NCBI RefSeq assembly: GCF_902713615.1
Contig: NC_052158.1
Coordinates: 52,918,823-52,982,822, forward strand
Reading direction: 5' to 3'
Source of the DNA: Scyliorhinus canicula
Lineage: Eukaryota
Length of the DNA stretch: 64,000 nt
This document shows, piece after piece, positions 1 to 64,000 of this stretch. A program made the translations under genes and the position numbers. Under the pieces are notes generated by a model, which was given only the letters and a program-made list of their open reading frames with translations, ran no database searches and was not told the origin of the DNA. Each line of letters opens with the position of its first letter. Position 1 is the first letter of the stretch.

Positions 1-199
1 CAGGAAGGTCACAAGATAAGGACAATTAGACTCTAGATGACCTTCTCTGAATGAGAGTTCCCCTGGTAACGAGGGGGCGGGTTCCACCATTAACTGAGAG
101 CTGAGCTCTCTCAAATAAAAACCCCAGCCTGGGAGCAGAGGAGGCCCTTCCGGGAGTGTGGAGTGTAATATTGTGAATAAATAGAGCGGAATACTCTGT

Positions 200-690
200 A
201 GCCCAACGCCAAAATTGGGAATGGCAATCAAGCGGAGAATGGCTTCCGACGCCGGAATCGGGGCAGGCGCCAGTTGGACCCAGGTTCGCTATGCTCTGCC
301 CCCTCCAAATCGGCATCATGGCGACGCGTGCAGTCACAATGCTGTTGGCGCATCATCAGCTGGCCCACCCGTGATTCTCCGCCCATTCCCCCCATGGGCT
401 GAATTCCCGACAGCGCGAGCCACGTGTGGTCCCAGCGGTTGGGAACCTGGCGTGCCGGCTGCAGTGTCGCTGGGATCCATGCTGCTCGCCGGGGGCTTCT
501 GCTGGGGGAGTGGTGGGCTCTGGGGCCGGGGTGGGCGGGTTAGGGTTCAAGCAGCAGGCGCCGTGTTTTCAGTGCGACGAGTGCAGCTCGTCAGCCCTGA
601 GCTTGCGTGGCCCAGGACCCGCCGATTCACCTCCATTTTCTGCGCGATCAGTGGGTGTTCCACGTGGTGCTGGTGCTAGCTCCTGACCGG
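200..690. mobile_element. GC-rich non-autonomous DNA-transposon-like repeat fragment
   Basis: Shares GATTCTCC/GAATTC motifs and GC-rich body with copies at 14907-15306, 49640-50263 and 61585-62231; termini not clear. Confidence 0.5.
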
Positions 691-1011
691 GAGGGGTTCA
701 CGTTGATTTTCCCATCTTGAAACACCCGTGGATCCCCCGTTGGCCTCAGGAACAGGGAAATCCACCAAGAATGTTTGTGTTCTGCCTGGATGATGAAAAT
801 GAAATGAAATGAAATTAGATTCCAGGTGCAGGTCCAGGTGGGGTTCAGGTCCACCTGATCCAGGTGTGCTGCTTTAGCGGATTCTACAAAACACCAAACC
901 CACGGAGTGAGAGAGAGAGTGTGAGAGAGTGAAACAGAGAAAGACAAAGAGAGATCAGGACATGAACACTAAAACACAAACCCTACAGGGAGAGAGAGCT
1001 GTCCAGTCATG

Positions 1012-1065
1012 GGCAGCACGGTAGCATAGTGGTTAGCATCAATGCTTCACAGCTCCAGGGTCCCA
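1012..1065 (+). mobile_element. V-SINE/HE1-type SINE head fragment
   Basis: GGGCAGCACGGTAGCATAGTGGTTAGC tRNA-like head, truncated before the B box. Confidence 0.8.
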
Positions 1066-1261
1066 ACTCACAGAGAGACTGCGGTCCAGTCACATAGAAC
1101 ATGGTTAATACCCCAGTACCCAGACACGGAGACCCTCTCTGACCCCATTACCCACTGAGGGTTAATACCCCAGTACCCAGACACTGAGACCCTCTCTGAC
1201 CCCATTACCCACTGACTGAGGGTTAATACCCCAGTACCCAGACACTGAGACCCTCTCTGTG

Positions 1262-1560
1262 TGGGCAGCACAGTGTTTAGCACATTTGCTTCACAGCTCT
1301 CGGGTCCCAGGGTCGATTTCCGGCTTGGGTCACTGTCTGTGCGGAGTCTGCACATTCACCCCATTACTGAGTGGGTTTCCTCCGGGTGCTCCGGTTTCCT
1401 CCCACAGTCCAAAGATGTGCGGGTTAGGTGGATTCGCCCTGATAAATTGCCCTTACGGGAATAGGGTGGAGGCATGGTCTTAAGTAGGGTGCTCTTTCCA
1501 AAGGCCAGTGCAGACTCGATGGGCTGAATGGCCTCCTTCTGCACTGTAAATTCTATGATT
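1262..1560 (+). mobile_element. V-SINE/HE1-type SINE
   Basis: tRNA-like head, central GGGTTTCCTCCGGGTGCTCCGGTTTCCTCCCACAGTCCAAAGA core, CR1-like 3' tail. Confidence 0.9.
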
Positions 1561-1607
1561 CTATGACCCCATTCCCCACAGACTGAGGGTTAATACCCCA
1601 GTACCCT

Positions 1608-1935
1608 GGGCAGCACGGTAGCATTGTGGATAGCACAATCGCTTCACAGCTCTCGGGTCCCAGGTTCGATTCCGGCTTGGGTCACTGTCTGTGCGGAGTC
1701 TGCACATCCTCCCCGTGTGTGCGTGGGTTTCCTCCCGGTGCTCCGGTTTCCTCCCACAGTCCAAAGATGTGCAGGTTAGGTGGATTGGCCATGATAAATT
1801 GCCATTAGTGTTGGGTGGGGTTACTGGGTTATGGTGATAGGGTGGAGGTGTTGACCTTGGGTAGGGTGCTCTTTCCAAGAGCTGGTGCAGACTCGATGGG
1901 CCGAATGGCCTCCTTCTGCACTGTAAATTCTATGA
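1608..1935 (+). mobile_element. V-SINE/HE1-type SINE
   Basis: A box and B box (GGTTCGATTCC), V-SINE core, tail ...CACTGTAAATTCTATG. Confidence 0.92.
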
Positions 1936-2513
1936 TACCCAGACACTGAGACCCTCTCTGACCCCATTACCCACTGACTGAGGGTTAATACCCCAGTACC
2001 CAGACACAGACCCTCTCTGACCCCATTACTCACTGACTGAGGGTTAATACCCCAATACCCAGACACTGACACTCTCTCTGACCCCATTACCCACTGACTG
2101 AGGGTTAATACCCCAGTACCCAGACACTGACACCCTCTCTGACCCCATTACCCACTGACTGAGGGTTAATACCCCAGTACCCAGACACAGACCCTCTCTG
2201 ACCCCATTAGTCACTGACTGAGGGTTAATACCCCAGTACCCAGACAGTGACCCTCTCTGACCCCATTACTTACTGACTGAGGGTTAATACCCCAGTACCC
2301 AGACACAGACCCTCTCTGACCCCATTAGTCACTGACTGAGGGTTAATACCCCAGTACCCAGACACTGTGACCCTCTCTGACCCCATTACCCACTGACTGA
2401 GGGTTAATACCCCAGTACCCAGATACTGAGGCCCTCTCTGACCCCATTACTCACTGACTGAGCTAATACCCCAGTACCCAGACACTGAGACCCTGTCTGA
2501 CCCCATTACTCAC

Positions 2514-2562
2514 CTGCAGAGACCGCTCCACACAGAATGACAAGCAACATTAATCTCCTCAT
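2514..2562 (-). CDS. Leader (signal peptide) exon 1 of an MHC class I-like heavy-chain gene
   Basis: Minus strand ATG AGG AGA TTA ATG TTG CTT GTC ATT CTG TGT GGA GCG GTC TCT GCA G|GTGAGT = MRRLMLLVILCGAVSA plus phase-1 donor. Hydrophobic core with small-residue cleavage site; X-Y modules upstream; class I-type tail exons at the other end of the window. The lineage cannot be assigned from the leader. Confidence 0.75.
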
Positions 2563-2678
2563 TGTTGCTTCCCTGGACAGTGTTTGGTGAGGTTTTGTTT
2601 GATGAGGTTGCGGAAAATCCTCATCGAACAGACAGCCGCTGTTGATCCTGTCCTATTGGTTTACTGGTAAATCAGTCT

Positions 2679-2720
2679 CCAATTGGAATAAAGAGTCTGT
2701 TTGAGCCATCAGTCTCTGAG
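2679..2720 (-). promoter_or_regulatory. Proximal X-Y-like module
   Basis: Minus strand CTCAGAGACTGATG (2707-2720), 20 nt, CCAATTGG (2679-2686); same spacing as the distal module. Confidence 0.55.
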
Positions 2721-2758
2721 TAGAAGAGGTTTGGATAGGTTGCGTTAGTGAAAATTAT

Positions 2759-2800
2759 CCAATCAGAAAAATACTTTCAATTACATCATCAGTCGCTGTG
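2759..2800 (-). promoter_or_regulatory. MHC SXY-type X1/X2-Y module (RFX/CREB/NF-Y)
   Basis: Minus strand CACAGCGACTGATG-ATGTAATTGAAAGTATTTTT-CTGATTGG: X1-like 14-mer, CRE-like TGATGTAA, perfect Y box after a 20-nt spacer, as in mammalian MHC promoters (consensus recalled, not aligned). Confidence 0.8.
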
Positions 2801-2857
2801 AGTAAACTTTACAATCAAACAAGAAATTGAATGTAGTTTGATCCGAACTTGACAGAA

Positions 2858-3070
2858 TAAAGAACATTCGGAACAGCGAGAGACCATTCAGCCCCTCGGG
2901 CCCTGCTGCACCATCCAATCAGATCCTGACTGATCTGTGTATGAACTCCATTTACTCCATATTCCCTCATACTCCAACCCAACAACAATCTGAGCCTGAA
3001 AATATCCAATTGTTCCAAATTCCACAGCGGCAACCCTTTGAGTGAAAATAGCTTCTCTATGTCTGTCCTA
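2858..3070 (-). mobile_element. Degenerate CR1 3' end
   Basis: AGAACAT...GGAACAG...GACCATTCAGCCCCTCG pattern of reverse-complemented CR1 tails seen elsewhere in the window. Confidence 0.5.
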
Positions 3071-3942
3071 TCAAATCCTGGTTAACATTTGTAATAACTC
3101 CCGTGAGGCCCAGGCCCTTGATTGATTCCCCCCCCCCCCCGCGAAGGGGTGGAATTTGAGCTTCCTCACCGGTGGGCGGAGGCCTGCTGCAGCTGGGGCT
3201 GAGCAGAAACCAGAATAAAGGCTGGCCCAGAGAGGGAGCATCATGCTGCTTTGCCCAACAACACTGTACTCTGGAAATACTGTGCTGCCATGGCCAGAAT
3301 TGGTGTGAACGTGAATAAATAAATAAAACTTTTTTTTGCCATTTTCAGAGTTATGTACATTTGCTGTTCACTTTTATTTATTATATAATGTAAAAACAGG
3401 CTTTGTCTGACTTTCCATTATTTCCATATTGTTGCCGTCTGGTTCGGTGTGTTCTCCCCAGCCCCCTTTTCCCTAACCTCCCCCCTGCCCAACCACCCCC
3501 CCCCCCCCCCTCCCCCGACGGTCCTCCCTGGTCGATCTGGGGGAGGGGGGTGGGGTGCGCCCCCTTCTCCTTGTTCCCCCACTCCTATTTCTGTTCTTCC
3601 TCCGTATGTTTCAGCTGTGTTCTTTTTGTGGATTGGGGAGTTTGCCCCCCTCCCCCCTATCTCTAGTGTTGTCTCACTTTGTCCCTCTCAGGCTCTCTGC
3701 CGCCTTCTCCCCTCACCCCTCCTCCCTGGGTAGTGCGTTTCTGGAGGTCCTCCTTGTCCGTCTTTCTTTTCCCGTTTCCCTTTCTACTGGCTGTTGCTGG
3801 CCTCGAACAGGTTTTGGAACAGACTGACAGATTGCCCATATGCAGTGAGGAAGCCTTCCTCCCACCCTCAGATGGCATAATTCATCTTCTCCAGGTGGAG
3901 GAATTCCGAGAGGTCAGCGAGCCAGTCTGCAGCTGTGGGTGG

Positions 3943-4268
3943 CAGCGCCGGCCCTAGGGTTGCTGGCGCCCCGGGCAAGCTGAACTTCAGCACCCTTGGG
4001 GGGGGGGGGGGGCGGGGCGAGGCAGGGGGGGCGAGGGGCAGGGGGGGGGGGCGAGGGGTGGACGGAGGGGGGGGGCGAGGGGTGGACGGAGGGGGGGGCG
4101 GCCGGAGGGGGGGGGCAGAGGGGGCCGCCCTGGGGGAGAGCGGCCACCGCGCATGCGCTGGTTGGCACCGGCCCAAATGCGCATGCGCGGGACCCGAGTC
4201 TCTGGCGCCCCCGAGCACATGGCGCCCCGGGCGACTGCCCGAGTTGCCGGTACCTTGGGCCGGCCCTG
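3943..4268. mobile_element. hAT-type MITE inserted in the L1
   Basis: TIRs CAGCGCCGGCCC / GGGCCGGCCCTG (11/12 match) and an 8-bp TSD GTGGGTGG at 3935-3942 and 4269-4276. Confidence 0.88.
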
Positions 4269-5760
4269 GTGGGTGGCGTTGCTGATCGCCAGCCGAGCAG
4301 GATTCTCCGGTGTGCGATGAGGGAAGCGAAAGCAAGGATGTCGGCTCTCTTCCCCATGTGTAGCTCTGGCTACTCTGATACCCAGAAGATTGCCACATTT
4401 GGGCATGGCTTCACCCTTACCCCCACAACCTTAGACATTGCCTCGGAGAAGGCTGTCCAGAAGCCAACAAGTTTGGAACAAGGCCAGAACAAGGATGTGG
4501 TTGGCCAGGCCCCTCTGGCACGGTTCACATTTGTGCTCTACCTCTGGGAAGAACCTGCTCATTCGGGTTCTGGTCAGGTGCGCTTTGTGCACTACTTTGA
4601 ACTGCATGAGGGTGAGCCCTGTGCAGGAGGAGGTGGAGTGCTCAGTGCTTCGCTCCAGAGTCCCCACCCCACTTCTGTCCCCAGTTCGTCCTCCCATTTC
4701 CTTCTGGTCTCGTCCAGTGGTGTTTGGGCTGTGTACAGTAACTCTCTGTACATTTTCCCACAGAGTCCCTCTTCCTTATTGTCCATGCTCAGCAGGTGAT
4801 CTCCAGGGCCCATGGGTATCATGCTGTCTCTTTGCAGAGGAAGTGTTTTATTTGTAAGTGCCTCATTTCCTGTCCTCTCGGTAGTTCCCATTCCTCTGTC
4901 AGTTTGTTCAGCGTCGCTATTCTGTGTCCTGTGTAGAAGTCCCTGACTGTCAGCATTCCCTGTCCTGTCTCCATTCTTTAAAAGTTGCCTCCAGCATGGT
5001 TGGCGGGAATCTGTGGTTCCCGTAGATGGGGGCCAAGGGGGGTGTTTTGGTCAGCCCGAAAGGCTGGTTTAGTTGGCCCCACGTTTTTAGTGTAGCCGCT
5101 ACCACTGGGCTCGATGTGTATTTCGTCGAGGGGGATGGGAGTGCTGTCGTGGCGAGGGTCCGGAGGGCCGTCCCCTTGCAGGAGGCCTCCTCCATTTGCA
5201 TCCATTCCGAGTTGGGTGTGTGCCCTCAGCCTCTCACTCTTTCCGCTGTTGCCGCCCAGTGGTAATATTGCAGGTTTGGCAGTGCCAGGCCTCCCTTCAT
5301 TTGCCGTGTTGATTTGGGGACTCTTGGATTCTTGCCTCCCCACACAAACACCATAATCAGACTATCTTCATTTTGGAAGAAGGCCTTAGGTATGAAGATC
5401 GAGATGGATTTCCGCCATGGTATTTTTTATAACGTTTGTGTCGTCCCAGCAGGGAGCATACACGTTCACCGGTGACCCTCCCAGGATGCCGCTGACCATG
5501 ACATACCCTCCCCCTGGGTCCGTAATCGTCCTAGTCTCCGTGAATCTCGCCTCCTTGTTGATCAATATGGCTACACCCCTAGCCCTCGATCCATAGCGTG
5601 AATGGTACATCTGTCCCACCCAGCCCTTCCGTACCAGTAATATGTCCTTCTCCCTCAGGTGTGCCTCCTACAAGTAGACTATGTCCGCCTTCAGGCTTCT
5701 CAGGTGTGAGAAGACTCTGGATGTTTTCACTGGGCCATTAAGTCCCATTCCATTCACACT

Positions 5761-5925
5761 GGGCTAAATCCCTGGCTTTGAAAGCAGACCAAGGCAGGCC
5801 AGCAGCACGGTTCGATTCCCGTAACAGCATCCCCGAACAGGTGCCGGAATGTGGCGACTAGGAGCTTTTCACAGTAACTTCATTGAAGCCTACTCCTGAC
5901 AAGAAGCGATTTTCATTTAATTTAA
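5761..5925 (+). mobile_element. tRNA-derived SINE with (ATTTC)n-type tail (second SINE family)
   Basis: GGGCTAAATC..GCTTTGAAAGCAG..GGTTCGATTCCC..GAAGCCTACT..AAGCGATTTTCATTT; same family reversed at 20185-20368 and 62973-63130. Confidence 0.8.
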
Positions 5926-6869
5926 TTTCATTCCGGGTAACAATCCTGGTGGGGGGGTTTCTGTTCCCCCGGTCCTGTGGGGTCACCCATACTTACCTGT
6001 TGGATGTGCCCCTGCACTCTGAGGTTTCCCTTTGTTAGGGGACCGTCCAAAATGGTCGCGATCGCTGCTCTCACCATGAGGGTTTCCCTTTGTCCAGGGG
6101 CCACCCAACATGGCCGCCAACTGTGTGGATGCCAGGTCGGTGCGCCCCTGCACTCAGGGGCACCCCTTTGTTTTGGGGACCCTCCAAAGTGGCTGCTTGC
6201 CACGCCATCTTGATTCCTCAGCCTGCCCCATGCCTGCCGAGGCTGGCACCTGTTTCGCTGCCAACCCTTTACTGTCTTTCTGCCCCTTTTCTGTTCTGTG
6301 TATTCCCCCCTCTTGTGCCTCTCCACCCCTTGACCAGATGCTCCCTCTCCCCTAAGAGGTGTGCCGCGGCCCCTTTACTGCTTGTCTTCCCGTTCTAGCC
6401 CTCCCTGCTAGTAGGGTGGCTTCCCCCTAGACTGATCTCGCCCTGTCCCTATTCTGTCTGCCTGTCTCCGTTCTCTTCCTCGCCCCCTCACCTGTTTGCC
6501 CTGTCTTCTCTCCCTTCTTTCTGTCTTCCTACTTTAATCCGAGATCGAGGCAGCACAGTCCCGCGCAAGCACAGAATCCATACAATCCAGTCCCAATTCG
6601 TCCTCTGCTTTCTGTCTTTTTCCCTCTGGCCCTCACCGTTGCTGCATTTGTTCCTTCTCTCGGTTGTTCATTTTCACGACCTCCTCAGCCTCCGCCGGGG
6701 TGCCGAAGTATTGTTCTTTCCCCTTGTATGTTACCCAGAGTCTGGCCGGAAACATGCCAAACCTCACCCCACTCTTACAGAGTACCGATTTTGCTTTATT
6801 AAATATGGCTCTCTTTTTTGCAAAGTCCACCCCAGTGTCCTGATAGACCCTTAATTCTGTGTCCTTCCC

Positions 6870-7991
6870 AGGAGTACAACCTCTGCACCTGCGCAGTGTG
6901 TGTTTCGGCCGCTTCATTATCCCATTCGCATCGCGCATGCGTCGCGTCCCGGGAAGAGCGCGCAAAATGGCCGCTTTCATCAATGTTGAGGCGTTGCATC
7001 CGGGAGATGGTCTGCACACTCTCCGCCTCGTGGGAGGCTAGTTTATCATTTTCTGCCATTTTGTACTGGGAATAGCGATTTTCAGCGTGCTCATGCACAG
7101 TGCGTGTTTCAATCGCGACTGGCAGGGTCATATCCTCTCTGAGGATCAGAGTGAACTCCAAAAACGATTTGGTCTCTGATCATGGAGTCAGTGATACCAC
7201 TGAAGTTGCGGGATTGCACTAGCAGTCTAAGGTTAGTTAAGTATGAGTTGAAGGATTCGTCTTTACCTTGCAATTGCTGCTTGAATATGTAGCGCTCGAA
7301 GATCTCGTTGGTGTCCACCTCACAGTGGCTGTCAAACTTGTCCAGGATGGTCTGAAACTTTGTCTTGCCGTAGTCTTCGGCGAAGTGGAAGGAGTTGAAT
7401 ATTTCCAAGGCATGATCACCAGCTGTGGTGAGGAAAAGAGCTATCTTCCGTGCATCAGGCACACCATTGAGGTCTGATGCCTCGACGTAAAGCTGAAATT
7501 TCTGCTTGAATGTCCGCCAGTTGGCACTGAGATTGCCGGAGGTCCTGAGCTGGTGAGGAGCCTGAATCTTTTCCATTGTGCCGGTATACATTCGCTGGTT
7601 GTCACGGATCTTGTTGAGTTGAACTAATTAGACTGAACAGACACCTAGTATCATGTTGTGTTATGTAATTTGGAATGACACAAGCTGCCACTTGATGCAG
7701 TTTTGAGTAAAAGATGCTCCAGATGTTTTATTGAACTATTAGCACAGTTCTCAATGAGTTTGACTCTCTGCTAATCAAAATGTAGTAACTCAGTCTAACT
7801 GAACCAGCCTTGCTCTAAGCCACGTGCTGGGGTGTGATGCTGAGGATATGCCCTGTCTCACTCTGTAGATCTTGGTCTGTGGAAAGTGCCTCACCCCTTT
7901 TATCGTGAGACACCACCCCTCAGTGTCCTGACTGTTCATTGGTCGTGTCCTATTCTATTTGTTCATTAGCTGCATTTTGCATATCATGACA
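6870..7991 (-). mobile_element. gag: Gypsy family A 5' fragment: LTR (7654-7991), degenerate PBS, gag
   Basis: TG..CA bounded LTR followed on the minus strand by TGATACTAG; ORF 7109-7591 (QLRTSGNLSANWRTFKQKFQLY..MIRDQIVFG) homologous to gag at 8980 and 51666. Confidence 0.85.
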
Positions 7992-8190
7992 GGAGAGACT
8001 CTGTGGGGGAGACACTGAGGCAGGGAGGTACTCTGAAAGGAGGACACACTGCGGGGGAGAGATACTCTTGAGGCTGGGAGACAGTCTGAATGGGGAGACA
8101 CTCTGAAAGGAGGGATACACTGACAGGAAGAGAGATACTCTGAGGGGGAGGGAGACACTCTGAGGGGAGAGACACTCTGAGGCAGGCAAC
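7992..8190. repeat. Degenerate ~20-25 bp purine-rich tandem repeat
   Basis: Recurrent GAGACACTCTGAGGGGA motif. Confidence 0.7.
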
Positions 8191-9294
8191 ACTAAGTGGG
8201 TTTTGTAACATCTCTGACACCCAACTACCTGTTGCTGTTTTTGAAATAACAGCAACAAGATTTAAATCCTGGTTTGTGAGAGATTCTGCTGAATAGAAAC
8301 CAGTTTGATCAACAACTTCCTGAATGAGTTCAGGGACTTTCCAACTGAGAGAAACAGAAGGGAGGGGCAGAGACTGGGGAAATCCAGATAAAACTAGACT
8401 GAAGAGTGGGAGGAGATTGTGAACAGTGGTTAGGATTTGTAACAGGCTCATAGAAATCACAGAGAACTCAACTCAACTGTCCTCACTTGGGGGTGTGTGG
8501 GGTGTCATAATATACATCCATGTATATGACGGAGTGCAGACAAGCAGTGGTTGACACACAGGATGACCAGTGAGCACAGAGAACACAGCAGCCAATCACC
8601 AGACAGGACACTATAAAGCCAGAGGGCACCAGTTTTCCCGCTCTCTTGGGATCCAGCCTCTGAGACAGTCAGAGCTCGTGAGCAGCAACTAGAACAAACA
8701 CCATGTGGAAGTCAGTTAGTCTGGTCAGGTTAGCCTCAGGTCCCCAGTCAAGTCAGCATAGTGTCAACCCACAGTTGAGCATGTAATATAGTTAGATGTT
8801 AAATAAAATTGTGTTGCATCTCATCCAGTGTTTGAAGCCTGTCTCTCTCTACACTGCATCAAATGCAGTCCACATAGACCCAGCTTACCCAACACACAAT
8901 GGTACCAGGTCTGGATGTTGAGAATTGATGGACTCACCTTGAGGTAATCTACCTTGACCAGCAATCAGCCATCCGGTAACATGGACAGCATCCGCCCTCC
9001 TCCGCAGCTCCGCATCGCCGGCAACCTCGGTGAAAACTGGGATAGTTTCAAGCAGAACTTCCAGCTGTATCTTGAAGCTACTGACCTCAAGGCCGCATCA
9101 GATGCCAGGAAGATCGCACTCTTCCTTTCTACAGCCGGGGACCACGCTATCCACATCTACAACTCCCTCACATTCGCTGAAGGCGAAGACAAGGCGAAAT
9201 TTAAAACAGTCCTGCTGAAGTTGGACAGCCACTGCAACATTGAGGTGAATGAGAGCTTTGAACGGTACATTTTCCAGCAGAGGCTTCAGGGTAG

Positions 9295-9560
9295 AACATA
9301 GAACATAGAACATAGAACAGTGCAGCACAGAACAGGCCCTTCGGTCCCCAATGTTGTGCCGAGCCATGATCACCCTACTCAAACCCACGGATCCACCCTA
9401 TACCCGTAACCCAACAACGCCTCCCCTAACCTTACTTTTTAGGACACTACGGGCAATTTAGCATGGCCAATCCACCTAACCCGCACATCTTTGGACTGTG
9501 GGAGGAAACCGGAGCACCCGGAGGAAACCCACGCACACAGGGGGAGGACGTGCAGACTCC
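9295..9560 (-). mobile_element. 5'-truncated V-SINE in Gypsy gag
   Basis: (AGAACAT)n tail plus reverse core; gag resumes after an imperfect CAGGGTA/CAAGGTA duplication. Confidence 0.88.
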
Positions 9561-12440
9561 AAGGTAAGGATGAACCTTTTCAGTCCTTTTTGACCCATCT
9601 CCGCATCCTCGCGCAGTCATGTAACTATGACTCGACAACTGATTCCATGATCCAGGATCAGATCGTTTTCGGGGTCCACTCCGATTCCCTTTGCCAGGAG
9701 CTCCTGAAAGTTAAGCAGCTCACCCTCACCATCGCCATTGAAACGTGTGTTCTTCACGAGCACGCTAACAACCGGTACTCCCACATCAGGGCGGCAGAAA
9801 CGGAAAAGTTAAACCCCCACGATGCAGAATGGGTGCAGGCTATCGCATCTTGATGACAGTGGCCATTTTGCGCGCTTTTCCCTGGCTCCAGCGCATGCGC
9901 ACCATGACCGAGGGGACGGTGAGACCGACGACCAGCCTGCGCAGATGCGTACATCGTTCCACCGCACTGCGCATGCATGTTGGCGCACGGAACGCGCTGA
10001 CGTCGGTGTCATGACGTGTCTGAATTGTGGCTCCGCCCATTTAAAACAGCAATGTCCGGCAAAATCACAACACTGTCTCCAGTGTGGCAAGCTTGGCCAC
10101 TACGCAGCTCTTTGCAGATCTGCTCCACTGCCCAACATCCAGCAATCCCAGCCACGGCGCAGAAGCGTCCGTTCGGTACAGCAACTCTCACAGACTCCGA
10201 TCCCGACAGCCCACCAGATGCTGAGTGCCTCAAAACCCCATTCCGGGTGGGCATCATTACTAAGCATGCGCTGCCTCTCTCAACGATGGTGAAACACCTC
10301 CCAATCCTGAGCATTGATCCGGAAAACGAGTAGTGTGCTACCCTTACTGTTCGCATCCGTTTCAAACTGGACACCGGCGCTTCAGCAAACCTCACTTCAA
10401 AATCTGACCTTGACACCATCCGCGTCAGACCAAGCATTCTTCTACCGGCCTGCCAGCTCCTCGACTACAATGGCAATGCCATTGCTGCCAGTGGCTCATG
10501 CCAGCTTGCGGTGTCCATTAGGTCATTGAAAGCAACGCTGTAATTTGAAATCGTAGGCCCTGACAGAGCATCCCTGCTCGGTGCTCGGGCCTGACAGAGC
10601 ATCCCTGCTCGGTGCTCGGGCCTGCAAACTCCTGAACCTGGTTCAGCGAGTCCACACCATGTCATCCGCACAGGCAACGGCCTCACCTGATGAAAACTTC
10701 CAGGCTCAACTTGATGACATCATAGCGAAATACCAGAGCGTGTTCGAAGGTATGGGCACACTCCCATACAGATACAAAATCCTGCTTGAGCCAAACGCTA
10801 CCCTTGTGGTTCATGCACCGTGTTGGGTGCCGGCACCCCTCAAGGATCGCCTCAAGCAGCAGTTGCAAGACCTCCAGGACCAGGGCATCAAATCAAAGGT
10901 CACGGAACCCACGGACTGGGTTAGCTCCATGGTTTGCGTCAAGAAACTGTCAGGGGAGCTTCGAATCTGTATCGACACCAAGATTTAAACCGCAACATCA
11001 TGAGGGAACATTACCTAATACCAAAATGAGAGGAGTTAACCAGCGAGGTTGCTCATGCCAAATTCCTCACGAAGCTGGATGTCTACAAGGGGTTCTGGCA
11101 AATACAGCTGGACACGTCCAGTCACAAGCTGTGCACATTCAATACCCCATTCGGTCATTACTGCTACAACCGAATGCCCTTTGGCATCATCTCTGCCTCA
11201 GAGGTATTTTACTGCATCATGGAACAAATGATGGAGGGCATCGAGGTAGAGCGAGTGTACGTCGACGATGTGATAATCTGGTCCACAACTCCTCAAGAAC
11301 ACATTGATTGCCTCAACCGGGTGTTCCACAGGATCCACGAGCATGGCCTCCGACTCAACAGGGCCAAATGCTCATTCGGTCAATCAGAAATCAAATTCCT
11401 CGGCGACCACATCTCGCAACAAGGCGTGCAGCTGGATGCTGACAACGTTTCGGCGATCAACGCCATGAAGACCCCAGAGGACAAGAAGGCGGTCCTCCGC
11501 TTTCTAGGGATGGTCACCTTCCTTGGGAAGTTCATCCCCAACATGGCGTCCCACACCACAGCCCTCCGCCATCTCGTTAGAAAAACGACGGATTTCCAGT
11601 GGCTGCCCGCTCATGAGAAAGAATGGCGTGAGCTAAGGGCGAAACTCACCAAGGCCACGGTGCTGGTATTTTCCGACCCTGCCAAGGAAATAAAAATAGC
11701 CACTGAAGCGAGCCAGGATGGTATTGGGGCAGTACTCCTCCAGCGGGATCCCTCCTGGGCCCCAGATGCAGATGCCTCTAGAGCTATGACGTCCACTGAG
11801 CAACGATACGCTCAGATTGAGAAGGAATGCCTGGGCCTCCGGACGGGAATCGACACGTTCCATGATTATGTATATGGCCTCCCCTAATTCACGGTTGAGA
11901 TGGACCACAGGCCATTGGTTCACATCATCCAAAAAGACCTCAATGACATGACGCCACGGTTACAACGCATCCTTCTCAAGCTGCGCCGCTACGATTTTGA
12001 CCTGGTTTACACCCCGGGCAAAGAGATCTTTGTTGCCCATGCACTCTCCAGGTCTATCAACACACTGTGTGAGCAGACTGACATTGTCTGTCAAATAAAC
12101 GCGCAGGTGCAATTCTGTGCCTCCAACTTCCCGGCCTCTGATGAGAGGGTCATTCAAATTCGTGAGGAGACGGCCAGGGATCCTCTGCTCCAGTGGGTGA
12201 TGCAACACCTCATGAATGGCTGGCAGAAGGGGCAGTGTCCCCAGTTTTACAATGTCAAGGACGATCTGACGGTGGTCGGCGGCATCCTCATGAAGCTTGA
12301 CAGAATTGTGATCCCACAGAGCATGTGAGATTTGGTGCTCGGCCAAATGCACGAGGGTCACCTGGGGGTCGGGAAATGTCGCCGTCGAGCTCAAGAGGCA
12401 GTATACTGGCCAGACATCAGCCAAGACGTCGCCAATACGG

Positions 12441-12803
12441 CAGCACGGTAGCATTGTAGGGCAGCACGGTAGCATTGTGGATAGCACAATCGCTTCACAG
12501 CACCAGGGTCCCAGGTTCGATTCCGGCTTGGGTCACTGTCTGTGCGGAGTCTGCACATCCTCCCCGTGTGTGCGTGGGTTTCCTCCGGGTGCTCCGGTTT
12601 CCTCCCACAGTCCAAAGATGTGCAGGTTAGGTGGATTGGCCATGCTAAATTACCCTTAGTGTCCAAAATTTCCCTTAGTGTTGGGTGGGGTTACTGGGTT
12701 ATGGTGATAGGGTGGAGGTGTTGACATTGGGTAGGATGCTCTTTCCAAGAGCCGGTGCAGACTCGATGGGCCGAATGGCCTCCTGCACTGTAAATTCTAT
12801 GTA
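12441..12803 (+). mobile_element. V-SINE with duplicated 5' head, in Gypsy pol
   Basis: TSD AATACGG at 12434-12440 and 12804-12810. Confidence 0.92.
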
Positions 12804-13677
12804 AATACGGTCCTCAATTGCCCTACCTGTCAAAACTTCCAGCCGGCTCAGCCTAAAGAAACTCTACAGCAACATGAGATGGTGACCTCCCCATGGTCCA
12901 AAGTCGGTGTTGACCTGTTCCATGCCAAGGGGCGTGACTATGTCCTCCTAGTGGACTGCTTTTCCAATTATCCCGAAGTGGTCAGACTGTCTGACCACAC
13001 GTTGGCGGCGGTGATCAAGGCATGCAAGGAAACTTTTTCCCGACATGGGATACCACTCACGGTGATGAGTGACAACGGCCCCTGTTTTTTCAGACAGGAT
13101 TGGTCAGATTTTGCCAGGCTGTACAACTTTCAGCACGTCACATCCAGCCCCCACTACCCCCAGTCGAATGGGAAGGTTGAAAAATACATCGTCAAAAGAT
13201 TATTGTGTAAGGCTGCTGACTCGGGCTCCGATTTCAACCTGGCGCTGTTGGCATACAGAGCGACCCCTCTGTTCACTGGGTTGTCTCCAGCACAGCTCCT
13301 CATGAACCGCACACTGCGAATGACGGTTCCGGCCATCGAACACAGCAGCCAATCACCAGACAGGACACAACCACTATAAAGCCAGAGGGTACCAGTTTTC
13401 CCGCTCTCTGGGGATCCAGCCTCTGAGACAGTCAGAGCCCGTGAGCAACAGCCAGTGCAAACACCATGTGGTAGTCAGTAAGTCTGGTCAGGCTAGCCTC
13501 AGGTCTCCAGTCAAGTCAGCATAGTGTCAACCCACAATTAAGCATATAATATAGTTAGATGTTAAATAAAATTGTGTTGTATCTCATCAAGTGTTGGAAG
13601 CGTGTCTCTCTCTATATTGCATCAAACGCAGTCCACATTGACCCAGCTTACCCAACACATCATGGGGTAATGCCTGT

Positions 13678-13691
13678 TTGTGTGAGTGTGT

Positions 13692-13722
<31 letters not shown>

Positions 13723-13725
13723 GGG
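13678..13725. repeat. (TG)n microsatellite plus G run
   Basis: Directly visible. Confidence 0.95.
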
Positions 13726-14174
13726 TGACATTGCCCATGGATGGGGGCTGTAAGCTCACTTAGAGATCAGGGCTCCCTTTCAAAATGATGGCCCAATCTC
13801 TGAGGGACCGGTCTGGCCAGCGGGCTCAGCTTCCCAGTGACAAAAATTATTCTGTGGGCTTGACTGGGTCGAAACTCCCCAGGGCCCAAAAAAGTGACTG
13901 TCATTTGATAGTGGAGGGGAACTCGATGACAGAGCTGACGGGAAACTCCCAGCAAAACCCACCACATATTATATTTAGGTACTTTTCTGTTAAGTCCATT
14001 GTTTCTCCATGTTCCTCCTTTCAAAAGGCATCACCTCACACATCTCTGCATTAAGCTGAATCTGCCACCTATCTGCACACTCCACCAACTTGTCTGTCCT
14101 TTTGAAGTTCTGCACTGTCCTCTTCACTGTGTACAATGTGTCATCTGAAAACTGTGAAACTGTCCCTGAACACT

Positions 14175-14870
14175 GTAAGGTTCTTCTTGTTTATTCCCTT
14201 ATTTCCCCATTCTTTCATATCACTGTTACACTTTTAGATCCATGAATGATTTATAGGCATATGTCTTTAAGACAGCCTCAAACTTTAATTCATACAGAAG
14301 GTTCTGGAAGGCTGCGCCAGTTTACCATGATGATTGCAGATTGGCTGACATCAGTGAAGATTAGTTTGGCTGGCCAATGCATTGGCCAAAGAGGCTGTCC
14401 TCTGCCTGGTAACAGGTGGCGATTGGATCTGGTCACACTGATATGGTCACAAGGTTTGTTTTTGGTTTTATTGTTTGATTCTTCAGGCTGGATGGAGTGA
14501 TCTAGCTAACTCTTTCCAGAACTAACCAGCTGATTCTCACCAAAAGGCCACTGATGAGAACCAACTCTCTCTGCAGAAGAGGCTGGTGTGAACCGACAAA
14601 CTCTTTCTCCAGAAAAGGCAGAGGTGTGGAAGAAAAGTTTGATGTGAAGCAAGGGGCCTCCCCAGCAGAGGCTGTGAGTAATATTACTAAACTGCAAGGA
14701 AGATCATTGCAGGCTGTTAAACAGAGACTTTGATTCACAAGAATACTGTGAAGAAATCATGCTGCGAACCACCATTTAAAGCAAAGCCTCTTATGTTTTG
14801 ACCTTCATTCTTATTGGGCTGGATTCTCTGTTTTTCAGACTGTGTCTCCATGCCGTCATGAAAACTGTGG
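14175..14870. mobile_element. Possible old LTR-like sequence
   Basis: Begins TGTAAG, non-coding, CCAAT motifs; no partner LTR or TSD found. Confidence 0.3.
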
Positions 14871-14906
14871 TCTTTTATGCCAGGAAATCTGGCGTCAAAA
14901 GACCAT

Positions 14907-15306
14907 GGGCGGGATTCTGCGACCCCCCCGCTGGGTGTGAGTATCGCCGGGTGTCGGCATGAATCCCGCACCCGCCGTCCTCACAATCCTCCCAACCCCC
15001 CAAAAACTGTCCATGTGTGAGTCGCACCGCCCACCTCGGAGAATGGTGGGGTCCGGCGCGACTCAATGGGCACCGGGGCTGCCCGAATTCTCCGGCCCAC
15101 GATTGGCTGAAGTTCCGCTCAACTGTAGCAGGTCCCGTCGGCGTAAATTAGAGTAGGTCCCTTACCGGTGGGACCTAGCGGCGCGGCCGGGGTTCCTGGG
15201 GGGTTGTGGGGGGATCTGGCCCTGGGAGGTGCCCCTGGAAGGGTCACGCAACTCCGTCCCCTGGGACCCCCCCCCCCGCCCCACTGGGTACAGGAGAATC
15301 CCGCCC
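14907..15306. mobile_element. GC-rich MITE
   Basis: TIRs GGGCGGGATTCTGC ... GGAGAATCCCGCCC (13/14 match). Confidence 0.8.
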
Positions 15307-16529
15307 CACATATTCACCGACTTGCAAGGGGCTAGCAGGCAGCTGTAGTAGAGCTCTCAGCTCTAGCTGCCGATATGGCCCCCCCGCATCTCCGTGTCAG
15401 AGGCTGCACATGTGTAAGGCGGCGTCCACCAGCGGCCGCGCCGTGCTCCATGGCGGACTCAGCCCGCGGACCTGGACCACGGAAATAGTGCCTCGCATCG
15501 CCTGCCCTGGACCGCCTTGCAGACAGAGGGCCAAGGCAGTTCAGAACATTGGTCTACAGGCGTTTATTTGGGAAGGTGCTATGCCCTTGCCCCTAACTGT
15601 ACTTTAAAAAAAAATGCTTTTATTACAGATTACCTTTTAAACACAACAAAAATAGAAATACACAGTTCTGTACAAACACGTTACAGTTAACGTGCATTTG
15701 AGTTAGCCTCCAACACCCCACCCGCCTTGCTCTCCCCAAACCCCTCCCCTTTCTCTTATATATTATGTTCTCAATATTGGTTTTCATTGCCATTCATAAT
15801 AGGGTTGTTTGACGACACACAGATTACATCCTGCTTGGGTATACCACATCGGCTGCCTGTGCTTCCAAACGTTCTCTCGGGGGCCGTATAGGGTGTGGTC
15901 GGCCTATGTGCCTCCTTACTTTCTACAACGCACTCCTCTCTTCCTGTTGCTGTTTGTGGGGCCCCCTCCCCTTTGCTCTATTGGCTGTTGGCTACAAACA
16001 TGTCCTGGAACAGGTTTGTGAATGGCCTCCATATCTTGTGGAAGCCCTCTTCCGACCCCCAGATGGTGAATTTGAAGAAATTCCCACAGGTCTGCCAGCC
16101 AGTCTGCAGCTTTGGGTAGTGCTGCTGATCGCCAGCCAAGCAGGATTCTCTGGCAGATGATTAGGGAGGCAAAGGCTATGGTGTCGGCCCCATTCCCCAT
16201 AAAAAGTTCTGGTTGACCTGATACCTCAAAGACTGCCACTTTTGGGCACAGCTCCACTCTCACCCCCACAACCTTGGACATTGTGTTGAAGAAGGCTGTC
16301 CAGAACCTGACAAGTTTGGGGCATGCCCCAGAATATGTGGGCGTGGTTGGCGGGGCCTCCCTGGCACCGCTCACATTTGTCCTCCATATCCGGGAAGAAC
16401 CTGTTCATTCGGGCTCTGGTTAGGTGTACTCTATATACCAGTCGCATTCAGCTTAGCCTTGCGCATGTGGAGTTGACCCTGTTCAGTGCTTCGCTCCAGT
16501 GTCCCCACCCTATTTCAAACCCTAGCTCC

Positions 16530-19500
16530 TGAGGTGAATGTAATTCACACTGTAATATATATGATACCATATTATTGTAAGCGCAGTTACATTGCCCGAC
16601 CACTAGGGGAGTAGCACTGGGAATGCATAGGAGTTTGTACAGGGCTCCACCCTTGGCTCCGCCCACGGCTCCTCCCCTGAACTGCTGTATAAAGATCGAT
16701 GCCCAGAGCCAGCCGACCAGTTCATCCAGGGTTCATCGTGTTACAGGCTGGCTCTGTTGTAAGTAGATTAAAACCACTATTCATATCTTAAAGCACGTGT
16801 CTCGTGAATTGATGGTCTCAACAATTTAATCTACTTAAGAAACAGTAAGGAACAATCATGGAATCAGCCCTCAAGCCTGAGCGATTGGAACTTGACCCAC
16901 AGGATGCAGAGGCAAAATAAATCTTTTCGCATTGGCTCCAATGTTTTAAGGCCTACCTGGCTGAAGCAAGCACAGCTGAAACGATGGAGGAACAGAAACT
17001 TAGCCTACTGCACGCGAGGGTAAGCCACAGAATTTCCACTCAACTAAATTGTACCAGCTCATATACTGAAGCCCTAGCGCTACTTGACAAAATGTATGTG
17101 AGGCCTGTAAATGAGGTCTACCCGTGACACGTGTTTACTACTCGCCGCCAGCGGCCTACGGAATCACTAGAAGAATTCCTCAGAGAACTAAAAACTCTAT
17201 CCCGGGACTGTAACTATCAGGCTGTAACTGCTGCAGAGCATAGAGACCTTGCTGTCCGTGATGTCTTTGTTGCAGGCCTGAGATCAAATTACGTGCGCCA
17301 GTGACTGCTGGAAAAGGGGGCCCAAAATCTTGAAGATACTGTTGAACTTGCTACGACTATGGAGGTCTCATTTCGCAGCCTCACCTTGTTCCCCGCGGAC
17401 CCCGCGACCCGTCATGTGCCCCCGACCAGCAACTCCCCCAGGCCTGCGCCACGCGGCCACCCAGCCACAATGTTGCCCCAGCCTGCCACTTTTGTGGCCA
17501 GCCCCAGCACCCGTGGCAGCCCTGCCCAGCTCGCAACGCGACGTGCAGCAGCTGCGGGCGAAAAGGACACTATGCCAGATTGTGTCTGGCGAAGAAAGCC
17601 CCAGCCTCTAACCCTCCCACGGCTCAAAGCACTCGTTCCCCAAATTCACAGGCCCGCAGGCCTCGAAGTGCTGCAGCCTGTATGCCAACTCCGCCCCCAC
17701 CCAACATGTGCGTCTCATGGGGGCGGCCATCTTGGCAATCCACCTCCATGCGGCCGGCCATGTGCGACTCATGGGGGCGGCCATCTTGGGATCCATCCCC
17801 TCCAAACTCTGAAACTTACCTCGACGACTACGAACTCAGAGGGCAGTCATCACGGGGCCACTCCAGCACAGCTGATCGAGCCGCCGACTACCCGCAACTC
17901 AGCGCAGTCACACTGGACCAATCGCGCCCAAAGCACCTCCACAACTCGATGGCGACAGTCCAAATCAACGGGTACAACGCGCCGTGCCTTTTCGACTCCG
18001 GGAGCACTGAGAGCTTCGTACACCCAGATCTGGTAAGACGCTGTTTGCTCCCCGTTTTCCCTGCACAGCAAACTATCTCCCTCGCTTCGGGCTCCCACTC
18101 TGTTCAGATCCAAGGGCGCACCACCGTGACTCTCACAATCCAAGGCGCTAGCTATTCTAACTTCCAACTCTACGTCCTGCCCGAACTCTGCGCCTCACTC
18201 TTATTGGGACTTGATTTTCAATGTAATCTCAAGAGTCTCACCCTCAGTTTCGGCGGACCCCTACCCCCACTCACTATCTGCAGCCTGGCCACGTTGCGAA
18301 TCTCCCCCCCTCCTCTCTTTGCCAACCTCACCCCGGACTGTAAACCCGTAGCCACTCGCAGCAGGCGATGCAGCCGACAGGACAGGGTGTTCATCCGATC
18401 GGAGGTCCAAAGGCTCCTCAGTGAAGGGGATCATAGAGGCCAGCAACAGCCCCTGGAGAGCTCAGGTGGTGGTCGTCAAGACCGGGGAAAAATTCCGCAT
18501 GGTCATAGACTATAGTCAGACCATTAATAGGTTTACGCTCCTGTCTGCATACCACCAGCTCCCAATCCGCCCGGAGGACCACCACTACACGGCGCTCGAG
18601 TCCGATGGCCGCCTCTTCCATTTCCTCCGGGTTCCCTTCGGCGTCACAAATGGGGTTTCGGTGTTCCAACGAGCAATGGACCGAATGGTGGACCAGTACG
18701 GGCTACGGGCCATGTTCCCGTACTTGGATAACGTTACCATCTGTGGCTATGACCAGCAGAACCACGACGCCAACCTCTACCGTTTTCTCCAGACGGCTCA
18801 GAAACTAAATCTAACATATAACAAGGAGAAATGCGTTTTCCGCACGACCAGATATGCCGTGGAAAACGGAGTCCTGGGCCCCGACCCGGACCGTATGCCC
18901 AGAACTCCCTCTCCCACATTGTCCCAAGGCCCTCAAACGGTGCTTGGGATTTTTTTCCTATTACGCCCAGTGGGTCCCTCAATATGCGGACAAAGCCCGC
19001 CCACTCTTTAAGGCCACACTATTTCCCCTGTCAGCTGAGGCGCGCCAGGCCTTCAACTGCATCAAGGAGGACATCGCCAAAGCGGCCATGTGGGCGGTGG
19101 ATGAATCCACTCCATTCCAGGTTGAGAGCGATGCCTCAGAGGTAGCTCTTGCAGCCACATTAAATCAGGCAGGGAGACCAGTCGCATTTTTCTCCCGAAA
19201 CCTCTCTGCTTCAGAACTCCGACAATCCTCAGTCGAAAAGGAAGCACAAACCATTGTGGAGGCTATCCGTCACTGGAGGCGCTACCTCGCAGGTAGGAGG
19301 TTCACCCTCATCACCGACCAAAGATTGGTTGCCTTCATGTTCGACAACTCGCAAAGGGGCAAAATTAAAAACGATAAAATTCTGCGGTGGAGGATCGAAG
19401 TCACCACCTATAGCTACGATATTAAATATCGACCGGGGAAGCTCAACGAGCCCCCAGATGCCCTATCCCGCGGGACGTGCGCCAGCGCACAGAGCGACCG

Positions 19501-22119
19501 CCTAAAAGTTATCCACAATGACCTCTGCCACCCGGGGGTCACCCGGCTCACCCACTATATCAAAGCCCGAAACCTGCCTTTCTCCACTGGTGAGGTAAAA
19601 GCTGTCACCAGAGACTGCCCGATCTGTGCGGAGTGCAAACCGCACTTCTATAAACCAGACAGGGCCCACCTGGTCAAGGCTTCTAGGCCCTTTGAACTCC
19701 TCGCGATCGATTTCAAAGGGCCACTCCCCTCAACTAACAGGAACGTTTACTTCCTAAACGTTATAGACGAGTTCTCCCGCTTCCCCTTTGCTATCCCGTG
19801 TCCCGATATGACCTCCCACACAGTCATTAGGGCCCTGCATAGTATCTTCACCCTGTTTGGTTTCCCCAGATACGTACACAGCGACCGGGGTTCATCCTTC
19901 ATGAGCGACGAGCTGCGTCAGTACCTGCTCGACAAGGGCATTGCCTCGAGCAGGACTACCAGCTACAACCCCAGGGGGAACAGGCAGGTGGAGAGGGAGA
20001 ATGCGACGGTCAGGAAGACCGTCCTACTGACCCTCCGGTCCAGGAATCTCCCAGTCTCCCATTGGCAGGATGTCCTCCCAGACGCGCTCCACGCTATTAG
20101 GTCCCTCTTATTCACCGCGAACAATCAGACCCCTCACGAGCGGCTCTTTAGTTTTTCCAGGGGCACTACCACGGGAGTCTCTCTGAAAATGAAATGAAAA
20201 TCGCTTATTGTCACGAGTAGGCTTCAATAAAGTTACTGTGAAAAGCCCCTAGTCGCCACATTCCGGCGCCTGTCCGGGGAGGCTGGTACGGGAATCGAAC
20301 CGTGCTGCTGGCCTGCTTGGTCTGCTTTAAAAGCCAGCGATTTAGCCTTGTGAGCTAAACCAGCCCCTGGCATGGCTGAAGATACCGGACCCCGTACTCC
20401 TCAGGAAGCACGTCGGGACGCACAAAACTGACCCCCTTGTAGAGAAGGTGCGCCTGCTTCACTCAAATCCCCAGTACGCCTTTGTAGAGTTCCCTGACGG
20501 CCGTCAGGACACCGTATCCCTCCGGGACCTAGCACCCGCTGGATCCAGCATCCCCACTATCACTGCACAGGTCACTCTACACCCCACCCAGCCGCTCCCT
20601 CGCGCTCCTGAGCCCACTAGCTCCCTACAATTGTTTCGCGCACCCACATCGGCTAGCTCCCAGCGCCCCCACACCGGCTAGCTCCCAGCGCCCTCAGTCC
20701 CCAGTCAAACCAGACGGGTATGGAGCTCGGATGCAATCGGCCCCGGAGTCCGCCATCGTACCCCAACCCACAACACCCATCCAGCCACCACAAGAGGCTG
20801 CAAACCCGGTGCTCCGCAGATCACAGCGGACGACTCGACCACCGGACAGACTCAATTTGTGAACCACCACCCTCGCTGGACTTGATTTTTTTGTAGGGGG
20901 TGAATGTGGTGAATGTAATTCACACTGTAATATATATACCATATTATTGTAAGCGCAGTTGCGTTGCCCTACCACAAGGGGGAGTAGCACTGGGAATGCA
21001 TAGGAGTTTGTACAGGGCTCCACCCTTGGCTCCGCCCACGGCTCCTCCCCCTGGACTGCTGTATAAAGATCGATGCCCAGAGCCAGCCGACCAGTTCATC
21101 CAGGGTTCATCGTGTTACAGGCTGGCTCTGTTGTAAGTAGATTAAAACCACTATTCATATCTTAAAGCACGTGTCTCGTGAATTGATGGTCTCAACAATT
21201 TAATCTACTTAAGAAACAGTAAGGAACAATCATGGAATCAGCCCTCAAGCCTGAGCGATTGGAACTTGACCCACAGGATGCAGAGGCAAAATAAATCTTT
21301 TCGCATTGGCTCCAATGTTTTAAGGCCTACCTGGCTGAAGCAAGCACAGCTGAAACGATGGAGGAACAGAAACTTAGCCTACTGCACGCGAGGGTAAGCC
21401 ACAGAATTTCCACTCAACTAAATTGTACCGGCTCATATACTTGACAAAATGTATGTGAGGCCTGTAAATGAGGTCTATGCGCGACACGTGTTTACTACTC
21501 GCCGCCAGCGGCCTACGGAATCACTAGAAGAATTCCTCAGAGAACTAAAAACTCTATCTCGGGACTGTAACTATCAGGCTGTAACTGCTGCAGAGCATAG
21601 AGACCTTGCTGTCCGCGATGTCTTTGTTGCAGGCCTGAGATCAAATTACGTGCGCCAGTGACTGCTGGAAAAGGGGGCCCAAAATCTTGAAGATACTGTT
21701 GAACTTGCTACGACTATGGAGGTCTCATTTCGCAGCCTCACCTTGTTCCCCGCGGACCCCGCGACCACGTCATGGGCCCCCGACCAGCAACTCCCCCAGG
21801 CCTGCGCCACGCGGCCACCCAGCCACAATGTTGCCCCAGCCTGCCACTTTTGTGGCCAGCCCCAGCACCCGCGGCAGCACTGCCCGGCCCGCAACGCGAC
21901 GTGCAGCAGCTGCGGGCGAAAAGGACACTATGCCAGATTGTGTCTGGCGAAGAAAGCCCCAGCCTCTAACCCTCCCACGGCTCAAAGCACTCGTTCCCCG
22001 AATTCACAGGCCCGCAGGCCTCGAAGTGCTGCAGCCTGTATGCCTGGCTCTGTTGTAAGTAGATTAAAACCACTGTTCATATCTTAAAGCACGTGTCTTG
22101 TAAATTGATGGTCTCATCA
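16530..22119 (+). mobile_element. pol: Gypsy family B, three-LTR tandem insertion
   Basis: LTRs 16530-16823, 20905-21197 and a partial one 22044-22119; TSD GCTCC at 16525-16529 and 22120-22124; gag CCHC (CSSCGRKGHYARLC), protease FDSGS, RT YLDN, RNase H, integrase (HPG..CAEC, IDFKG, SDRG) in ORF 18854-20197; PPT before 20905. Confidence 0.95.
20185..20368 (-). mobile_element. tRNA-derived SINE (second family) in Gypsy B integrase
   Basis: Reverse of the 5761-5925 family, with GAAAATGAAATGAAAAT tail. Confidence 0.85.
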
Positions 22120-22144
22120 GCTCCTCCTTCCATTTTTCTCTTAT

Positions 22145-22705
22145 TCCGTCTCATAAGAACATAAGAACATAAGAACTAGGAGCAGGAGTAGGCCATCTGG
22201 CCCCTCGAGCCTGCTCCGCTATTCAATTAGATCATGGCTGATCTTTTGTGGACTCAGCTCCACTTTCCGGCCCGAACACCATAACCCTTAAACCCTCTAT
22301 TCTTCAAAAAAAACTATCTATCTATAAGGCTATGTCCCCTAGTTCTGCTGTCACCCGCCAGTGGAAACAACCTGCCCGCATCTATCCTATCTATTCCCTT
22401 CATAATTTTAAATGTTTCTATAAGATCCCCCCTCATCCTTCTAAATTCCAACGAGTACAGTCCCAGTCTACTCAACCTCTCCTCATAATCTAACCCCTTC
22501 AGCTCTGGGATTAACCCAGTGAATATCCTCTGCACACCCTCCAGCGCCAGTACATCCTTTCTCAAGTATGGAGACCAAAACTGAACACAATACTCCAGGT
22601 GTGGCCGCACTAACGCCTTATACAATTGCAACATAACCTCCCTAGTCTTAATCTCCATCCCTCTAGCAATGAAGGACAAAATTCCATTTGCCTTCTTAAT
22701 CACCT
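22145..22705 (-). mobile_element. CR1 3' fragment
   Basis: ORF 22314-22703 LVRPHLEYCVQFWSPY..SLEFRRMRGDLIE; (ATAAGAAC)n tail. Confidence 0.92.
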
Positions 22706-23352
22706 GGGTCTCGTGGGGAGCGTGCTTTTCCGAACAATCACCCGTATAGGTCTCCGCAATTTCCCCCTCCTAAGTTTGCCACGTCTAACAGTTCCTTCAG
22801 TAGTGTTTGTCTCGGCACCCATGGGCATGTCCTTGTTTTCCCTACGAAGGAAGTTTTTGACTTGTGTAAATCACAATTCATTCCTCCTGGCCAGTTGGAA
22901 CTTCTCTGTCAGTTCGTCTCGTGTCGTCAGTCTGTTGTCTGTGTAGAAGTCACTAACTCTCAGCAGTCCCCCCTTCCTGTCTCCATCTTTTGAAGATGGC
23001 ACCCATGTTGGCTGGCGCTGACCTGTGATTGTTGCAGATGGGGACCATAGTGAGCATTTCGATCAGACTGGTCTTAATTGTTTCCACGTGGCTACCACCC
23101 CTGGGCTTATAGAGGGCTTGGCTTGTAGGGATGGGAGCGCTGCTGTGGCCAGGGAATGGAGAAACAGCCCTGGAGATGAGGTGTCCTCTATTTTACCCAT
23201 TCAGCTTGTGGTTCCTTTCCCCATCCCCTCACTATTTCTGCTGTGGCTGCCCAGTGGTAATATTTCAGGTTTGGGAGGGCCAAGCCTCCCATGCTTCTAG
23301 TTCTTTGTCTAGCACTTTTTTGAGAATCCTTGGGTTCCTCTTCCCCCACACA

Positions 23353-24052
23353 ACATAGAACATAGAACATAGAACAGAACAGCACAGAACAGGCCCTTCG
23401 GCCCTCGATGTTGTGCCGAGCAATGATCACCCTACTCAAACCCACGTATCCACCCTATACCCGTAACCCAACAACTCCCCCCTTAACCATACTTTTTAGG
23501 ACACTACGGGCAATTTAGCATGGCCAATCCACCTAACCTGCACATCTGGGGCAGCAGGGTAGCATGGTGGTTAGCATAAATGCTTCACAGCTCCAGGGTC
23601 CCAGGTTCGATTCCCGGCTGGGTCACTGTCTGTGTGGAGTCTGCACGTCCTCCCCCTGTGTGCGTGGGTTTCCTCCGGGTGCTCCGGTTTCCTCCCACAG
23701 TCCAAAGATGTGTGGGTTAGGTGGATTGGCCATGCTAAATTGCCCGTAGTGTCCTAATAAAAGTAAGGTTAAGGTGGGGGTTGTTGGGTTACGGGTATAG
23801 GGTGGATGCGTGGGTTGAGTAGGGTGATCATGGCTCGGCACAACATTGAGGGCCGAAGGGCCTGTTCTGTGCTGTACTGTTCTATGTTCTATCTTTGGAC
23901 TGTGGGAGGAAAGCGGAGCACCCGGAGGAAACCCACGCACACACGGGGAGGATGTGCAGACTCCGCACAGACAGTGACCCAGCCGGGAACCGAACCTGGG
24001 ACCCTGGAGCTGTGAAGCATTTATGCTAACCACCATGCTACCGTGCTGCCCG
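23353..24052. mobile_element. Minus-strand V-SINE interrupted by a plus-strand V-SINE (23549-23890)
   Basis: The core sequence CACATCT|TTGGACTG is split around the nested copy with an ATCT duplication. Confidence 0.88.
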
Positions 24053-24200
24053 TATAATGCCATAATAATTTTTTCTACTGTGTTAAAGAAGGCCTTGGGG
24101 ATGAAGATCAGGAGGAATCAAAACAGGAAGAGGAACCTGGGCAGCAAATTCATTTTGATCGTCTGCACCCTTCCCGTCAGGCAGAGTGGGAGTGTGTCAG

Positions 24201-25010
24201 AGGCGGCGGAAGAGGATTCTGGGAGAAATCACCTCAGTCTCCTTAACTGCACTGAGGGTACCCGAAGAACCCCTCCAGTGACAAACAGGAAGAATACAGG
24301 AAGAAACAGGGTAGCACGGTAGCATGGTGGTTAGCACAATTGCTTCACAGTTCCAGGGTCCCAGGTTCGATTCCCGGCTTGGATCACTGTCTGTGTGGAG
24401 TCTGCACGTTCTCCCCGTGTGTGCGTGGGTTTCCTCTGGGTGCTCCGGTTTCCTCCCACAGTCCCAAGATGTGCAGGTTAGGTGGATTGGCCATGATAAA
24501 TTGCCCTTAGTGTCCAAAATTGCTCTTAGTGTTGGGTCGGGTTACTGGGTTATTGGGATAGGGTGGAGGTGTGGGCTTGGGTAGGATGCTCTTTCAAAGA
24601 GCCGGTGCAGACTCGATGGGCCGAATGGCCTCCTTCTGCGCTGTAAATTCAATGATTAGATCATGATCCAGTGGAGGCGGCAGAAGAGGATTCTGGGAGA
24701 AGTAAACTCAGTCACCTTGACTGTACTGTGGGTAGCCGAAGACGTGGGATCAAAGAACGTTTAAGCCCAAAACACTAGATTAGTGTTTCCCTCCCTCCCT
24801 CCTCCACTAACCTAAAAAAAGGCATTGTGAAGAGACAAGTAGGATATCACAGCCAGCAGATTAATTCTGGGAGAAGTCAACTCAGTCACCTCGATTGTAC
24901 TGTGGGTAGCCGAAGAACCCCTCCAGTGACAAACAAGACCGACGTCCAGCAGAGGCAGCAGAAGAGGATTCTGGGAGAAGTCAACTCAGTCACCTCAACC
25001 AGCAGGAAGT
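24201..25010 (+). repeat. CR1 5'UTR monomer repeats
   Basis: GAGGCGGCAGAAGAGGATTCTGGGAGAAGTCAACTCAGTCACCT variants at ~24201, 24675, 24858 and 24950. Confidence 0.7.
24309..24655 (+). mobile_element. V-SINE
   Basis: Head, B box, core and tail all present. Confidence 0.9.
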
Positions 25011-25737
25011 AATTGGTTGGTGACTGGTTTTCTCTTGGCATTGTAGTTGTTGTTGTAAGTTAATTTAAGGGTTAAGTGGCTTGAGAGGCGGTGTAAGTGG
25101 GAGGGATTGAAATTCCTGGGACACCGGAACTAGTTCTGGGGGAGGTGGGATTAGTACAAACCAGATGGTCTGCACCTGGGCAGGACTGGAACCAATGTCC
25201 TCGGGGGTGTTGTGTGCTAGCGTTGGGGAGGGTTTAAACTAATGTGGCAGGGGGATGTAGGAAGTCAGAGGGAATTAACTTGTGGGCAGAAACAAAAAGC
25301 AGTAAGGGGAAAAGTGAATGGCAGAGAAACCAAAGTCAAAAATCAAAAAGGATCACAGTACAGAGACTGTGGGGAATTCAGTGAATGGGTTCAGTAAGAC
25401 TATGAAAAATAAAACACAGGGAGAGTGCACAAAACATGACCAGGCAGATGGTCTGAGAATGCAGGGCAGAGGTCAAGGGAAGCCTAGATTAAACTTCATT
25501 TATTTCAATGCAAGAGGCCTGATGGGCAAGGCAGATGAACTCAGGGCATGGATGGGTAACTGGGACTGGGATATTATAGCTATTACTGAACCATGGCTAA
25601 GGGAGGGGCACGACTAGCAGGTCAATGTTCCAGGGTCCACATAGAACATAGAACATAGAACGATACAGCGCAGTACAGGCCCTTCGGCCCACGATGTTGC
25701 ACCGACATGGGAAGTCAAAAACTAAAGGCCATCTAAC

Positions 25738-28500
25738 CTACACTATGCCATTATCATCCATATGTTTATCCAATAAACTTTTAAATGCCCTCAATGTTGG
25801 CGAGTTCACTACTGTTGCAGGTAGGGCATTCCACGGTCTCACCACTCTTTGCGTAAAAAACCTACCTCTGACGTCTGTCCTATATCTATTACCCCTCAAT
25901 TTAAGGCTATGTCCCCTCGTGTTAGCCACCTCCATCCGCGGGAGAAGGCTCTCACTGTCCACCCTATCTAACCCTCTGATCATTTTGTATGCCTCTATTA
26001 AGTCACCTCTTAACCTTCTTCTCTCTAACGAAAACAACCTCAAGTCCATCAGCCTTTCCTCATAAGATTTTCCCTCCATACCAGGCAACATCCTGGTAAA
26101 TCCCCTCTGCACCCGTTCCAAAGCTTCCACGTCCTTCCTATAATGAGGCGACCAGAACTATACGCAATACTCCAAATGCGGCCGTAGTAGAGTTTTGTAC
26201 AGCTGCAACATGACCTCATGGCTCCGGAACTCAATCCCTCTACCAATAAAGGCCAACACACCATAGGCCTTCTTCACAACCCTATCAACCTGGGTGGCAA
26301 CTTTCAGGGATCTATGTACATGGACACCGAGATCCCTCTGCTCATCCACACTGCTAAGAATTTTACCATTAGCCAAATATTCCGCATTCCTGTTATTCTC
26401 TCCAAAGTGAATCACCTCACACTTCTCTACATTAAACTCCATTTGCCACCTCTCAGCCCAGCTCTGCAGCTTATCTATGTCCCTCTGTAACCTGCAACAT
26501 CCTTCCACACTGTCTACAACTCCACCGACTTTAGTGTCGTCTGCAAATTTACTCACCCAACCTTCTGTGTCCTCCTCTAGGTCATTTATAAAAATGACAA
26601 ACAGCAACGGCCCCAGAACAGATCCTTGTGGTACGCCACTCGTAACTGAACTCCATTCTGAACATTTGCCATCAACCACCACCCTCTGTCTTCTTTCAAC
26701 TAGCCAATTTCTGATCCACATCTCTAAATCACCCTCAAACCCCAGCCTCCGTATTTTCTGCAATAGACGACCGTGGGGAACCTTATCAAACGCTTTACTG
26801 AAATCCATATACACCACATCAACTGCTCTACCCTCGTCTACCTGTTCAGTCACCTTCTCAAAGAACTCGATAAGGTTTGTGAGGCATGACCTACCCTTCA
26901 CAAAAACATGCTGACTATCCCTAATCATATTATTCCTATCTAGATGATTATAAATCGTATCTCTTATAATCCTCTCCAAGACTTTACCCACAACAGACGT
27001 GAGGCTCACCGGCCTATAGTTACCGGGGTTATCTCTACTCCCCTTCTTGAACAAAGGGACCACATTTGCTATCCTCCAGTCCTCTGGCACTATTCCTGTA
27101 GCCAATGATGACCTAAAAATCAAAGCCAAAGGCTCAGCAATCTCTTCCCTGGCTTCCCAGAGAATCCTAGGATAAATCCCATCAGGCCCCGGGGACTTAT
27201 CTATTTTCACCTTGTCCAGAATTGCCAACACTTCTTCCCTACACACCTCAATGCCATCTATTCTAATAGCCTGGGTCTCAGCATTCTCCTCCACAACATT
27301 ATCTTTTTCCTGAGTGAATACTGACGAAAAGTATTTAGTATCTCGCTTATCTCCTCAGCCTCCACACACAACTTCCCACCACTGTCCTTGACTGGCCCTA
27401 CTCTTACCCTAGTCATTCTTTTATTCCTGACATACCTATAGAAAGCTTTTGGGTTTTCCTTGATCCTACCTGCCAAAGACTTCTCATGTCCCCTCCTTGC
27501 TCGTCTTAGCTCTCTCTTTAGATCCTTCCTTGCTTCCTTGTAACTATCAAGCGCCCCAACTGAAACTTCACGCCTCATCTTCACATAGGCCTCCTTCTTC
27601 CTCTTAACAAGTGATTCCACTTCTTTGTTAAACCACGGTTCCCTCGCTCGACCCCTTCCTCCCTGCCTGACTGGTACGTACTTATCAAGAACATGCAATA
27701 GCTGTTCCTTGAACAAGCTCCACATATCCAGTGTGCCCAACCCTTGCAGCCTACTTCTCCAACCTACACATCCTAAGTCATGTCTAATGGCATCATAATT
27801 GCCCTTCCCCCAGCTATAACTCTTGCCCTGCCGGGTATACTTATCCCTTTCCATCACTAACGTAAAGGTCACCGAATTGTGGTCACTGTTTCCAAAGTGC
27901 TCACCTACCTCCAGATCTAACACCTGGCCTGGTTCATTACCCAAAACCAAATCCAATGTGGCCTCGCCTCTTGTTGGCCTGTCAACATGTTGTGTCAGGA
28001 AACCCTCCTGCACACATTGTACAAAGAACGACCCATCTAATGTACTCGAACTATATCTTTTCCAGTCAATATTTGGAAAGTTAAAGTCTCCCATAACAAC
28101 TACCCTGTTACTTTCGCTCTTTTCCAGAAGCATCTTTGCAATCCTTTCCTCTACATCCCTAGAACTATTAGGTGGCCTATAGAAAACTCCCAACAGGGTG
28201 ACCTCTCCTTTCCTGTTTCTAACCTCAGCCCATACTACCTCGGAAGAAGAGTCCCCATCTAGCATCCTTTCCGCCACCGTAATACTGTCCTTGACTAGCA
28301 GCGCCACACCTCCCCCTCTTTTGCCCCCTTCTCTGAGCTTACTAAAACACCTAAACCCCGGAACCTGCAACAACCATTCCTGTCCCTGCTCTATCCATGC
28401 CTCTGAAATGGCCACAACATCAAAGTCCCAGGTACCAACCCATGCTGCCAGTTCCCCTACCTTATTTCATATACTCCTGGCATTGAAGTAGACACACTTC
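25738..28500 (-). pseudogene. CR1 ORF2 (APE endonuclease + RT), frameshifted
   Basis: GDFNFPNIDW, SDHN (27258-28415); PGPDG, DFSKAFDKV, PQGSVLGP, FADD (26158-27294); C-terminus 25738-26130. Confidence 0.93.
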
Positions 28501-28558
28501 AAACCACCTACCTGAACACTGGCACCCTCCTGCGAAGTCAAATCTGTGCTCCTGACCT

Positions 28559-29557
28559 CTATACTCTCAATCTCCCGTACCCCAAAACTACAATCCAGGT
28601 TCCCATGCCCCTGCTGAATTCGTTTAAACCCCCCCAAAGAGCACTAACAAATCTCCCCCCCAGGATATTGGTGCCCCTCAGGTTCAGATGTAGACCATCC
28701 TGTCTATAGAGGTCCCACCTTCCCCAGTTATCCAGAAATCTGAATCCCTCCCGCCTGCACCATCCCTGTAGCCACGTGTTTAATTGCTCTCTCTCCCTAT
28801 TCCTCATCTCACTATCACGTGGCACGGGCAACAACCCAGAGATAACAACTCTGTTTGTTCTCGCTCTGAGCTTCCATCCTAGCTCCCTAAAGGCCTGCCT
28901 GACATCCTTGTCCCCTTTCCTACCTATGTCGTTAGTGCCAATGTGGACTACGACTTGGGGCTGCTCCCCCTCCCCCTTAAGGACCCGGAAAACACGATCC
29001 GAGACATCACGTACCCTTGCACCTGGGAGGCAACATACCAAACGTGAGTCTCTCTCGCTCCCACAAAATCTCCAATCTGTGCCCCTGACTATTGAGTCCC
29101 CAATTACTAATGTTCTACTCCTTTCCCCCCTTCCCTTCTGAGCAACAGGGACAGACTCCGTGCCAGAGGCCCGTACCCCATGGCTTACCCCTGGTAAGTC
29201 GTCCCCCCCACAAGTATCCAAAACGGTATACTTGTTACTCAGGGGAACGACCGCAGGGGGCCCCTGCACTGACTGCTTCTTCCCAGTCCCTCTTACAGTT
29301 ACCCATCTATCTCCAGTCTTTGGTGTAACTACTTCCCTGAAGCTCCTATCTATGACCCTCTCTGCCTCCCGAATGATCCGAAGTTCATCCAGCTCAAGCT
29401 CCAGGTCCCTAACACGGTTTTTGAGGAGCTGGAGTTGGGTGCACTTCCCACAGATGAAATCAGCAGGGACACTGACGGCGTCCCTCACCTCAAACATTCT
29501 GCAGGAGGAGCATTGTACTGCCTTCCCTGACATCACCTCTAGATTTAGAAAAAACAA
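28559..29557 (-). CDS. CR1 ORF1: zinc finger/leucine zipper + SGNH esterase-like domain
   Basis: CSSC..CGKC, heptad LELELDEL, GDS motif (VIGDSIVRG), GTND, DGLH; open for 332 codons. Confidence 0.9.
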   Translation of the reverse strand: MFFLNLEVMSGKAVQCSSCRMFEVRDAVSVPADFICGKCTQLQLLKNRVRDLELELDELRIIREAERVIDRSFREVVTPKTGDRWVTVRGTGKKQSVQGPPAVVPLSNKYTVLDTCGGDDLPGVSHGVRASGTESVPVAQKGRGERSRTLVIGDSIVRGTDWRFCGSERDSRLVCCLPGARVRDVSDRVFRVLKGEGEQPQVVVHIGTNDIGRKGDKDVRQAFRELGWKLRARTNRVVISGLLPVPRDSEMRNREREQLNTWLQGWCRREGFRFLDNWGRWDLYRQDGLHLNLRGTNILGGRFVSALWGGLNEFSRGMGTWIVVLGYGRLRV

Positions 29558-30746
29558 GAAAAATAAAAATAAAGGAAGAGCTTACCTGATATTCCCTCAA
29601 ACCCTGCTCCCGCTGAAAGGTAAGCAAATTTAAAGGCACTCACACCTTCACGACAGGCCCCTGCTCCCGCTTTCCAACGACCGTGGGCTTTTTTTTTGGT
29701 TAGAGGAGGAGGTAGGGTGGGAAACACTGACGAAGTGTTTCGGGTTTAACTGTCACTTGGCAACAGCCCTTCCACAAACCACCTTCAAATTAGGCTGACC
29801 GCACTGCACGTATGCAAATTTCCCCAGAACAGCTGATCAGTAGCTCTGCTCTGCTGCCCTCTGCTGGATGCTTGCCTTCACTCAAACTCCTTGGGACTCC
29901 TTCGCAGGTACACCTTCAAATTAGGCTGCTGCAGGAAAGATAGGACAGGAGGTAAGAGTGAAGGGGGAGATGCGTTTTTGATTAGGGAGAATATCACAGA
30001 AGTACTGAGAGGGGATAGATCCGAGGGTTCTGTATGGGTAGAACTGAAAAATAAGAAGGGAGAGATGACTTTGATAAGATTGTACTACAGGCCCTCAAAT
30101 AGTTAATGAGAAATTGAGGAGCAAATATGCAAGGTGATTGCAGAGAGCTGCGAGAAAAATAGTGTGGTAATAGGTAAAACTTCAATTTTCCCAACATTGA
30201 CTGGGACAGCCATACAATAGGGGCATGGCTGGAGGGAGATTTGTTGAGTGTATTCAGGAGGAATTTCTCATTTAGTATGTGGATGGCCCGACCTCCTTTT
30301 GAGAAATAAGGAAGGGCAGTAGTTAGTGAGGGACCACTTTAGGACCAGTGACCATAATTCCATGAGTTTTAAGATAACTATGGAGAATGATAGTTCTGGC
30401 CCAAAAGTAAAAATGCTAATTTGGAGCAAGGCTAATTTTGATGGTATTCCACAGGAACTTTCAAAAGTTGATTGGGGAGTCTGTTGGCAGACAAAGGGAC
30501 GGCTGGTAAGTGGGAGTCTTACAAAAGTGTGTTAACCAGGGTTCAGGTTAAGCACATTGATTTTCGAGTGAAGGGCAAGTCTGGTCGAGGTAGGGAACCC
30601 TGGATGACTTGGATATTGAGGCCCTGGTCAAAAAGAAGAAGGTATATAACATGCATAGACAGCTCGGGTTAAGTGGATCCATTGAAGAGTATAGAGGTTG
30701 TCAGAGTAGAGATAAAAGAGAAATCAAGAGGGAAAAGGGGACATCA

Positions 30747-31290
30747 GGGGCTGGATTCTCCAATTGGCGGTGCCAAAATCGCAGAATCCGTTTTTACGCT
30801 GAAAGCGGGAGGCACTGTTTTTAGGACGCTCCGCCCCCTCAAAAATGGCGTAATCACTGAGTACACCGCACGCCACTGGGACGGCCTCAGGATGTCACCT
30901 GTGACCCTGCCCCGATGGGCTGACTTCCAATTGTGTGGGACATGTGTCCTCTCAACTATCGTCAACCTGGCATGGCGGCTGCGGACTGGGCCCAGCGTTG
31001 CCACGGTAGAGGGGGCGAGCCGTTCCGCTGGCTGGGGGGGCTTTGACGGGGGTTGGGGTGGCTGGTGTGGTTGGTCCAGGGGTGGCGAGGGGGGTTACAG
31101 AGGGGCACTATCTGGCAGGCCGGGTTGTACGGCACTGCAACTGCAGGACGCCGTCGTGCACATGCGCGGCCACGGACCCGGCACCGGCAATTCTTCATCA
31201 GTATCTGCAAGTAAAGCCGGGGGCTTTACATGGTACGGCTGGTAGCCTCGCACCATTCGGAGCATCGGTGCGGGGGCGGTGCCAAATTTT
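30747..31290. mobile_element. GC-rich MITE-like element, right end lost
   Basis: Left TIR GGGGCTGGATTCTCC. Confidence 0.65.
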
Positions 31291-31297
31291 TGGTCGT

Positions 31298-32445
31298 TTG
31301 ATAAGGTTCCCCACGGTAGGCTATTGCAGAAAATACAGAAGTATGGGATTGAAGGTTATTTAGCGGTTTGGATCAGTAATTGGCTAGCTGAAAGAAGACA
31401 GAGGGTGGTGGTTGATGGCAAATGTTCATCCTGGAGTTCAGTTACTAGTGGTGTACCGCAAGGATCTGTTTTGGGGCCACTGCTGTTTGTCATTTTTATA
31501 AATGACCTGGAAGAGGGTGTAGAAGGATGGGTTAGTAAATTTGCAGGTGACACGAAGGTCGGTGGAGTTGTGGATAGTGTTGAAGGATGTTATAGGATAC
31601 AGAGGGACATAGATAAGCTGCAGAGCTGGGCTGAGAGGTGGCAGATGGAGGTTAATGCGGAAAAGTGTGAGGTGGTTCACTTTGGAAGGAGTAACAGGAA
31701 TGCAGAGTACTGAGCTAATGGCAAGATTCTTGGTAGTGTAGATGAACAGAGAGATCTCGGCATCGAGGTACATAAATCCCTGAAAGTTGCCACCCAGGTT
31801 AATAGGGTTGTTAAGAAGGCATATGGTGTGCTAGCCTTTATCAGTAGGGGGATTGAGTTTCGGAGCCACGAGGTCATGCTGCAGCTGTACATAACTCTGG
31901 TGCGGCCGCACCTGGAGTACTGCGTGCAGTTCTGGTCACCACATTATAGGAAGGATATGGAAGCTTTGGAAAGGGTTCAGAGGAGATTTACTAGGATGTT
32001 GCCTGGTATGGAGGGAAGGTCTTACGAGGAAAGGCTCAGGGACTTGAGGTTGTTTTCGTTAGAGAGGAGAAGGCTGAGAGGTGACTTAATAGAGACATAT
32101 AAGATAGTCAGAGGGTTAGATAGGGTGGTCAGTGAGAGTCTTTTTCCTCGGATGGTAATGACCAACACGAGGGGACATAGCTTTAAATTGAGGGGTGGTA
32201 GATATAGGACAGATGTCAGAGGCAGTTTCTTTACTCAGAGAGTAGTAGGGGTGTGGAACGCCCTGCCTGCAACAGTAGTAGACTCGCCAACTTTAAGGAC
32301 ATTTAAGTGGTCACTGGATAGACATATGGATGAAAATGGAATAGTGTAGGTCAGATAGGCTTCAGATGGTTTCACAGGTCGGCGCAACATCGAGGGCCGA
32401 AGGGCCCGTACTGCGCTGTAATGTTCTATGTTCTATGTTCTAAGA
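31298..32445 (+). mobile_element. CR1 3' fragment (same family as 25641-29880)
   Basis: FDKVPHGRLL, PQGSVLGP, LVRPHLEYCVQFWSP; tail GTTCTATGTTCTATGTTC. Confidence 0.93.
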
Positions 32446-33444
32446 CTAGACACATGTTCCGGACATAGCCTCAAAATCGGAGACTCCAGCTTTGGCAGAT
32501 AAGACAAAGGAGAATTCAAAGGGCTTCTACAAATATATAAATGTGAAAAGAGTAACGAGGGAGAGAGTAGGGTCTCTTCAGGATCCAGAAGGTCATCTAT
32601 GTGTGGGTCCACAAGAGATGAGCGAGATCCTAAATGAATATTTCTCATCAGTAATTACTTTTGAGAAAGGCATGGATGTTAGGAAACTCGGGGAAATCAA
32701 TCGTGATGTCTTGAGGACTATACATGTTACAGAGAAGGTGCTTGAAGTCTTAAAGCCCATCAAGGTAGAGGTTAGGGGAGACTTCCGGGTGTGCATTATG
32801 GAGTGAGTGTGCACACAGAGGCAGCTCCTGCCTAAGATTGCAGAAAAGAGCTCTTTTTTGGGCAGCACGGGTTGGAATTTCGATGAAAAGGCGTGGGTGA
32901 AGGTTCAAGGAGTATTTTCCCCCAGGAATAGGATGTTTCTTGGTTATCAGACCCTTAGAAACAGTGCAGGATTTGTCTGAACAGCAACAAACAAAAGCAA
33001 GCATGCTAGCGGGGGAAGGGCCAGCTTATAGGTCTCAAGCTGACCTGAGGGCCTTTATGAAAGCTGAATTCCAGCAGCAGAGGGAAGAACTGTGAAAAGA
33101 TCTCACCAAGGCCATTGAAGAAGCGGAGACGGACTTCCGGTAGTGGTGATGCGGAGCTAAGCCGCACGTTCAGTGGCTCCCACTATTTTCGGACTTTGGG
33201 GCTCTTTTAAGGGCTCGCAGTGGTGCTGTTTGGGCTTTTCCCCGTGGGGGAACACTCCTTCTCAGATTCTCCACCGGTGGATGGCCTGGACTAGGAGTGG
33301 AGCGGTCAGAAAATCGGCTTTGTAGGTGCGGCACCGCAGCTCCCGCTACTTAAGGACTTTTGGGCCGATTTGAGGGGCCCAAACGGCGCTGTCTCAACGA
33401 ATCCCGGTGGGGGAAGGTGTCTAGAGGCGCATTCCCCATAATTT

Positions 33445-34289
33445 ATGGTGCTCACCCGGAGTGGGGCAAAGGAAAAAGCTGCAGCAGCTCCCCAAGAAAA
33501 GCGGAGGAAGCAGGACAAAATGGCGGCCGGCGGAACACCCGAGGACTGGTGGAAGTGGGCGCAGGAGCAGCAGGCCTCTCTTCTGCGCTGTTTTGCGGAG
33601 CTGAAGGCTGAGTTGCTGGACTCCCTGAATGCAACTACCAACAAGCTGCTTGGGACCCAGGCGGCCCAGGAGGCGTCTATTCGGGAATTGCAGCAGCAGG
33701 CCGCTGAGCGGGAGGAGGAGGCCGTGGTCCTCGTGGGGAAAGTGGAGTTGCACGAGGCACTTCACAAAAAGTGGCAAGACCGCTTGGAGGAGCTGGACGT
33801 TCGCACGAGGCGAAAGAATTTGAGGATCCTGGGCCTGGCGGAGGGGCTGGAAGGGTCGGATCTCCCGTCGTACGTGACCATGATGTTGAGCTCGATGATG
33901 GGAGCGGGGTCCTTCCATTTGCCCCTGGAGCTGGAGGGAGCTCACAGAGTGCTGGCCAGGAGGCCTAAGGCAAATGAACCCCCGCGGGCGGTGCTGGTGC
34001 GGTTCATCGATTTAGTGACCGGGAGTGTGTGCTGCGCTGGGCCAAGAAAGAGAGGAGCAGCAAGTGGGAGAATTCGATAGTGCGAATCTATCAGGACTGG
34101 AGTGCGGAGGTGGCAAAGCGGCGGGCCGGGTTCAACCGGACGAAGGCGGTGCTGCATGCCAAGCAGGTCAGATTTGGAATGCTGCAGCCTGCGCGTCTGT
34201 GGGTGACATATAAGGACCGGCACCACTACTTCGAGTCCCCGGAGGAGGCGTGGGCCTTTGTACAGGCGGAGAAGCTGGACTCGAACTAG
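33445..34289 (+). pseudogene. L1 ORF1 (coiled coil + RRM/CTD-like), one frameshift
   Basis: RRKNLRILGLAEGLEG, LEGAHRV, then frame 34029-34289 RIYQDWSAEVAKRRAGF..GMLQPARLWVTY. Confidence 0.88.
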
Positions 34290-34927
34290 GGTCTGGGGAC
34301 ACGCTATGGCCGTTGCTGTTTTTGCTGTTGCTGTTCTTCAATTTTGACACGTGTTTTTTTTATGCTGGTTTTCTCTTTTGCTCTGTTTCCGGGTGGGTTT
34401 GTCTGTTGGGTATGGGTGTGGGGTAAGTGGGGAACGTTGGGGGCATGTGCTTTATATGTTCTCTTCGGTACGGGGCTGGGGGTTGGGGTGAAACTGGATT
34501 TTGAGGAGCTGCGTCAGAAGGGTGGGGTGTGGCAGTGTGAAAGCGCGGGCTTTCCTCTGGTTGTCCGCGCTGCGGGGCAGGGGGGGCGGAGCTGGAGGTG
34601 GGGGCGTGGCCTTCACTGGTTTTCTTTCCCGCGCTGAAGCGGGGCCAAGTAGGTGTGGCAAGAGGGGGATGACCCCATGCCGGGAGGAGATGGGTTTTGG
34701 CAGGAGCAGCCGGGTCAGCAGAAGTCAGCTGACTCACGGAAGTACCATGGGGGGTGCGTCGCGGCTAGGAGGGGCCCTAGCCTGGGGGGGTGGGGGGGGA
34801 TACCGGGTTGCTGCTGGAATGGCCAGGAAGGAGCTGGCATGGGCCGGGGGGGTAGAGGAGAGGCGTTATCGCCATGGGGAACGGGTCAGGCGGGGCGAGC
34901 TGGCCTGGGGCGAGCAGTCGATAAGCT

Positions 34928-37900
34928 ATGGCTAGCCGGCGGGGGAGAGGGGCAGGTTGCCCTCTGATCCGTCTGATTACCTGGAACGTGAGGGGGCTGA
35001 ATGGGCCGGTTAAGAGAACTAGGGTAATTTCTCATCTGAAGGGGCTGAAGGCGGACGTGGCTATGCTCCAGGAGACCCACTTGAAGGTGGCGGATCAGGT
35101 TCGTCTGAGGAAGGGGTGGGTGGGGCAGGTTTTTCACTCAGGATTGGACGCGAAGAACCGGGGGGTGGCGATTCTGGTGGGGAAGAGGGTGGCGTTCGAG
35201 GCGGCTGAGGTGGTGTCGGACAAGGAGGGCAGATATATTATGGTGAAGGGTAGGCTGCAGGGAGAGAAGGTGGTGCTGGTTAATGTATATGCCCCGAATT
35301 GGGATGATGCCGGCTTCATGAGGCGCTTGTTGGGCCGCATTCCGGACCTAGAGGCAGGGGGCCTGATCATGGGGGGAGACTTTAACACAGTGCTGGATCC
35401 CCCACTGGACCGGTCCAGTTCAAGGACGGGTAGGAGACCGGCGGCGGCCAAAGTACTGAGGGGGTTTATGGACCAGATGGGAGGGGTGGATCGCTGGAGG
35501 TTTGGGAGGCCGAGAGCGCGGGAGTATTCCTTTTTATCCCATGTCCATAGGGTCTATTCCCGAATAGATTTTTTCATCCTGAGCAGGGGATTGATCCCGA
35601 AGGTGCAGGATGCAGAGTATTCGGCCATAGCAATTTCAGACCATGCTCCGCACTGGGTTGATCTGGAGATGGGGGAGGCGCGGGACCAGCGCCCGCTCTG
35701 GCGCCTGGATGTGGGGCTGCTGGCGGAGGAGGAGGTGTGTAGGAGGGTCCGGGGAAGTATTGAGGGGTATCTTGATACCAACGACACGGGGGAGGTCCGG
35801 GTGGGGATGGTCTGGGAGACTCTGAATGCAGTGATCCGGGGGGAGCTGATCTCCATACGGACCCATAGGGAAAGGAGGGAGAGGAAGGAGAGGGAGAGAC
35901 TGGTGGGGGAGCTCCTGGATGTGGACAGGAGATACGCGGAGGCACCGGAGGAGGGGTTGCTGGGGGAACGGCGTAGTTTGCAGGCCAAATTTGACTTGTT
36001 GACCACCAGAAAGGCAGAGACACAGTGGAGGAGGTCGCAGGGCGCGGTATACGAGTATGGGGAGAAGGCGAGCAGGATGTTGGCGCATCAGCTCCGCAGG
36101 TGGGATGCGGCTAGGGAAATTGGTGGAGTGATGGATAGGGGTGGGAATGTAATGCAGAAGGGGACAGAAGTAAATGGGGTCTTTAGGGACTTCTACGAGG
36201 AACTGTACCGGTCAGAACCTCCGATGGGGAGAGGGGGGATGGAGAGCTTCATGAACAGGCTACGGTTCCCAAGGGTTCAAGAGGAGCTGGTAGAGGGGCT
36301 GGGGGCGCCGATAGAGTTGGAGGAGCTAGTCAGGGGGATCGGGCAAATGCAGTCAGGTAAGGCGCCGGGGCCGGACGGGTTCCCGGTGGAATTTTATAAA
36401 AAGTATGCGGATCTGGTGGGCCCCCTGTTGGTGCGAGCCTTCAATGAGGCATGGGAGGGGGGGGCTTTGCCCCCGACGATGTCGCGGGCACTGATCTCTC
36501 TGATCCTGAAGCGGGATAAGGACCCCTTGCAGTGTGGATCATACAGGCCTATCTCGCTCCTCAATGTTGACGCTAAGTTGCTGGCGAAGATCCTGGCCAC
36601 CAGGATAGAGGACTGTGTGCCAGGGGTGATACATGAGGATCAGACAGGATTTGTCAAGGGACGGCAGCTCAACACGAATGTGCGGAGACTACTAAATGTC
36701 ATTATGATGCCGGCAGTGGAGGGGGAGGCGGAGATAGTGGTGGCGCTGGATGCGGAGAAAGCATTTGATAGAGTTGAGTGGGGGTACCTGTGGGAGGTGC
36801 TGGAGCGGTTTGGATTCGGGGAGGGATTCATCAAATGGGTGAGGCTGCTCTACGCGGCTCCGATGGCGAGTGTAGTTACCAATGGAAGGAGATCGGAGTA
36901 CTTTAGGCTCTACCGTGGGACCAGACAGGGGTGCCCCCTGTCCCCCTTGCTCTTTGCACTGGCGATTGAACCTTTGGCTATGGCGTTGAGGGAGTCAGGG
37001 AGATGAAGGGGTCTGGTGCGGGGTGGGGAGGAACATCGTGTATCGCTGTATGCGGACGACCTGCTGTTGTATGTGGCGGATCCAGAAGGGGGAATGCCGG
37101 GGGTGATGGAGCTGTTAGCGGAATTTGGGGGCTTCTCGGGCTATAAGTTAAATTTAGGCAAGAGTGAGGTATTTGTAGTACACCCAGGTGATCAGGAGGA
37201 GGGAATCGGGAGACTCCCATTTAAGTGGGCAGTGAAGAGTTTCAGATACCTGGGGGTGCAGGTGGCCAGGAGTTGGGGGACTCTCCATAAGCTTAATTTT
37301 AACAGGCTGGTGGAGCAGATGGAAGAGGAATTTAAAAGGTGGGACATGGTGCCACTATCGTTGGTGGGTAGAGTGCAGTCCGTCAAAATGACGGTTCTCC
37401 CGAGGTTCTTGTTCCTTTTTCAGTGTTTGCCCATCTTTATCCCTAGGGCCTTTTTTAGAAGGGTGACTAGCAGCATCATGAGCTTTGTTTGGGCGCATGG
37501 GACCCCGAGGGTGAAGAGGGTCTTCTTGGAGCGGGGTAGAGATGGTGGGGGGCTGGCGTTACCCAATCTCTCGGGGTATTATTGGGCGGCCAATGTGTCG
37601 ATGGTGCGCAAGTGGGTAATGGAGGGGGAGGGGGCAGCATGGAAACGGATGGAGAGGGCGTCCTGTGGCGATACAAGCCTGGGGGCCCTGGTAACGGCGC
37701 CGTGGCCGTTCCCTCCTACAAGGTATACCACGAGTCCGGTGGTGGCGGCTACCCTCAAGATTTGGGGGCAGTGGAGGCGACATAGGGGAGAAGTGGGGGG
37801 CTCGATGGAGGCTCCATTAAGGGGGAACCATAGGTTCGTCCCGGGGAACATTGATGGGGGATTTCAGGGTTGGCACAGAGCGGGCATCAGACAGCTGAGG

Positions 37901-38722
37901 GACCTGTTTATTGATGGGAGGTTTGCGAGCCTGGGGGAGTTGGAGGAGAAATTTGGGCTCCCCCCGGGGAACATGTTCAGGTATCTGCAGGTAAAGGCAT
38001 TTGCTAGGCGGCAGGTGGAGGGATTCCCTTCGCTTCCCGCGAGGGGGGTGAGCGACAGGGTGCTTTCGGGGGTCTGGGTCGGAGAGGGGAAGATATCTGA
38101 TATCTACAAGGTAATGCAGGAGGCAGAGGAGGCGTCAGTAGAGGAGCTGAAAGCTAAGTGGGAGGGGGAACTGGGGGAACAGATCGAAGACAGGACATGG
38201 GCTGATGCCCTGGAGAGGGTTAATTCTTCCTCCTCGTGTGCGCGGCTTAGCCTCATCCAATTCAAGGTGCTGCACCGGGCCCACATGACTGGGACGAGGA
38301 TGAGTAGGTTCTTTGGGGGTGAGGACAGGTGTGTCAGGTGCTCGGGGAGTCCAGCGAACCATGCCCATATGTTCTGGGCATGCCCGGCACTGGAGGAGTT
38401 CTGGAAGGGGGTGGCGAGGACGGTGTCGAGGGTGGTGGGATCCAGGGTCAAGCCAGGATGGGGACTCGCGATTTTTGGGGTTGGGGTGGAGCCGGGAGTG
38501 CAGGAGGCGAAAGAGGCCGGTGTGCTGGCCTTTGCGTCCCTAGTAGCCCGGCGAAGGATCTTGCTACAGTGGAAGGATGCGAGGCCCCCAAGCGTGGAGA
38601 CCTGGATCAATGACATGGCGGGTTTCATTAAGCTAGAGAAGGTCAAATTCGCCCTGAGAGGGTCGGTACAAGGGTTCTTTAGGCGGTGGCAGCCTTTTCT
38701 CGACTTTCTGGCTCAACGATAG
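34928..38722 (+). pseudogene. L1 ORF2 (APE endonuclease, RT, C-terminal Cys-His), one in-frame TGA at 37004
   Basis: TWNVRGLN, LQETH, GGDFN, SDH; PGPDG, LDAEKAFD, RQGCPLSP, YADD; CVRC..ANHAHMFWAC. ORFs 34928-37006 and 37016-38722 are in the same frame. Confidence 0.95.
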
Positions 38723-39171
38723 GGTACGGGGACAGCAGCAGCAGCAACCCGGGGAGGGAAAAGGGGAGGGAAAAGGGGAGGGAAAAGGGGGGGGGGGCCG
38801 ACAATGACTATGTTTGTTTATTTAATTTTAATATTTTTTAAGTTCTTTTGTTGTTCATTAGGGTTGGGGGGGTGGGGGGATGTGATACATGCGCCGATAC
38901 GGTCTGGGGGTGTCACAGTTATTATGGGTTATTTTGTTGCATTTCATTGTTGGTCGTTATGTTTTATATTTTCTGTAAAAAATTCCAATAAAAATTATAT
39001 AAAAAAAAAGGTAGAGGTTAGGGATGAAATTGTGGGTCCCCTAGCAGAGATATTTGTATCATCGCCATTCACAGGTGAGATACCTGGAGATTGGAGGGTA
39101 GCAAATGTTACGCCTTTGTTCAAGAAGGGCCGCAGGAAAAAGCCTGGGAACTACAGAATGGTGAGCCTAAT

Positions 39172-39204
<33 letters not shown>

Positions 39205-39817
39205 AAGTTGTCAGAGGGTATCCTGAGAGCCAGGATCTACAGGCATTTAGAGAGGCAAGGATGATTAGGGACAGTCATCATGGCTTTGTGAGTGTAAAAT
39301 CATGTCTCACGAATTTGATTGCGTTTTTTGAAAAGATAACCAAGAAGGTAAATGAGGGCAGTGCAGTCGACGTTGTGGACATGGACTTTAGCAAGGCCTT
39401 TGACAAGGTACCGGGTGGCAGGTTGTTGCATAAGGTTAAATCTCATGGAACCCATGGTGAGGCAGCCAATTGGATACAAAATTGGCTTGACAACAGAAGA
39501 CAAATGGTGCTTGTAGAAAGTTGTTTTTCAAACTGGAGGCCTGTGACCAGCGGTGCCTCAGGGATCGGTGCTGGGTCCACTGTTATTTGTTATTTATATT
39601 AATGATTTGGATGAGAATTTAGGAGGCATGGTTAGTAAGTTTGCAGATGACACTAAGATTGGTGGCACAGTGGACAGTGACGAAGGTTATCTAGGATTGC
39701 AACAGGATCTTGACCAATTGGGCCAGTGGACCAATGAATGGCAGGTGGAGTTTAATTTAGATAAATGTGAGGTGATGCATTTTGGTAGATTGAATCAGGG
39801 CAGGACATACTGACTAA

Positions 39818-40178
39818 ATCACAGATCACAGAATTTACAGTGCAGAAGGAGGCCATTCGGCCCATCGAGTCTGCACCGGCTCTTGGAAAAAGCACCCTGC
39901 CCAAGGTCAACATCTCCACCCTATCCCCATAACCCAATAACCCCACCCAACACTAAGGGCAATTTTGGACACTAAGGGCAATTTATCATGGCCAATCCAC
40001 CTAACCTGCACATCTTTGGACTGTGGGAGAAAACCGGAACGCCCGGAGGAAACCCACGCACACACGGGGAGGTTGTGCAGACTCCGCACAGACAGTGACC
40101 CAAGCCGGAATCGAACCTGGGACCCTGGAGCTGTGAAGCAATTGTGCTATCCACAATGCTACCGTGCTGCCGTGCTAC
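39818..40178 (-). mobile_element. V-SINE
   Basis: Reverse head, core and tail. Confidence 0.9.
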
Positions 40179-40330
40179 CATGGTAAGGAGTTGGGGAAAG
40201 TTATAGAACAAAGAGATTTAGGGGTATAGGTTCATAGCTCCTAGAAAGTTCAGTCAGAGGTGGAGAGGGTGGTAAAGAAGACATTCGGCATGCTTAGTTT
40301 CATTGGTCAGAACATTGAATACAGGAGTTG

Positions 40331-43300
40331 TGTAGTAATCCACGGGAGGCAGGAGTTCCGTCACCACACCAATATTTACAGTAACGATATTACAGGAGCA
40401 GCTACAAACAGTGCTGCTAGCAGTCCAGTCAACTTAAGACTGGCTCACAAAGCCTACACAGGTGATTATATGGGCCCCCTCAATGAGCTATCATTGAGGG
40501 AGCTCATACTCCAATTGGCCAACCAATAAAGCCAATTGGAGGTCATTACACCCCTCCCCCCCTCAAGGTCCGAGGAATTCCTGCCAGCTGGCATTCCTCT
40601 GAGCTTCTTCCTGCTCCTCATGTCTGGGTCTGTCACCTCTGTGTCGTCCGCCGGGTCGTTCTCCGAAGTGGGTGCCCATCTTTTCCTTGACGACCTCCTT
40701 GGAAGTTGTTCTTCCTCCTCCTCGGGGAGAGTTGTCGCGGTTGCCTCGTCGAGTGTGTCCATCTCCGACTCTGATGACTGGATGACGGGGTCTGGAGAAA
40801 TTGCTCGGGGCTGGGGTGTAGCTGGGCTATCCCAGCTTGAGGCGGTCCTGCCTCCAGGTGTGGTTCCGCTGCCCTTATTTGGTCTAGGTGTTTCTTCAGC
40901 AACTTACCTCCTATTGAAACCTCATAGGATATGGGCCCTGTTTGGGACTCTACTGTTGGTCCATTCCCATAATTCTTGACCCAAACCGGTGCACCCACCT
41001 GGAAATGTCTGTGCTGCCGACTATTATCATGCCCCCTGCGTTGGGCCTCCTGTTGTTTCTCCACTTTCCCCGTTAAATTTGGGAAAAGGAGACTCAGCCT
41101 CGTTCGCAGCCGCCTTCCCATTAAGAGTTCAGCTGGCGGTATGCCCATTGTGGAATGCGGTGTGGTCCTGTAATCAAACAGCCAGCGGGAGAACTTTGTG
41201 TCTATTGACGTTGCCGGCTGCTTCTTAAGTCCCGCTTTAAGTGTCTGGACCGCTCTCTCTGCCCGGCCGTTGGACGCTGGATGGTAAGGGGCCGTTTTGA
41301 TGTGATGGACTCCGTTTTCCTTCAGGAATTTTCCAAATTCCCCACTTGTGAATGCCGTTCCGTTGTCCGACACCAATACCTCCGGAAGTCCATGTGTTGC
41401 AAATGAGGCCCTGAGCTTTTCAATTGTCGATGCTGTGCTTGCCGTGCTTACCCGGTGGACGTCCAACCATTTGGAGTGGGCGTCCACTATCACCAAAAAC
41501 ATTGAGCCCATGAAAGGGCCGGCGTGGTCAATATGCAGGCGGGTCCATGGTCTGCCTGGCCATTCCCACGGGTGCAATGGCGCCGCTGGTGGCACTCTTT
41601 GCCCCTGTTGGCACTCCTGGCACCGACGTACCAAGGCTGCTATGTCTGTGTCCAAACCTGGCCACCAAACGTAGCTTCGAGCTAGCATCTTCATTTTAGA
41701 CACCCCTGGGTGTCCGTGATGTAACTCAGTTAAGATTGCCTGACGGCCCTGAGCTGGGACGATTACTCGGGCTTCACATAATAGGATACCAACTTCTGCG
41801 GTTATTTGGTCCCTTCTGCTCCAGTATGGGTGTATCTGGGGCTCCACTGGTCTTTCCAGTTCCCCTGTTAGCACTAAATGCTTCATCTTGGCTAAAACTG
41901 GGTCTTTTTACGTCCACAACCGAATATGTTGTGCGTCTACTGGTAGGGCGTCTACTGGTATTGGTATTTGCGGCGGAGTGTCCAGGAACGGATGTCTGCT
42001 CAAAGCATCTGCATTTGCTACTCGCGTTCCCGGTCTGTGCTCCAGATATGCCGCCAGTAGCAACGCCCAGCGTTGGATTCTAGCTGATGCAATCGGGGGT
42101 ATTGACTTGTCTTCTTTTAATAACCCTAATAACGGCTTATGGTCCATCACTATGGTGAATTTCCACCCCTACAGATACTGGTGAAATTTTTTTACAGCGA
42201 ATATCACCGCCAGTCCTTCCTTCTCGATTTGGGAGTACTTCCTCTCAGCCATCGCCAAGGTCCTCGAAGCCTAGGCTATTGGCCGTTCTTCCCCATTCCT
42301 TCCTCTATGGGCTAAGACGGCTCCTACCCCGTAGGGGTATGCATCACAAGTGACCACCAATTCCTTCCTTGGGTCATAATGCTCTAGGACATTTTCGGAT
42401 GACAGCTGTTCCTTAATGTCCCTAAATGCTCGGTTTTGGCGGGTGGACCATTTCCATTGCCCTTTTTTAGTAGCTGGTGGAGGGGTTCTAGGATGGATGC
42501 CCTATTTTCAATAAATTTTCCAGAATAGGTTACCAACCCTAGAAATGATCGTAACTCCTGGACCGTGGTGGGAGCTGGAGCTTCTTTTATTGCCCTTACT
42601 CTGTCTTCTAATGGGTGTAAGCCTGACTCGTCTACTTTATATCCCAGGTACGTCACTTGTGGGGCCAGAAAAACACATTTTTCCCTTTTTAGCCGTACGC
42701 CTGCATTTGCGAAACGCCTGAGCACTTCCTCCAGGTTCCTTAAGTGTTCCCTGTTTGTCGTACCCGTGATTAAGACATCGTCCAAATAAATCGCCACCTG
42801 CGGTAGTCCCTGCAGAATATTTTCCATCGTATGCTGGAATATAGCGCAGGCTGATGACACTCCGAAAGGTAGTCTAGTGTAACGAAAAAGGCCCTTCAGG
42901 GTGTTGATCGTAGCGAACTTCTGGGAGCCCTTGTCCAGTTTTAACTGCAGGTAGGCGTGGCTCATGTCTAGTTTCGTGAACAAAGCCCACCTGCCAATTT
43001 GGCATATAGGTCGTCTATTTTCGTGATTGGGTATTTGTCCAGCAGTGCGTATTTGTTGACTGTCTGTTTGAAATCTCCACAGAGAGGTATTGAGCCGTCT
43101 GGCTTCAAAATTGGTACCACCGGCGCTGCCTATTCCGAGAACTGTACTGGTCTGATAATGCCGTCGGGCCGTAACCTTTCTATTTCGTCATCTACTTTCT
43201 TCCTTAATGCAAAAGGTACCGGCCTGGCCTTACAAAATTTCGGAAGGGCTTCTGGGTCCACGTGCAAAGTTGCTTTGGCGCCAAACGTTCCTGGAAGACC

Positions 43301-44834
43301 TCCGGTTATTTTTGGAGTACTCCACTCAACTGCCCGCTTCCACTCTGGAAAATCTTCATCCAATCTAATTTTAGGTCTTTCAGCCAGTTCCTTCCAATTA
43401 AGCTCGATCCAGAGCCCTCTACTATCGTCAACGGTAATCTGAGCAATTGTTTCTCATATTCCACAGGTACATGAGTCATGTCTAGAACTTCCAGGGGTTC
43501 CCACGTGTAGGTTTTAAGTTTCATCGATGTTCTTGTTAGGGTTAGTGGCTGGAGTCCATCTTTGATTTTTCTAAATGCTGCCACTCCCATTACTGATACA
43601 GCCGCACCCGTGTCTATTTCCATTATTGTCGGCCGCCCGTTCACCCGTGGAGTAACCCTAATGGGTTCTGCTTTCATCGTTGTTATATTATATAATTGTT
43701 CCCCTTCGGAGGAGGATGGGGCGTCTAGGTTGTGTACTTCCCTGCGTCCCCACCTGCTATTCCTCTTTTGCCACCTCCTTCTAGGGTTTCTGTTGTTGTT
43801 ACCCCACTCTGTCTGGTGCCAGAAACGTTCCTTCTCTGTTGGGGTAGCCTCAGCCGGTACTTCCCTCTGTCTCCAGTTAGTCCTGGCAGACTTGGGGGCA
43901 GTTCTGGGGTTTTCCTTTTTCCCTCTATTCCTCAGGTTTTTCCTGAGAGCGGCTATCTGGTAGCAGGACCCGTTGTGGTAGTCCCTCTCACAGGTATCTA
44001 CCTCCATTGGCATGCCCTGTAGTTCCTGCACCCCACTTGCTGCCTTTTCTAGGGACAGTGCAAGCTGTAACGCCTGCCTGCAGTCTAGCTCCGTTTCCTC
44101 CAACAGGCGTTTCTGTATTGTGAGGTTGTTTATACCACACACTAACCAGTCCCGAAGCATTTCATTTAGCGTCGGGCCGAACTCACATTTTTCCGCCAGC
44201 CTTCTCAGGCGGGTCAAGAAATTCGTGACTGACTCCCTGTCTTCCCCTTCGCTGTGTAGAATCTGTACCTACGCAAAATGAGGGGTGGTTTTGGGTCATA
44301 GTGCTCTTTCACCAATTCTGTTGCTTCTTGGAAAGTTTTCGTGTCCGGCACATCGGGATAAGTCAGACTACGTATAATGGCAAAAGTGGAGGGTCCGCAC
44401 GCCGACAGCAGGATAATTCGACTCCTTTCGTCCGTCAGTATATCATTTGCCCGGAAGAAGTAACATTCTCTCCGCATACTGGGACCAGTCCTCAATAGCC
44501 GGATCGAATGCTTCTAACCTCCCAAAAAACGGCATTTTTAAAATGGCAAGGCTTACCCTCCGAGTGCGGCAGATGGTCTCCGTAAAATTCGTAGTTTACC
44601 TCGTCGCCACTGTAGTAATCCACGGGAGGCAGGAGTTCCGTCACCACACCAATATTTATTTACAATAACAATATTACAGGAGCAGCTACAAACAGTGCTG
44701 CTAGCAGTCCAGTCAACTTAAGACTGGCTCACAAAGCCTACACAGGTGATTATATGGGCCCCCTCAATGAGCTATCACTGATGGAGCTCATACTCCAATT
44801 GGCCAACCAATAAAGCCAATTGGAGTTCATTACA
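40331..44834 (-). mobile_element. pol: Gypsy family C, full-length defective provirus
   Basis: LTRs 40331-40550 and 44611-44834 (5 substitutions and a 4-bp indel by eye); TSD AGTTG; PBS TGGCGACGAGG (tRNA-Ser GCU type); PPT GAGGGGGGAGGGG; protease IDTGA, RT YLDD (42384-42983), integrase ORF 40633-41886. Confidence 0.96.
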
Positions 44835-44880
44835 AGTTGGAAAGTCTTGCTGAAGTTGCACAAGGCATTAGTAAGGCCAC

Positions 44881-45294
44881 GAAAGGCAAAATGCTGGAAA
44901 AATCTCAGCAGGTCTGTGATATGCCATCAGTAAACACACGACGTGATGAACGTAACGGAGGTTTTAATACACTAAACAGCAAGCCTCCTAACCTCTGATC
45001 CTGAACTGGATTGGAGGCGGAGACTAGCCATCTTTATACATGAGCCCAAGGGGAGGAGCCACAGGCGGAGCCAGCCGGGACAAGCCCAGGCATGTAACAA
45101 TACAGTACAATGCAATACAGTGGTTTACCACAGTCTGGCAGCATCTGTAGGGAGAGAAAAGAGCTAATGTTTCGAGTCTGATGGCTCTTTGTAAAAGCTC
45201 TTTTCTCTCCTTACAGATGCTGCCAGACCTGCTGTGATTTTCCAGCATTTTCTCTTTTCTTTCAGATTCCAGCATCTGCAGTAATTTGCCTTTG
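44881..45294. mobile_element. Palindromic Penelope-type short element with a nested solo LTR
   Basis: 13-bp TSD TTAGTAAGGCCAC (44868-44880, 45295-45307); inverted arms around a degenerate hammerhead-like centre. Confidence 0.7.
44915..45132 (-). mobile_element. Solo LTR related to Gypsy B LTR
   Basis: TG..CA termini; reverse GGCTCCGCC..GGCTCCTCCCC motif shared with 16660-16680; short GTC duplication. Confidence 0.75.
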
Positions 45295-46887
45295 TTAGTA
45301 AGGCCACACTTGGAATACTGTGTACCGTTCTGGTCACCCTATTATAGAAAGTATATTATTAAACTAGAAAGAGTGCAGAAAAGATTTACTAGGATGCTAC
45401 CGGAACTTTATGGTTTGAGTTATAAGGAAAGGCTGGATAGACTGAGACTTTTTTCCCTTTGCGTAGGATGATCTTATGGAGGTCTATAAAATAATGAGGG
45501 GCATAGATAAGGTAGCATGGCTGGAACCTTTGACACGTTGGGCAATTGAGGACTGTGTTGGCGATATCTTGGCTGATGTCTGACCAATATACTGCCTCTC
45601 GGGCTCGACGGTGATACTTTTCGACACCCAGGTGACGCTCGTGGATTTGGCCGAGGACCAACTTTCGCATGCTCTGTGGGATCACAATTCTGTCCAGCTC
45701 CATTAGTATGCCGGCCACTACCGCTAAATCGCCCTTTACATTATAAAACTGGGGGGGACTGACCCTTTTGTCAACCATCCGGGAGATGGCGCATGACCCG
45801 CTGGAGTAGAGGATCCCTGGCGGTCTCCTGATGAATTTGCACAACCCTTTCATCAGTGACCGGAAAGTTGGAGGCACAGAATTGCACCTGCGCATCTATC
45901 TGACAGACAATGTCAGTCTGCTCACACGGTGTGGTGATAGATCTGGAGAGTGCATCGGCCAAAATAAGCTCTTTGCCCGGGTTGTACACCAGGTCGAAAT
46001 CGTAGCGGCGGAGTTTGAGGAGGATACGTTGTAACCCTGGCGTCATGTCATTGAGGTCTTTTTGGATGATGTGAACCAATGGCCTGTGGTCCGTCTCGAC
46101 CATGAATTTGGGGAGGCCATACACGTAATCATGGAACATGTCGATCCCGGTAAGGAGGCCCAGGGATTCTTTTTCAATCTGAGCGTATCGTTGCTCAGTG
46201 GACGTCATGGCTCTAGAGGCATATGCAACTGGGGCCCAGGAGGAGGAGTCGTCCCACTGGAGGAGCACTGCCCCAATGCCAGCCTGGCTCGCGTCGGTGG
46301 ATATTTTTGTTTCCTTGGCGGGGTCGAAAAACGGCAGCACCGGGGTGAGTTTCGCCCTGAGCTCACGCCACTCTTGCTGATGAGCGGGGAGCCACTGGAA
46401 GTCCGTAGTTTTTTTAACGAGATTGTGGAGAGCTGTGGTGTGTGATGCAAGGTTGGGGATAAACTTCCCAAGGAAGTTGACCATCCCTAGGAAGCGGAGG
46501 ACCGCCTTCTTGTCCTCCAGGCTCTTCATGGCGTTGATCGCCGACACCTTGTCTGCATCCGGCTGCACGCTGAATTGCGAAATGTGGTCGCCGAAAAATT
46601 TGATTTCTGATTGACCGAACGAGCATTTGGCTCTGTTGAGTCAGAGGTCATGCTCGTGGATCCTGTGGAACACCCGCTTGAGACGATCAATGTGCTCCTG
46701 AGGAGTTGTGGACCAGACAATGATGTGATCGATGTCCACTCGCACCCCCTCGATGCCCTCCATCATTTGTTCCATTATGCGGAGATGATGCCAAAGGGCA
46801 TTCGGTTGTAACAGTAGCGACCGAATGAGGTGTTGAATGTGCACAGCTTTCGACTGGACGCGTCCAGCTGTATTTGCCAAAACCCAA

Positions 46888-47110
46888 GGGCAGCACAGTG
46901 GCACAGTGGTTAGCATTGCTGCCTACGGCGCTGAGGACCCGGGTTCGAATTCCGGCCCTGGGTCACTGTCCATGTGGAGTTTGCACATTCTCCCCGTGTC
47001 TGTGTGGGCTTCGCCCCCACAACCCAAAGATGTGCAGGTTAGGTGAATTGGCCACGCTAAATTGCCCCTTAATTGGAAAAAATAATTGGGTACTCTAAAT
47101 TTAAAAAAAA
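46888..47110 (+). mobile_element. V-SINE variant with A-rich tail
   Basis: 16-bp TSD GTATTTGCCAAAACCC at 46870-46885 and 47111-47126. Confidence 0.9.
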
Positions 47111-47585
47111 GTATTTGCCAAAACCCCTTGGAGGCATCCAGGTTCGTGAAGAGTTTGGCATGAGACATCTCGCTGGTTAGCTCTTCTCATTTGGGTATTG
47201 AGTAGTGTTCCCTCATGATGTTACAGTTCAAATCTTTGGGGTTGATACAGATTTGAAGTTCCCCTGATCGCTTTTTGACACAAACCATGGAGCTGACCCA
47301 GTCCGTGGGTTCCGTGACCTTAGAAATGACGCCCTGGTCCTGGAGGTCTTGCAGCTGCTGCTTGAGGCGGTCCTTAAGGGGTGCCGGCACCCGATGCGGT
47401 GCGTGAACCACAGGGGTGGCATTTGGCTTCAACAGGATTTTGTATCGGTAGGGGTGTGTGCCCATACCTTCGAACACGCTGTGGTATTGTGCTATGAAGT
47501 CATCGAGTTGGGCCTGGAAGTCAACATCTGGCGAGGCTGTTGCCTCTGCGGACGACATGGTGTGAACCCGCTGCACCAGGTTCTA

Positions 47586-49635
47586 CATAAGAACATAAGA
47601 ACATAAGAACTAGGAGCAGGAGTAGGCCATCTGGCCCCTCGAGCCTGCTCCGCCGTTCAATTAGATCATGGCTGATCTTTTGTAGACTCAGCTCCACTTT
47701 CCGGCCCGAACACCATAACCCTTAATCACTTTATTCTTCAAAAAACTTCTATCTTTACCTTAAAAACATGTAATGAAGGAGCCTCAACTGCTTCACTGGG
47801 CAAGGAATTCCATAGACTCACAACCCTTTGGGTGAAGAAGTTCCTCCTAAACTCAGTCCTAAATCTACTTCCCCTTATTTTGAGGCTATGTCCCCTAGTT
47901 CTGCTGTCACCCGCCAGTGGAAACAACCTGCCCGCATCTATCCTCTCTATTCCCTTCATAATTTTAAATGTTTCTATAAGATCTCCCCTCATCCTTCTAA
48001 ATTCCAACGAGTACAGTCCCAGTCTACTCAACCTCTCCTCATAATCCAACCCCTTCAGGTCTGGGATTAACCTAGTGAATCTCCTCTGCACACCCTCCAG
48101 CGCCAGTATGTCCTTTCTCAAGTAAGGAGACCAAAACTGAACACAATACTCCAGGTGTGGCCGCACTAACACCTTATACAATTGCAACATAACCTCCCTA
48201 GTCTTAAACTCCATCCCTCTAGCAATGAAGGACAAAATTCCATTTGCCTTCTTAATCACCTGTTGCACCTCTAAACCAACTTTCTGTGACTCATGCACCA
48301 GCACACCCAGGTCTCTCTGCACAGTGGCATGCTTTAATATTTTATCGTTTAAATAATAATCCCGTTTGCTGTTATTCCTACCAAAATGGATAACCTCACA
48401 TTTGTCAACATTGTATTCCATCTGCCAGACCCTAGCCCATTCACAACCTATCCAAATCCCTCTGCAGACTTCCAGTATCCTCTGCACTTTTCGCTTTACC
48501 ACTCATCTTAGTGTCATCTGCAAACTTGGACACATTGCCCTTGGTCCCCAACTCCAAATCATCTATGTAAATTGTGAACAATTGTGGGCCCAACACGGAT
48601 CCCTGAGGGATACCACTAGCTACTGATTGCCAACCAGAGAAACACCCATTAATCCCCACTCTTTGCTTTCTATTAATTAACCAATCCTCTATCCATGCTA
48701 CTACTTTACCCTCAATGCCATGCATCTTTATCTTATGCAGCAACCTTTTGTGTGGAAACCTTTCTGGAAATCCAGTTATACCACATCCATTGGCTCCCCA
48801 TTATCTACTGCACTGGTAATGTCCTCAAAAAATTCCACTAAATTAGTTAGGCATAAACTGCCCTTTATGAACCCATGCTGCATCTCCCCAATGGGACAAT
48901 TTCTATCCAGATGCCTCGCTATTTCTTCCTTGATGATAGATTCCAGTATCTTCCCTACTACCGAAGTTAAGCTCACTGGCCTATAATTTCCTGCTTTCTG
49001 CCTACCTCCTTTTTTAAACAGTGGTGTCACGTTTGCTAACTTCCAATCCACCGGGACCACCCCAGAGTCTAGTGAATTTTGGTAAATTATGACTAGTGCA
49101 TCTGCAATTTCCCTAGCCATCTCTTTTAGCACTCTGGGATGTATTCCATCAGGGCCAGGAAACAATCGCGGATACATTCTATAAACTCCTCCTCAAGGTT
49201 GCCTTGACCGACCTGGTTAAACCAATCGACATGTAGATTAAAATCCCCCATGATAACTGCTGTACCATTTCTACATGCATCAGTTATTCCTTTGTTTATT
49301 GCCTGCCCCACCATAATGTTACTATTTGGTGGCCGATAGACTACTCCTATCAGTGACTTTTTCGCCTTACTCTTCCTGATTTCCACCCAAATGGTTTCAA
49401 CCTTATCCTCCATAGCACCAATGTCATCCCTTACTATTGCCCGGATGTCATCCTTAAATAGTTCCGAATAGTTTGATACCCTCGGATATTTAACTCCCAG
49501 TCGTGACCATCCTTTAACCATGTTTCAGTAATGGCCACTAAATCATAGTCATTCACGATGATTTGTGCCATCAACTCATTTACTTTATTCCGAATACTAC
49601 GGGCATTCAGGTAAAGTACACTTATGTTGGTTTTT
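47586..49635 (-). mobile_element. CR1 ORF2 remnant with internal deletions
   Basis: YLNARSIRNK, GDFN, PGPDG, PQGSVLGP, FADD, LVRPHLEYCV; (ATAAGAAC)n tail. Confidence 0.9.
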
Positions 49636-49639
49636 TTTT

Positions 49640-50263
49640 GGAGCTCAATTCTCACCCCCCACCACGCCGCGTGGGAGAATCGCGGGGGCGCCGGGTCAGT
49701 TCCGCCACGCCGCCCCGGCACTCGCATGCGATTTTCCCACCCCCCACAAACCGGCGCGCCGAGATTTACGGCTGGCTGCAGCCTGGATGGGCCTAGCGGT
49801 CTGCCCAATATGACGTGATCACGCCGGCGCCTATCACACCTGGTCGCTGACGGCGTAAACAGCGCGGGGACGCTGCAAGGGTGGCCTGTGGGGGAGAGGG
49901 GGGATCGAGCACCGGGGGGGCACTCAAAAGGGGACTGGCCCATGATTGGTGCCCACCAATCGGCGGGCCAGCCTCTCTGAGAGATCCAGTCCTTTCCTCC
50001 ACCGCTCCGCAAAATCACTCCGACATTTCTTGCCCGCGGGGAGGACGGCAACCACGCATGTGCGGGTTGGCGCCGGCCAACCTGCACATGCGCGGGTGAC
50101 GTCATTTACGTGGATTTATGCGGCGCCGCTTTAATGCGGCGCCAAGTCCCGCCCCCCCCCCCCCCCCCCCCCCCCCGAGGAGCGGCCTCCGACACCGGAA
50201 TGAAACACTCTGGTTTTCACTCTGGCGTCGGCACTTAGTCCCTCGTTGGGAGAATCCTGCCCC
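49640..50263. mobile_element. GC-rich MITE
   Basis: Right TIR GGAGAATCCTGCCCC, degenerate left TIR. Confidence 0.7.
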
Positions 50264-52311
50264 AGGAGTTTGCAGGCCCGAGCACCGAGCAGGGAATCTC
50301 TGTTGGTTCCTACAATTTCAAAATCCAGCTTTGCTTTTGAAGAACGATGGGACACCGCAAGCTGGCATGAGCCACTGGCAGCAATGGCATTGCCATTGTA
50401 GTCGAGGAGCTGGCAGGCCGGTGGAATAATGCTTGGCTTGACGCGGATGGTGTCAAGGTCAGACTTTGATATGAGGTTTGCTGAAGCGCCGGTGTCCAGC
50501 CTGAAGCGTATGCGAGCCTTGTTGACCGTAAGGGTGGCACACCACTCGTCCAGATCAATTATCATTATTGGGAGTTGTTTCACCATCGTTGCTGAAGGCA
50601 GCGTATGCTTGGTGATGATGCTGACCCGGAATGGTGATGTGAGGCCCTCAGTGTCGGGACCTGGTAGACTGTCGGGGTCAGAGTCTGTGACGGGTTGCGG
50701 TACTGACCGGACGCTCCTGCGCTGTGGCTGGAATTGCTGTGTGTTGGGCAGTGGAGCAGATCTACAAAGGGCTGCGTAGTGGCCAAGTTTGCCACACTAG
50801 AGACAGCGTCGAGATTTTGGGGGACATTGCCACTTTACATGGGCAGAGCCACAGTTGGAACATGTCATGGCGCCGCCGTCAGGACGTTCCGTGCGCCACC
50901 GCGCATGTGCAGTGCGGTCGAACGACGTGCGCACTTGCACGGTTTGGTCATCGGCGTTACCGTCCCCTCGGTCGTGGCGCGCATGCGCTGGAGCCTGGGA
51001 AAAGCACGCAAAATGGCCGCCCTCATCCAGACTTAGGCCCTGCATTTGTTTGATGGCCTGCACCTGTTCTGCCTCGTGTGGGGTTTGCCTTGCTGTTTCT
51101 GCCGCCTTGATATGGGAGTACCAGTTGTTGGCGTGCTCATGAAGGACACAGGTCTCGATGGCGATGGTGAGGGTGAGCTGCTTGACTTTTAGGAGCTGCT
51201 GGCGAAGGGGATCGGAGTGGACCCCGAAAATCTGATCCCGGATCATGGAATCAGAAGTGGAGCCATAGTTGCAGGACTGCGCGAGGATGCGGAGATGGGT
51301 TAAAAAGGACTGAAAAGGTTCATCCTTACCCTGAAGCCTCTGCTGGAACATATAGCATTCAAAGCTCTCATTGACCTCGATGCCACAGTGGCTGTCGAAC
51401 TTCAGCAGAACTGTTTGAAACTTCGTCTTGTCCTCGCCTTCGGCAAAGGTGAGGTAGTTGAAGATGTGGATAGCGTGGTCCCCGGCTGTAGAGAGGAAGA
51501 GAGCGATCTTCCTGGCATCCGATGCGGCCTCAAGGTCAGTTCCTTCAAGATATAGCTGGAACTTCTGCTTGAAAATCTTCCAGTTGGCACCGAGGTTGCC
51601 GGCGATGCGGAGCTGCGGAGGAGGGCGGACGCTGTCCATGTTACCGGATGGCTGATTGCTGGTCAAACGCAGCTTATCTCAAGGTAACTCGAGCATAACT
51701 CACTGGTACCATGATGTGTTGGGTAAGCTGGATCTACGAGGGCTGCGTTTACTGCAGCAGTGAGAGAGACAGGCTTCCAACACTTGAAGAAATGCAACTC
51801 GATTTTATTGAACACTTAACTATCATGCATGCTTTAACTGTGGGTTGATACTATGCTGACTTGACTGGAGACCTGAGGCTAACCTGACCAGACTATCTTA
51901 CTACCACATGGTGTATGTTCTAGTTGCTGCTCACGAGCTCTGACTATCTCAGAGGCTGGGGATCCCAAGAGAGCGGGAAAACTAGTGCCCTCTGGCTTTA
52001 TAGTGGTCGTGTCCTGTCTGGTGATTGGCTGCTGTGTTCTGTGTGTTCATTGGTCATCCTGTGTGTCAATCACTGCCTGTCTGCACTCCATCATATACCT
52101 GGATGCATATTATGACACTGCCTTCTTGAACTGCTGCAGTCTATGTGTAGGTACACCCACTGGGCAGTTAGGAAGAGAGTTCTTGGATTTTGACCCTGTG
52201 ACTCTGAATGAACTGCGATATATTTTCAAGTCCGGACAGTGAGTGACTTGGGAGGGAATCTCCAGGTGGTGGCATTCCCATGAATCTAGGCCCTTGTCCT
52301 TCTAGATAGTT

Positions 52312-52391
52312 GAGTAAGAAGTCTTTCAACACCAGGTTAAAGTCCAACAGGTAAATCACCTGAAGAAGGAGCTGTGCTCCGAAAGCTAGTT
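52312..52391. mobile_element. Penelope-type remnant with a minimal hammerhead motif
   Basis: AGTAAGAAGTC..CACCAGGTTAAAGTCCAACAGG followed by inverted CAC-CTGAAGA-AGGAGC-TGT-GCTCC-GAAA-GC-TA-GT (52357-52391). Confidence 0.8.
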
Positions 52392-52416
52392 AGTCGACAC
52401 AAAATTTCGGTACCAA

Positions 52417-52905
52417 ATGACAATCCCTGATCCTTTCACCAGTCTGGGCTCAATAAAATCTGAATGGAAAGATAGATCAAGGGCGGTGATTAATGGCCCT
52501 CAGTTTAAAATGATTCATAGTGAGCATGAGGAAACAGCATGTCGGGGGTGTGGGGCATTCTGTAGCCCGATTGTTTGGATTGGTAATAGCCATATGAAAC
52601 CCAGGAGACTGTCAGATACTGGGTATTCGGGAGAATTGATAATGCATTTGCAAAGACAGCGATGGGATGCTGCAGCCCCCAGGGAGATTTGGGGCATTCA
52701 GTTTTGCCATGATTGTTTTGTGCAATATCAGGCAACTTTAATGATTGGGGTTTGTGACCACAGGGTGGATTTTGAATCCAAGAAGTGTCAGTGTAAGTGG
52801 GATGGTAGATTAATGACAACGTGCAATTACTGCATGGATAATTTGGCCAACAACAATGTGACTCTAAAAGGCTATGCAAGCTTGTGGACAAGGACAGACT
52901 TGTAG
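52417..52905 (+). CDS. Cys-rich ORF of unknown function inside the ERV
   Basis: 162-codon ORF with CRGC, CHDC, CQC and CNYC; the first ATG lies in the inverted U5 piece, so the real start is probably later. Confidence 0.4.
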   Translation: MTIPDPFTSLGSIKSEWKDRSRAVINGPQFKMIHSEHEETACRGCGAFCSPIVWIGNSHMKPRRLSDTGYSGELIMHLQRQRWDAAAPREIWGIQFCHDCFVQYQATLMIGVCDHRVDFESKKCQCKWDGRLMTTCNYCMDNLANNNVTLKGYASLWTRTDL

Positions 52906-54829
52906 TATCGATTCGTGAGGAAGTACGTGGTTTATGCTGTTGGGATGACCTGGGGTTGTAAAATTAGCCTAACAGTGTTAGAGACTGTATCACTGCAATG
53001 ATGCTGTGCCATAGGATAGATCATATCCCCAACTCATTCAGACAAGGGAAAAATGAATGTTTGGGTGTGGGTGGCTGGATGCCAGTGAACTGAAACCTGT
53101 TAGCAGCATCAATAGGACAGATGATACAGTGAAAATATTATGTCCGGAACTTATCCTGTCGCAATCAGAATTAAAAACATTGAAGTAGATGCAGTAGCAA
53201 TATCTAAAATGTATCAGGGGCAGTTTCGACCTGATTGAATCACTGAGTTAGAAAAAGAGGAATGGTGGCAATGGAAATCCGGAAGTCGTGGAGATGGTAC
53301 TTCTGGAATATCCAAGCAAGGATAGGAAGATACAAATCAAGGAGTAGGGCCCTCTCCGCCTTTGACCTGTTCATTTGGGTTTCAGATGAAGCAACAATAA
53401 TACAGATGAAGAACCTGAACAACATTCCGGAGAAGAATGTTTCAGACAGTATGGGGGGAAAACTAATGATAAAATTGGCCACATATTTGAGGGAATTAAA
53501 TGATAGAGCCCGGAAGAAAAACCTTATGGGTTAGCAACAAATCAAAATATCAAATTATTACTGAATAGTGAAACCTCTGGTCAGACATCTCTAACTGGAT
53601 GTTAGCTGATGGGTGATCTGTGGTCTCCAGGAGGGGTGTATTACGTGGTGGAGTTATTAAGGGTCTCGGCAGACAGCCGCGACTGACGAGGAACCCCTGT
53701 ATTTTAAATGACAATAGTTTAAGAATCTTGGCAGCTTGCTGCTACAAAGTGAAATTGTAACCAATGCAGCAACCAATATGGCATTGGAGAGCATAACAGT
53801 TATTACAGATGAAATGACCTGTAAGTTGTTAGGGACTGTTATGTATGGATTCAATTGGGTTGTAACCACAAAGAGTTAACTGTATTAAGTGTGCGAGTGG
53901 TGTTATTAAAAAAAACAAACGTATAATGGCAAGTATACACTTTATGCTGTAAGGAAAATGATAATGACAAAAGGGGTTTGAAGAAAACTGAGCTATTGTC
54001 TCAAGTAAGCCAGGGCCGGCAAGCTACATGGTTCAGTACACTGTTCGACGTTAGTGTAAGGAAGTCAGGAATAGAAACAGAATCGGTTGAAGCTCCTGCA
54101 TTAATAAAGCAAGATAATCAGTGGATGATACATGATATCATAATTTACCATTCCCATGAGAAACGGAAAACAGTTCCTACCTTAAAAAAATCCCAGTGAG
54201 GGATAAAGACCTTTTGGTGGCTGATGGACTGAGTTGTGTGCTGTTTCTAAGGGACATGAGGAAGCTTTTTACGGTACTGCTACCCCGAGGTAGTCAGATG
54301 CCTTGGAGGTATTGGAACAACCGGAATGGCTATTGTGTTACCTTCCTGAGTGGCGACAGCTATGGTTCACGGTGATTGGACTTGAGGAAAGCACAACACA
54401 AAGGGTCTATCGACACTGGTCTGCGAGATGGATGCATTTACCATTGATTTCCGTGCAGTTTACAAATCATGGCATGTACATACGAATGACAAGGCTGAGG
54501 GATAGTTGCTAGTCAGTACAATTATACGAAGGATAAATCCTAAGGGCAACACGGTAGCATTGAGGATGGCTATCTATCTAGTCGGATTCAGCTCAGAGTT
54601 ATCTCTCATAGCTCGGTCATGGGGTTTTACCTGATGCATGGATTGATAATACTTGTTATTATAATTGTATACTGTATAATCATTGGATGCCTTAATATGT
54701 GTTGTACGCTGGCTATGGCTCGGATGATGCCGATAGGCTTGGCCCATCATTATTCACCAAAGATGACATCCCGTTACTGGTGACCATCACACCAGACAGA
54801 AGCTGGACGAAGAGGCAGAGTCTGTAAAA

Positions 54830-55470
54830 ATGTGATGAGATGTTTATGTACGGAATACCGGCTCAGTAAAAATTCTGATAACGGGCCTCATTTTATTGGA
54901 CAGATTAACAAGGAGCTCCCAGTTGGGCATACGCCAGCAGTTACACTGTGCGTACAGACCGCAGGTGGCTGGGTTGCTTGAGAGACACAATCAGACCCTC
55001 AAAACTAAATTGGCTAAATTAAGAGCGGACACGGGACTGACATGGCTTAAGTTGCTCCCCGTTGCCCTCTTCCAGCTGTGGGTCACACCTGCAGGATCGG
55101 CCTGGCTCTCTCCTGCCGCGATCTTTTACGGCAGGCCCATTAGAACACCCTGGAACCTGCCTGTTCCCAGACTGGTCCAGTTTCACCATATGTCTAAAGA
55201 AAGGACTAACTATGTTCTAGCCATCACTAACGCCCTCAAGGAGCTCCATGGCCAGGTCTGCACAGCTCACCTGTCACTGTCCCCATTACATAGCTCACTT
55301 TCAGTGCAGCCTGGTAGCTATGTCATGGTTAAGAACTGGATTCGGAAGGGGTTGGAGCCATGGTGAACGGAGCCCTTCCAAGTTCTCCTTACCACCCGCA
55401 CTTCAGTTAAAGTGGAGGGGCGGAGTGCTTGCGTCCATCTCCACCACTGCACAATGGTCGGTCACTAACC
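54830..55470 (+). pseudogene. pol: ERV integrase, catalytic and C-terminal half
   Basis: YGIP..SDNGPHFIGQ, AYRPQVAGLLERHNQTLK, LSPAAIFYGRP, QPGSYVMVK, PFQVLLTT (several frameshifts). Confidence 0.88.
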
Positions 55471-55508
55471 TGCCTCCTTTCGCCAGCGCTGTTTTACAGG
55501 TGTGGAGC

Positions 55509-56921
55509 ATGACGGATTGGATACGGGCCGCCTGTGCTGTCCTCAGCTTCGCCTCACTTGGAACACCATCTATACCTGTAATCCCGACCAAACTACAAGG
55601 ACATTTCACTTATGCAGAGGTGACGTTCTCCGATGCCCCCATGTACGAGGGCACAGTATCGACTCATGGAAGGTTATCAAGTTAAAGGACAATGAAGGGT
55701 TCATGAAACACTTATATCGGTCCCGGCGTTGGGACGGGAACATTGCATGGACATTGCCTTGTTTTGGAGTAAATGTACATTTGCTTTTGGATGTAATAAG
55801 ACTGGTGCCATAAAGGTAAAATCAGGCCGTGTTTGGGGGGGGGGGGTGCGTAGGAAAAGGTTGTAGGGGAGAGAGGAGGAATAGCAAGGGGACGGAACGA
55901 GTAAGAAGGGAGGCACAACGAGAACACAGGTTATCAGGAGGTATACTTCACTTAGGACCCAGAACGAAGGGAACCTGGGCAGCATGAATCTCTTCTACCA
56001 AATCCACCACCACATGTATGGCCAGGGACCGGTTGCCTGCTACCCAAACCCCGCATTGGTATCTAGGTTATTCTCTGTCTCACCACTTTGGGGAACTCCC
56101 CGAAACAGTGGCTCACTGTCAGAGTTCCGAGCCATCGCCCGAGCAAGTTACTCCTTATGATCCGGGTTCGGCCCTACCAGCTATTTGCCTTCCCCTCCCT
56201 CAGGATAATTCCCACTCACAGTATGATAGGCTGCAACGGTGCAGGGCGTATATACCAAGCCACTTCACTCCCAATAGAGACTCCCGGTCGTACGAGAATT
56301 GTTTCAGCAGTGAGGGGTACGGCTGTTTGCTGGTAGAGATGACAATGAATATAACATGTCTGTTCTCCACTTGTAATGATCCAAAGTGCCGCATAACCCT
56401 GATATCCGGTCAATGCGTCTGTTACAACGCCACTTTTGTCCCGCTGAACACAGGCCACCAGCTCCTTTGTGGCTGGGCGAATGTCTCTCATATCACTGTG
56501 GGAACTAGGGCTTTCCGTATTGCTAGGAGGCCCGAATGGGCGTTCCGAAGCTGGATGAACTGGGCTACTGGAGAATCCCTACTCCACCAGTACACAGAGC
56601 GAGGTGACTATTTTTAGTGGCACAGCGATCAATGTTTTGTCACCCCCATTTCCCCGCCGAATTGCTATTGGGAGTCTAGTCCCTACCACGGTCTCCTGCC
56701 CCTCTGCGTGGATACTGCACCACCAGTTGGCATGCTGGGCATGTTCAGTTATTTGTGGCCTTACCATCCTGGGCAACAAAACCTTGGGGGCCCTCGGGGT
56801 AATAACCAAGGAATTATCTCAACTGCAGTTGTTTGCCATGCAGAACCGGTATGCTCTTGACTATCTCACCTGCATCTTTATGGGCCTGGCCATCCTTAAA
56901 TGCGTGATGGGTAAAATGTAG
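55509..56921 (+). pseudogene. env: ERV envelope, frameshifted and partly deleted
   Basis: Signal-like MTDWIRAACAVLSFASLG, Cys-rich SU fragments, heptad NKTLGALGVITKELSQL and immunosuppressive-domain-like MQNRYALDYL; no CX6CC after the ISD. Confidence 0.82.
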
Positions 56922-58482
56922 GGTGCGCTGGAACAGATAGCCGCCCCTACTGTCTTGGCTGTTAGGGTCCACGAGGGTGCAGCGGATGATGGGGTGCTGC
57001 AATAGGATTTAGAAATGCAGCAATGAGTTTTCTTAGCTGAGGGGCCATAGCTACAGCTTGGACCCGATGGGTTATCATGAAATGATAAAAGGAGGGAATG
57101 AGGAAGTGAACAAACGAATATGATGGACAGTAGGACCCTGAGGGTAATGAGTTCACAGACAGAGAACAAAGGGATGAGCACAGCATGGCTAGGAAGGGGG
57201 AGGGGAGCTTTGCCTCGTGGAGAGAATGGTGAAAAGGATGCTGGGTAACAAGAGGCCCAGGATTGGGAAATGTGAAGTGAGCCAATCAGGATATATGGCC
57301 AGGTGAGAAGGTGTACAGAATGACCAATGGGAAGCTTGTATGCGAATCTTGATGTGATTCAATCAACATCTGCTGTGATTTCTTTGTTCTCTCCCTCATT
57401 AACTCTTGGGAGCTCCAGAAGACAGCTGCGTGTTCTAAGGTCCCACGAGTGAGTCAGCCTTGCAAGCTGGTGGAAATAAAACAATAATTGATACCTGCAG
57501 ATCCGTCTCAGATTTTATTGAGCCCAGACTGGTGAAAAGGATCAGGGATTGTCACGCACAAATTCCCTCATTTGTCTTTGAGTGGGCCAATCCATTCTCT
57601 CGTTACCCTCTTGTTCCTTTTATACGAATAAAAGGCTTTGGAATTTTCCTTAACCCTGTTAGCCAAAGATATTTCATGACCCCTTTTAGCCCTCTTTATT
57701 GCACGTTTGAGATTTGTACTACTTTCCCGATATTCCTCCAAAGATTCATCAGTATTAAGTCACCTAGATTTTATCTATGCTTCCTTTTTAATCTTAGCTA
57801 GTGTCACAATTCCACCCGTCATCTATGGTTCCCTCATCTTGCCATTTCTATCCTTCATTTTCACAGGGACATATCTGTCCTGCACTCTAATCAACCTTTC
57901 CTTAAGACTCCCACATTTCAAATGTGGATTTATCCTTGAACAACTGCTCCCAATCCACATTCCTGAGCTCCTGCCGAATTTTGTTATACTCTGCCTTTCC
58001 CCAATTTCGCACACTTCCTTTAGGACCACTCTCGTCTTTGTCCATGAGTATTCTAAAACTTATGGAATTGTGATCGCTATTCCCAAAGTAATCACCGACT
58101 GAAACTTCAACCACCTGGCCAGGATCATTCCCCAATACCAGGTCCAGTATGGCCCCTTCCCGAGTTGGACTATTTACATACAGCTCTAAAAAATTCGCCT
58201 GGATGCTACTTACAAACTCTGCTCCATCTACGCCTCCAACACTACATGAGTCCCATTCAATGTTGGGGAAGTTAAAATCTCCCATCACAACCACCCTATT
58301 GCTCCTACATTTTTCTATAATCTGTCTACATATTTGTACCTCTACTTCACGTTCGCTTTTGGGAGGCCTGTCGTAAAGTCCCAACAATGTTACTGCACCC
58401 TTCCTATTTCTTATCGCTAACCATATTGCCTCAGTAAGAAGTCTTACAACACCAGGTTAAAGACCAACAGGTTTGTTTCAAA

Positions 58483-58517
58483 CACGAGCTTTCGGAGCAC
58501 TGCTCCTTCGTCAGGTG
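58483..58517 (-). ncRNA. Minimal type I hammerhead ribozyme motif
   Basis: CAC-CUGACGA-AGGAGC-AGU-GCUCC-GAAA-GC-UC-GUG. Confidence 0.8.
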
Positions 58518-58752
58518 AATGGAGAGGTATGTTCTAGAAACATTTATATAGACAAAGTCAGAGATGCCGGACAATGCTTGAAATGCGAGCATTTGCAGGT
58601 AATAAAATCATTACAGATCCAGAGAGAGGGATAATGGGATAATCACAGGTTAAAGATCTAAGATTGATTACCTGCAAATGCTCGCATTCCAAGCATTGTC
58701 CGGCATCTCTGACTTTGTCTATATAAATGTTACTGGAACATACCTCTCCATT

Positions 58753-58787
58753 CACCTGATGAAGGAGCAGTGCTCCGAAAGCTCGTG
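58753..58787 (+). ncRNA. Minimal type I hammerhead ribozyme motif
   Basis: CAC-CUGAUGA-AGGAGC-AGU-GCUCC-GAAA-GC-UC-GUG; palindromic AGCU helix III. Confidence 0.82.
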
Positions 58788-59654
58788 TTTGAAACAAACC
58801 TGTTGGACTTTAACCCGATGTTGTAAGACTTCTTACTGTGCTCACCCCAGTCCAAACCCGGCATCTCCACATCATATTGCCTCAGTGCTCGAATCCTCCA
58901 TAGTGCCCTCCTTCAGCACAGCTGTGATATCCTCTCTGACCAGTAATGCAACTCCTCCACCCCTTCTACCTCCCTCTCTATCCCTCCTGAAGCATCTATA
59001 CCCTGGCATATTTAGTTGCCAATCTTGTCCTTCTCTAAACCAAGTCTCAGTAATACCAATAACATCATTAGCCCCAAGTTCATCTGCCTTACCTGCTACA
59101 CTTCTCGCATTAAAACAAATGCACCTCAGACAACCTGTCCCTTTGCGTTCATCATCTCTTCCCTGTCTACTCTTCTCCTTAGTCACAATGAGTTTATGAT
59201 CTCGTACCTTACTGGCTTTCGTTGCTGCCTCTTTACTGACCTCTAACTTCCTTATCTGGTTCCCATCCACCTGCCACATTATTTTAAAACCTCCCCAACA
59301 GTGTTAACAAAAGCTCCCTCTGGGACATTGGTTCCAGTCCCGCCCAGGTGTAGACCATCCAATTTGTAATGGTACCACCCCCCAGAACCGGTTCCAATGT
59401 CCCAAAAATCTGAACCCCTCCCTCCTGCATCATCTCTCAAGCCACCTATTCATTTTGACTATTAGGAGGATTGCATGGATGAGATCCAGTTTCGATTCAT
59501 GTCTGGATTACCTGGACAAATTGATCAGAATGGCCAGTCAGACTGAGCTGCCTCTTTCGCCATCCAATCAGAACCAGAGTTATCCTCTTGCTGGAACCCT
59601 TCTGTTCCGGCATCAACTTTATCATTTCCAATGAAACAGTTTTCCTCTACATTT

Positions 59655-60570
59655 AAAAAATAATAATTTATAGGATGTGGACGTCGATGGCTAGGCCACA
59701 TTTATTGCCCATCCCTAGTTGCTCTTCAGAGGTGGTGGTGAGTTGCATTCTTGAACCGCTGCAATTCCGGAGGTGTAGTTACACCCATAGTGCTGTTAGG
59801 GAGGGTGTTCTAGGATTTTGACCCAGTGACAGTGAAGGAACGGTGATATAATTCTGAGTCAGGGTGGTGAGGTTCCAAGATATCTGCTGCTCTTGTCCTT
59901 CTAAATGGTAGTGGCCATGGGTTTGGAAGGTGCTGCCTAAGGAATCTTGGGGAGTTCCTGCAGTGCATCTTGTAGATGGTACACATGCTGCCACTGTTCA
60001 TTGGTGGTGGAGGGTTTGAATGTTTGTGGAGGGGGGAGCAATCAAGCAGGCTGCTTTGTCCTAGATGGTGTCAAGCTTCTTGAGTGTTGTTGGAGATACA
60101 CTCATCCAGGCAAGTAGAGAGTATTGAGTTACACGCCTGACTTGTGCCTTATCGATGGAGAACAGGTTTTGGGGGTAGGGGGAGGGCTGAGTTACTCGTC
60201 GTAGGATTCCTAGCCTTTGACCTGTTCTGGTAGCCACAGCATTAATGCGGTTACTTTCTGATCAATGGTAACCGCCAGGATGTTGATTGTGGGGGATTCA
60301 GTGATGGTAATGCCGAATAATGTCAAGGGGTGATGGTTAGATCCTCTCTTGTCGGAGATGGTCATTGCCTGGCACTTGTGTGGCATGAATGTAACTTGCC
60401 ACTTGTCAACCCAAGCCTGGATATTGTTCAGGTCTTGCTGCATTTTGGACATGGACTGATTCATTGACTAAGGTGTTGCGAATGGTGCTGAACATTGTGG
60501 AGTCATCCGCAAACATCCCCACTTCGGACCTTAAGATGGAAGGGAGGCCAGTGATGAAGCAGCTGTTTCC
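59655..60570 (-). mobile_element. CR1/L2-group LINE RT 3' remnant (also 52118-52311)
   Basis: MQQDLNNIQAWVDKWQVTFMPHKCQAMTIS (60210-60464). Confidence 0.75.
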
Positions 60571-60694
60571 ATAGTCACCAAAATAGATCTGTGTACGAGA
60601 TATATTCCAGAATCAATCTCCTTTTATTATCAGGGCATCTTTCCTGGCAGATCAGTGAATTGTGACACGGCCAGTTTGAGCAATGCTCTGAGAA

Positions 60695-60990
60695 AAAGCA
60701 AATTATTTTGGTTTCTGAAATCTGAAACAAAAACAGAAAATACTGGACAATTGCTTTGACAAAAGGTCATCTGACTTGAAACGTTAGCTCTTTTCTCTGC
60801 CTACAGATGCTGCCAGAGCTGCTGAGATCTTCCAGCATTTTCTTTTTTGATTTCAGATTCCAGCATCCGTAGTAATTTGCTTTTATATTGGACAATCGAT
60901 GCAGGTCTGACAGCATCTGTGAAGAGAGAAGGGAGCTAATGTGTTGAGTCTGCAAAGACAAAATTTGAGTGGATGACTCTTTGTTGAGTA
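60695..60990. mobile_element. Palindromic Penelope-type short repeats, degenerate
   Basis: CAGATGCTGCCAGA..CCAGCATTTTC family as at 44881-45294; centre TTGACAA-AAGGTC..GACTT-GAAA-CG-TT. Confidence 0.6.
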
Positions 60991-61048
60991 ACACACTGCT
61001 GGCTCAATGCCGAGTTTAATATAGCAATGCCTATTCTTGAGTACAGTA

Positions 61049-61398
61049 AGAACATAGAACATAGAACAGTACAGCACAGAACAGGCCCTTCGGCCCTCAA
61101 TGTTGTGCCAAGCCATGATCACCCTACTCAAACCCACGTATCCACCCTATGCCCGTAACCCAACAACCCCCCCTTAACCTTACTTTTTGTAGGACACTAC
61201 GGGCAATTTAGCATGGCCAATCCACCTAACCCGCACATCTTTGGACTGTGGGAGGAAACCGGAGCACCCGGAGGAAACCCACGCACACAGGGGGAGGACG
61301 TGCAGACTCCACACAGACAGTGACCCAGCCGGGAATCGAACCTGGGACCCTGGAGCTGTGAAGCATTTATGCTAACCACCATGCTACCCTGCTGCCCC
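61049..61398 (-). mobile_element. V-SINE
   Basis: Reverse full-length copy with (AGAACAT)n tail. Confidence 0.92.
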
Positions 61399-61409
61399 TT
61401 TTTATAACA

Positions 61410-61584
61410 CCAGAAGTTTTATAACACCAGGTTAAAGTCCAACAGGTTTGTCTGAAATCACTCGCTTTTGGAGTGTAGCTCCTTCAACAGGTGAGTCTCC
61501 AAAAGCTAGTGATTCCAAATAAATCTCTTCGGTGTTGTAAGACTTTTTACTGTGCCCACCCCAGTCCAACGCCAGCATCTCCAT
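61410..61584. mobile_element. Degenerate Penelope-type inverted remnant
   Basis: CACCAGGTTAAAGTCCAACAGG.. and ..GGTGTTGTAAGACT..CCCCAGTCCAACGCC, same family as 58436-58872. Confidence 0.75.
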
Positions 61585-62560
61585 TTCGGAGAATGCTGGC
61601 CAAGTGTTGACGCCGGCGTCAAAACAGTTCGCGAGGGAAGTCGGCATCAACAGGCCTCCAAGCCCGGTCATTCTCCTGTTCCTCAGGGGCTAGTACGATG
61701 CCGAGTGCTGTGCGCTGCTCCGGTGCCGAACGCCGGCCCGACACGGGATTCACGGATCCGCGCATGCGCGCTACGGCCGGCGCGGGTCCGCAAATACGTG
61801 TGGTTGGCCCTCTCCGCGCCGGCCCCAGGGCAACATGGTAGAGCCCTACAGGGCCCTGGCATGGAGGGACATAGGCCTCCCACCCCTGGAATGAGCCCGC
61901 CCGCTGATCGGTAGGCCCCGGTCGCCAGCCTGGCCACTGTGGAGAACCCCAGGAGTCGGATCCCCCTGTCCCCCCACCAAGACGGCCCCGCAGCCAGGAC
62001 TCCGAGGTCCCACCGGGTCGGACCATATGTAAACCATGCCGGCTGGAGTCGGCCAGACTCGGCGGGCACTCAGCACGCTGAGAGCGGAGAATCGCCGCGG
62101 GGGCCGCTTTCAATTTCCAACCAGCGTAGCGTCGACATTGGCGGGCCTGGCGTCGGAGTGGCCTGGGCGTGATTCCCCCCCCCCCCCCGGGCGATTCTCC
62201 GACCTGGTGCAGGATCGGAGAATCCTGGCCCATATTTTTAGGTAGAAGATATTGTTTAATGAACCATTAATGGACTCCTCGCCCTCCATCAGTTCAAGAG
62301 ACAAGATCAAGATCTGACCCGCCGCACCTGTTTTCTGGTGTCCGGGAAAGGAGCGCCCCCCTCGCGCCCCCCCCCCCCCCCCCGCGCCCCTCGCGCCCCC
62401 ACCCCCCCCCCCCCCTCCCTCCGCCGGCAGCGGAATCCTTCGTCCTGCCACCCGGAAAATGGTGTTTCCAATTGTGGGCACCCCCACGCCATCGGGAAAT
62501 CTGCGGGGTGAGTGTGCTGCCTGCGAAACAGAGGATCGCGCTGATGGAGATTCCAGCCCC
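61585..62560. mobile_element. Two GC-rich MITE-like elements (61585-62231, ~62310-62560)
   Basis: Right ends GGAGAATCCTGGCCC and GGAGATTCCAGCCCC. Confidence 0.65.
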
Positions 62561-62879
62561 ATAGCTCTGTTGAGCAAGGAGGAAACAGAGTGGCTGAATG
62601 GCCTCCCTGTGGTTTTCTACGCAAGTATATGTGTGCAATAGGAAGGAGCAGCAATGAACAGTGAGCAGCCGTGGCAGAATGAAAGGAGGAGGAGGATACT
62701 GTCAGAATTATTCATGTCATTATTGGAGCCTAACACTAGGCATGGAAACTAAGCTTTCACTGAATGAGTAATGGATTCAAGCAGCAAGTCTGTGATGGTC
62801 TTGATCTCGTCAGATAACCAGATAACTTGGTTCAGTGTAATTTCAGCCGGTGTTGGACTCCAGTGAGTAACCCCGTACC

Positions 62880-62926
62880 TCAGGCCTGGACTGATGAGTT
62901 TGAGGATGATTTTTCTTTCTCAATGG
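62880..62926 (-). CDS. Last coding (cytoplasmic) exon of an upstream MHC class I-like gene
   Basis: Acceptor CCTTTTCACAG, phase 1, (A)IEKEKSSSNSSVQA*TGA; a GAG|GTACGG donor one base after the stop would make a 48-nt exon. Confidence 0.72.
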
Positions 62927-62972
62927 CTGTGAAAAGGAAAGATTTCTGTTAAACAGATGTTTACAACTTGAA

Positions 62973-63700
62973 AAATGAAATGAAAATCGCTTATTGTCAC
63001 AAGTAGGCTTCAATGAAGTTACTGTGAAAAGCCCCTAGTCGCCACATTCTGGCGCCTGTCGGGGATCGAACCGTGTTGCTGGCCTGCTTTAAAAGCCAGC
63101 GATTTAGCCGAGTGAGCTAAACCAGCCCCTTGTGGGATGTTCTGCTCAGAGTCAGAGACAGTTCTAAACAAAGCTGACAGCAGAACGGTGGCACAGTGGT
63201 TAGCGCCCAGGTTCAATCGTGGCTCTGGGTCACTGTCCGTGCGGTGTTTGCACATTCTCCCCGTGTTTGCATCGCTCTCACCCCCCACAATCCAAAGATG
63301 TGCAGGATAGGTGGAATGGCCTCAGTAAATTGCCCCTTAATTGGGAAATAAAAGAATTGGGTACTCTCAATTTTCTTTTATATAAACAAGGCTGACAGGC
63401 ACAAGTTTGTCTAATAATAATCTTTATTGTCACAAGTAGGCTCACATTAACACTGCAATGAAGATACAGTGAAAAGCCTCGAGTCGCCACATTCTGGCGC
63501 CTGTTCAGGTACACAGAGGCAGAATTCGGAATATCCGAACCACCTAAGCTGCACATCTTTGGACTGTGGGAGGAAACCGGAGCAACGGGAGGAAACCCAA
63601 GCAGACACGGGGAGAATGTGCAGACTCCTCACAGACAGTGACGCAGCGGGGAATCAAACCTGGGACTCTCGAGCTGTGAAGCAACACACTCTGATACTGA
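62973..63700. mobile_element. Cluster of three SINEs (62973-63130 minus, 63180-63385 plus, 63400-63700 minus)
   Basis: Heads, cores and tails of both SINE families. Confidence 0.8.
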
Positions 63701-63728
63701 GTTGCCCCTTTACAATTTTTACACTTAC

Positions 63729-63764
63729 CAATTCCTGAACTGTAACCAGCTCTGTTCTTTCCTC
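63729..63764 (-). CDS. First cytoplasmic exon (exon 6-like) of the upstream MHC class I-like gene
   Basis: TTCTGTGCTTTGCAG|GAGGAAAGAACAGAGCTGGTTACAGTTCAGGAATTG|GTAAGT; 36 nt, phase 1-1, (G)GKNRAGYSSGI(A) with a GY motif. Confidence 0.75.
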
Positions 63765-63829
63765 CTGCAAAGCACAGAAACAAAAACAAAACATTATTAA
63801 AAACAGCCCCTAAACTGTCCCCCAGTCCA

Positions 63830-64000
63830 TTCACTCCCCCCTCACCCCGCTCGGACCCTCACTGCCACTGCCCCGAATCCCCCACCCCCCCCCCCCCCAG
63901 TACCCTCACTGCAACCAGCCCGACTCCCACCCCCAGTACCCTCACTGCTACCCGCCCCGACTCCCCCCCCCCCCCCCCCCCCCCAGTACCCTCATTGCCA
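63830..64000. repeat. C-rich degenerate tandem repeat
   Basis: Recurrent CCCCAGTACCCTCACTGC separated by C runs. Confidence 0.85.

What the first reader, a model, noticed from the sequence alone, without database searches (positions are those of the whole stretch)
2514..63764. Hidden host architecture: spacer between two tandem MHC class I-like genes
Three tiny minus-strand exons are absent from the ORF track. They are a 49-nt leader exon with a phase-1 donor at the left edge, and 36-nt plus 47/48-nt tail exons at the right edge that splice in frame to GGKNRAGYSSGIAIEKEKSSSNSSVQA*. Exon sizes, phases, the GY motif and the Ser-rich end follow the class I exon 6/7 pattern. This implies a class I gene cluster with a spacer that is almost entirely TE-derived.
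Basis: partly seen in the sequence, partly recalled or inferred. Interest (0 to 1): 0.75.

Follow-up and report, generated by a model that had tools for sequence, protein, structure and literature searches.

The report
Spacer between two catshark MHC-I genes
The three tiny exons are real and belong to two neighbouring MHC class I genes of the small-spotted catshark, separated by about 58 kb of transposon debris. Both genes are already in the NCBI annotation and in a published 2023 MHC map, so the finding is correct but not new.

Summary
Confirmed, but already known. The window is Scyliorhinus canicula chr13 (NC_052158.1) 52,918,823-52,982,822, inside the TAP1/PSMB8/TAP2-linked class Ia region.

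- **Right edge.** The 36-nt exon (63729-63764) and 48-nt exon (62879-62926) are coding exons 6 and 7 of LOC119976123. My exon-by-exon model also uses a leader, a1, a2, a3 and TM exon that lie 8-66 kb to the right of the window.
- **Left edge.** The 49-nt leader (2514-2562) is exon 1 of LOC119975604. Its a1 and a2 exons lie 3.6-6 kb to the left of the window.
- **Published labels.** Verissimo et al. 2023 (MBE) list these genes as 'MHC-Ia like' and 'MHC-Ia (partial)'. No gene is annotated between them.
- **Spacer.** At least about 93% of window 2854-60604 is repeat or TE sequence.

- The two genes are not recent duplicates. Their a1/a2 domains are 40-47% identical.
- The left gene has no a3, TM or tail exon in the assembly. 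An N gap sits where a3 is expected.
- The right gene's 3'UTR runs on to a poly(A) site at 60605.

Read laying failed, so splice junctions rest on RefSeq protein identity.

The parts
2514..2562 (-). Exon 1 (leader, 49 nt, phase-1 donor) of the left class I gene LOC119975604
   Evidence: Translation. Donor gtgagt seen. Identical to residues 1-16 (plus one base) of RefSeq protein P0188.
2563..2853 (-). 5'UTR and proximal promoter stretch of LOC119975604, up to the RefSeq gene end
   Evidence: The gene range 52909688-52921675 in Verissimo 2023 Suppl. File 2 puts the 5' end at window 2853. CCAAT/ATTGG boxes are visible; their function was not tested.
1936..2513 (-). Start of intron 1 of the left gene: a roughly 60-bp tandem array whose unit begins with the exon-1 donor (gtgagtaatgg...). 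Remnants lie at 1103-1259, separated by SINE insertions.
   Evidence: TRF finds 9.6 copies at 92% matches. The array is 90-93% identical to the 34-copy array after the right gene's leader.
63729..63764 (-). Coding exon 6 (36 nt, cytoplasmic, GGKNRAGYSSGI) of the right class I gene LOC119976123
   Evidence: AG/GT borders and phase 1 at both ends. It lies in RefSeq P0151 and P0002. The paralogue at 43.69 Mb has a 36-nt exon of the same phase.
62879..62926 (-). Coding exon 7 (AIEKEKSSSNSSVQA, stop TGA at 62880-62882) of LOC119976123. The 3' border is uncertain: a GT follows at 62877-62878.
   Evidence: The SSSNSS..QA end is shared with other shark class I proteins.
60605..62878 (-). 3'UTR territory of LOC119976123, either continuous or spliced. 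AATAAA at 60623-60628 lies 18 nt before the RefSeq gene end at 60605.
   Evidence: Gene start 52979427. The hexamer was read.
2854..60604 (.). Intergenic spacer of 57,751 bp with no annotated gene, almost wholly TE or repeat
   Evidence: 78% matches other sampled DNA or itself. Window 52461-57551 is a 5.1-kb dispersed repeat with about 5000 genomic candidates. ORFs in 40633-44214 are LTR-retroelement integrase and protease. No gene is listed between the two loci.
17359..20197 (+). Gypsy-type LTR retroelement ORFs (aspartyl protease, RNase H, integrase)
   Evidence: Pfam hits.
26158..29557 (-). LINE with a GDSL-esterase ORF1 and an endonuclease-RT ORF2
   Evidence: Pfam hits.
34928..38722 (+). 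Second LINE (endonuclease plus RT)
   Evidence: Pfam hits.
59528..59656 (-). Copy of the repeat that supplies the terminal coding exon of the left gene's RefSeq model
   Evidence: 95% identical in protein to P0188 residues 192-234. It lies within a 1.35-kb repeat that is 92% identical to C13 52909316-52910662.

Best explanation
The window is the transposon-filled gap between two head-to-tail (both minus-strand) MHC class I heavy-chain genes. They lie in the TAP1/PSMB8/TAP2-linked class Ia region of Scyliorhinus canicula chromosome 13.

Right gene (LOC119976123, 'MHC-Ia like'). It spans 69 kb and has 7 coding exons, one per domain, with every intron in phase 1:
- leader, 46 nt
- a1, 261 nt
- a2, 273 nt
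- a3, 273 nt
- connecting peptide plus TM, 126 nt
- two cytoplasmic exons of 36 and 48 nt

Only the last two exons and the 3'UTR lie in the window. The gene encodes a complete 353-aa membrane class I chain. That chain keeps 7 of the 8 residues that clamp peptide termini (Y7 is V), both disulfides and the N86 glycosylation site. Its tail carries the conserved GY and SSSNSS motifs. By inference from mammalian class I, these motifs serve endocytic sorting and phosphorylation.

Left gene (LOC119975604, 'MHC-Ia (partial)'). Its promoter, 5'UTR and 49-nt leader exon are in the window. Its a1 and a2 exons lie 6.1 and 8.3 kb downstream, outside the window. In this assembly the gene has no a3, TM or tail exon, and its RefSeq model ends in a repeat-derived exon.

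What is shown: the exon anatomy, the identity to RefSeq proteins, the linkage and the TE content. What is inferred: peptide presentation, beta2m pairing and the function of the tail motifs.
For: - Window placement on C13.
- MHC_I hits left and right of the window.
- An a3 exon and a TM exon found by open-frame and hydrophobicity scans.
- All exon borders are AG/GT and phase 1, and the conceptual protein is 353 aa.
- Pfam MHC_I and C1-set hits.
- The best solved structure by sequence is shark class I 6LUP.
- My model equals RefSeq P0151 exactly. Isoform P0002 carries the same tail. P0188 carries the leader, a1 and a2 of the left gene.
- The published gene table gives TAP1, PSMB8, TAP2, LOC119975604 and LOC119976123 in order, with nothing between the last two.
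- The a3 exon is held in full by 18 runs from 10 studies whose small contig sets look like transcriptomes.
- Conserved residues were checked.
Against: - No read-level splice evidence was obtained.
- Introns 1 and 3 of the right gene are very long (24.7 and 28.9 kb). The link from a2 to a3 therefore rests on the RefSeq model. A second RefSeq isoform skips a3.
- The left gene may be a fragment rather than a working gene.
- In an a1/a2-only tree, neither gene has a close orthologue.
Confidence: 0.93

Rival explanations
1. The left gene (LOC119975604) is a truncated relic or pseudogene. It kept its promoter, leader, a1 and a2 but lost a3, TM and tail, and its transcript now ends in a transposon-derived exon. 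On this reading the window separates one working class I gene from one fragment, not two working genes.
For: - No a3-, TM- or tail-like exon appears in 34 kb downstream of a2.
- RefSeq P0188 ends in 40 residues encoded by a repeat that also occurs at window 59528-59656.
- The F-pocket end is altered: T143A, K146Q, W147C, W167N.
- The RefSeq gene range (lower end 52909688) stops 3 bp past the last residue-coding base of the terminal exon (52909691). That looks like a weakly supported 3' end.
Against: - A 500-N stretch (C13 52911566-52912065) begins 705 bp after a2. In the compact paralogue at 43.69 Mb, a3 starts about 1.3 kb after a2, so a3 could simply be unassembled.
- The a1 and a2 reading frames and all of their splice sites are intact.
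- The published table calls the gene 'partial', not pseudo.
Confidence: 0.4
2. The right gene is a nonclassical (class Ib-type) molecule, not a peptide-presenting classical-type gene, despite lying in the class Ia region.
For: - Y7 is replaced by V, and positions 5-6 are unusual (W, L).
- It sits on a long branch with no close orthologue, even in S. torazame.
- The true Triakis-type UAA a3/TM lies elsewhere, at 51.95 Mb.
- The published label is only 'MHC-Ia like'.
Against: - It keeps Y59, R84, T143, K146, W147, Y159 and Y171, both disulfides and N86.
- It is linked to TAP2.
- Its a3 exon is present in many run assemblies.
Confidence: 0.5
3. The three short stretches are chance splice-like motifs in repeat-rich DNA.
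For: Each is only 36-49 nt long, and all lie among SINEs and satellites.
Against: - They match RefSeq proteins exactly.
- Their phases fit the flanking domain exons.
- The 36-nt exon and the tail motif are conserved in paralogues and in other sharks.
Confidence: 0.01

Closest known systems
NCBI RefSeq genes LOC119976123 and LOC119975604 of Scyliorhinus canicula (Annotation Release 100), mapped as 'MHC-Ia like' and 'MHC-Ia (partial)' in Verissimo et al. 2023, Mol Biol Evol 40:msad262 (PMC10751288)
   Same: They are the same loci. The proteins are identical to what the exons encode, and the coordinates match.
   Different: Nothing differs. This report adds only exon-level coordinates, the TE make-up of the spacer and the residue checks.
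Elasmobranch classical class I (UAA), e.g. Triakis scyllium O46836/O46840 and nurse shark UAA (solved structure 6LUP)
   Same: - One domain per exon, with the MHC_I plus C1-set plus TM plus short tail architecture.
- A GY...SSSNSS..A tail, R84 and N86.
- Linkage to TAP/PSMB8.
   Different: - Only 52-56% identity in a1/a2.
- The right gene's a3/TM is of the 'SCLVTGFYP' type, not the UAA 'SCVATGFYP' type.
- The UAA-type a3/TM of this genome sits at 51.95 Mb.
- The left gene lacks T143, K146 and W147.
'MHC-Ia-like' genes of sharks, e.g. S. canicula LOC119976219 at 43.69 Mb (P0183), S. torazame P0179 and Squalus acanthias Q8HWH7
   Same: - The a3 domain is 65-72% identical, and the TM and tail are of the same type.
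- The 36-nt exon 6 is the same size and phase.
- The same 61-bp array follows the leader.
- They fall in one well-supported clade in the full-length tree.
   Different: The a1/a2 domains are only about 54% identical, and the a1/a2-only tree leaves them unresolved. The grouping therefore comes from the 3' half of the protein.
Human HLA class I exon 6/7 layout (33 and 48 nt; Tyr320 and Ser-rich C-terminus). This comes from established knowledge, not from a test here.
   Same: Two tiny phase-matched cytoplasmic exons of 36 and 48 nt. They carry a Gly-Tyr and a Ser-rich end that align with the primate tail.
   Different: - The Pfam MHC_I C-terminus model does not recognise the shark tail.
- The stop codon lies in the 48-nt exon, not in a further exon.
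- Function was not tested.

Membership tests
MHC class I heavy chain | a1-a2 peptide-binding superdomain (Pfam PF00129) | tested here: met
   Right gene 147 bits and left gene 149.5 bits, against a cut-off of 28.3. Exon by exon.
MHC class I heavy chain | Membrane-proximal C1-set Ig domain (a3) with its disulfide | tested here: met
   Right gene only: C1-set at 50-54 bits, with C203 and C259 present. For the left gene none was found, and an N gap lies at the expected place, so that case is inconclusive.
MHC class I heavy chain | One exon per domain, all introns phase 1, and separate TM and short cytoplasmic exons | tested here: met
   Exons of 46/49, 261, 273, 273, 126, 36 and 48 nt, all with AG/GT borders and all phase 1.
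MHC class I heavy chain | a2 disulfide C101-C164 and N86 glycosylation site | tested here: met
   Present in both genes.
Classical (class Ia) MHC class I | Eight conserved residues that bind peptide termini (Y7, Y59, Y/R84, T143, K146, W147, Y159, Y171) | tested here: not met
   The right gene has 7 of 8 (Y7V). The left gene keeps only Y7, Y59, Y159 and Y171, with K84, A143, Q146 and C147.
Classical (class Ia) MHC class I | Close linkage to TAP1/TAP2/PSMB8 | tested here: met
   Published gene table: TAP1 at 51.63 Mb, PSMB8 at 51.74, TAP2 at 52.44-52.56, left gene at 52.91 and right gene at 52.98-53.05.
Classical (class Ia) MHC class I | High polymorphism and ubiquitous expression | not testable with these tools
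   There is one assembly only.
MHC class I heavy chain | Association with beta2-microglobulin and ligand binding | not tested
   No complex or structure job was run. B2M lies at 41.36 Mb on the same chromosome.
Pfam MHC_I_C (class I C-terminus) | Match of the cytoplasmic tail to PF06623 | tested here: not met
   No hit for P0151 or for its residues 320-353. In one search this domain was listed only for mammalian proteins. The resemblance is at motif level only.

The most novel reading that the evidence does not exclude
Two readings remain that my evidence does not exclude.

1. The left gene is not merely mis-assembled. It could be a naturally a3-less, anchor-less class I-like product made of leader, a1, a2 and a transposon-derived C-terminus.

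2. The tandem arrays built from the splice donor of exon 1 (and, in the right gene, of the a2 exon) may be kept alike between class I genes that have otherwise diverged to 40-47% identity. They would then act in the homogenisation or regulation of the leader/promoter modules across about 20 Mb of the shark MHC.
Probability: 0.1. Interest if true: 0.5.

Novelty: already known. Interest (0 to 1): 0.15.

Why it matters
It shows that a reader working from bare sequence can recover a class I gene pair from three exons of under 50 nt. It also pins the window to the heart of the catshark class Ia region.

Biologically it adds nothing beyond the RefSeq annotation and the 2023 MHC map. What it does add is exon-level coordinates and the observation that the spacer is nearly pure TE. 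It also gives a clearer view of how incomplete the class Ia genes are in this assembly:
- the left gene lacks its 3' half;
- the UAA-type gene at 51.95 Mb lacks a1/a2;
- both sit beside N gaps.

Anyone using sScyCan1.1 to count or type catshark classical class I genes should know this.

Tried and rejected
There is therefore no read-level junction evidence. One closed local script still held them inside the stitched region. They were masked from then on.
- **The look-up of encoding contigs** for P0151 found no record.
- **A genome-wide C1-set scan** was swamped by Ig loci and was useless for locating a3.
- **The left gene's a3, TM and tail** were searched by motif, tblastn and a genome protein search. 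Nothing was found down to C13 52878823.
- **Recent tandem duplication** was rejected. Only the leader, the intron-1 array and dispersed repeats are shared.
- **The two 'partial' class Ia entries (51.95 and 52.91 Mb) as halves of one gene** is unlikely. Each has its own leader/array module, and the left gene's a1/a2 are not UAA-like in the key residues.
- **Lineage names (UBA, UCA, UDA...)** could not be checked, because the two J Immunol papers are not held. I therefore assign no lineage name.
- **Pfam C-terminus family**: no hit.
Full report
**Placement.** The window is G000 contig C13, 52,918,823-52,982,822, plus strand, in a 4.22-Gb assembly. Protein hits name the species as Scyliorhinus canicula. 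The coordinates match NC_052158.1 (chromosome 13, sScyCan1.1) in Supplemental File 2 of Verissimo et al. 2023, PMC10751288.

**Observation.** Reading the minus strand gives three exons:
- A 49-nt leader at 2514-2562: ATG...GCAG|gtgagt, encoding MRRLMLLVILCGAVSA plus one base.
- A 36-nt exon at 63729-63764, between ...tgctttgcag| and |gtaagt.
- A 48-nt exon at 62879-62926, after ...ttttcacag|. Its TGA is at 62880-62882, and GT follows one base later.

At a 20-aa cut-off only a mechanical 96-aa ORF (63544-63834) happens to read the 36-nt exon in frame.

**Flanks.**
- A whole-genome scan with Pfam MHC_I found an a1 exon (C13 52914954-52915217) and an a2 exon (52912781-52913038) on the minus strand just left of the window. 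It found another a1/a2 pair at 53.023 Mb to the right.
- I fetched 40 kb to the left and 70 kb to the right.
- A motif scan found a C1-set a3 exon at 52993648-52993920.
- A hydrophobicity and splice scan found a connecting-peptide/TM exon at 52990591-52990716.
- A leader lies at 53048289-53048334.
- All borders are AG/GT and all introns are phase 1. Exon sizes are 46, 261, 273, 273, 126, 36 and 48 nt, and the concatenated frame is a 353-aa protein.
- Pfam confirms MHC_I and C1-set.
- The best solved relative by sequence is shark class I 6LUP.

**Identity with public models.**
- A search of 1.8 billion representatives with the a2 exon returned a 262-aa protein (P0002) at 100% identity. It consists of leader, a1, a2, TM and the two tail exons.
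[quoted passage not shown] It comprises the window's leader, a1, a2 and 40 further residues. Those residues are encoded at C13 52909691-52909819.
- The published table lists, in order:
  - TAP1 (51.63 Mb)
  - PSMB8 (51.74)
  - LOC119975867 'MHC-Ia (partial)' (51.95)
  - TAP2 (52.44-52.56)
  - LOC119975604 'MHC-Ia (partial)' (52909688-52921675, minus)
  - LOC119976123 'MHC-Ia like' (52979427-53048437, minus)
- No gene is listed between the last two. [quoted passage not shown]
- The finding is therefore correct, and already annotated and published.

**Gene ends inside the window.**
- The right gene's RefSeq 3' end is window 60605, with AATAAA at 60623-60628.
- The left gene's 5' end is window 2853.
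- The true intergenic span is therefore 2854-60604, or 57,751 bp.
- I could not tell whether the 3'UTR is spliced at the GT after the stop.
- The UAA-type gene at 51.95 Mb has a similar GT two bases after its stop. The 43.69-Mb paralogue does not.

**Spacer content.**
- Every long ORF with a Pfam hit is TE-derived. These are Gypsy-type protease/RNase H/integrase, two LINE endonuclease-RT units (one with a GDSL ORF1) and further integrase/RNase H pieces.
- 78% of the spacer matches itself or only 228 kb of other sampled DNA from this chromosome.
- The largest unmatched block (52311-57552) is a 5.1-kb dispersed repeat with about 5000 genomic candidates at 86-93% identity.
- The next largest (40551-44083) carries integrase and protease ORFs.
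- Together these make at least about 93% repeat or TE.

**Relationship of the two genes.**
- They share position and orientation but are not recent duplicates. Their a1 domains are 47% identical and their a2 domains 40%.
- At DNA level only the leader, the tandem array that follows it, and scattered TEs align.
- In a full-length tree both fall in a well-supported clade. That clade also holds the 43.69-Mb 'MHC-Ia like' gene, S. torazame P0179, Squalus Q8HWH7 and others. It stands apart from the Triakis/Heterodontus/nurse-shark UAA sequences.
- In an a1/a2-only tree both are long, unresolved branches. For the right gene the grouping therefore comes from a3/TM/tail.
- This genome's Triakis-type a3 and TM exons lie at 51.95 Mb, next to another N gap.

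**Residues.**
- The right gene keeps Y59, R84, N86, T143, K146, W147, Y159, Y171, C101-C164 and C203-C259. It has V at position 7.
- The left gene keeps Y7, Y59, Y159 and Y171. It has K84, A143, Q146, C147 and N167.
- The tail aligns with K..GY.PA...ESSSNSS.QA of other shark class I and, more loosely, with the primate GGSYSQA...S-rich tail.

**Incompleteness of the left gene.**
- No a3, TM or tail exon lies within 34 kb downstream of a2.
- A 500-N stretch (52911566-52912065) begins 705 bp after a2. This is about where a3 lies in the compact paralogue.
- The RefSeq terminal exon is part of a 1.35-kb repeat. That repeat is also present at window 59154-60458 (92% identical) and, more distantly, at 53.0486 Mb.

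**Expression.** The right gene's a3 exon is held in full by 18 runs from 10 studies. Their small contig sets suggest transcriptomes, but the tool only guesses that they are RNA.

**Verdict.** Novelty is nil at the level of genes. The mechanism is that of ordinary class I heavy-chain genes. The open points are whether the right gene is classical or nonclassical, and whether the left gene is complete.

Noticed in passing
window 1103-2513; L015:3421-5474 (C13 53046243-53048296): A 59-61-bp tandem array starts exactly at the exon-1 splice donor, and its unit begins gtgagtaatgg. The left gene has 9.6 copies plus remnants split by SINEs; the right gene has 34 copies. Arrays plus leaders are 90-93% identical between the two genes, although their a1/a2 proteins are only 40-47% identical. 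Similar arrays lie next to class I leaders at 43.686-43.689 Mb (84-86%), 32.1-32.5 Mb (75-77%) and 51.972 Mb.
   Followed up: partly
C13 52.194 Mb and 52.785 Mb (not fetched): Modules of promoter-like sequence (68-70% to window 2655-2867) plus the 61-bp array occur without any MHC_I exon detected nearby. They may be orphan class I leader modules between TAP2 and the left gene.
   Followed up: no
L012:9010-10000 (C13 53021832-53022822): About 26 tandem copies of a roughly 37-bp unit lie directly downstream of the right gene's a2 exon. The unit repeats the end of that exon and its donor (..gaaacc.ggtgagtgagagag). Two introns of this gene therefore open with arrays of their own donor site.
   Followed up: partly
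L025/L026 (C13 51948794-51954756; N run 51958308-51958807): The Triakis-type (UAA-like) a3 and TM exons of this genome sit at 51.95 Mb, with no a1/a2 in the assembly and an N gap 3.6 kb upstream. The left gene has a1/a2 but no a3, also beside an N gap. So both 'MHC-Ia (partial)' entries are incomplete in complementary ways.
   Followed up: partly
window 52461-57551: A 5.1-kb dispersed repeat without a Pfam-recognisable long ORF. It has about 5000 genomic candidates, and near-full-length copies at 86-93% identity lie on many chromosomes.
   Followed up: partly
P0002 versus P0151: RefSeq lists an a3-skipping isoform (262 aa) of the right gene. It joins a2 directly to the TM exon and stays in frame because all introns are phase 1.
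   Followed up: no
window 59154-60458 and C13 52909316-52910662: A 1.35-kb repeat, 92% identical between the two places, supplies the terminal coding exon of the left gene's RefSeq model. A copy lies just beyond the right gene's poly(A) site.
   Followed up: partly

What the first reader, a model, noticed from the sequence alone, without database searches (positions are those of the whole stretch)
2679..2800. Doubled X-Y promoter module with class II-like geometry ahead of a class I-like leader
Two X-like 14-mers, 80 bp apart, are each followed after exactly 20 nt by an ATTGG Y box. The distal copy (AGCGACTGATGATGTAATTGAA..TATTTTTCTGATTGG) closely resembles mammalian class II DRA/DRB X-Y sequences as I recall them. 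A tandem module might bind two RFX/NF-Y complexes, and bears on whether CIITA-type or NLRC5-type control is ancestral.
Basis: partly seen in the sequence, partly recalled or inferred. Interest (0 to 1): 0.7.

Follow-up and report, generated by a model that had tools for sequence, protein, structure and literature searches.

The report
Two-part shark MHC class I promoter
Just upstream of a shark MHC class I gene's first exon lie two real copies of the X-Y control motif that switches on antigen-presentation genes in mammals: one looks like the class II version and the other like the class I version, which is a tidy but not revolutionary sign of how old this control system is.

Summary
On the minus strand, two GACTGATG-N23-ATTGG units lie exactly 80 bp apart (X 2797-2784 with Y 2763-2759; X 2717-2704 with Y 2683-2679). 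They are the only such pair in the window and sit 117-200 bp upstream of an ATG at 2562.

RNA contigs from two studies splice this leader exon (donor at 2513) onto a sequence that reads GSHSLHYFYT. The gene is therefore an expressed MHC class I gene. Its body lies off-window; earlier scan notes call it a catshark non-classical class I gene.

The two units are not simple copies of each other.
- **Distal unit:** its X1X2 box matches published mouse H2-Eb at 13 of 14 positions, and its Y box (CTGATTGG) is identical. It has no S box.
- **Proximal unit:** it is a complete class I-type S-X-Y module with the spacing of mouse H2-K, spans 65 bp, and is followed by a CCAAT box.

The 20-nt X-Y spacing is not specific to class II. 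The longest RNA contigs start near 2705, inside the proximal unit, so that unit is transcribed in at least some mRNAs, and two start zones are possible.

This is a new variant of a known kind. The scan has already noted SXY-type modules elsewhere in this genome. Protein binding, the exact transcription starts and conservation in other genes were not tested.

The parts
2784..2797 (-). Distal X1X2 box, AGCGACTGATGATG. It has a class II flavour: the RFX half-site is AGCGAC and a CRE-like TGATGTAA overlaps at 2788-2781.
   Evidence: It matches the mouse H2-Eb X1X2 box (AGCAACTGATGATG), taken from published primers, at 13 of 14 positions.
2759..2766 (-). Distal Y box, CTGATTGG (an inverted CCAAT, the NF-Y type of site). 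It lies 20 nt after the distal X 14-mer.
   Evidence: It is identical to the H2-Eb Y box. The spacing was checked.
2747..2758 (-). AT-rich stretch ATAATTTTCACT. It looks like a TATA box and also like half an ISRE (TTTCACT, as in the H2-K ISRE). This is a weak motif-level call.
   Evidence: Read from the sequence and compared with the H2-K primer sequence. No statistical test was run.
2733..2743 (-). S/W-box core GCAACCTATCC of the proximal module. Its ACCT starts exactly 23 nt before the X box.
   Evidence: Both H2-K and H2-Eb have the same 23-nt offset. None of 60 random sequences gave X + Y + S together.
2704..2717 (-). Proximal X box, AGAGACTGATGGCT. It has a class I flavour: its half-site has A at the third position, as in H2-K GGACAC. 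An Inr-like CTCAGA overlaps it at 2720-2715.
   Evidence: It matches the mouse X code at 11 of 14 positions. In the ATTGG-anchored test against H2-K it scores 29 of 60, rank 1 of 334.
2679..2686 (-). Proximal Y box inside the palindrome CCAATTGG. Its ATTGG (2683-2679) lies 20 nt after the proximal X 14-mer.
2671..2680 (-). Third X-like element, GGAGACTGAT. It overlaps the proximal Y box and does not have the X-Y spacing.
2655..2659 (-). Forward CCAAT box, 19 nt after the proximal ATTGG.
   Evidence: The similar Y-then-CCAAT layout in human class I promoters is recalled from memory only.
2612..2621 (-). NF-kB-like AGGATTTTCC within the 5' UTR. This is a motif-level call only.
2559..2624 (-). 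Upstream ORF of 21 codons. Its ATG is at 2624 and its stop overlaps the main ATG. It is present in every contig that reaches beyond 2624.
   Evidence: Translation; contig extents.
2513..2705 (-). Exon 1 as assembled from RNA: 5' UTR plus leader. The coding part is 2562-2514 (MRRLMLLVILCGAVSA). The donor GT is at 2513-2512; base 2513 fits on either side of the join.
   Evidence: X1 contig covers 2705-2513 and X4 contig covers 2652-2513. Both then jump to sequence that reads GSHSLHYFYT.

Best explanation
Window 2640-2800 (minus strand) is the composite promoter of an expressed shark MHC class I gene. Earlier scan notes identify it as a catshark non-classical class I gene.

The promoter holds two enhanceosome-type units.
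- The proximal unit is a full class I-type S-X-Y module, laid out like mouse H2-K. Its S core (AACCT) lies 23 nt before the X box, the Y box follows X by 20 nt, the module spans 65 bp, and a CCAAT box follows.
- The distal unit, 80 bp upstream, is an X1X2-Y unit without an S box. Its boxes are almost identical to those of a class II gene.

Inferred mechanism: each unit is bound by RFX, a CREB/ATF factor and NF-Y, which recruit an NLR co-activator (NLRC5 and/or CIITA; both exist in sharks).

Transcription starts at or above 2705, about 45-55 bp after the distal Y box. It probably also starts further downstream, after the proximal Y/CCAAT boxes. If so, the two units serve two start zones, and only the long mRNA form carries the proximal unit in its 5' UTR.

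Shown here: the motifs, their spacing and their rarity; the class I identity of the gene; its splicing and expression; and RNA contig ends at 2705 and 2652. Inferred: protein binding, co-activator choice and the two start zones.
For: - Two exact hits of the X-N23-Y pattern occur 80 bp apart, with 0.10 expected by chance.
- They are the only two X+Y matches in 128 kb to a code derived from mouse sequences alone. Only the proximal unit also has S at -23, which 0 of 60 null sequences showed.
- Published H2-K and H2-Eb SXY sequences were available for comparison. The distal X1X2 matches H2-Eb at 13 of 14 positions and the Y box at 8 of 8. Anchored at ATTGG, the proximal unit is the best of 334 placements against H2-K (29 of 60, z about 3.7).
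- The proximal module spans 65 bp, within the published 59-68 bp range for SXY modules. SXY modules are typically within 300 bp of the start.
- The X-Y spacing of 20 nt lies within the 20-22 bp seen at NLRC5 targets.
- Spliced RNA contigs from two studies join the leader to GSHSLHYFYT and reach 2705 and 2652.
- RNA-like runs hold at most 0.44 of the sampled words in 2600-2800, whereas DNA-like runs hold all of them.
- The whale shark has orthologues of both CIITA and NLRC5.
- In mammals the boxes and their spacing are conserved but the spacer sequence is not. The two shark units show the same pattern relative to each other.
Against: - No binding, chromatin or reporter data exist.
- The start sites come from ends of assembled contigs and from coarse word shares, not from CAGE. 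The supposed downstream start zone is the weakest point.
- At all NLRC5 targets in mouse the SXY module lies upstream of the start. Here the longest contigs begin inside the proximal module.
- The proximal X box matches the mouse code at only 11 of 14 positions, and its X2 part is poor.
- The distal unit has no recognisable S box, which in mammals is needed for co-activator specificity.
- The class I and class II 'flavours' rest on one mouse sequence of each kind.
- Conservation in paralogous or orthologous promoters could not be tested.
- The 80-bp offset is about 7.6 helical turns, so the two units are not in phase.
Confidence: 0.6

Rival explanations
1. Only the distal X-Y unit is the working promoter element. 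The main start lies near 2705-2720. The proximal S-X-Y is a decaying older promoter or duplicate that now lies in the 5' UTR and has no enhanceosome function.
For: - The longest RNA contigs in about four runs from two studies stop at about 2705, some 54 bp after the distal Y box.
- The inferred contig ends of the other runs form a near-continuous series (about 2610 to 2705), as expected for truncated copies of one long form.
- The proximal X box is the weaker match, at 11 of 14.
Against: - The proximal unit keeps the S core, X and Y boxes at exactly the mammalian distances. It is the best H2-K-like placement in the window, which is not expected of a decaying relic.
- The distal unit lacks the S box that mammals need for NLRC5 or CIITA specificity.
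Confidence: 0.2
2. Only the proximal S-X-Y-CCAAT module is the working class I promoter, with a start about 2600-2650. The distal X-Y unit is then an upstream enhancer or a stranded promoter core, like the orphan copies noted elsewhere in this genome. The long contigs would be minor upstream or read-in transcripts.
For: - The layout ISRE-half, S, X, Y, CCAAT matches the canonical class I order.
- By word share, seven of the 14 RNA-like runs that hold exon 1 seem to end near 2610-2635.
- Earlier scan notes report gene-less SXY copies 54 kb away. I did not test that claim.
Against: - Spliced contigs from two studies reach 2705, at depths similar to the rest of the mRNA.
- No RNA-like run extends past about 2718, which argues for a real start there and against read-through.
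Confidence: 0.13
3. The motifs are chance matches in an AT-rich promoter and have no shared function.
For: - Full-length ungapped identity to H2-K or H2-Eb does not single out this region.
- Local alignments to the mouse sequences are only modestly above shuffled controls (8 and 11 of 500).
Against: - Two exact hits of a 13-base gapped pattern lie 80 bp apart, directly upstream of a class I leader, with 0.10 expected.
- The 13-of-14 match to the H2-Eb X1X2 box is expected about 0.02 times in the window (my own estimate).
- An S core sits at the exact offset in the proximal unit.
Confidence: 0.03

Closest known systems
Mammalian MHC class I SXY module (NLRC5 enhanceosome), for example mouse H2-K
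   Same: For the proximal unit:
- an ACCT-containing S core 23 nt before the X box
- an X half-site with A at its third position
- the same X-to-ATTGG length as H2-K
- a 65-bp span
- an ISRE-like TTTCACT just upstream
- location in front of a class I leader exon
   Different: - The X2 (CRE) part is poor.
- The Y box sits in a CCAATTGG palindrome.
- The longest RNA contigs start inside the module, not downstream of it.
- A second X-Y unit precedes it.
Mammalian MHC class II X-Y box (CIITA enhanceosome), for example mouse H2-Eb or HLA-DR
   Same: For the distal unit:
- the X1X2 box matches at 13 of 14 positions
- the Y box CTGATTGG is identical
- the X-Y spacer is 20 nt, against 19 nt in H2-Eb
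- from memory only, HLA-DRA has the same 20-nt spacer, ending in the same T-rich run
   Different: - It sits in front of a class I gene, not a class II gene.
- No S box is found at the expected offset.
- The RFX half-site has G where class II genes have A (AGCGAC against AGCAAC).
Extra or distal SXY modules in mammals: distal SXY enhancers of the class II region, and the H2-T10/T22 promoters, which carry an additional Y-containing motif
   Same: More than one SXY-type element serves a single MHC gene or region.
   Different: The known distal modules lie kilobases away, or have unusual 45-48 bp spacings. Here two correctly spaced units sit 80 bp apart inside one core promoter, and they have different flavours.

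Membership tests
MHC SXY enhanceosome module | X1 box (RFX site) followed directly by X2 (a CRE-like site) | tested here: met
   The distal unit matches the H2-Eb X1X2 box at 13 of 14 positions, including a CRE-like TGATGTAA. The proximal unit matches the mouse-derived code at 11 of 14, with a good X1 part and a poor X2 part.
MHC SXY enhanceosome module | Y box (inverted CCAAT) at a fixed distance of about 19-22 bp from the X box | tested here: met
   Both units have ATTGG exactly 20 nt after the 14-mer. The published range is 20-22 bp.
MHC SXY enhanceosome module | S/W box about 16 bp upstream of X, with the whole module spanning 59-68 bp | tested here: inconclusive
   The proximal unit meets this: ACCT lies 23 nt before the start of X, as in H2-K and H2-Eb, and the span is 65 bp. 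The distal unit does not: the expected position holds no ACCT, and only 5 of 27 upstream bases match H2-Eb (my own count).
MHC SXY enhanceosome module | Lies upstream of, and within about 300 bp of, the start of an MHC or antigen-presentation gene | tested here: inconclusive
   The gene is class I, and both units lie within 240 bp of the ATG. The distal unit lies upstream of every RNA contig end. The proximal unit lies inside the longest contigs, which end at 2705. No CAGE data were available.
MHC SXY enhanceosome module | Occupied by RFX5/RFXAP/RFXANK, CREB/ATF and NF-Y, and dependent on CIITA or NLRC5 | not testable with these tools
   There are no ChIP, EMSA or reporter data. Only the presence of CIITA and NLRC5 orthologues in a shark is on record.
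Class II-type (CIITA) versus class I-type (NLRC5) module | The S-box sequence is the main determinant of specificity, along with selected X-box positions | tested here: inconclusive
   The proximal S core and X third position agree with H2-K. The distal X agrees with H2-Eb, but the distal unit has no S box. The comparison rests on one reference sequence of each class.
Recent tandem duplication of one promoter unit | Sequence similarity extends across the whole repeat unit, not only across the binding boxes | tested here: not met
   The self-alignment is confined to about 18 nt around the X box, and 43 of 2000 shuffles scored as high. The spacers are unrelated. An old duplication in which only the boxes were kept is not excluded.

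The most novel reading that the evidence does not exclude
The two units may be two separate promoters of different regulatory type in front of one class I gene.

A class II-flavoured X-Y unit would drive a start about 50 bp downstream of it (around 2705-2720). A class I-type S-X-Y-CCAAT unit would drive a second start about 50 bp downstream of it (around 2625-2635).

The long mRNA carries a 21-codon upstream ORF that overlaps the main ATG, and the short one may not. The choice of co-activator (CIITA-like or NLRC5-like) could then set both how much of the gene is transcribed and how well the message is translated. This would also show that the two module flavours were already distinct, and could be combined, in the common ancestor of sharks and mammals.
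Probability: 0.2. Interest if true: 0.65.

Novelty: new variant of a known kind. Interest (0 to 1): 0.45.

Why it matters
SXY control of antigen-presentation genes is described almost entirely from mammals. I found no open paper describing X and Y boxes in a shark MHC promoter.

This promoter shows box sequences and spacings that match mouse class I and class II modules after about 450 million years. Both flavours sit in front of a single expressed class I gene. That makes it a compact, testable construct for asking whether shark NLRC5 and CIITA already discriminate between modules through the S box, and whether an upstream X-Y unit adds a second start site.

It does not by itself settle which type of control is ancestral.

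Tried and rejected
1. Ungapped identity of the whole mouse H2-K (91 nt) and H2-Eb (88 nt) sequences along the window did not rank this promoter at the top; GC-rich repeats scored higher. Only box-anchored tests are informative.
2. Gapped local alignments to the mouse sequences were only modestly significant: 8 and 11 of 500 shuffles scored as high.
3. Aligning the two units to each other gave weak support for duplication (p about 0.02).
4. I looked for published text copies of the HLA-DRA and HLA-A promoter sequences. The 12-mer TTTTCTGATTGG is indexed in three older class II papers, but the held texts did not contain it. A search for a human class I S-box string found nothing relevant. Comparisons with human DRA and HLA-A are therefore from memory only.
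5. Paralogue check: in the DNA-like run X15, at 80% likeness, only one contig covers 2513-3069, and it is identical. No second copy lies on 2560-2860. More distant paralogues could not be reached, and no tool here fetches other shark genomic DNA.
6. The raw-read RNA run X23 gave only about 2 reads on exon 1, so it offers no start-site information.
7. No convincing full ISRE, GAS or enhancer A was seen upstream of the distal unit by eye. This was not pursued.
8. The gene body lies off-window, so its non-classical nature was not checked.

Full report
**What is in the sequence.** The finding lies on the minus strand.

- Reading 5' to 3' on that strand, an ATG at 2562 opens a 16-codon signal peptide, MRRLMLLVILCGAVSA.
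- The peptide ends at 2514 and is followed by a GT donor at 2513-2512.
- Intron 1 begins with a 59-bp tandem array at 1936-2513.
- The rest of the gene lies beyond the start of the window.

- Distal unit: AGCGACTGATGATG (2797-2784), 20 nt, then ATTGG (2763-2759).
- Proximal unit: AGAGACTGATGGCT (2717-2704), 20 nt, then ATTGG (2683-2679).
- The two are 80 bp apart.
- A third GAGACTGAT (2679-2671) and a forward CCAAT (2659-2655) follow.

**Is it more than chance?**

- GACTGATG-N23-ATTGG has two exact hits in the window on both strands, and both are these units. With up to one mismatch allowed, 0.10 hits are expected, and no shuffle reached two.
- As a test independent of the shark sequence, I built an X-box code from the union of two published mouse sequences (RGMMACTGWTGAYG) and required ATTGG 32-35 nt after its start. 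Only these two sites in 128 kb pass at 11 of 14 or better; the null mean is 0.43.
- Only the proximal site also has ACCT at the S-box offset, which never happened in 60 random sequences.

**What gene is it?** Two runs that behave as RNA assemblies, from different studies, each hold a contig that covers exon 1 and then leaves the window exactly at the donor.

- The X1 contig is 754 nt long and covers 2705-2513.
- The X4 contig is 423 nt long and covers 2652-2513.
- The 30 letters reported beyond the junction, joined to exon 1, translate as MRRLMLLVILCGAVSA-GSHSLHYFYT. This is the hallmark start of an MHC class I alpha-1 domain.

The gene is therefore an expressed, spliced class I gene. An earlier scan note (s1-258576) places a non-classical class I gene body about 3.6-6 kb before the window start. 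That fits an intron 1 of roughly 6 kb, but I could not read that DNA. Species identity (small-spotted catshark) also comes only from earlier scan notes.

**Comparison with published mammalian modules.** Ludigs et al. 2015 (PMC4374748) print the primers used to build the mouse H2-K and H2-Eb SXY reporters. The complete modules can be assembled from them.

*Distal unit against H2-Eb:*
- The X1X2 box is AGCGACTGATGATG against AGCAACTGATGATG, a match at 13 of 14 positions.
- The Y box CTGATTGG is identical.
- The spacer is 20 nt against 19 nt.
- At the S-box position (ACCT 23 nt before X in both mouse genes) the distal unit has nothing similar. Only 5 of the 27 upstream bases match H2-Eb (my own count).

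*Proximal unit against H2-K:*
- An S core, GCAACCTATCC (2743-2733), has its ACCT exactly 23 nt before X.
- A shared CTTCT occupies the same position between S and X.
- The X half-site has A at its third position (AGAGAC against GGACAC), whereas class II genes have C there.
- The X-start-to-ATTGG length is the same (34 nt).
- Anchored at ATTGG, the 60 nt upstream match H2-K at 29 positions. This is the best of all 334 ATTGG-anchored placements in the window (mean 15.5, sd 3.6).
- From S to Y the module spans 65 bp, inside the published 59-68 bp range.
- Just upstream lies TTTCACT, the core of the H2-K ISRE. Downstream lies a CCAAT box, which reviews list as part of the class I core promoter.

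The two units are therefore not equivalent copies. The distal one is an S-less, class II-flavoured X-Y unit. The proximal one is a complete class I-type S-X-Y module.

**Geometry.** Ludigs et al. report Y boxes 20-22 bp from X at most NLRC5 targets, and H2-K has the same X-to-Y length as both shark units. The spacing therefore does not discriminate between the classes. According to that paper, the S box does.

**Are the units a duplication?** Alignment of the two 105-nt halves finds only about 18 nt around the X box (TACTCA..GACTGATG). Scores this high were reached by 2% of shuffles, and the spacers are unrelated. A recent tandem duplication is not supported. An old duplication in which only the boxes and their spacing were retained is possible, and mammalian class II promoters show that same pattern.

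**Where does transcription start?** Contig ends are not start sites, but they set lower bounds.

- X1 reaches 2705 and X4 reaches 2652.
- In a second search over 2600-2800, RNA-like runs hold at most 0.44 of the sampled words: X8 holds 0.44, X1 and X2 hold 0.39, and X3 holds 0.33. This corresponds to ends near 2690-2718. DNA-like runs hold 1.00.
- At least some mRNAs therefore begin at or just above 2705. That is inside the proximal X box, about 45-55 bp after the distal Y box, and close to an Inr-like CTCAGA (2720-2715).
- No RNA-like run extends over the distal unit.
- By word share, seven other runs from four studies seem to end near 2610-2635 (my own modelling, coarse). This could be a second start zone about 50 bp after the proximal Y box, or it could simply be truncated assemblies. 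I cannot decide between these.
- Contigs reaching beyond 2624 carry a 21-codon upstream ORF whose stop overlaps the main ATG.

**Paralogues.** In a DNA-like run laid at 80% likeness, a single identical contig covers 2513-3069. Nothing else lies on 2560-2860, while 2861-2957 attracts many repeat-derived contigs. The promoter is thus single-copy at that level, and a transposon fragment bounds it upstream. More distant paralogous promoters and other species could not be reached with these tools.

**Context.**
- Sharks have orthologues of both CIITA and NLRC5 (whale shark, PMC8455134).
- Distal or additional SXY modules are known in mammals.
- I found no open paper describing X and Y boxes in shark MHC promoters.
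- Earlier notes of this scan report SXY-type modules at several other places in this genome. These include orphan copies 54 kb away and a tandemly amplified ISRE-X-CCAAT module elsewhere. They are unchecked leads, but they indicate that such modules are common here.

**Verdict.** This is a real two-part MHC class I promoter.

- The best reading (0.6) is that both units are working enhanceosome sites of different flavour, with the distal one serving an upstream start.
- The rivals are that only the distal unit works (0.2), that only the proximal unit works (0.13), or that the motifs are chance matches (0.03).
- It is a new variant of a known kind, of moderate interest.

Comparisons with human HLA-DRA and HLA-A are from memory only and carry no weight in the scores. 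For HLA-DRA these are the same 20-nt spacer ending in a T-rich run before CTGATTGG. For HLA-A they are an AACCT S core and a Y-then-CCAAT layout.

Noticed in passing
window 1936-2513 and 1103-1259 (minus-strand intron 1): Intron 1 of the class I gene opens with about 10 copies of a 59-bp tandem repeat (92% matches). More copies lie further in, interrupted by SINE-like elements. Contigs made of this repeat appear in the RNA-like run X1 at a summed depth similar to that of the exon.
   Followed up: partly
window 2861-2957: A short interspersed-repeat fragment bounds the promoter upstream. Many diverged contigs from both RNA and DNA runs pile up on 2884-2936, at depths up to 180-275. The ATTGG at 2919 therefore belongs to a repeat, not to the promoter.
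   Followed up: partly
window 2594: The RNA contig of run X1 reads A where the window has T. This is a single-base difference in the 5' UTR, and none of the promoter boxes is affected.
   Followed up: no
window 2559-2624 (minus strand): A 21-codon upstream ORF has a stop that overlaps the main ATG. Its first seven bases (ATGAGGA) are the same as those of the main ORF.
   Followed up: partly
window about 7000-13400, 46000-51700 and 47700-49500: Most of the rest of the window is retroelement sequence. There are long gag/pol-like ORFs of LTR (gypsy-type) elements on both strands, and a LINE-type reverse-transcriptase ORF. No second MHC leader or SXY module was found.
   Followed up: no
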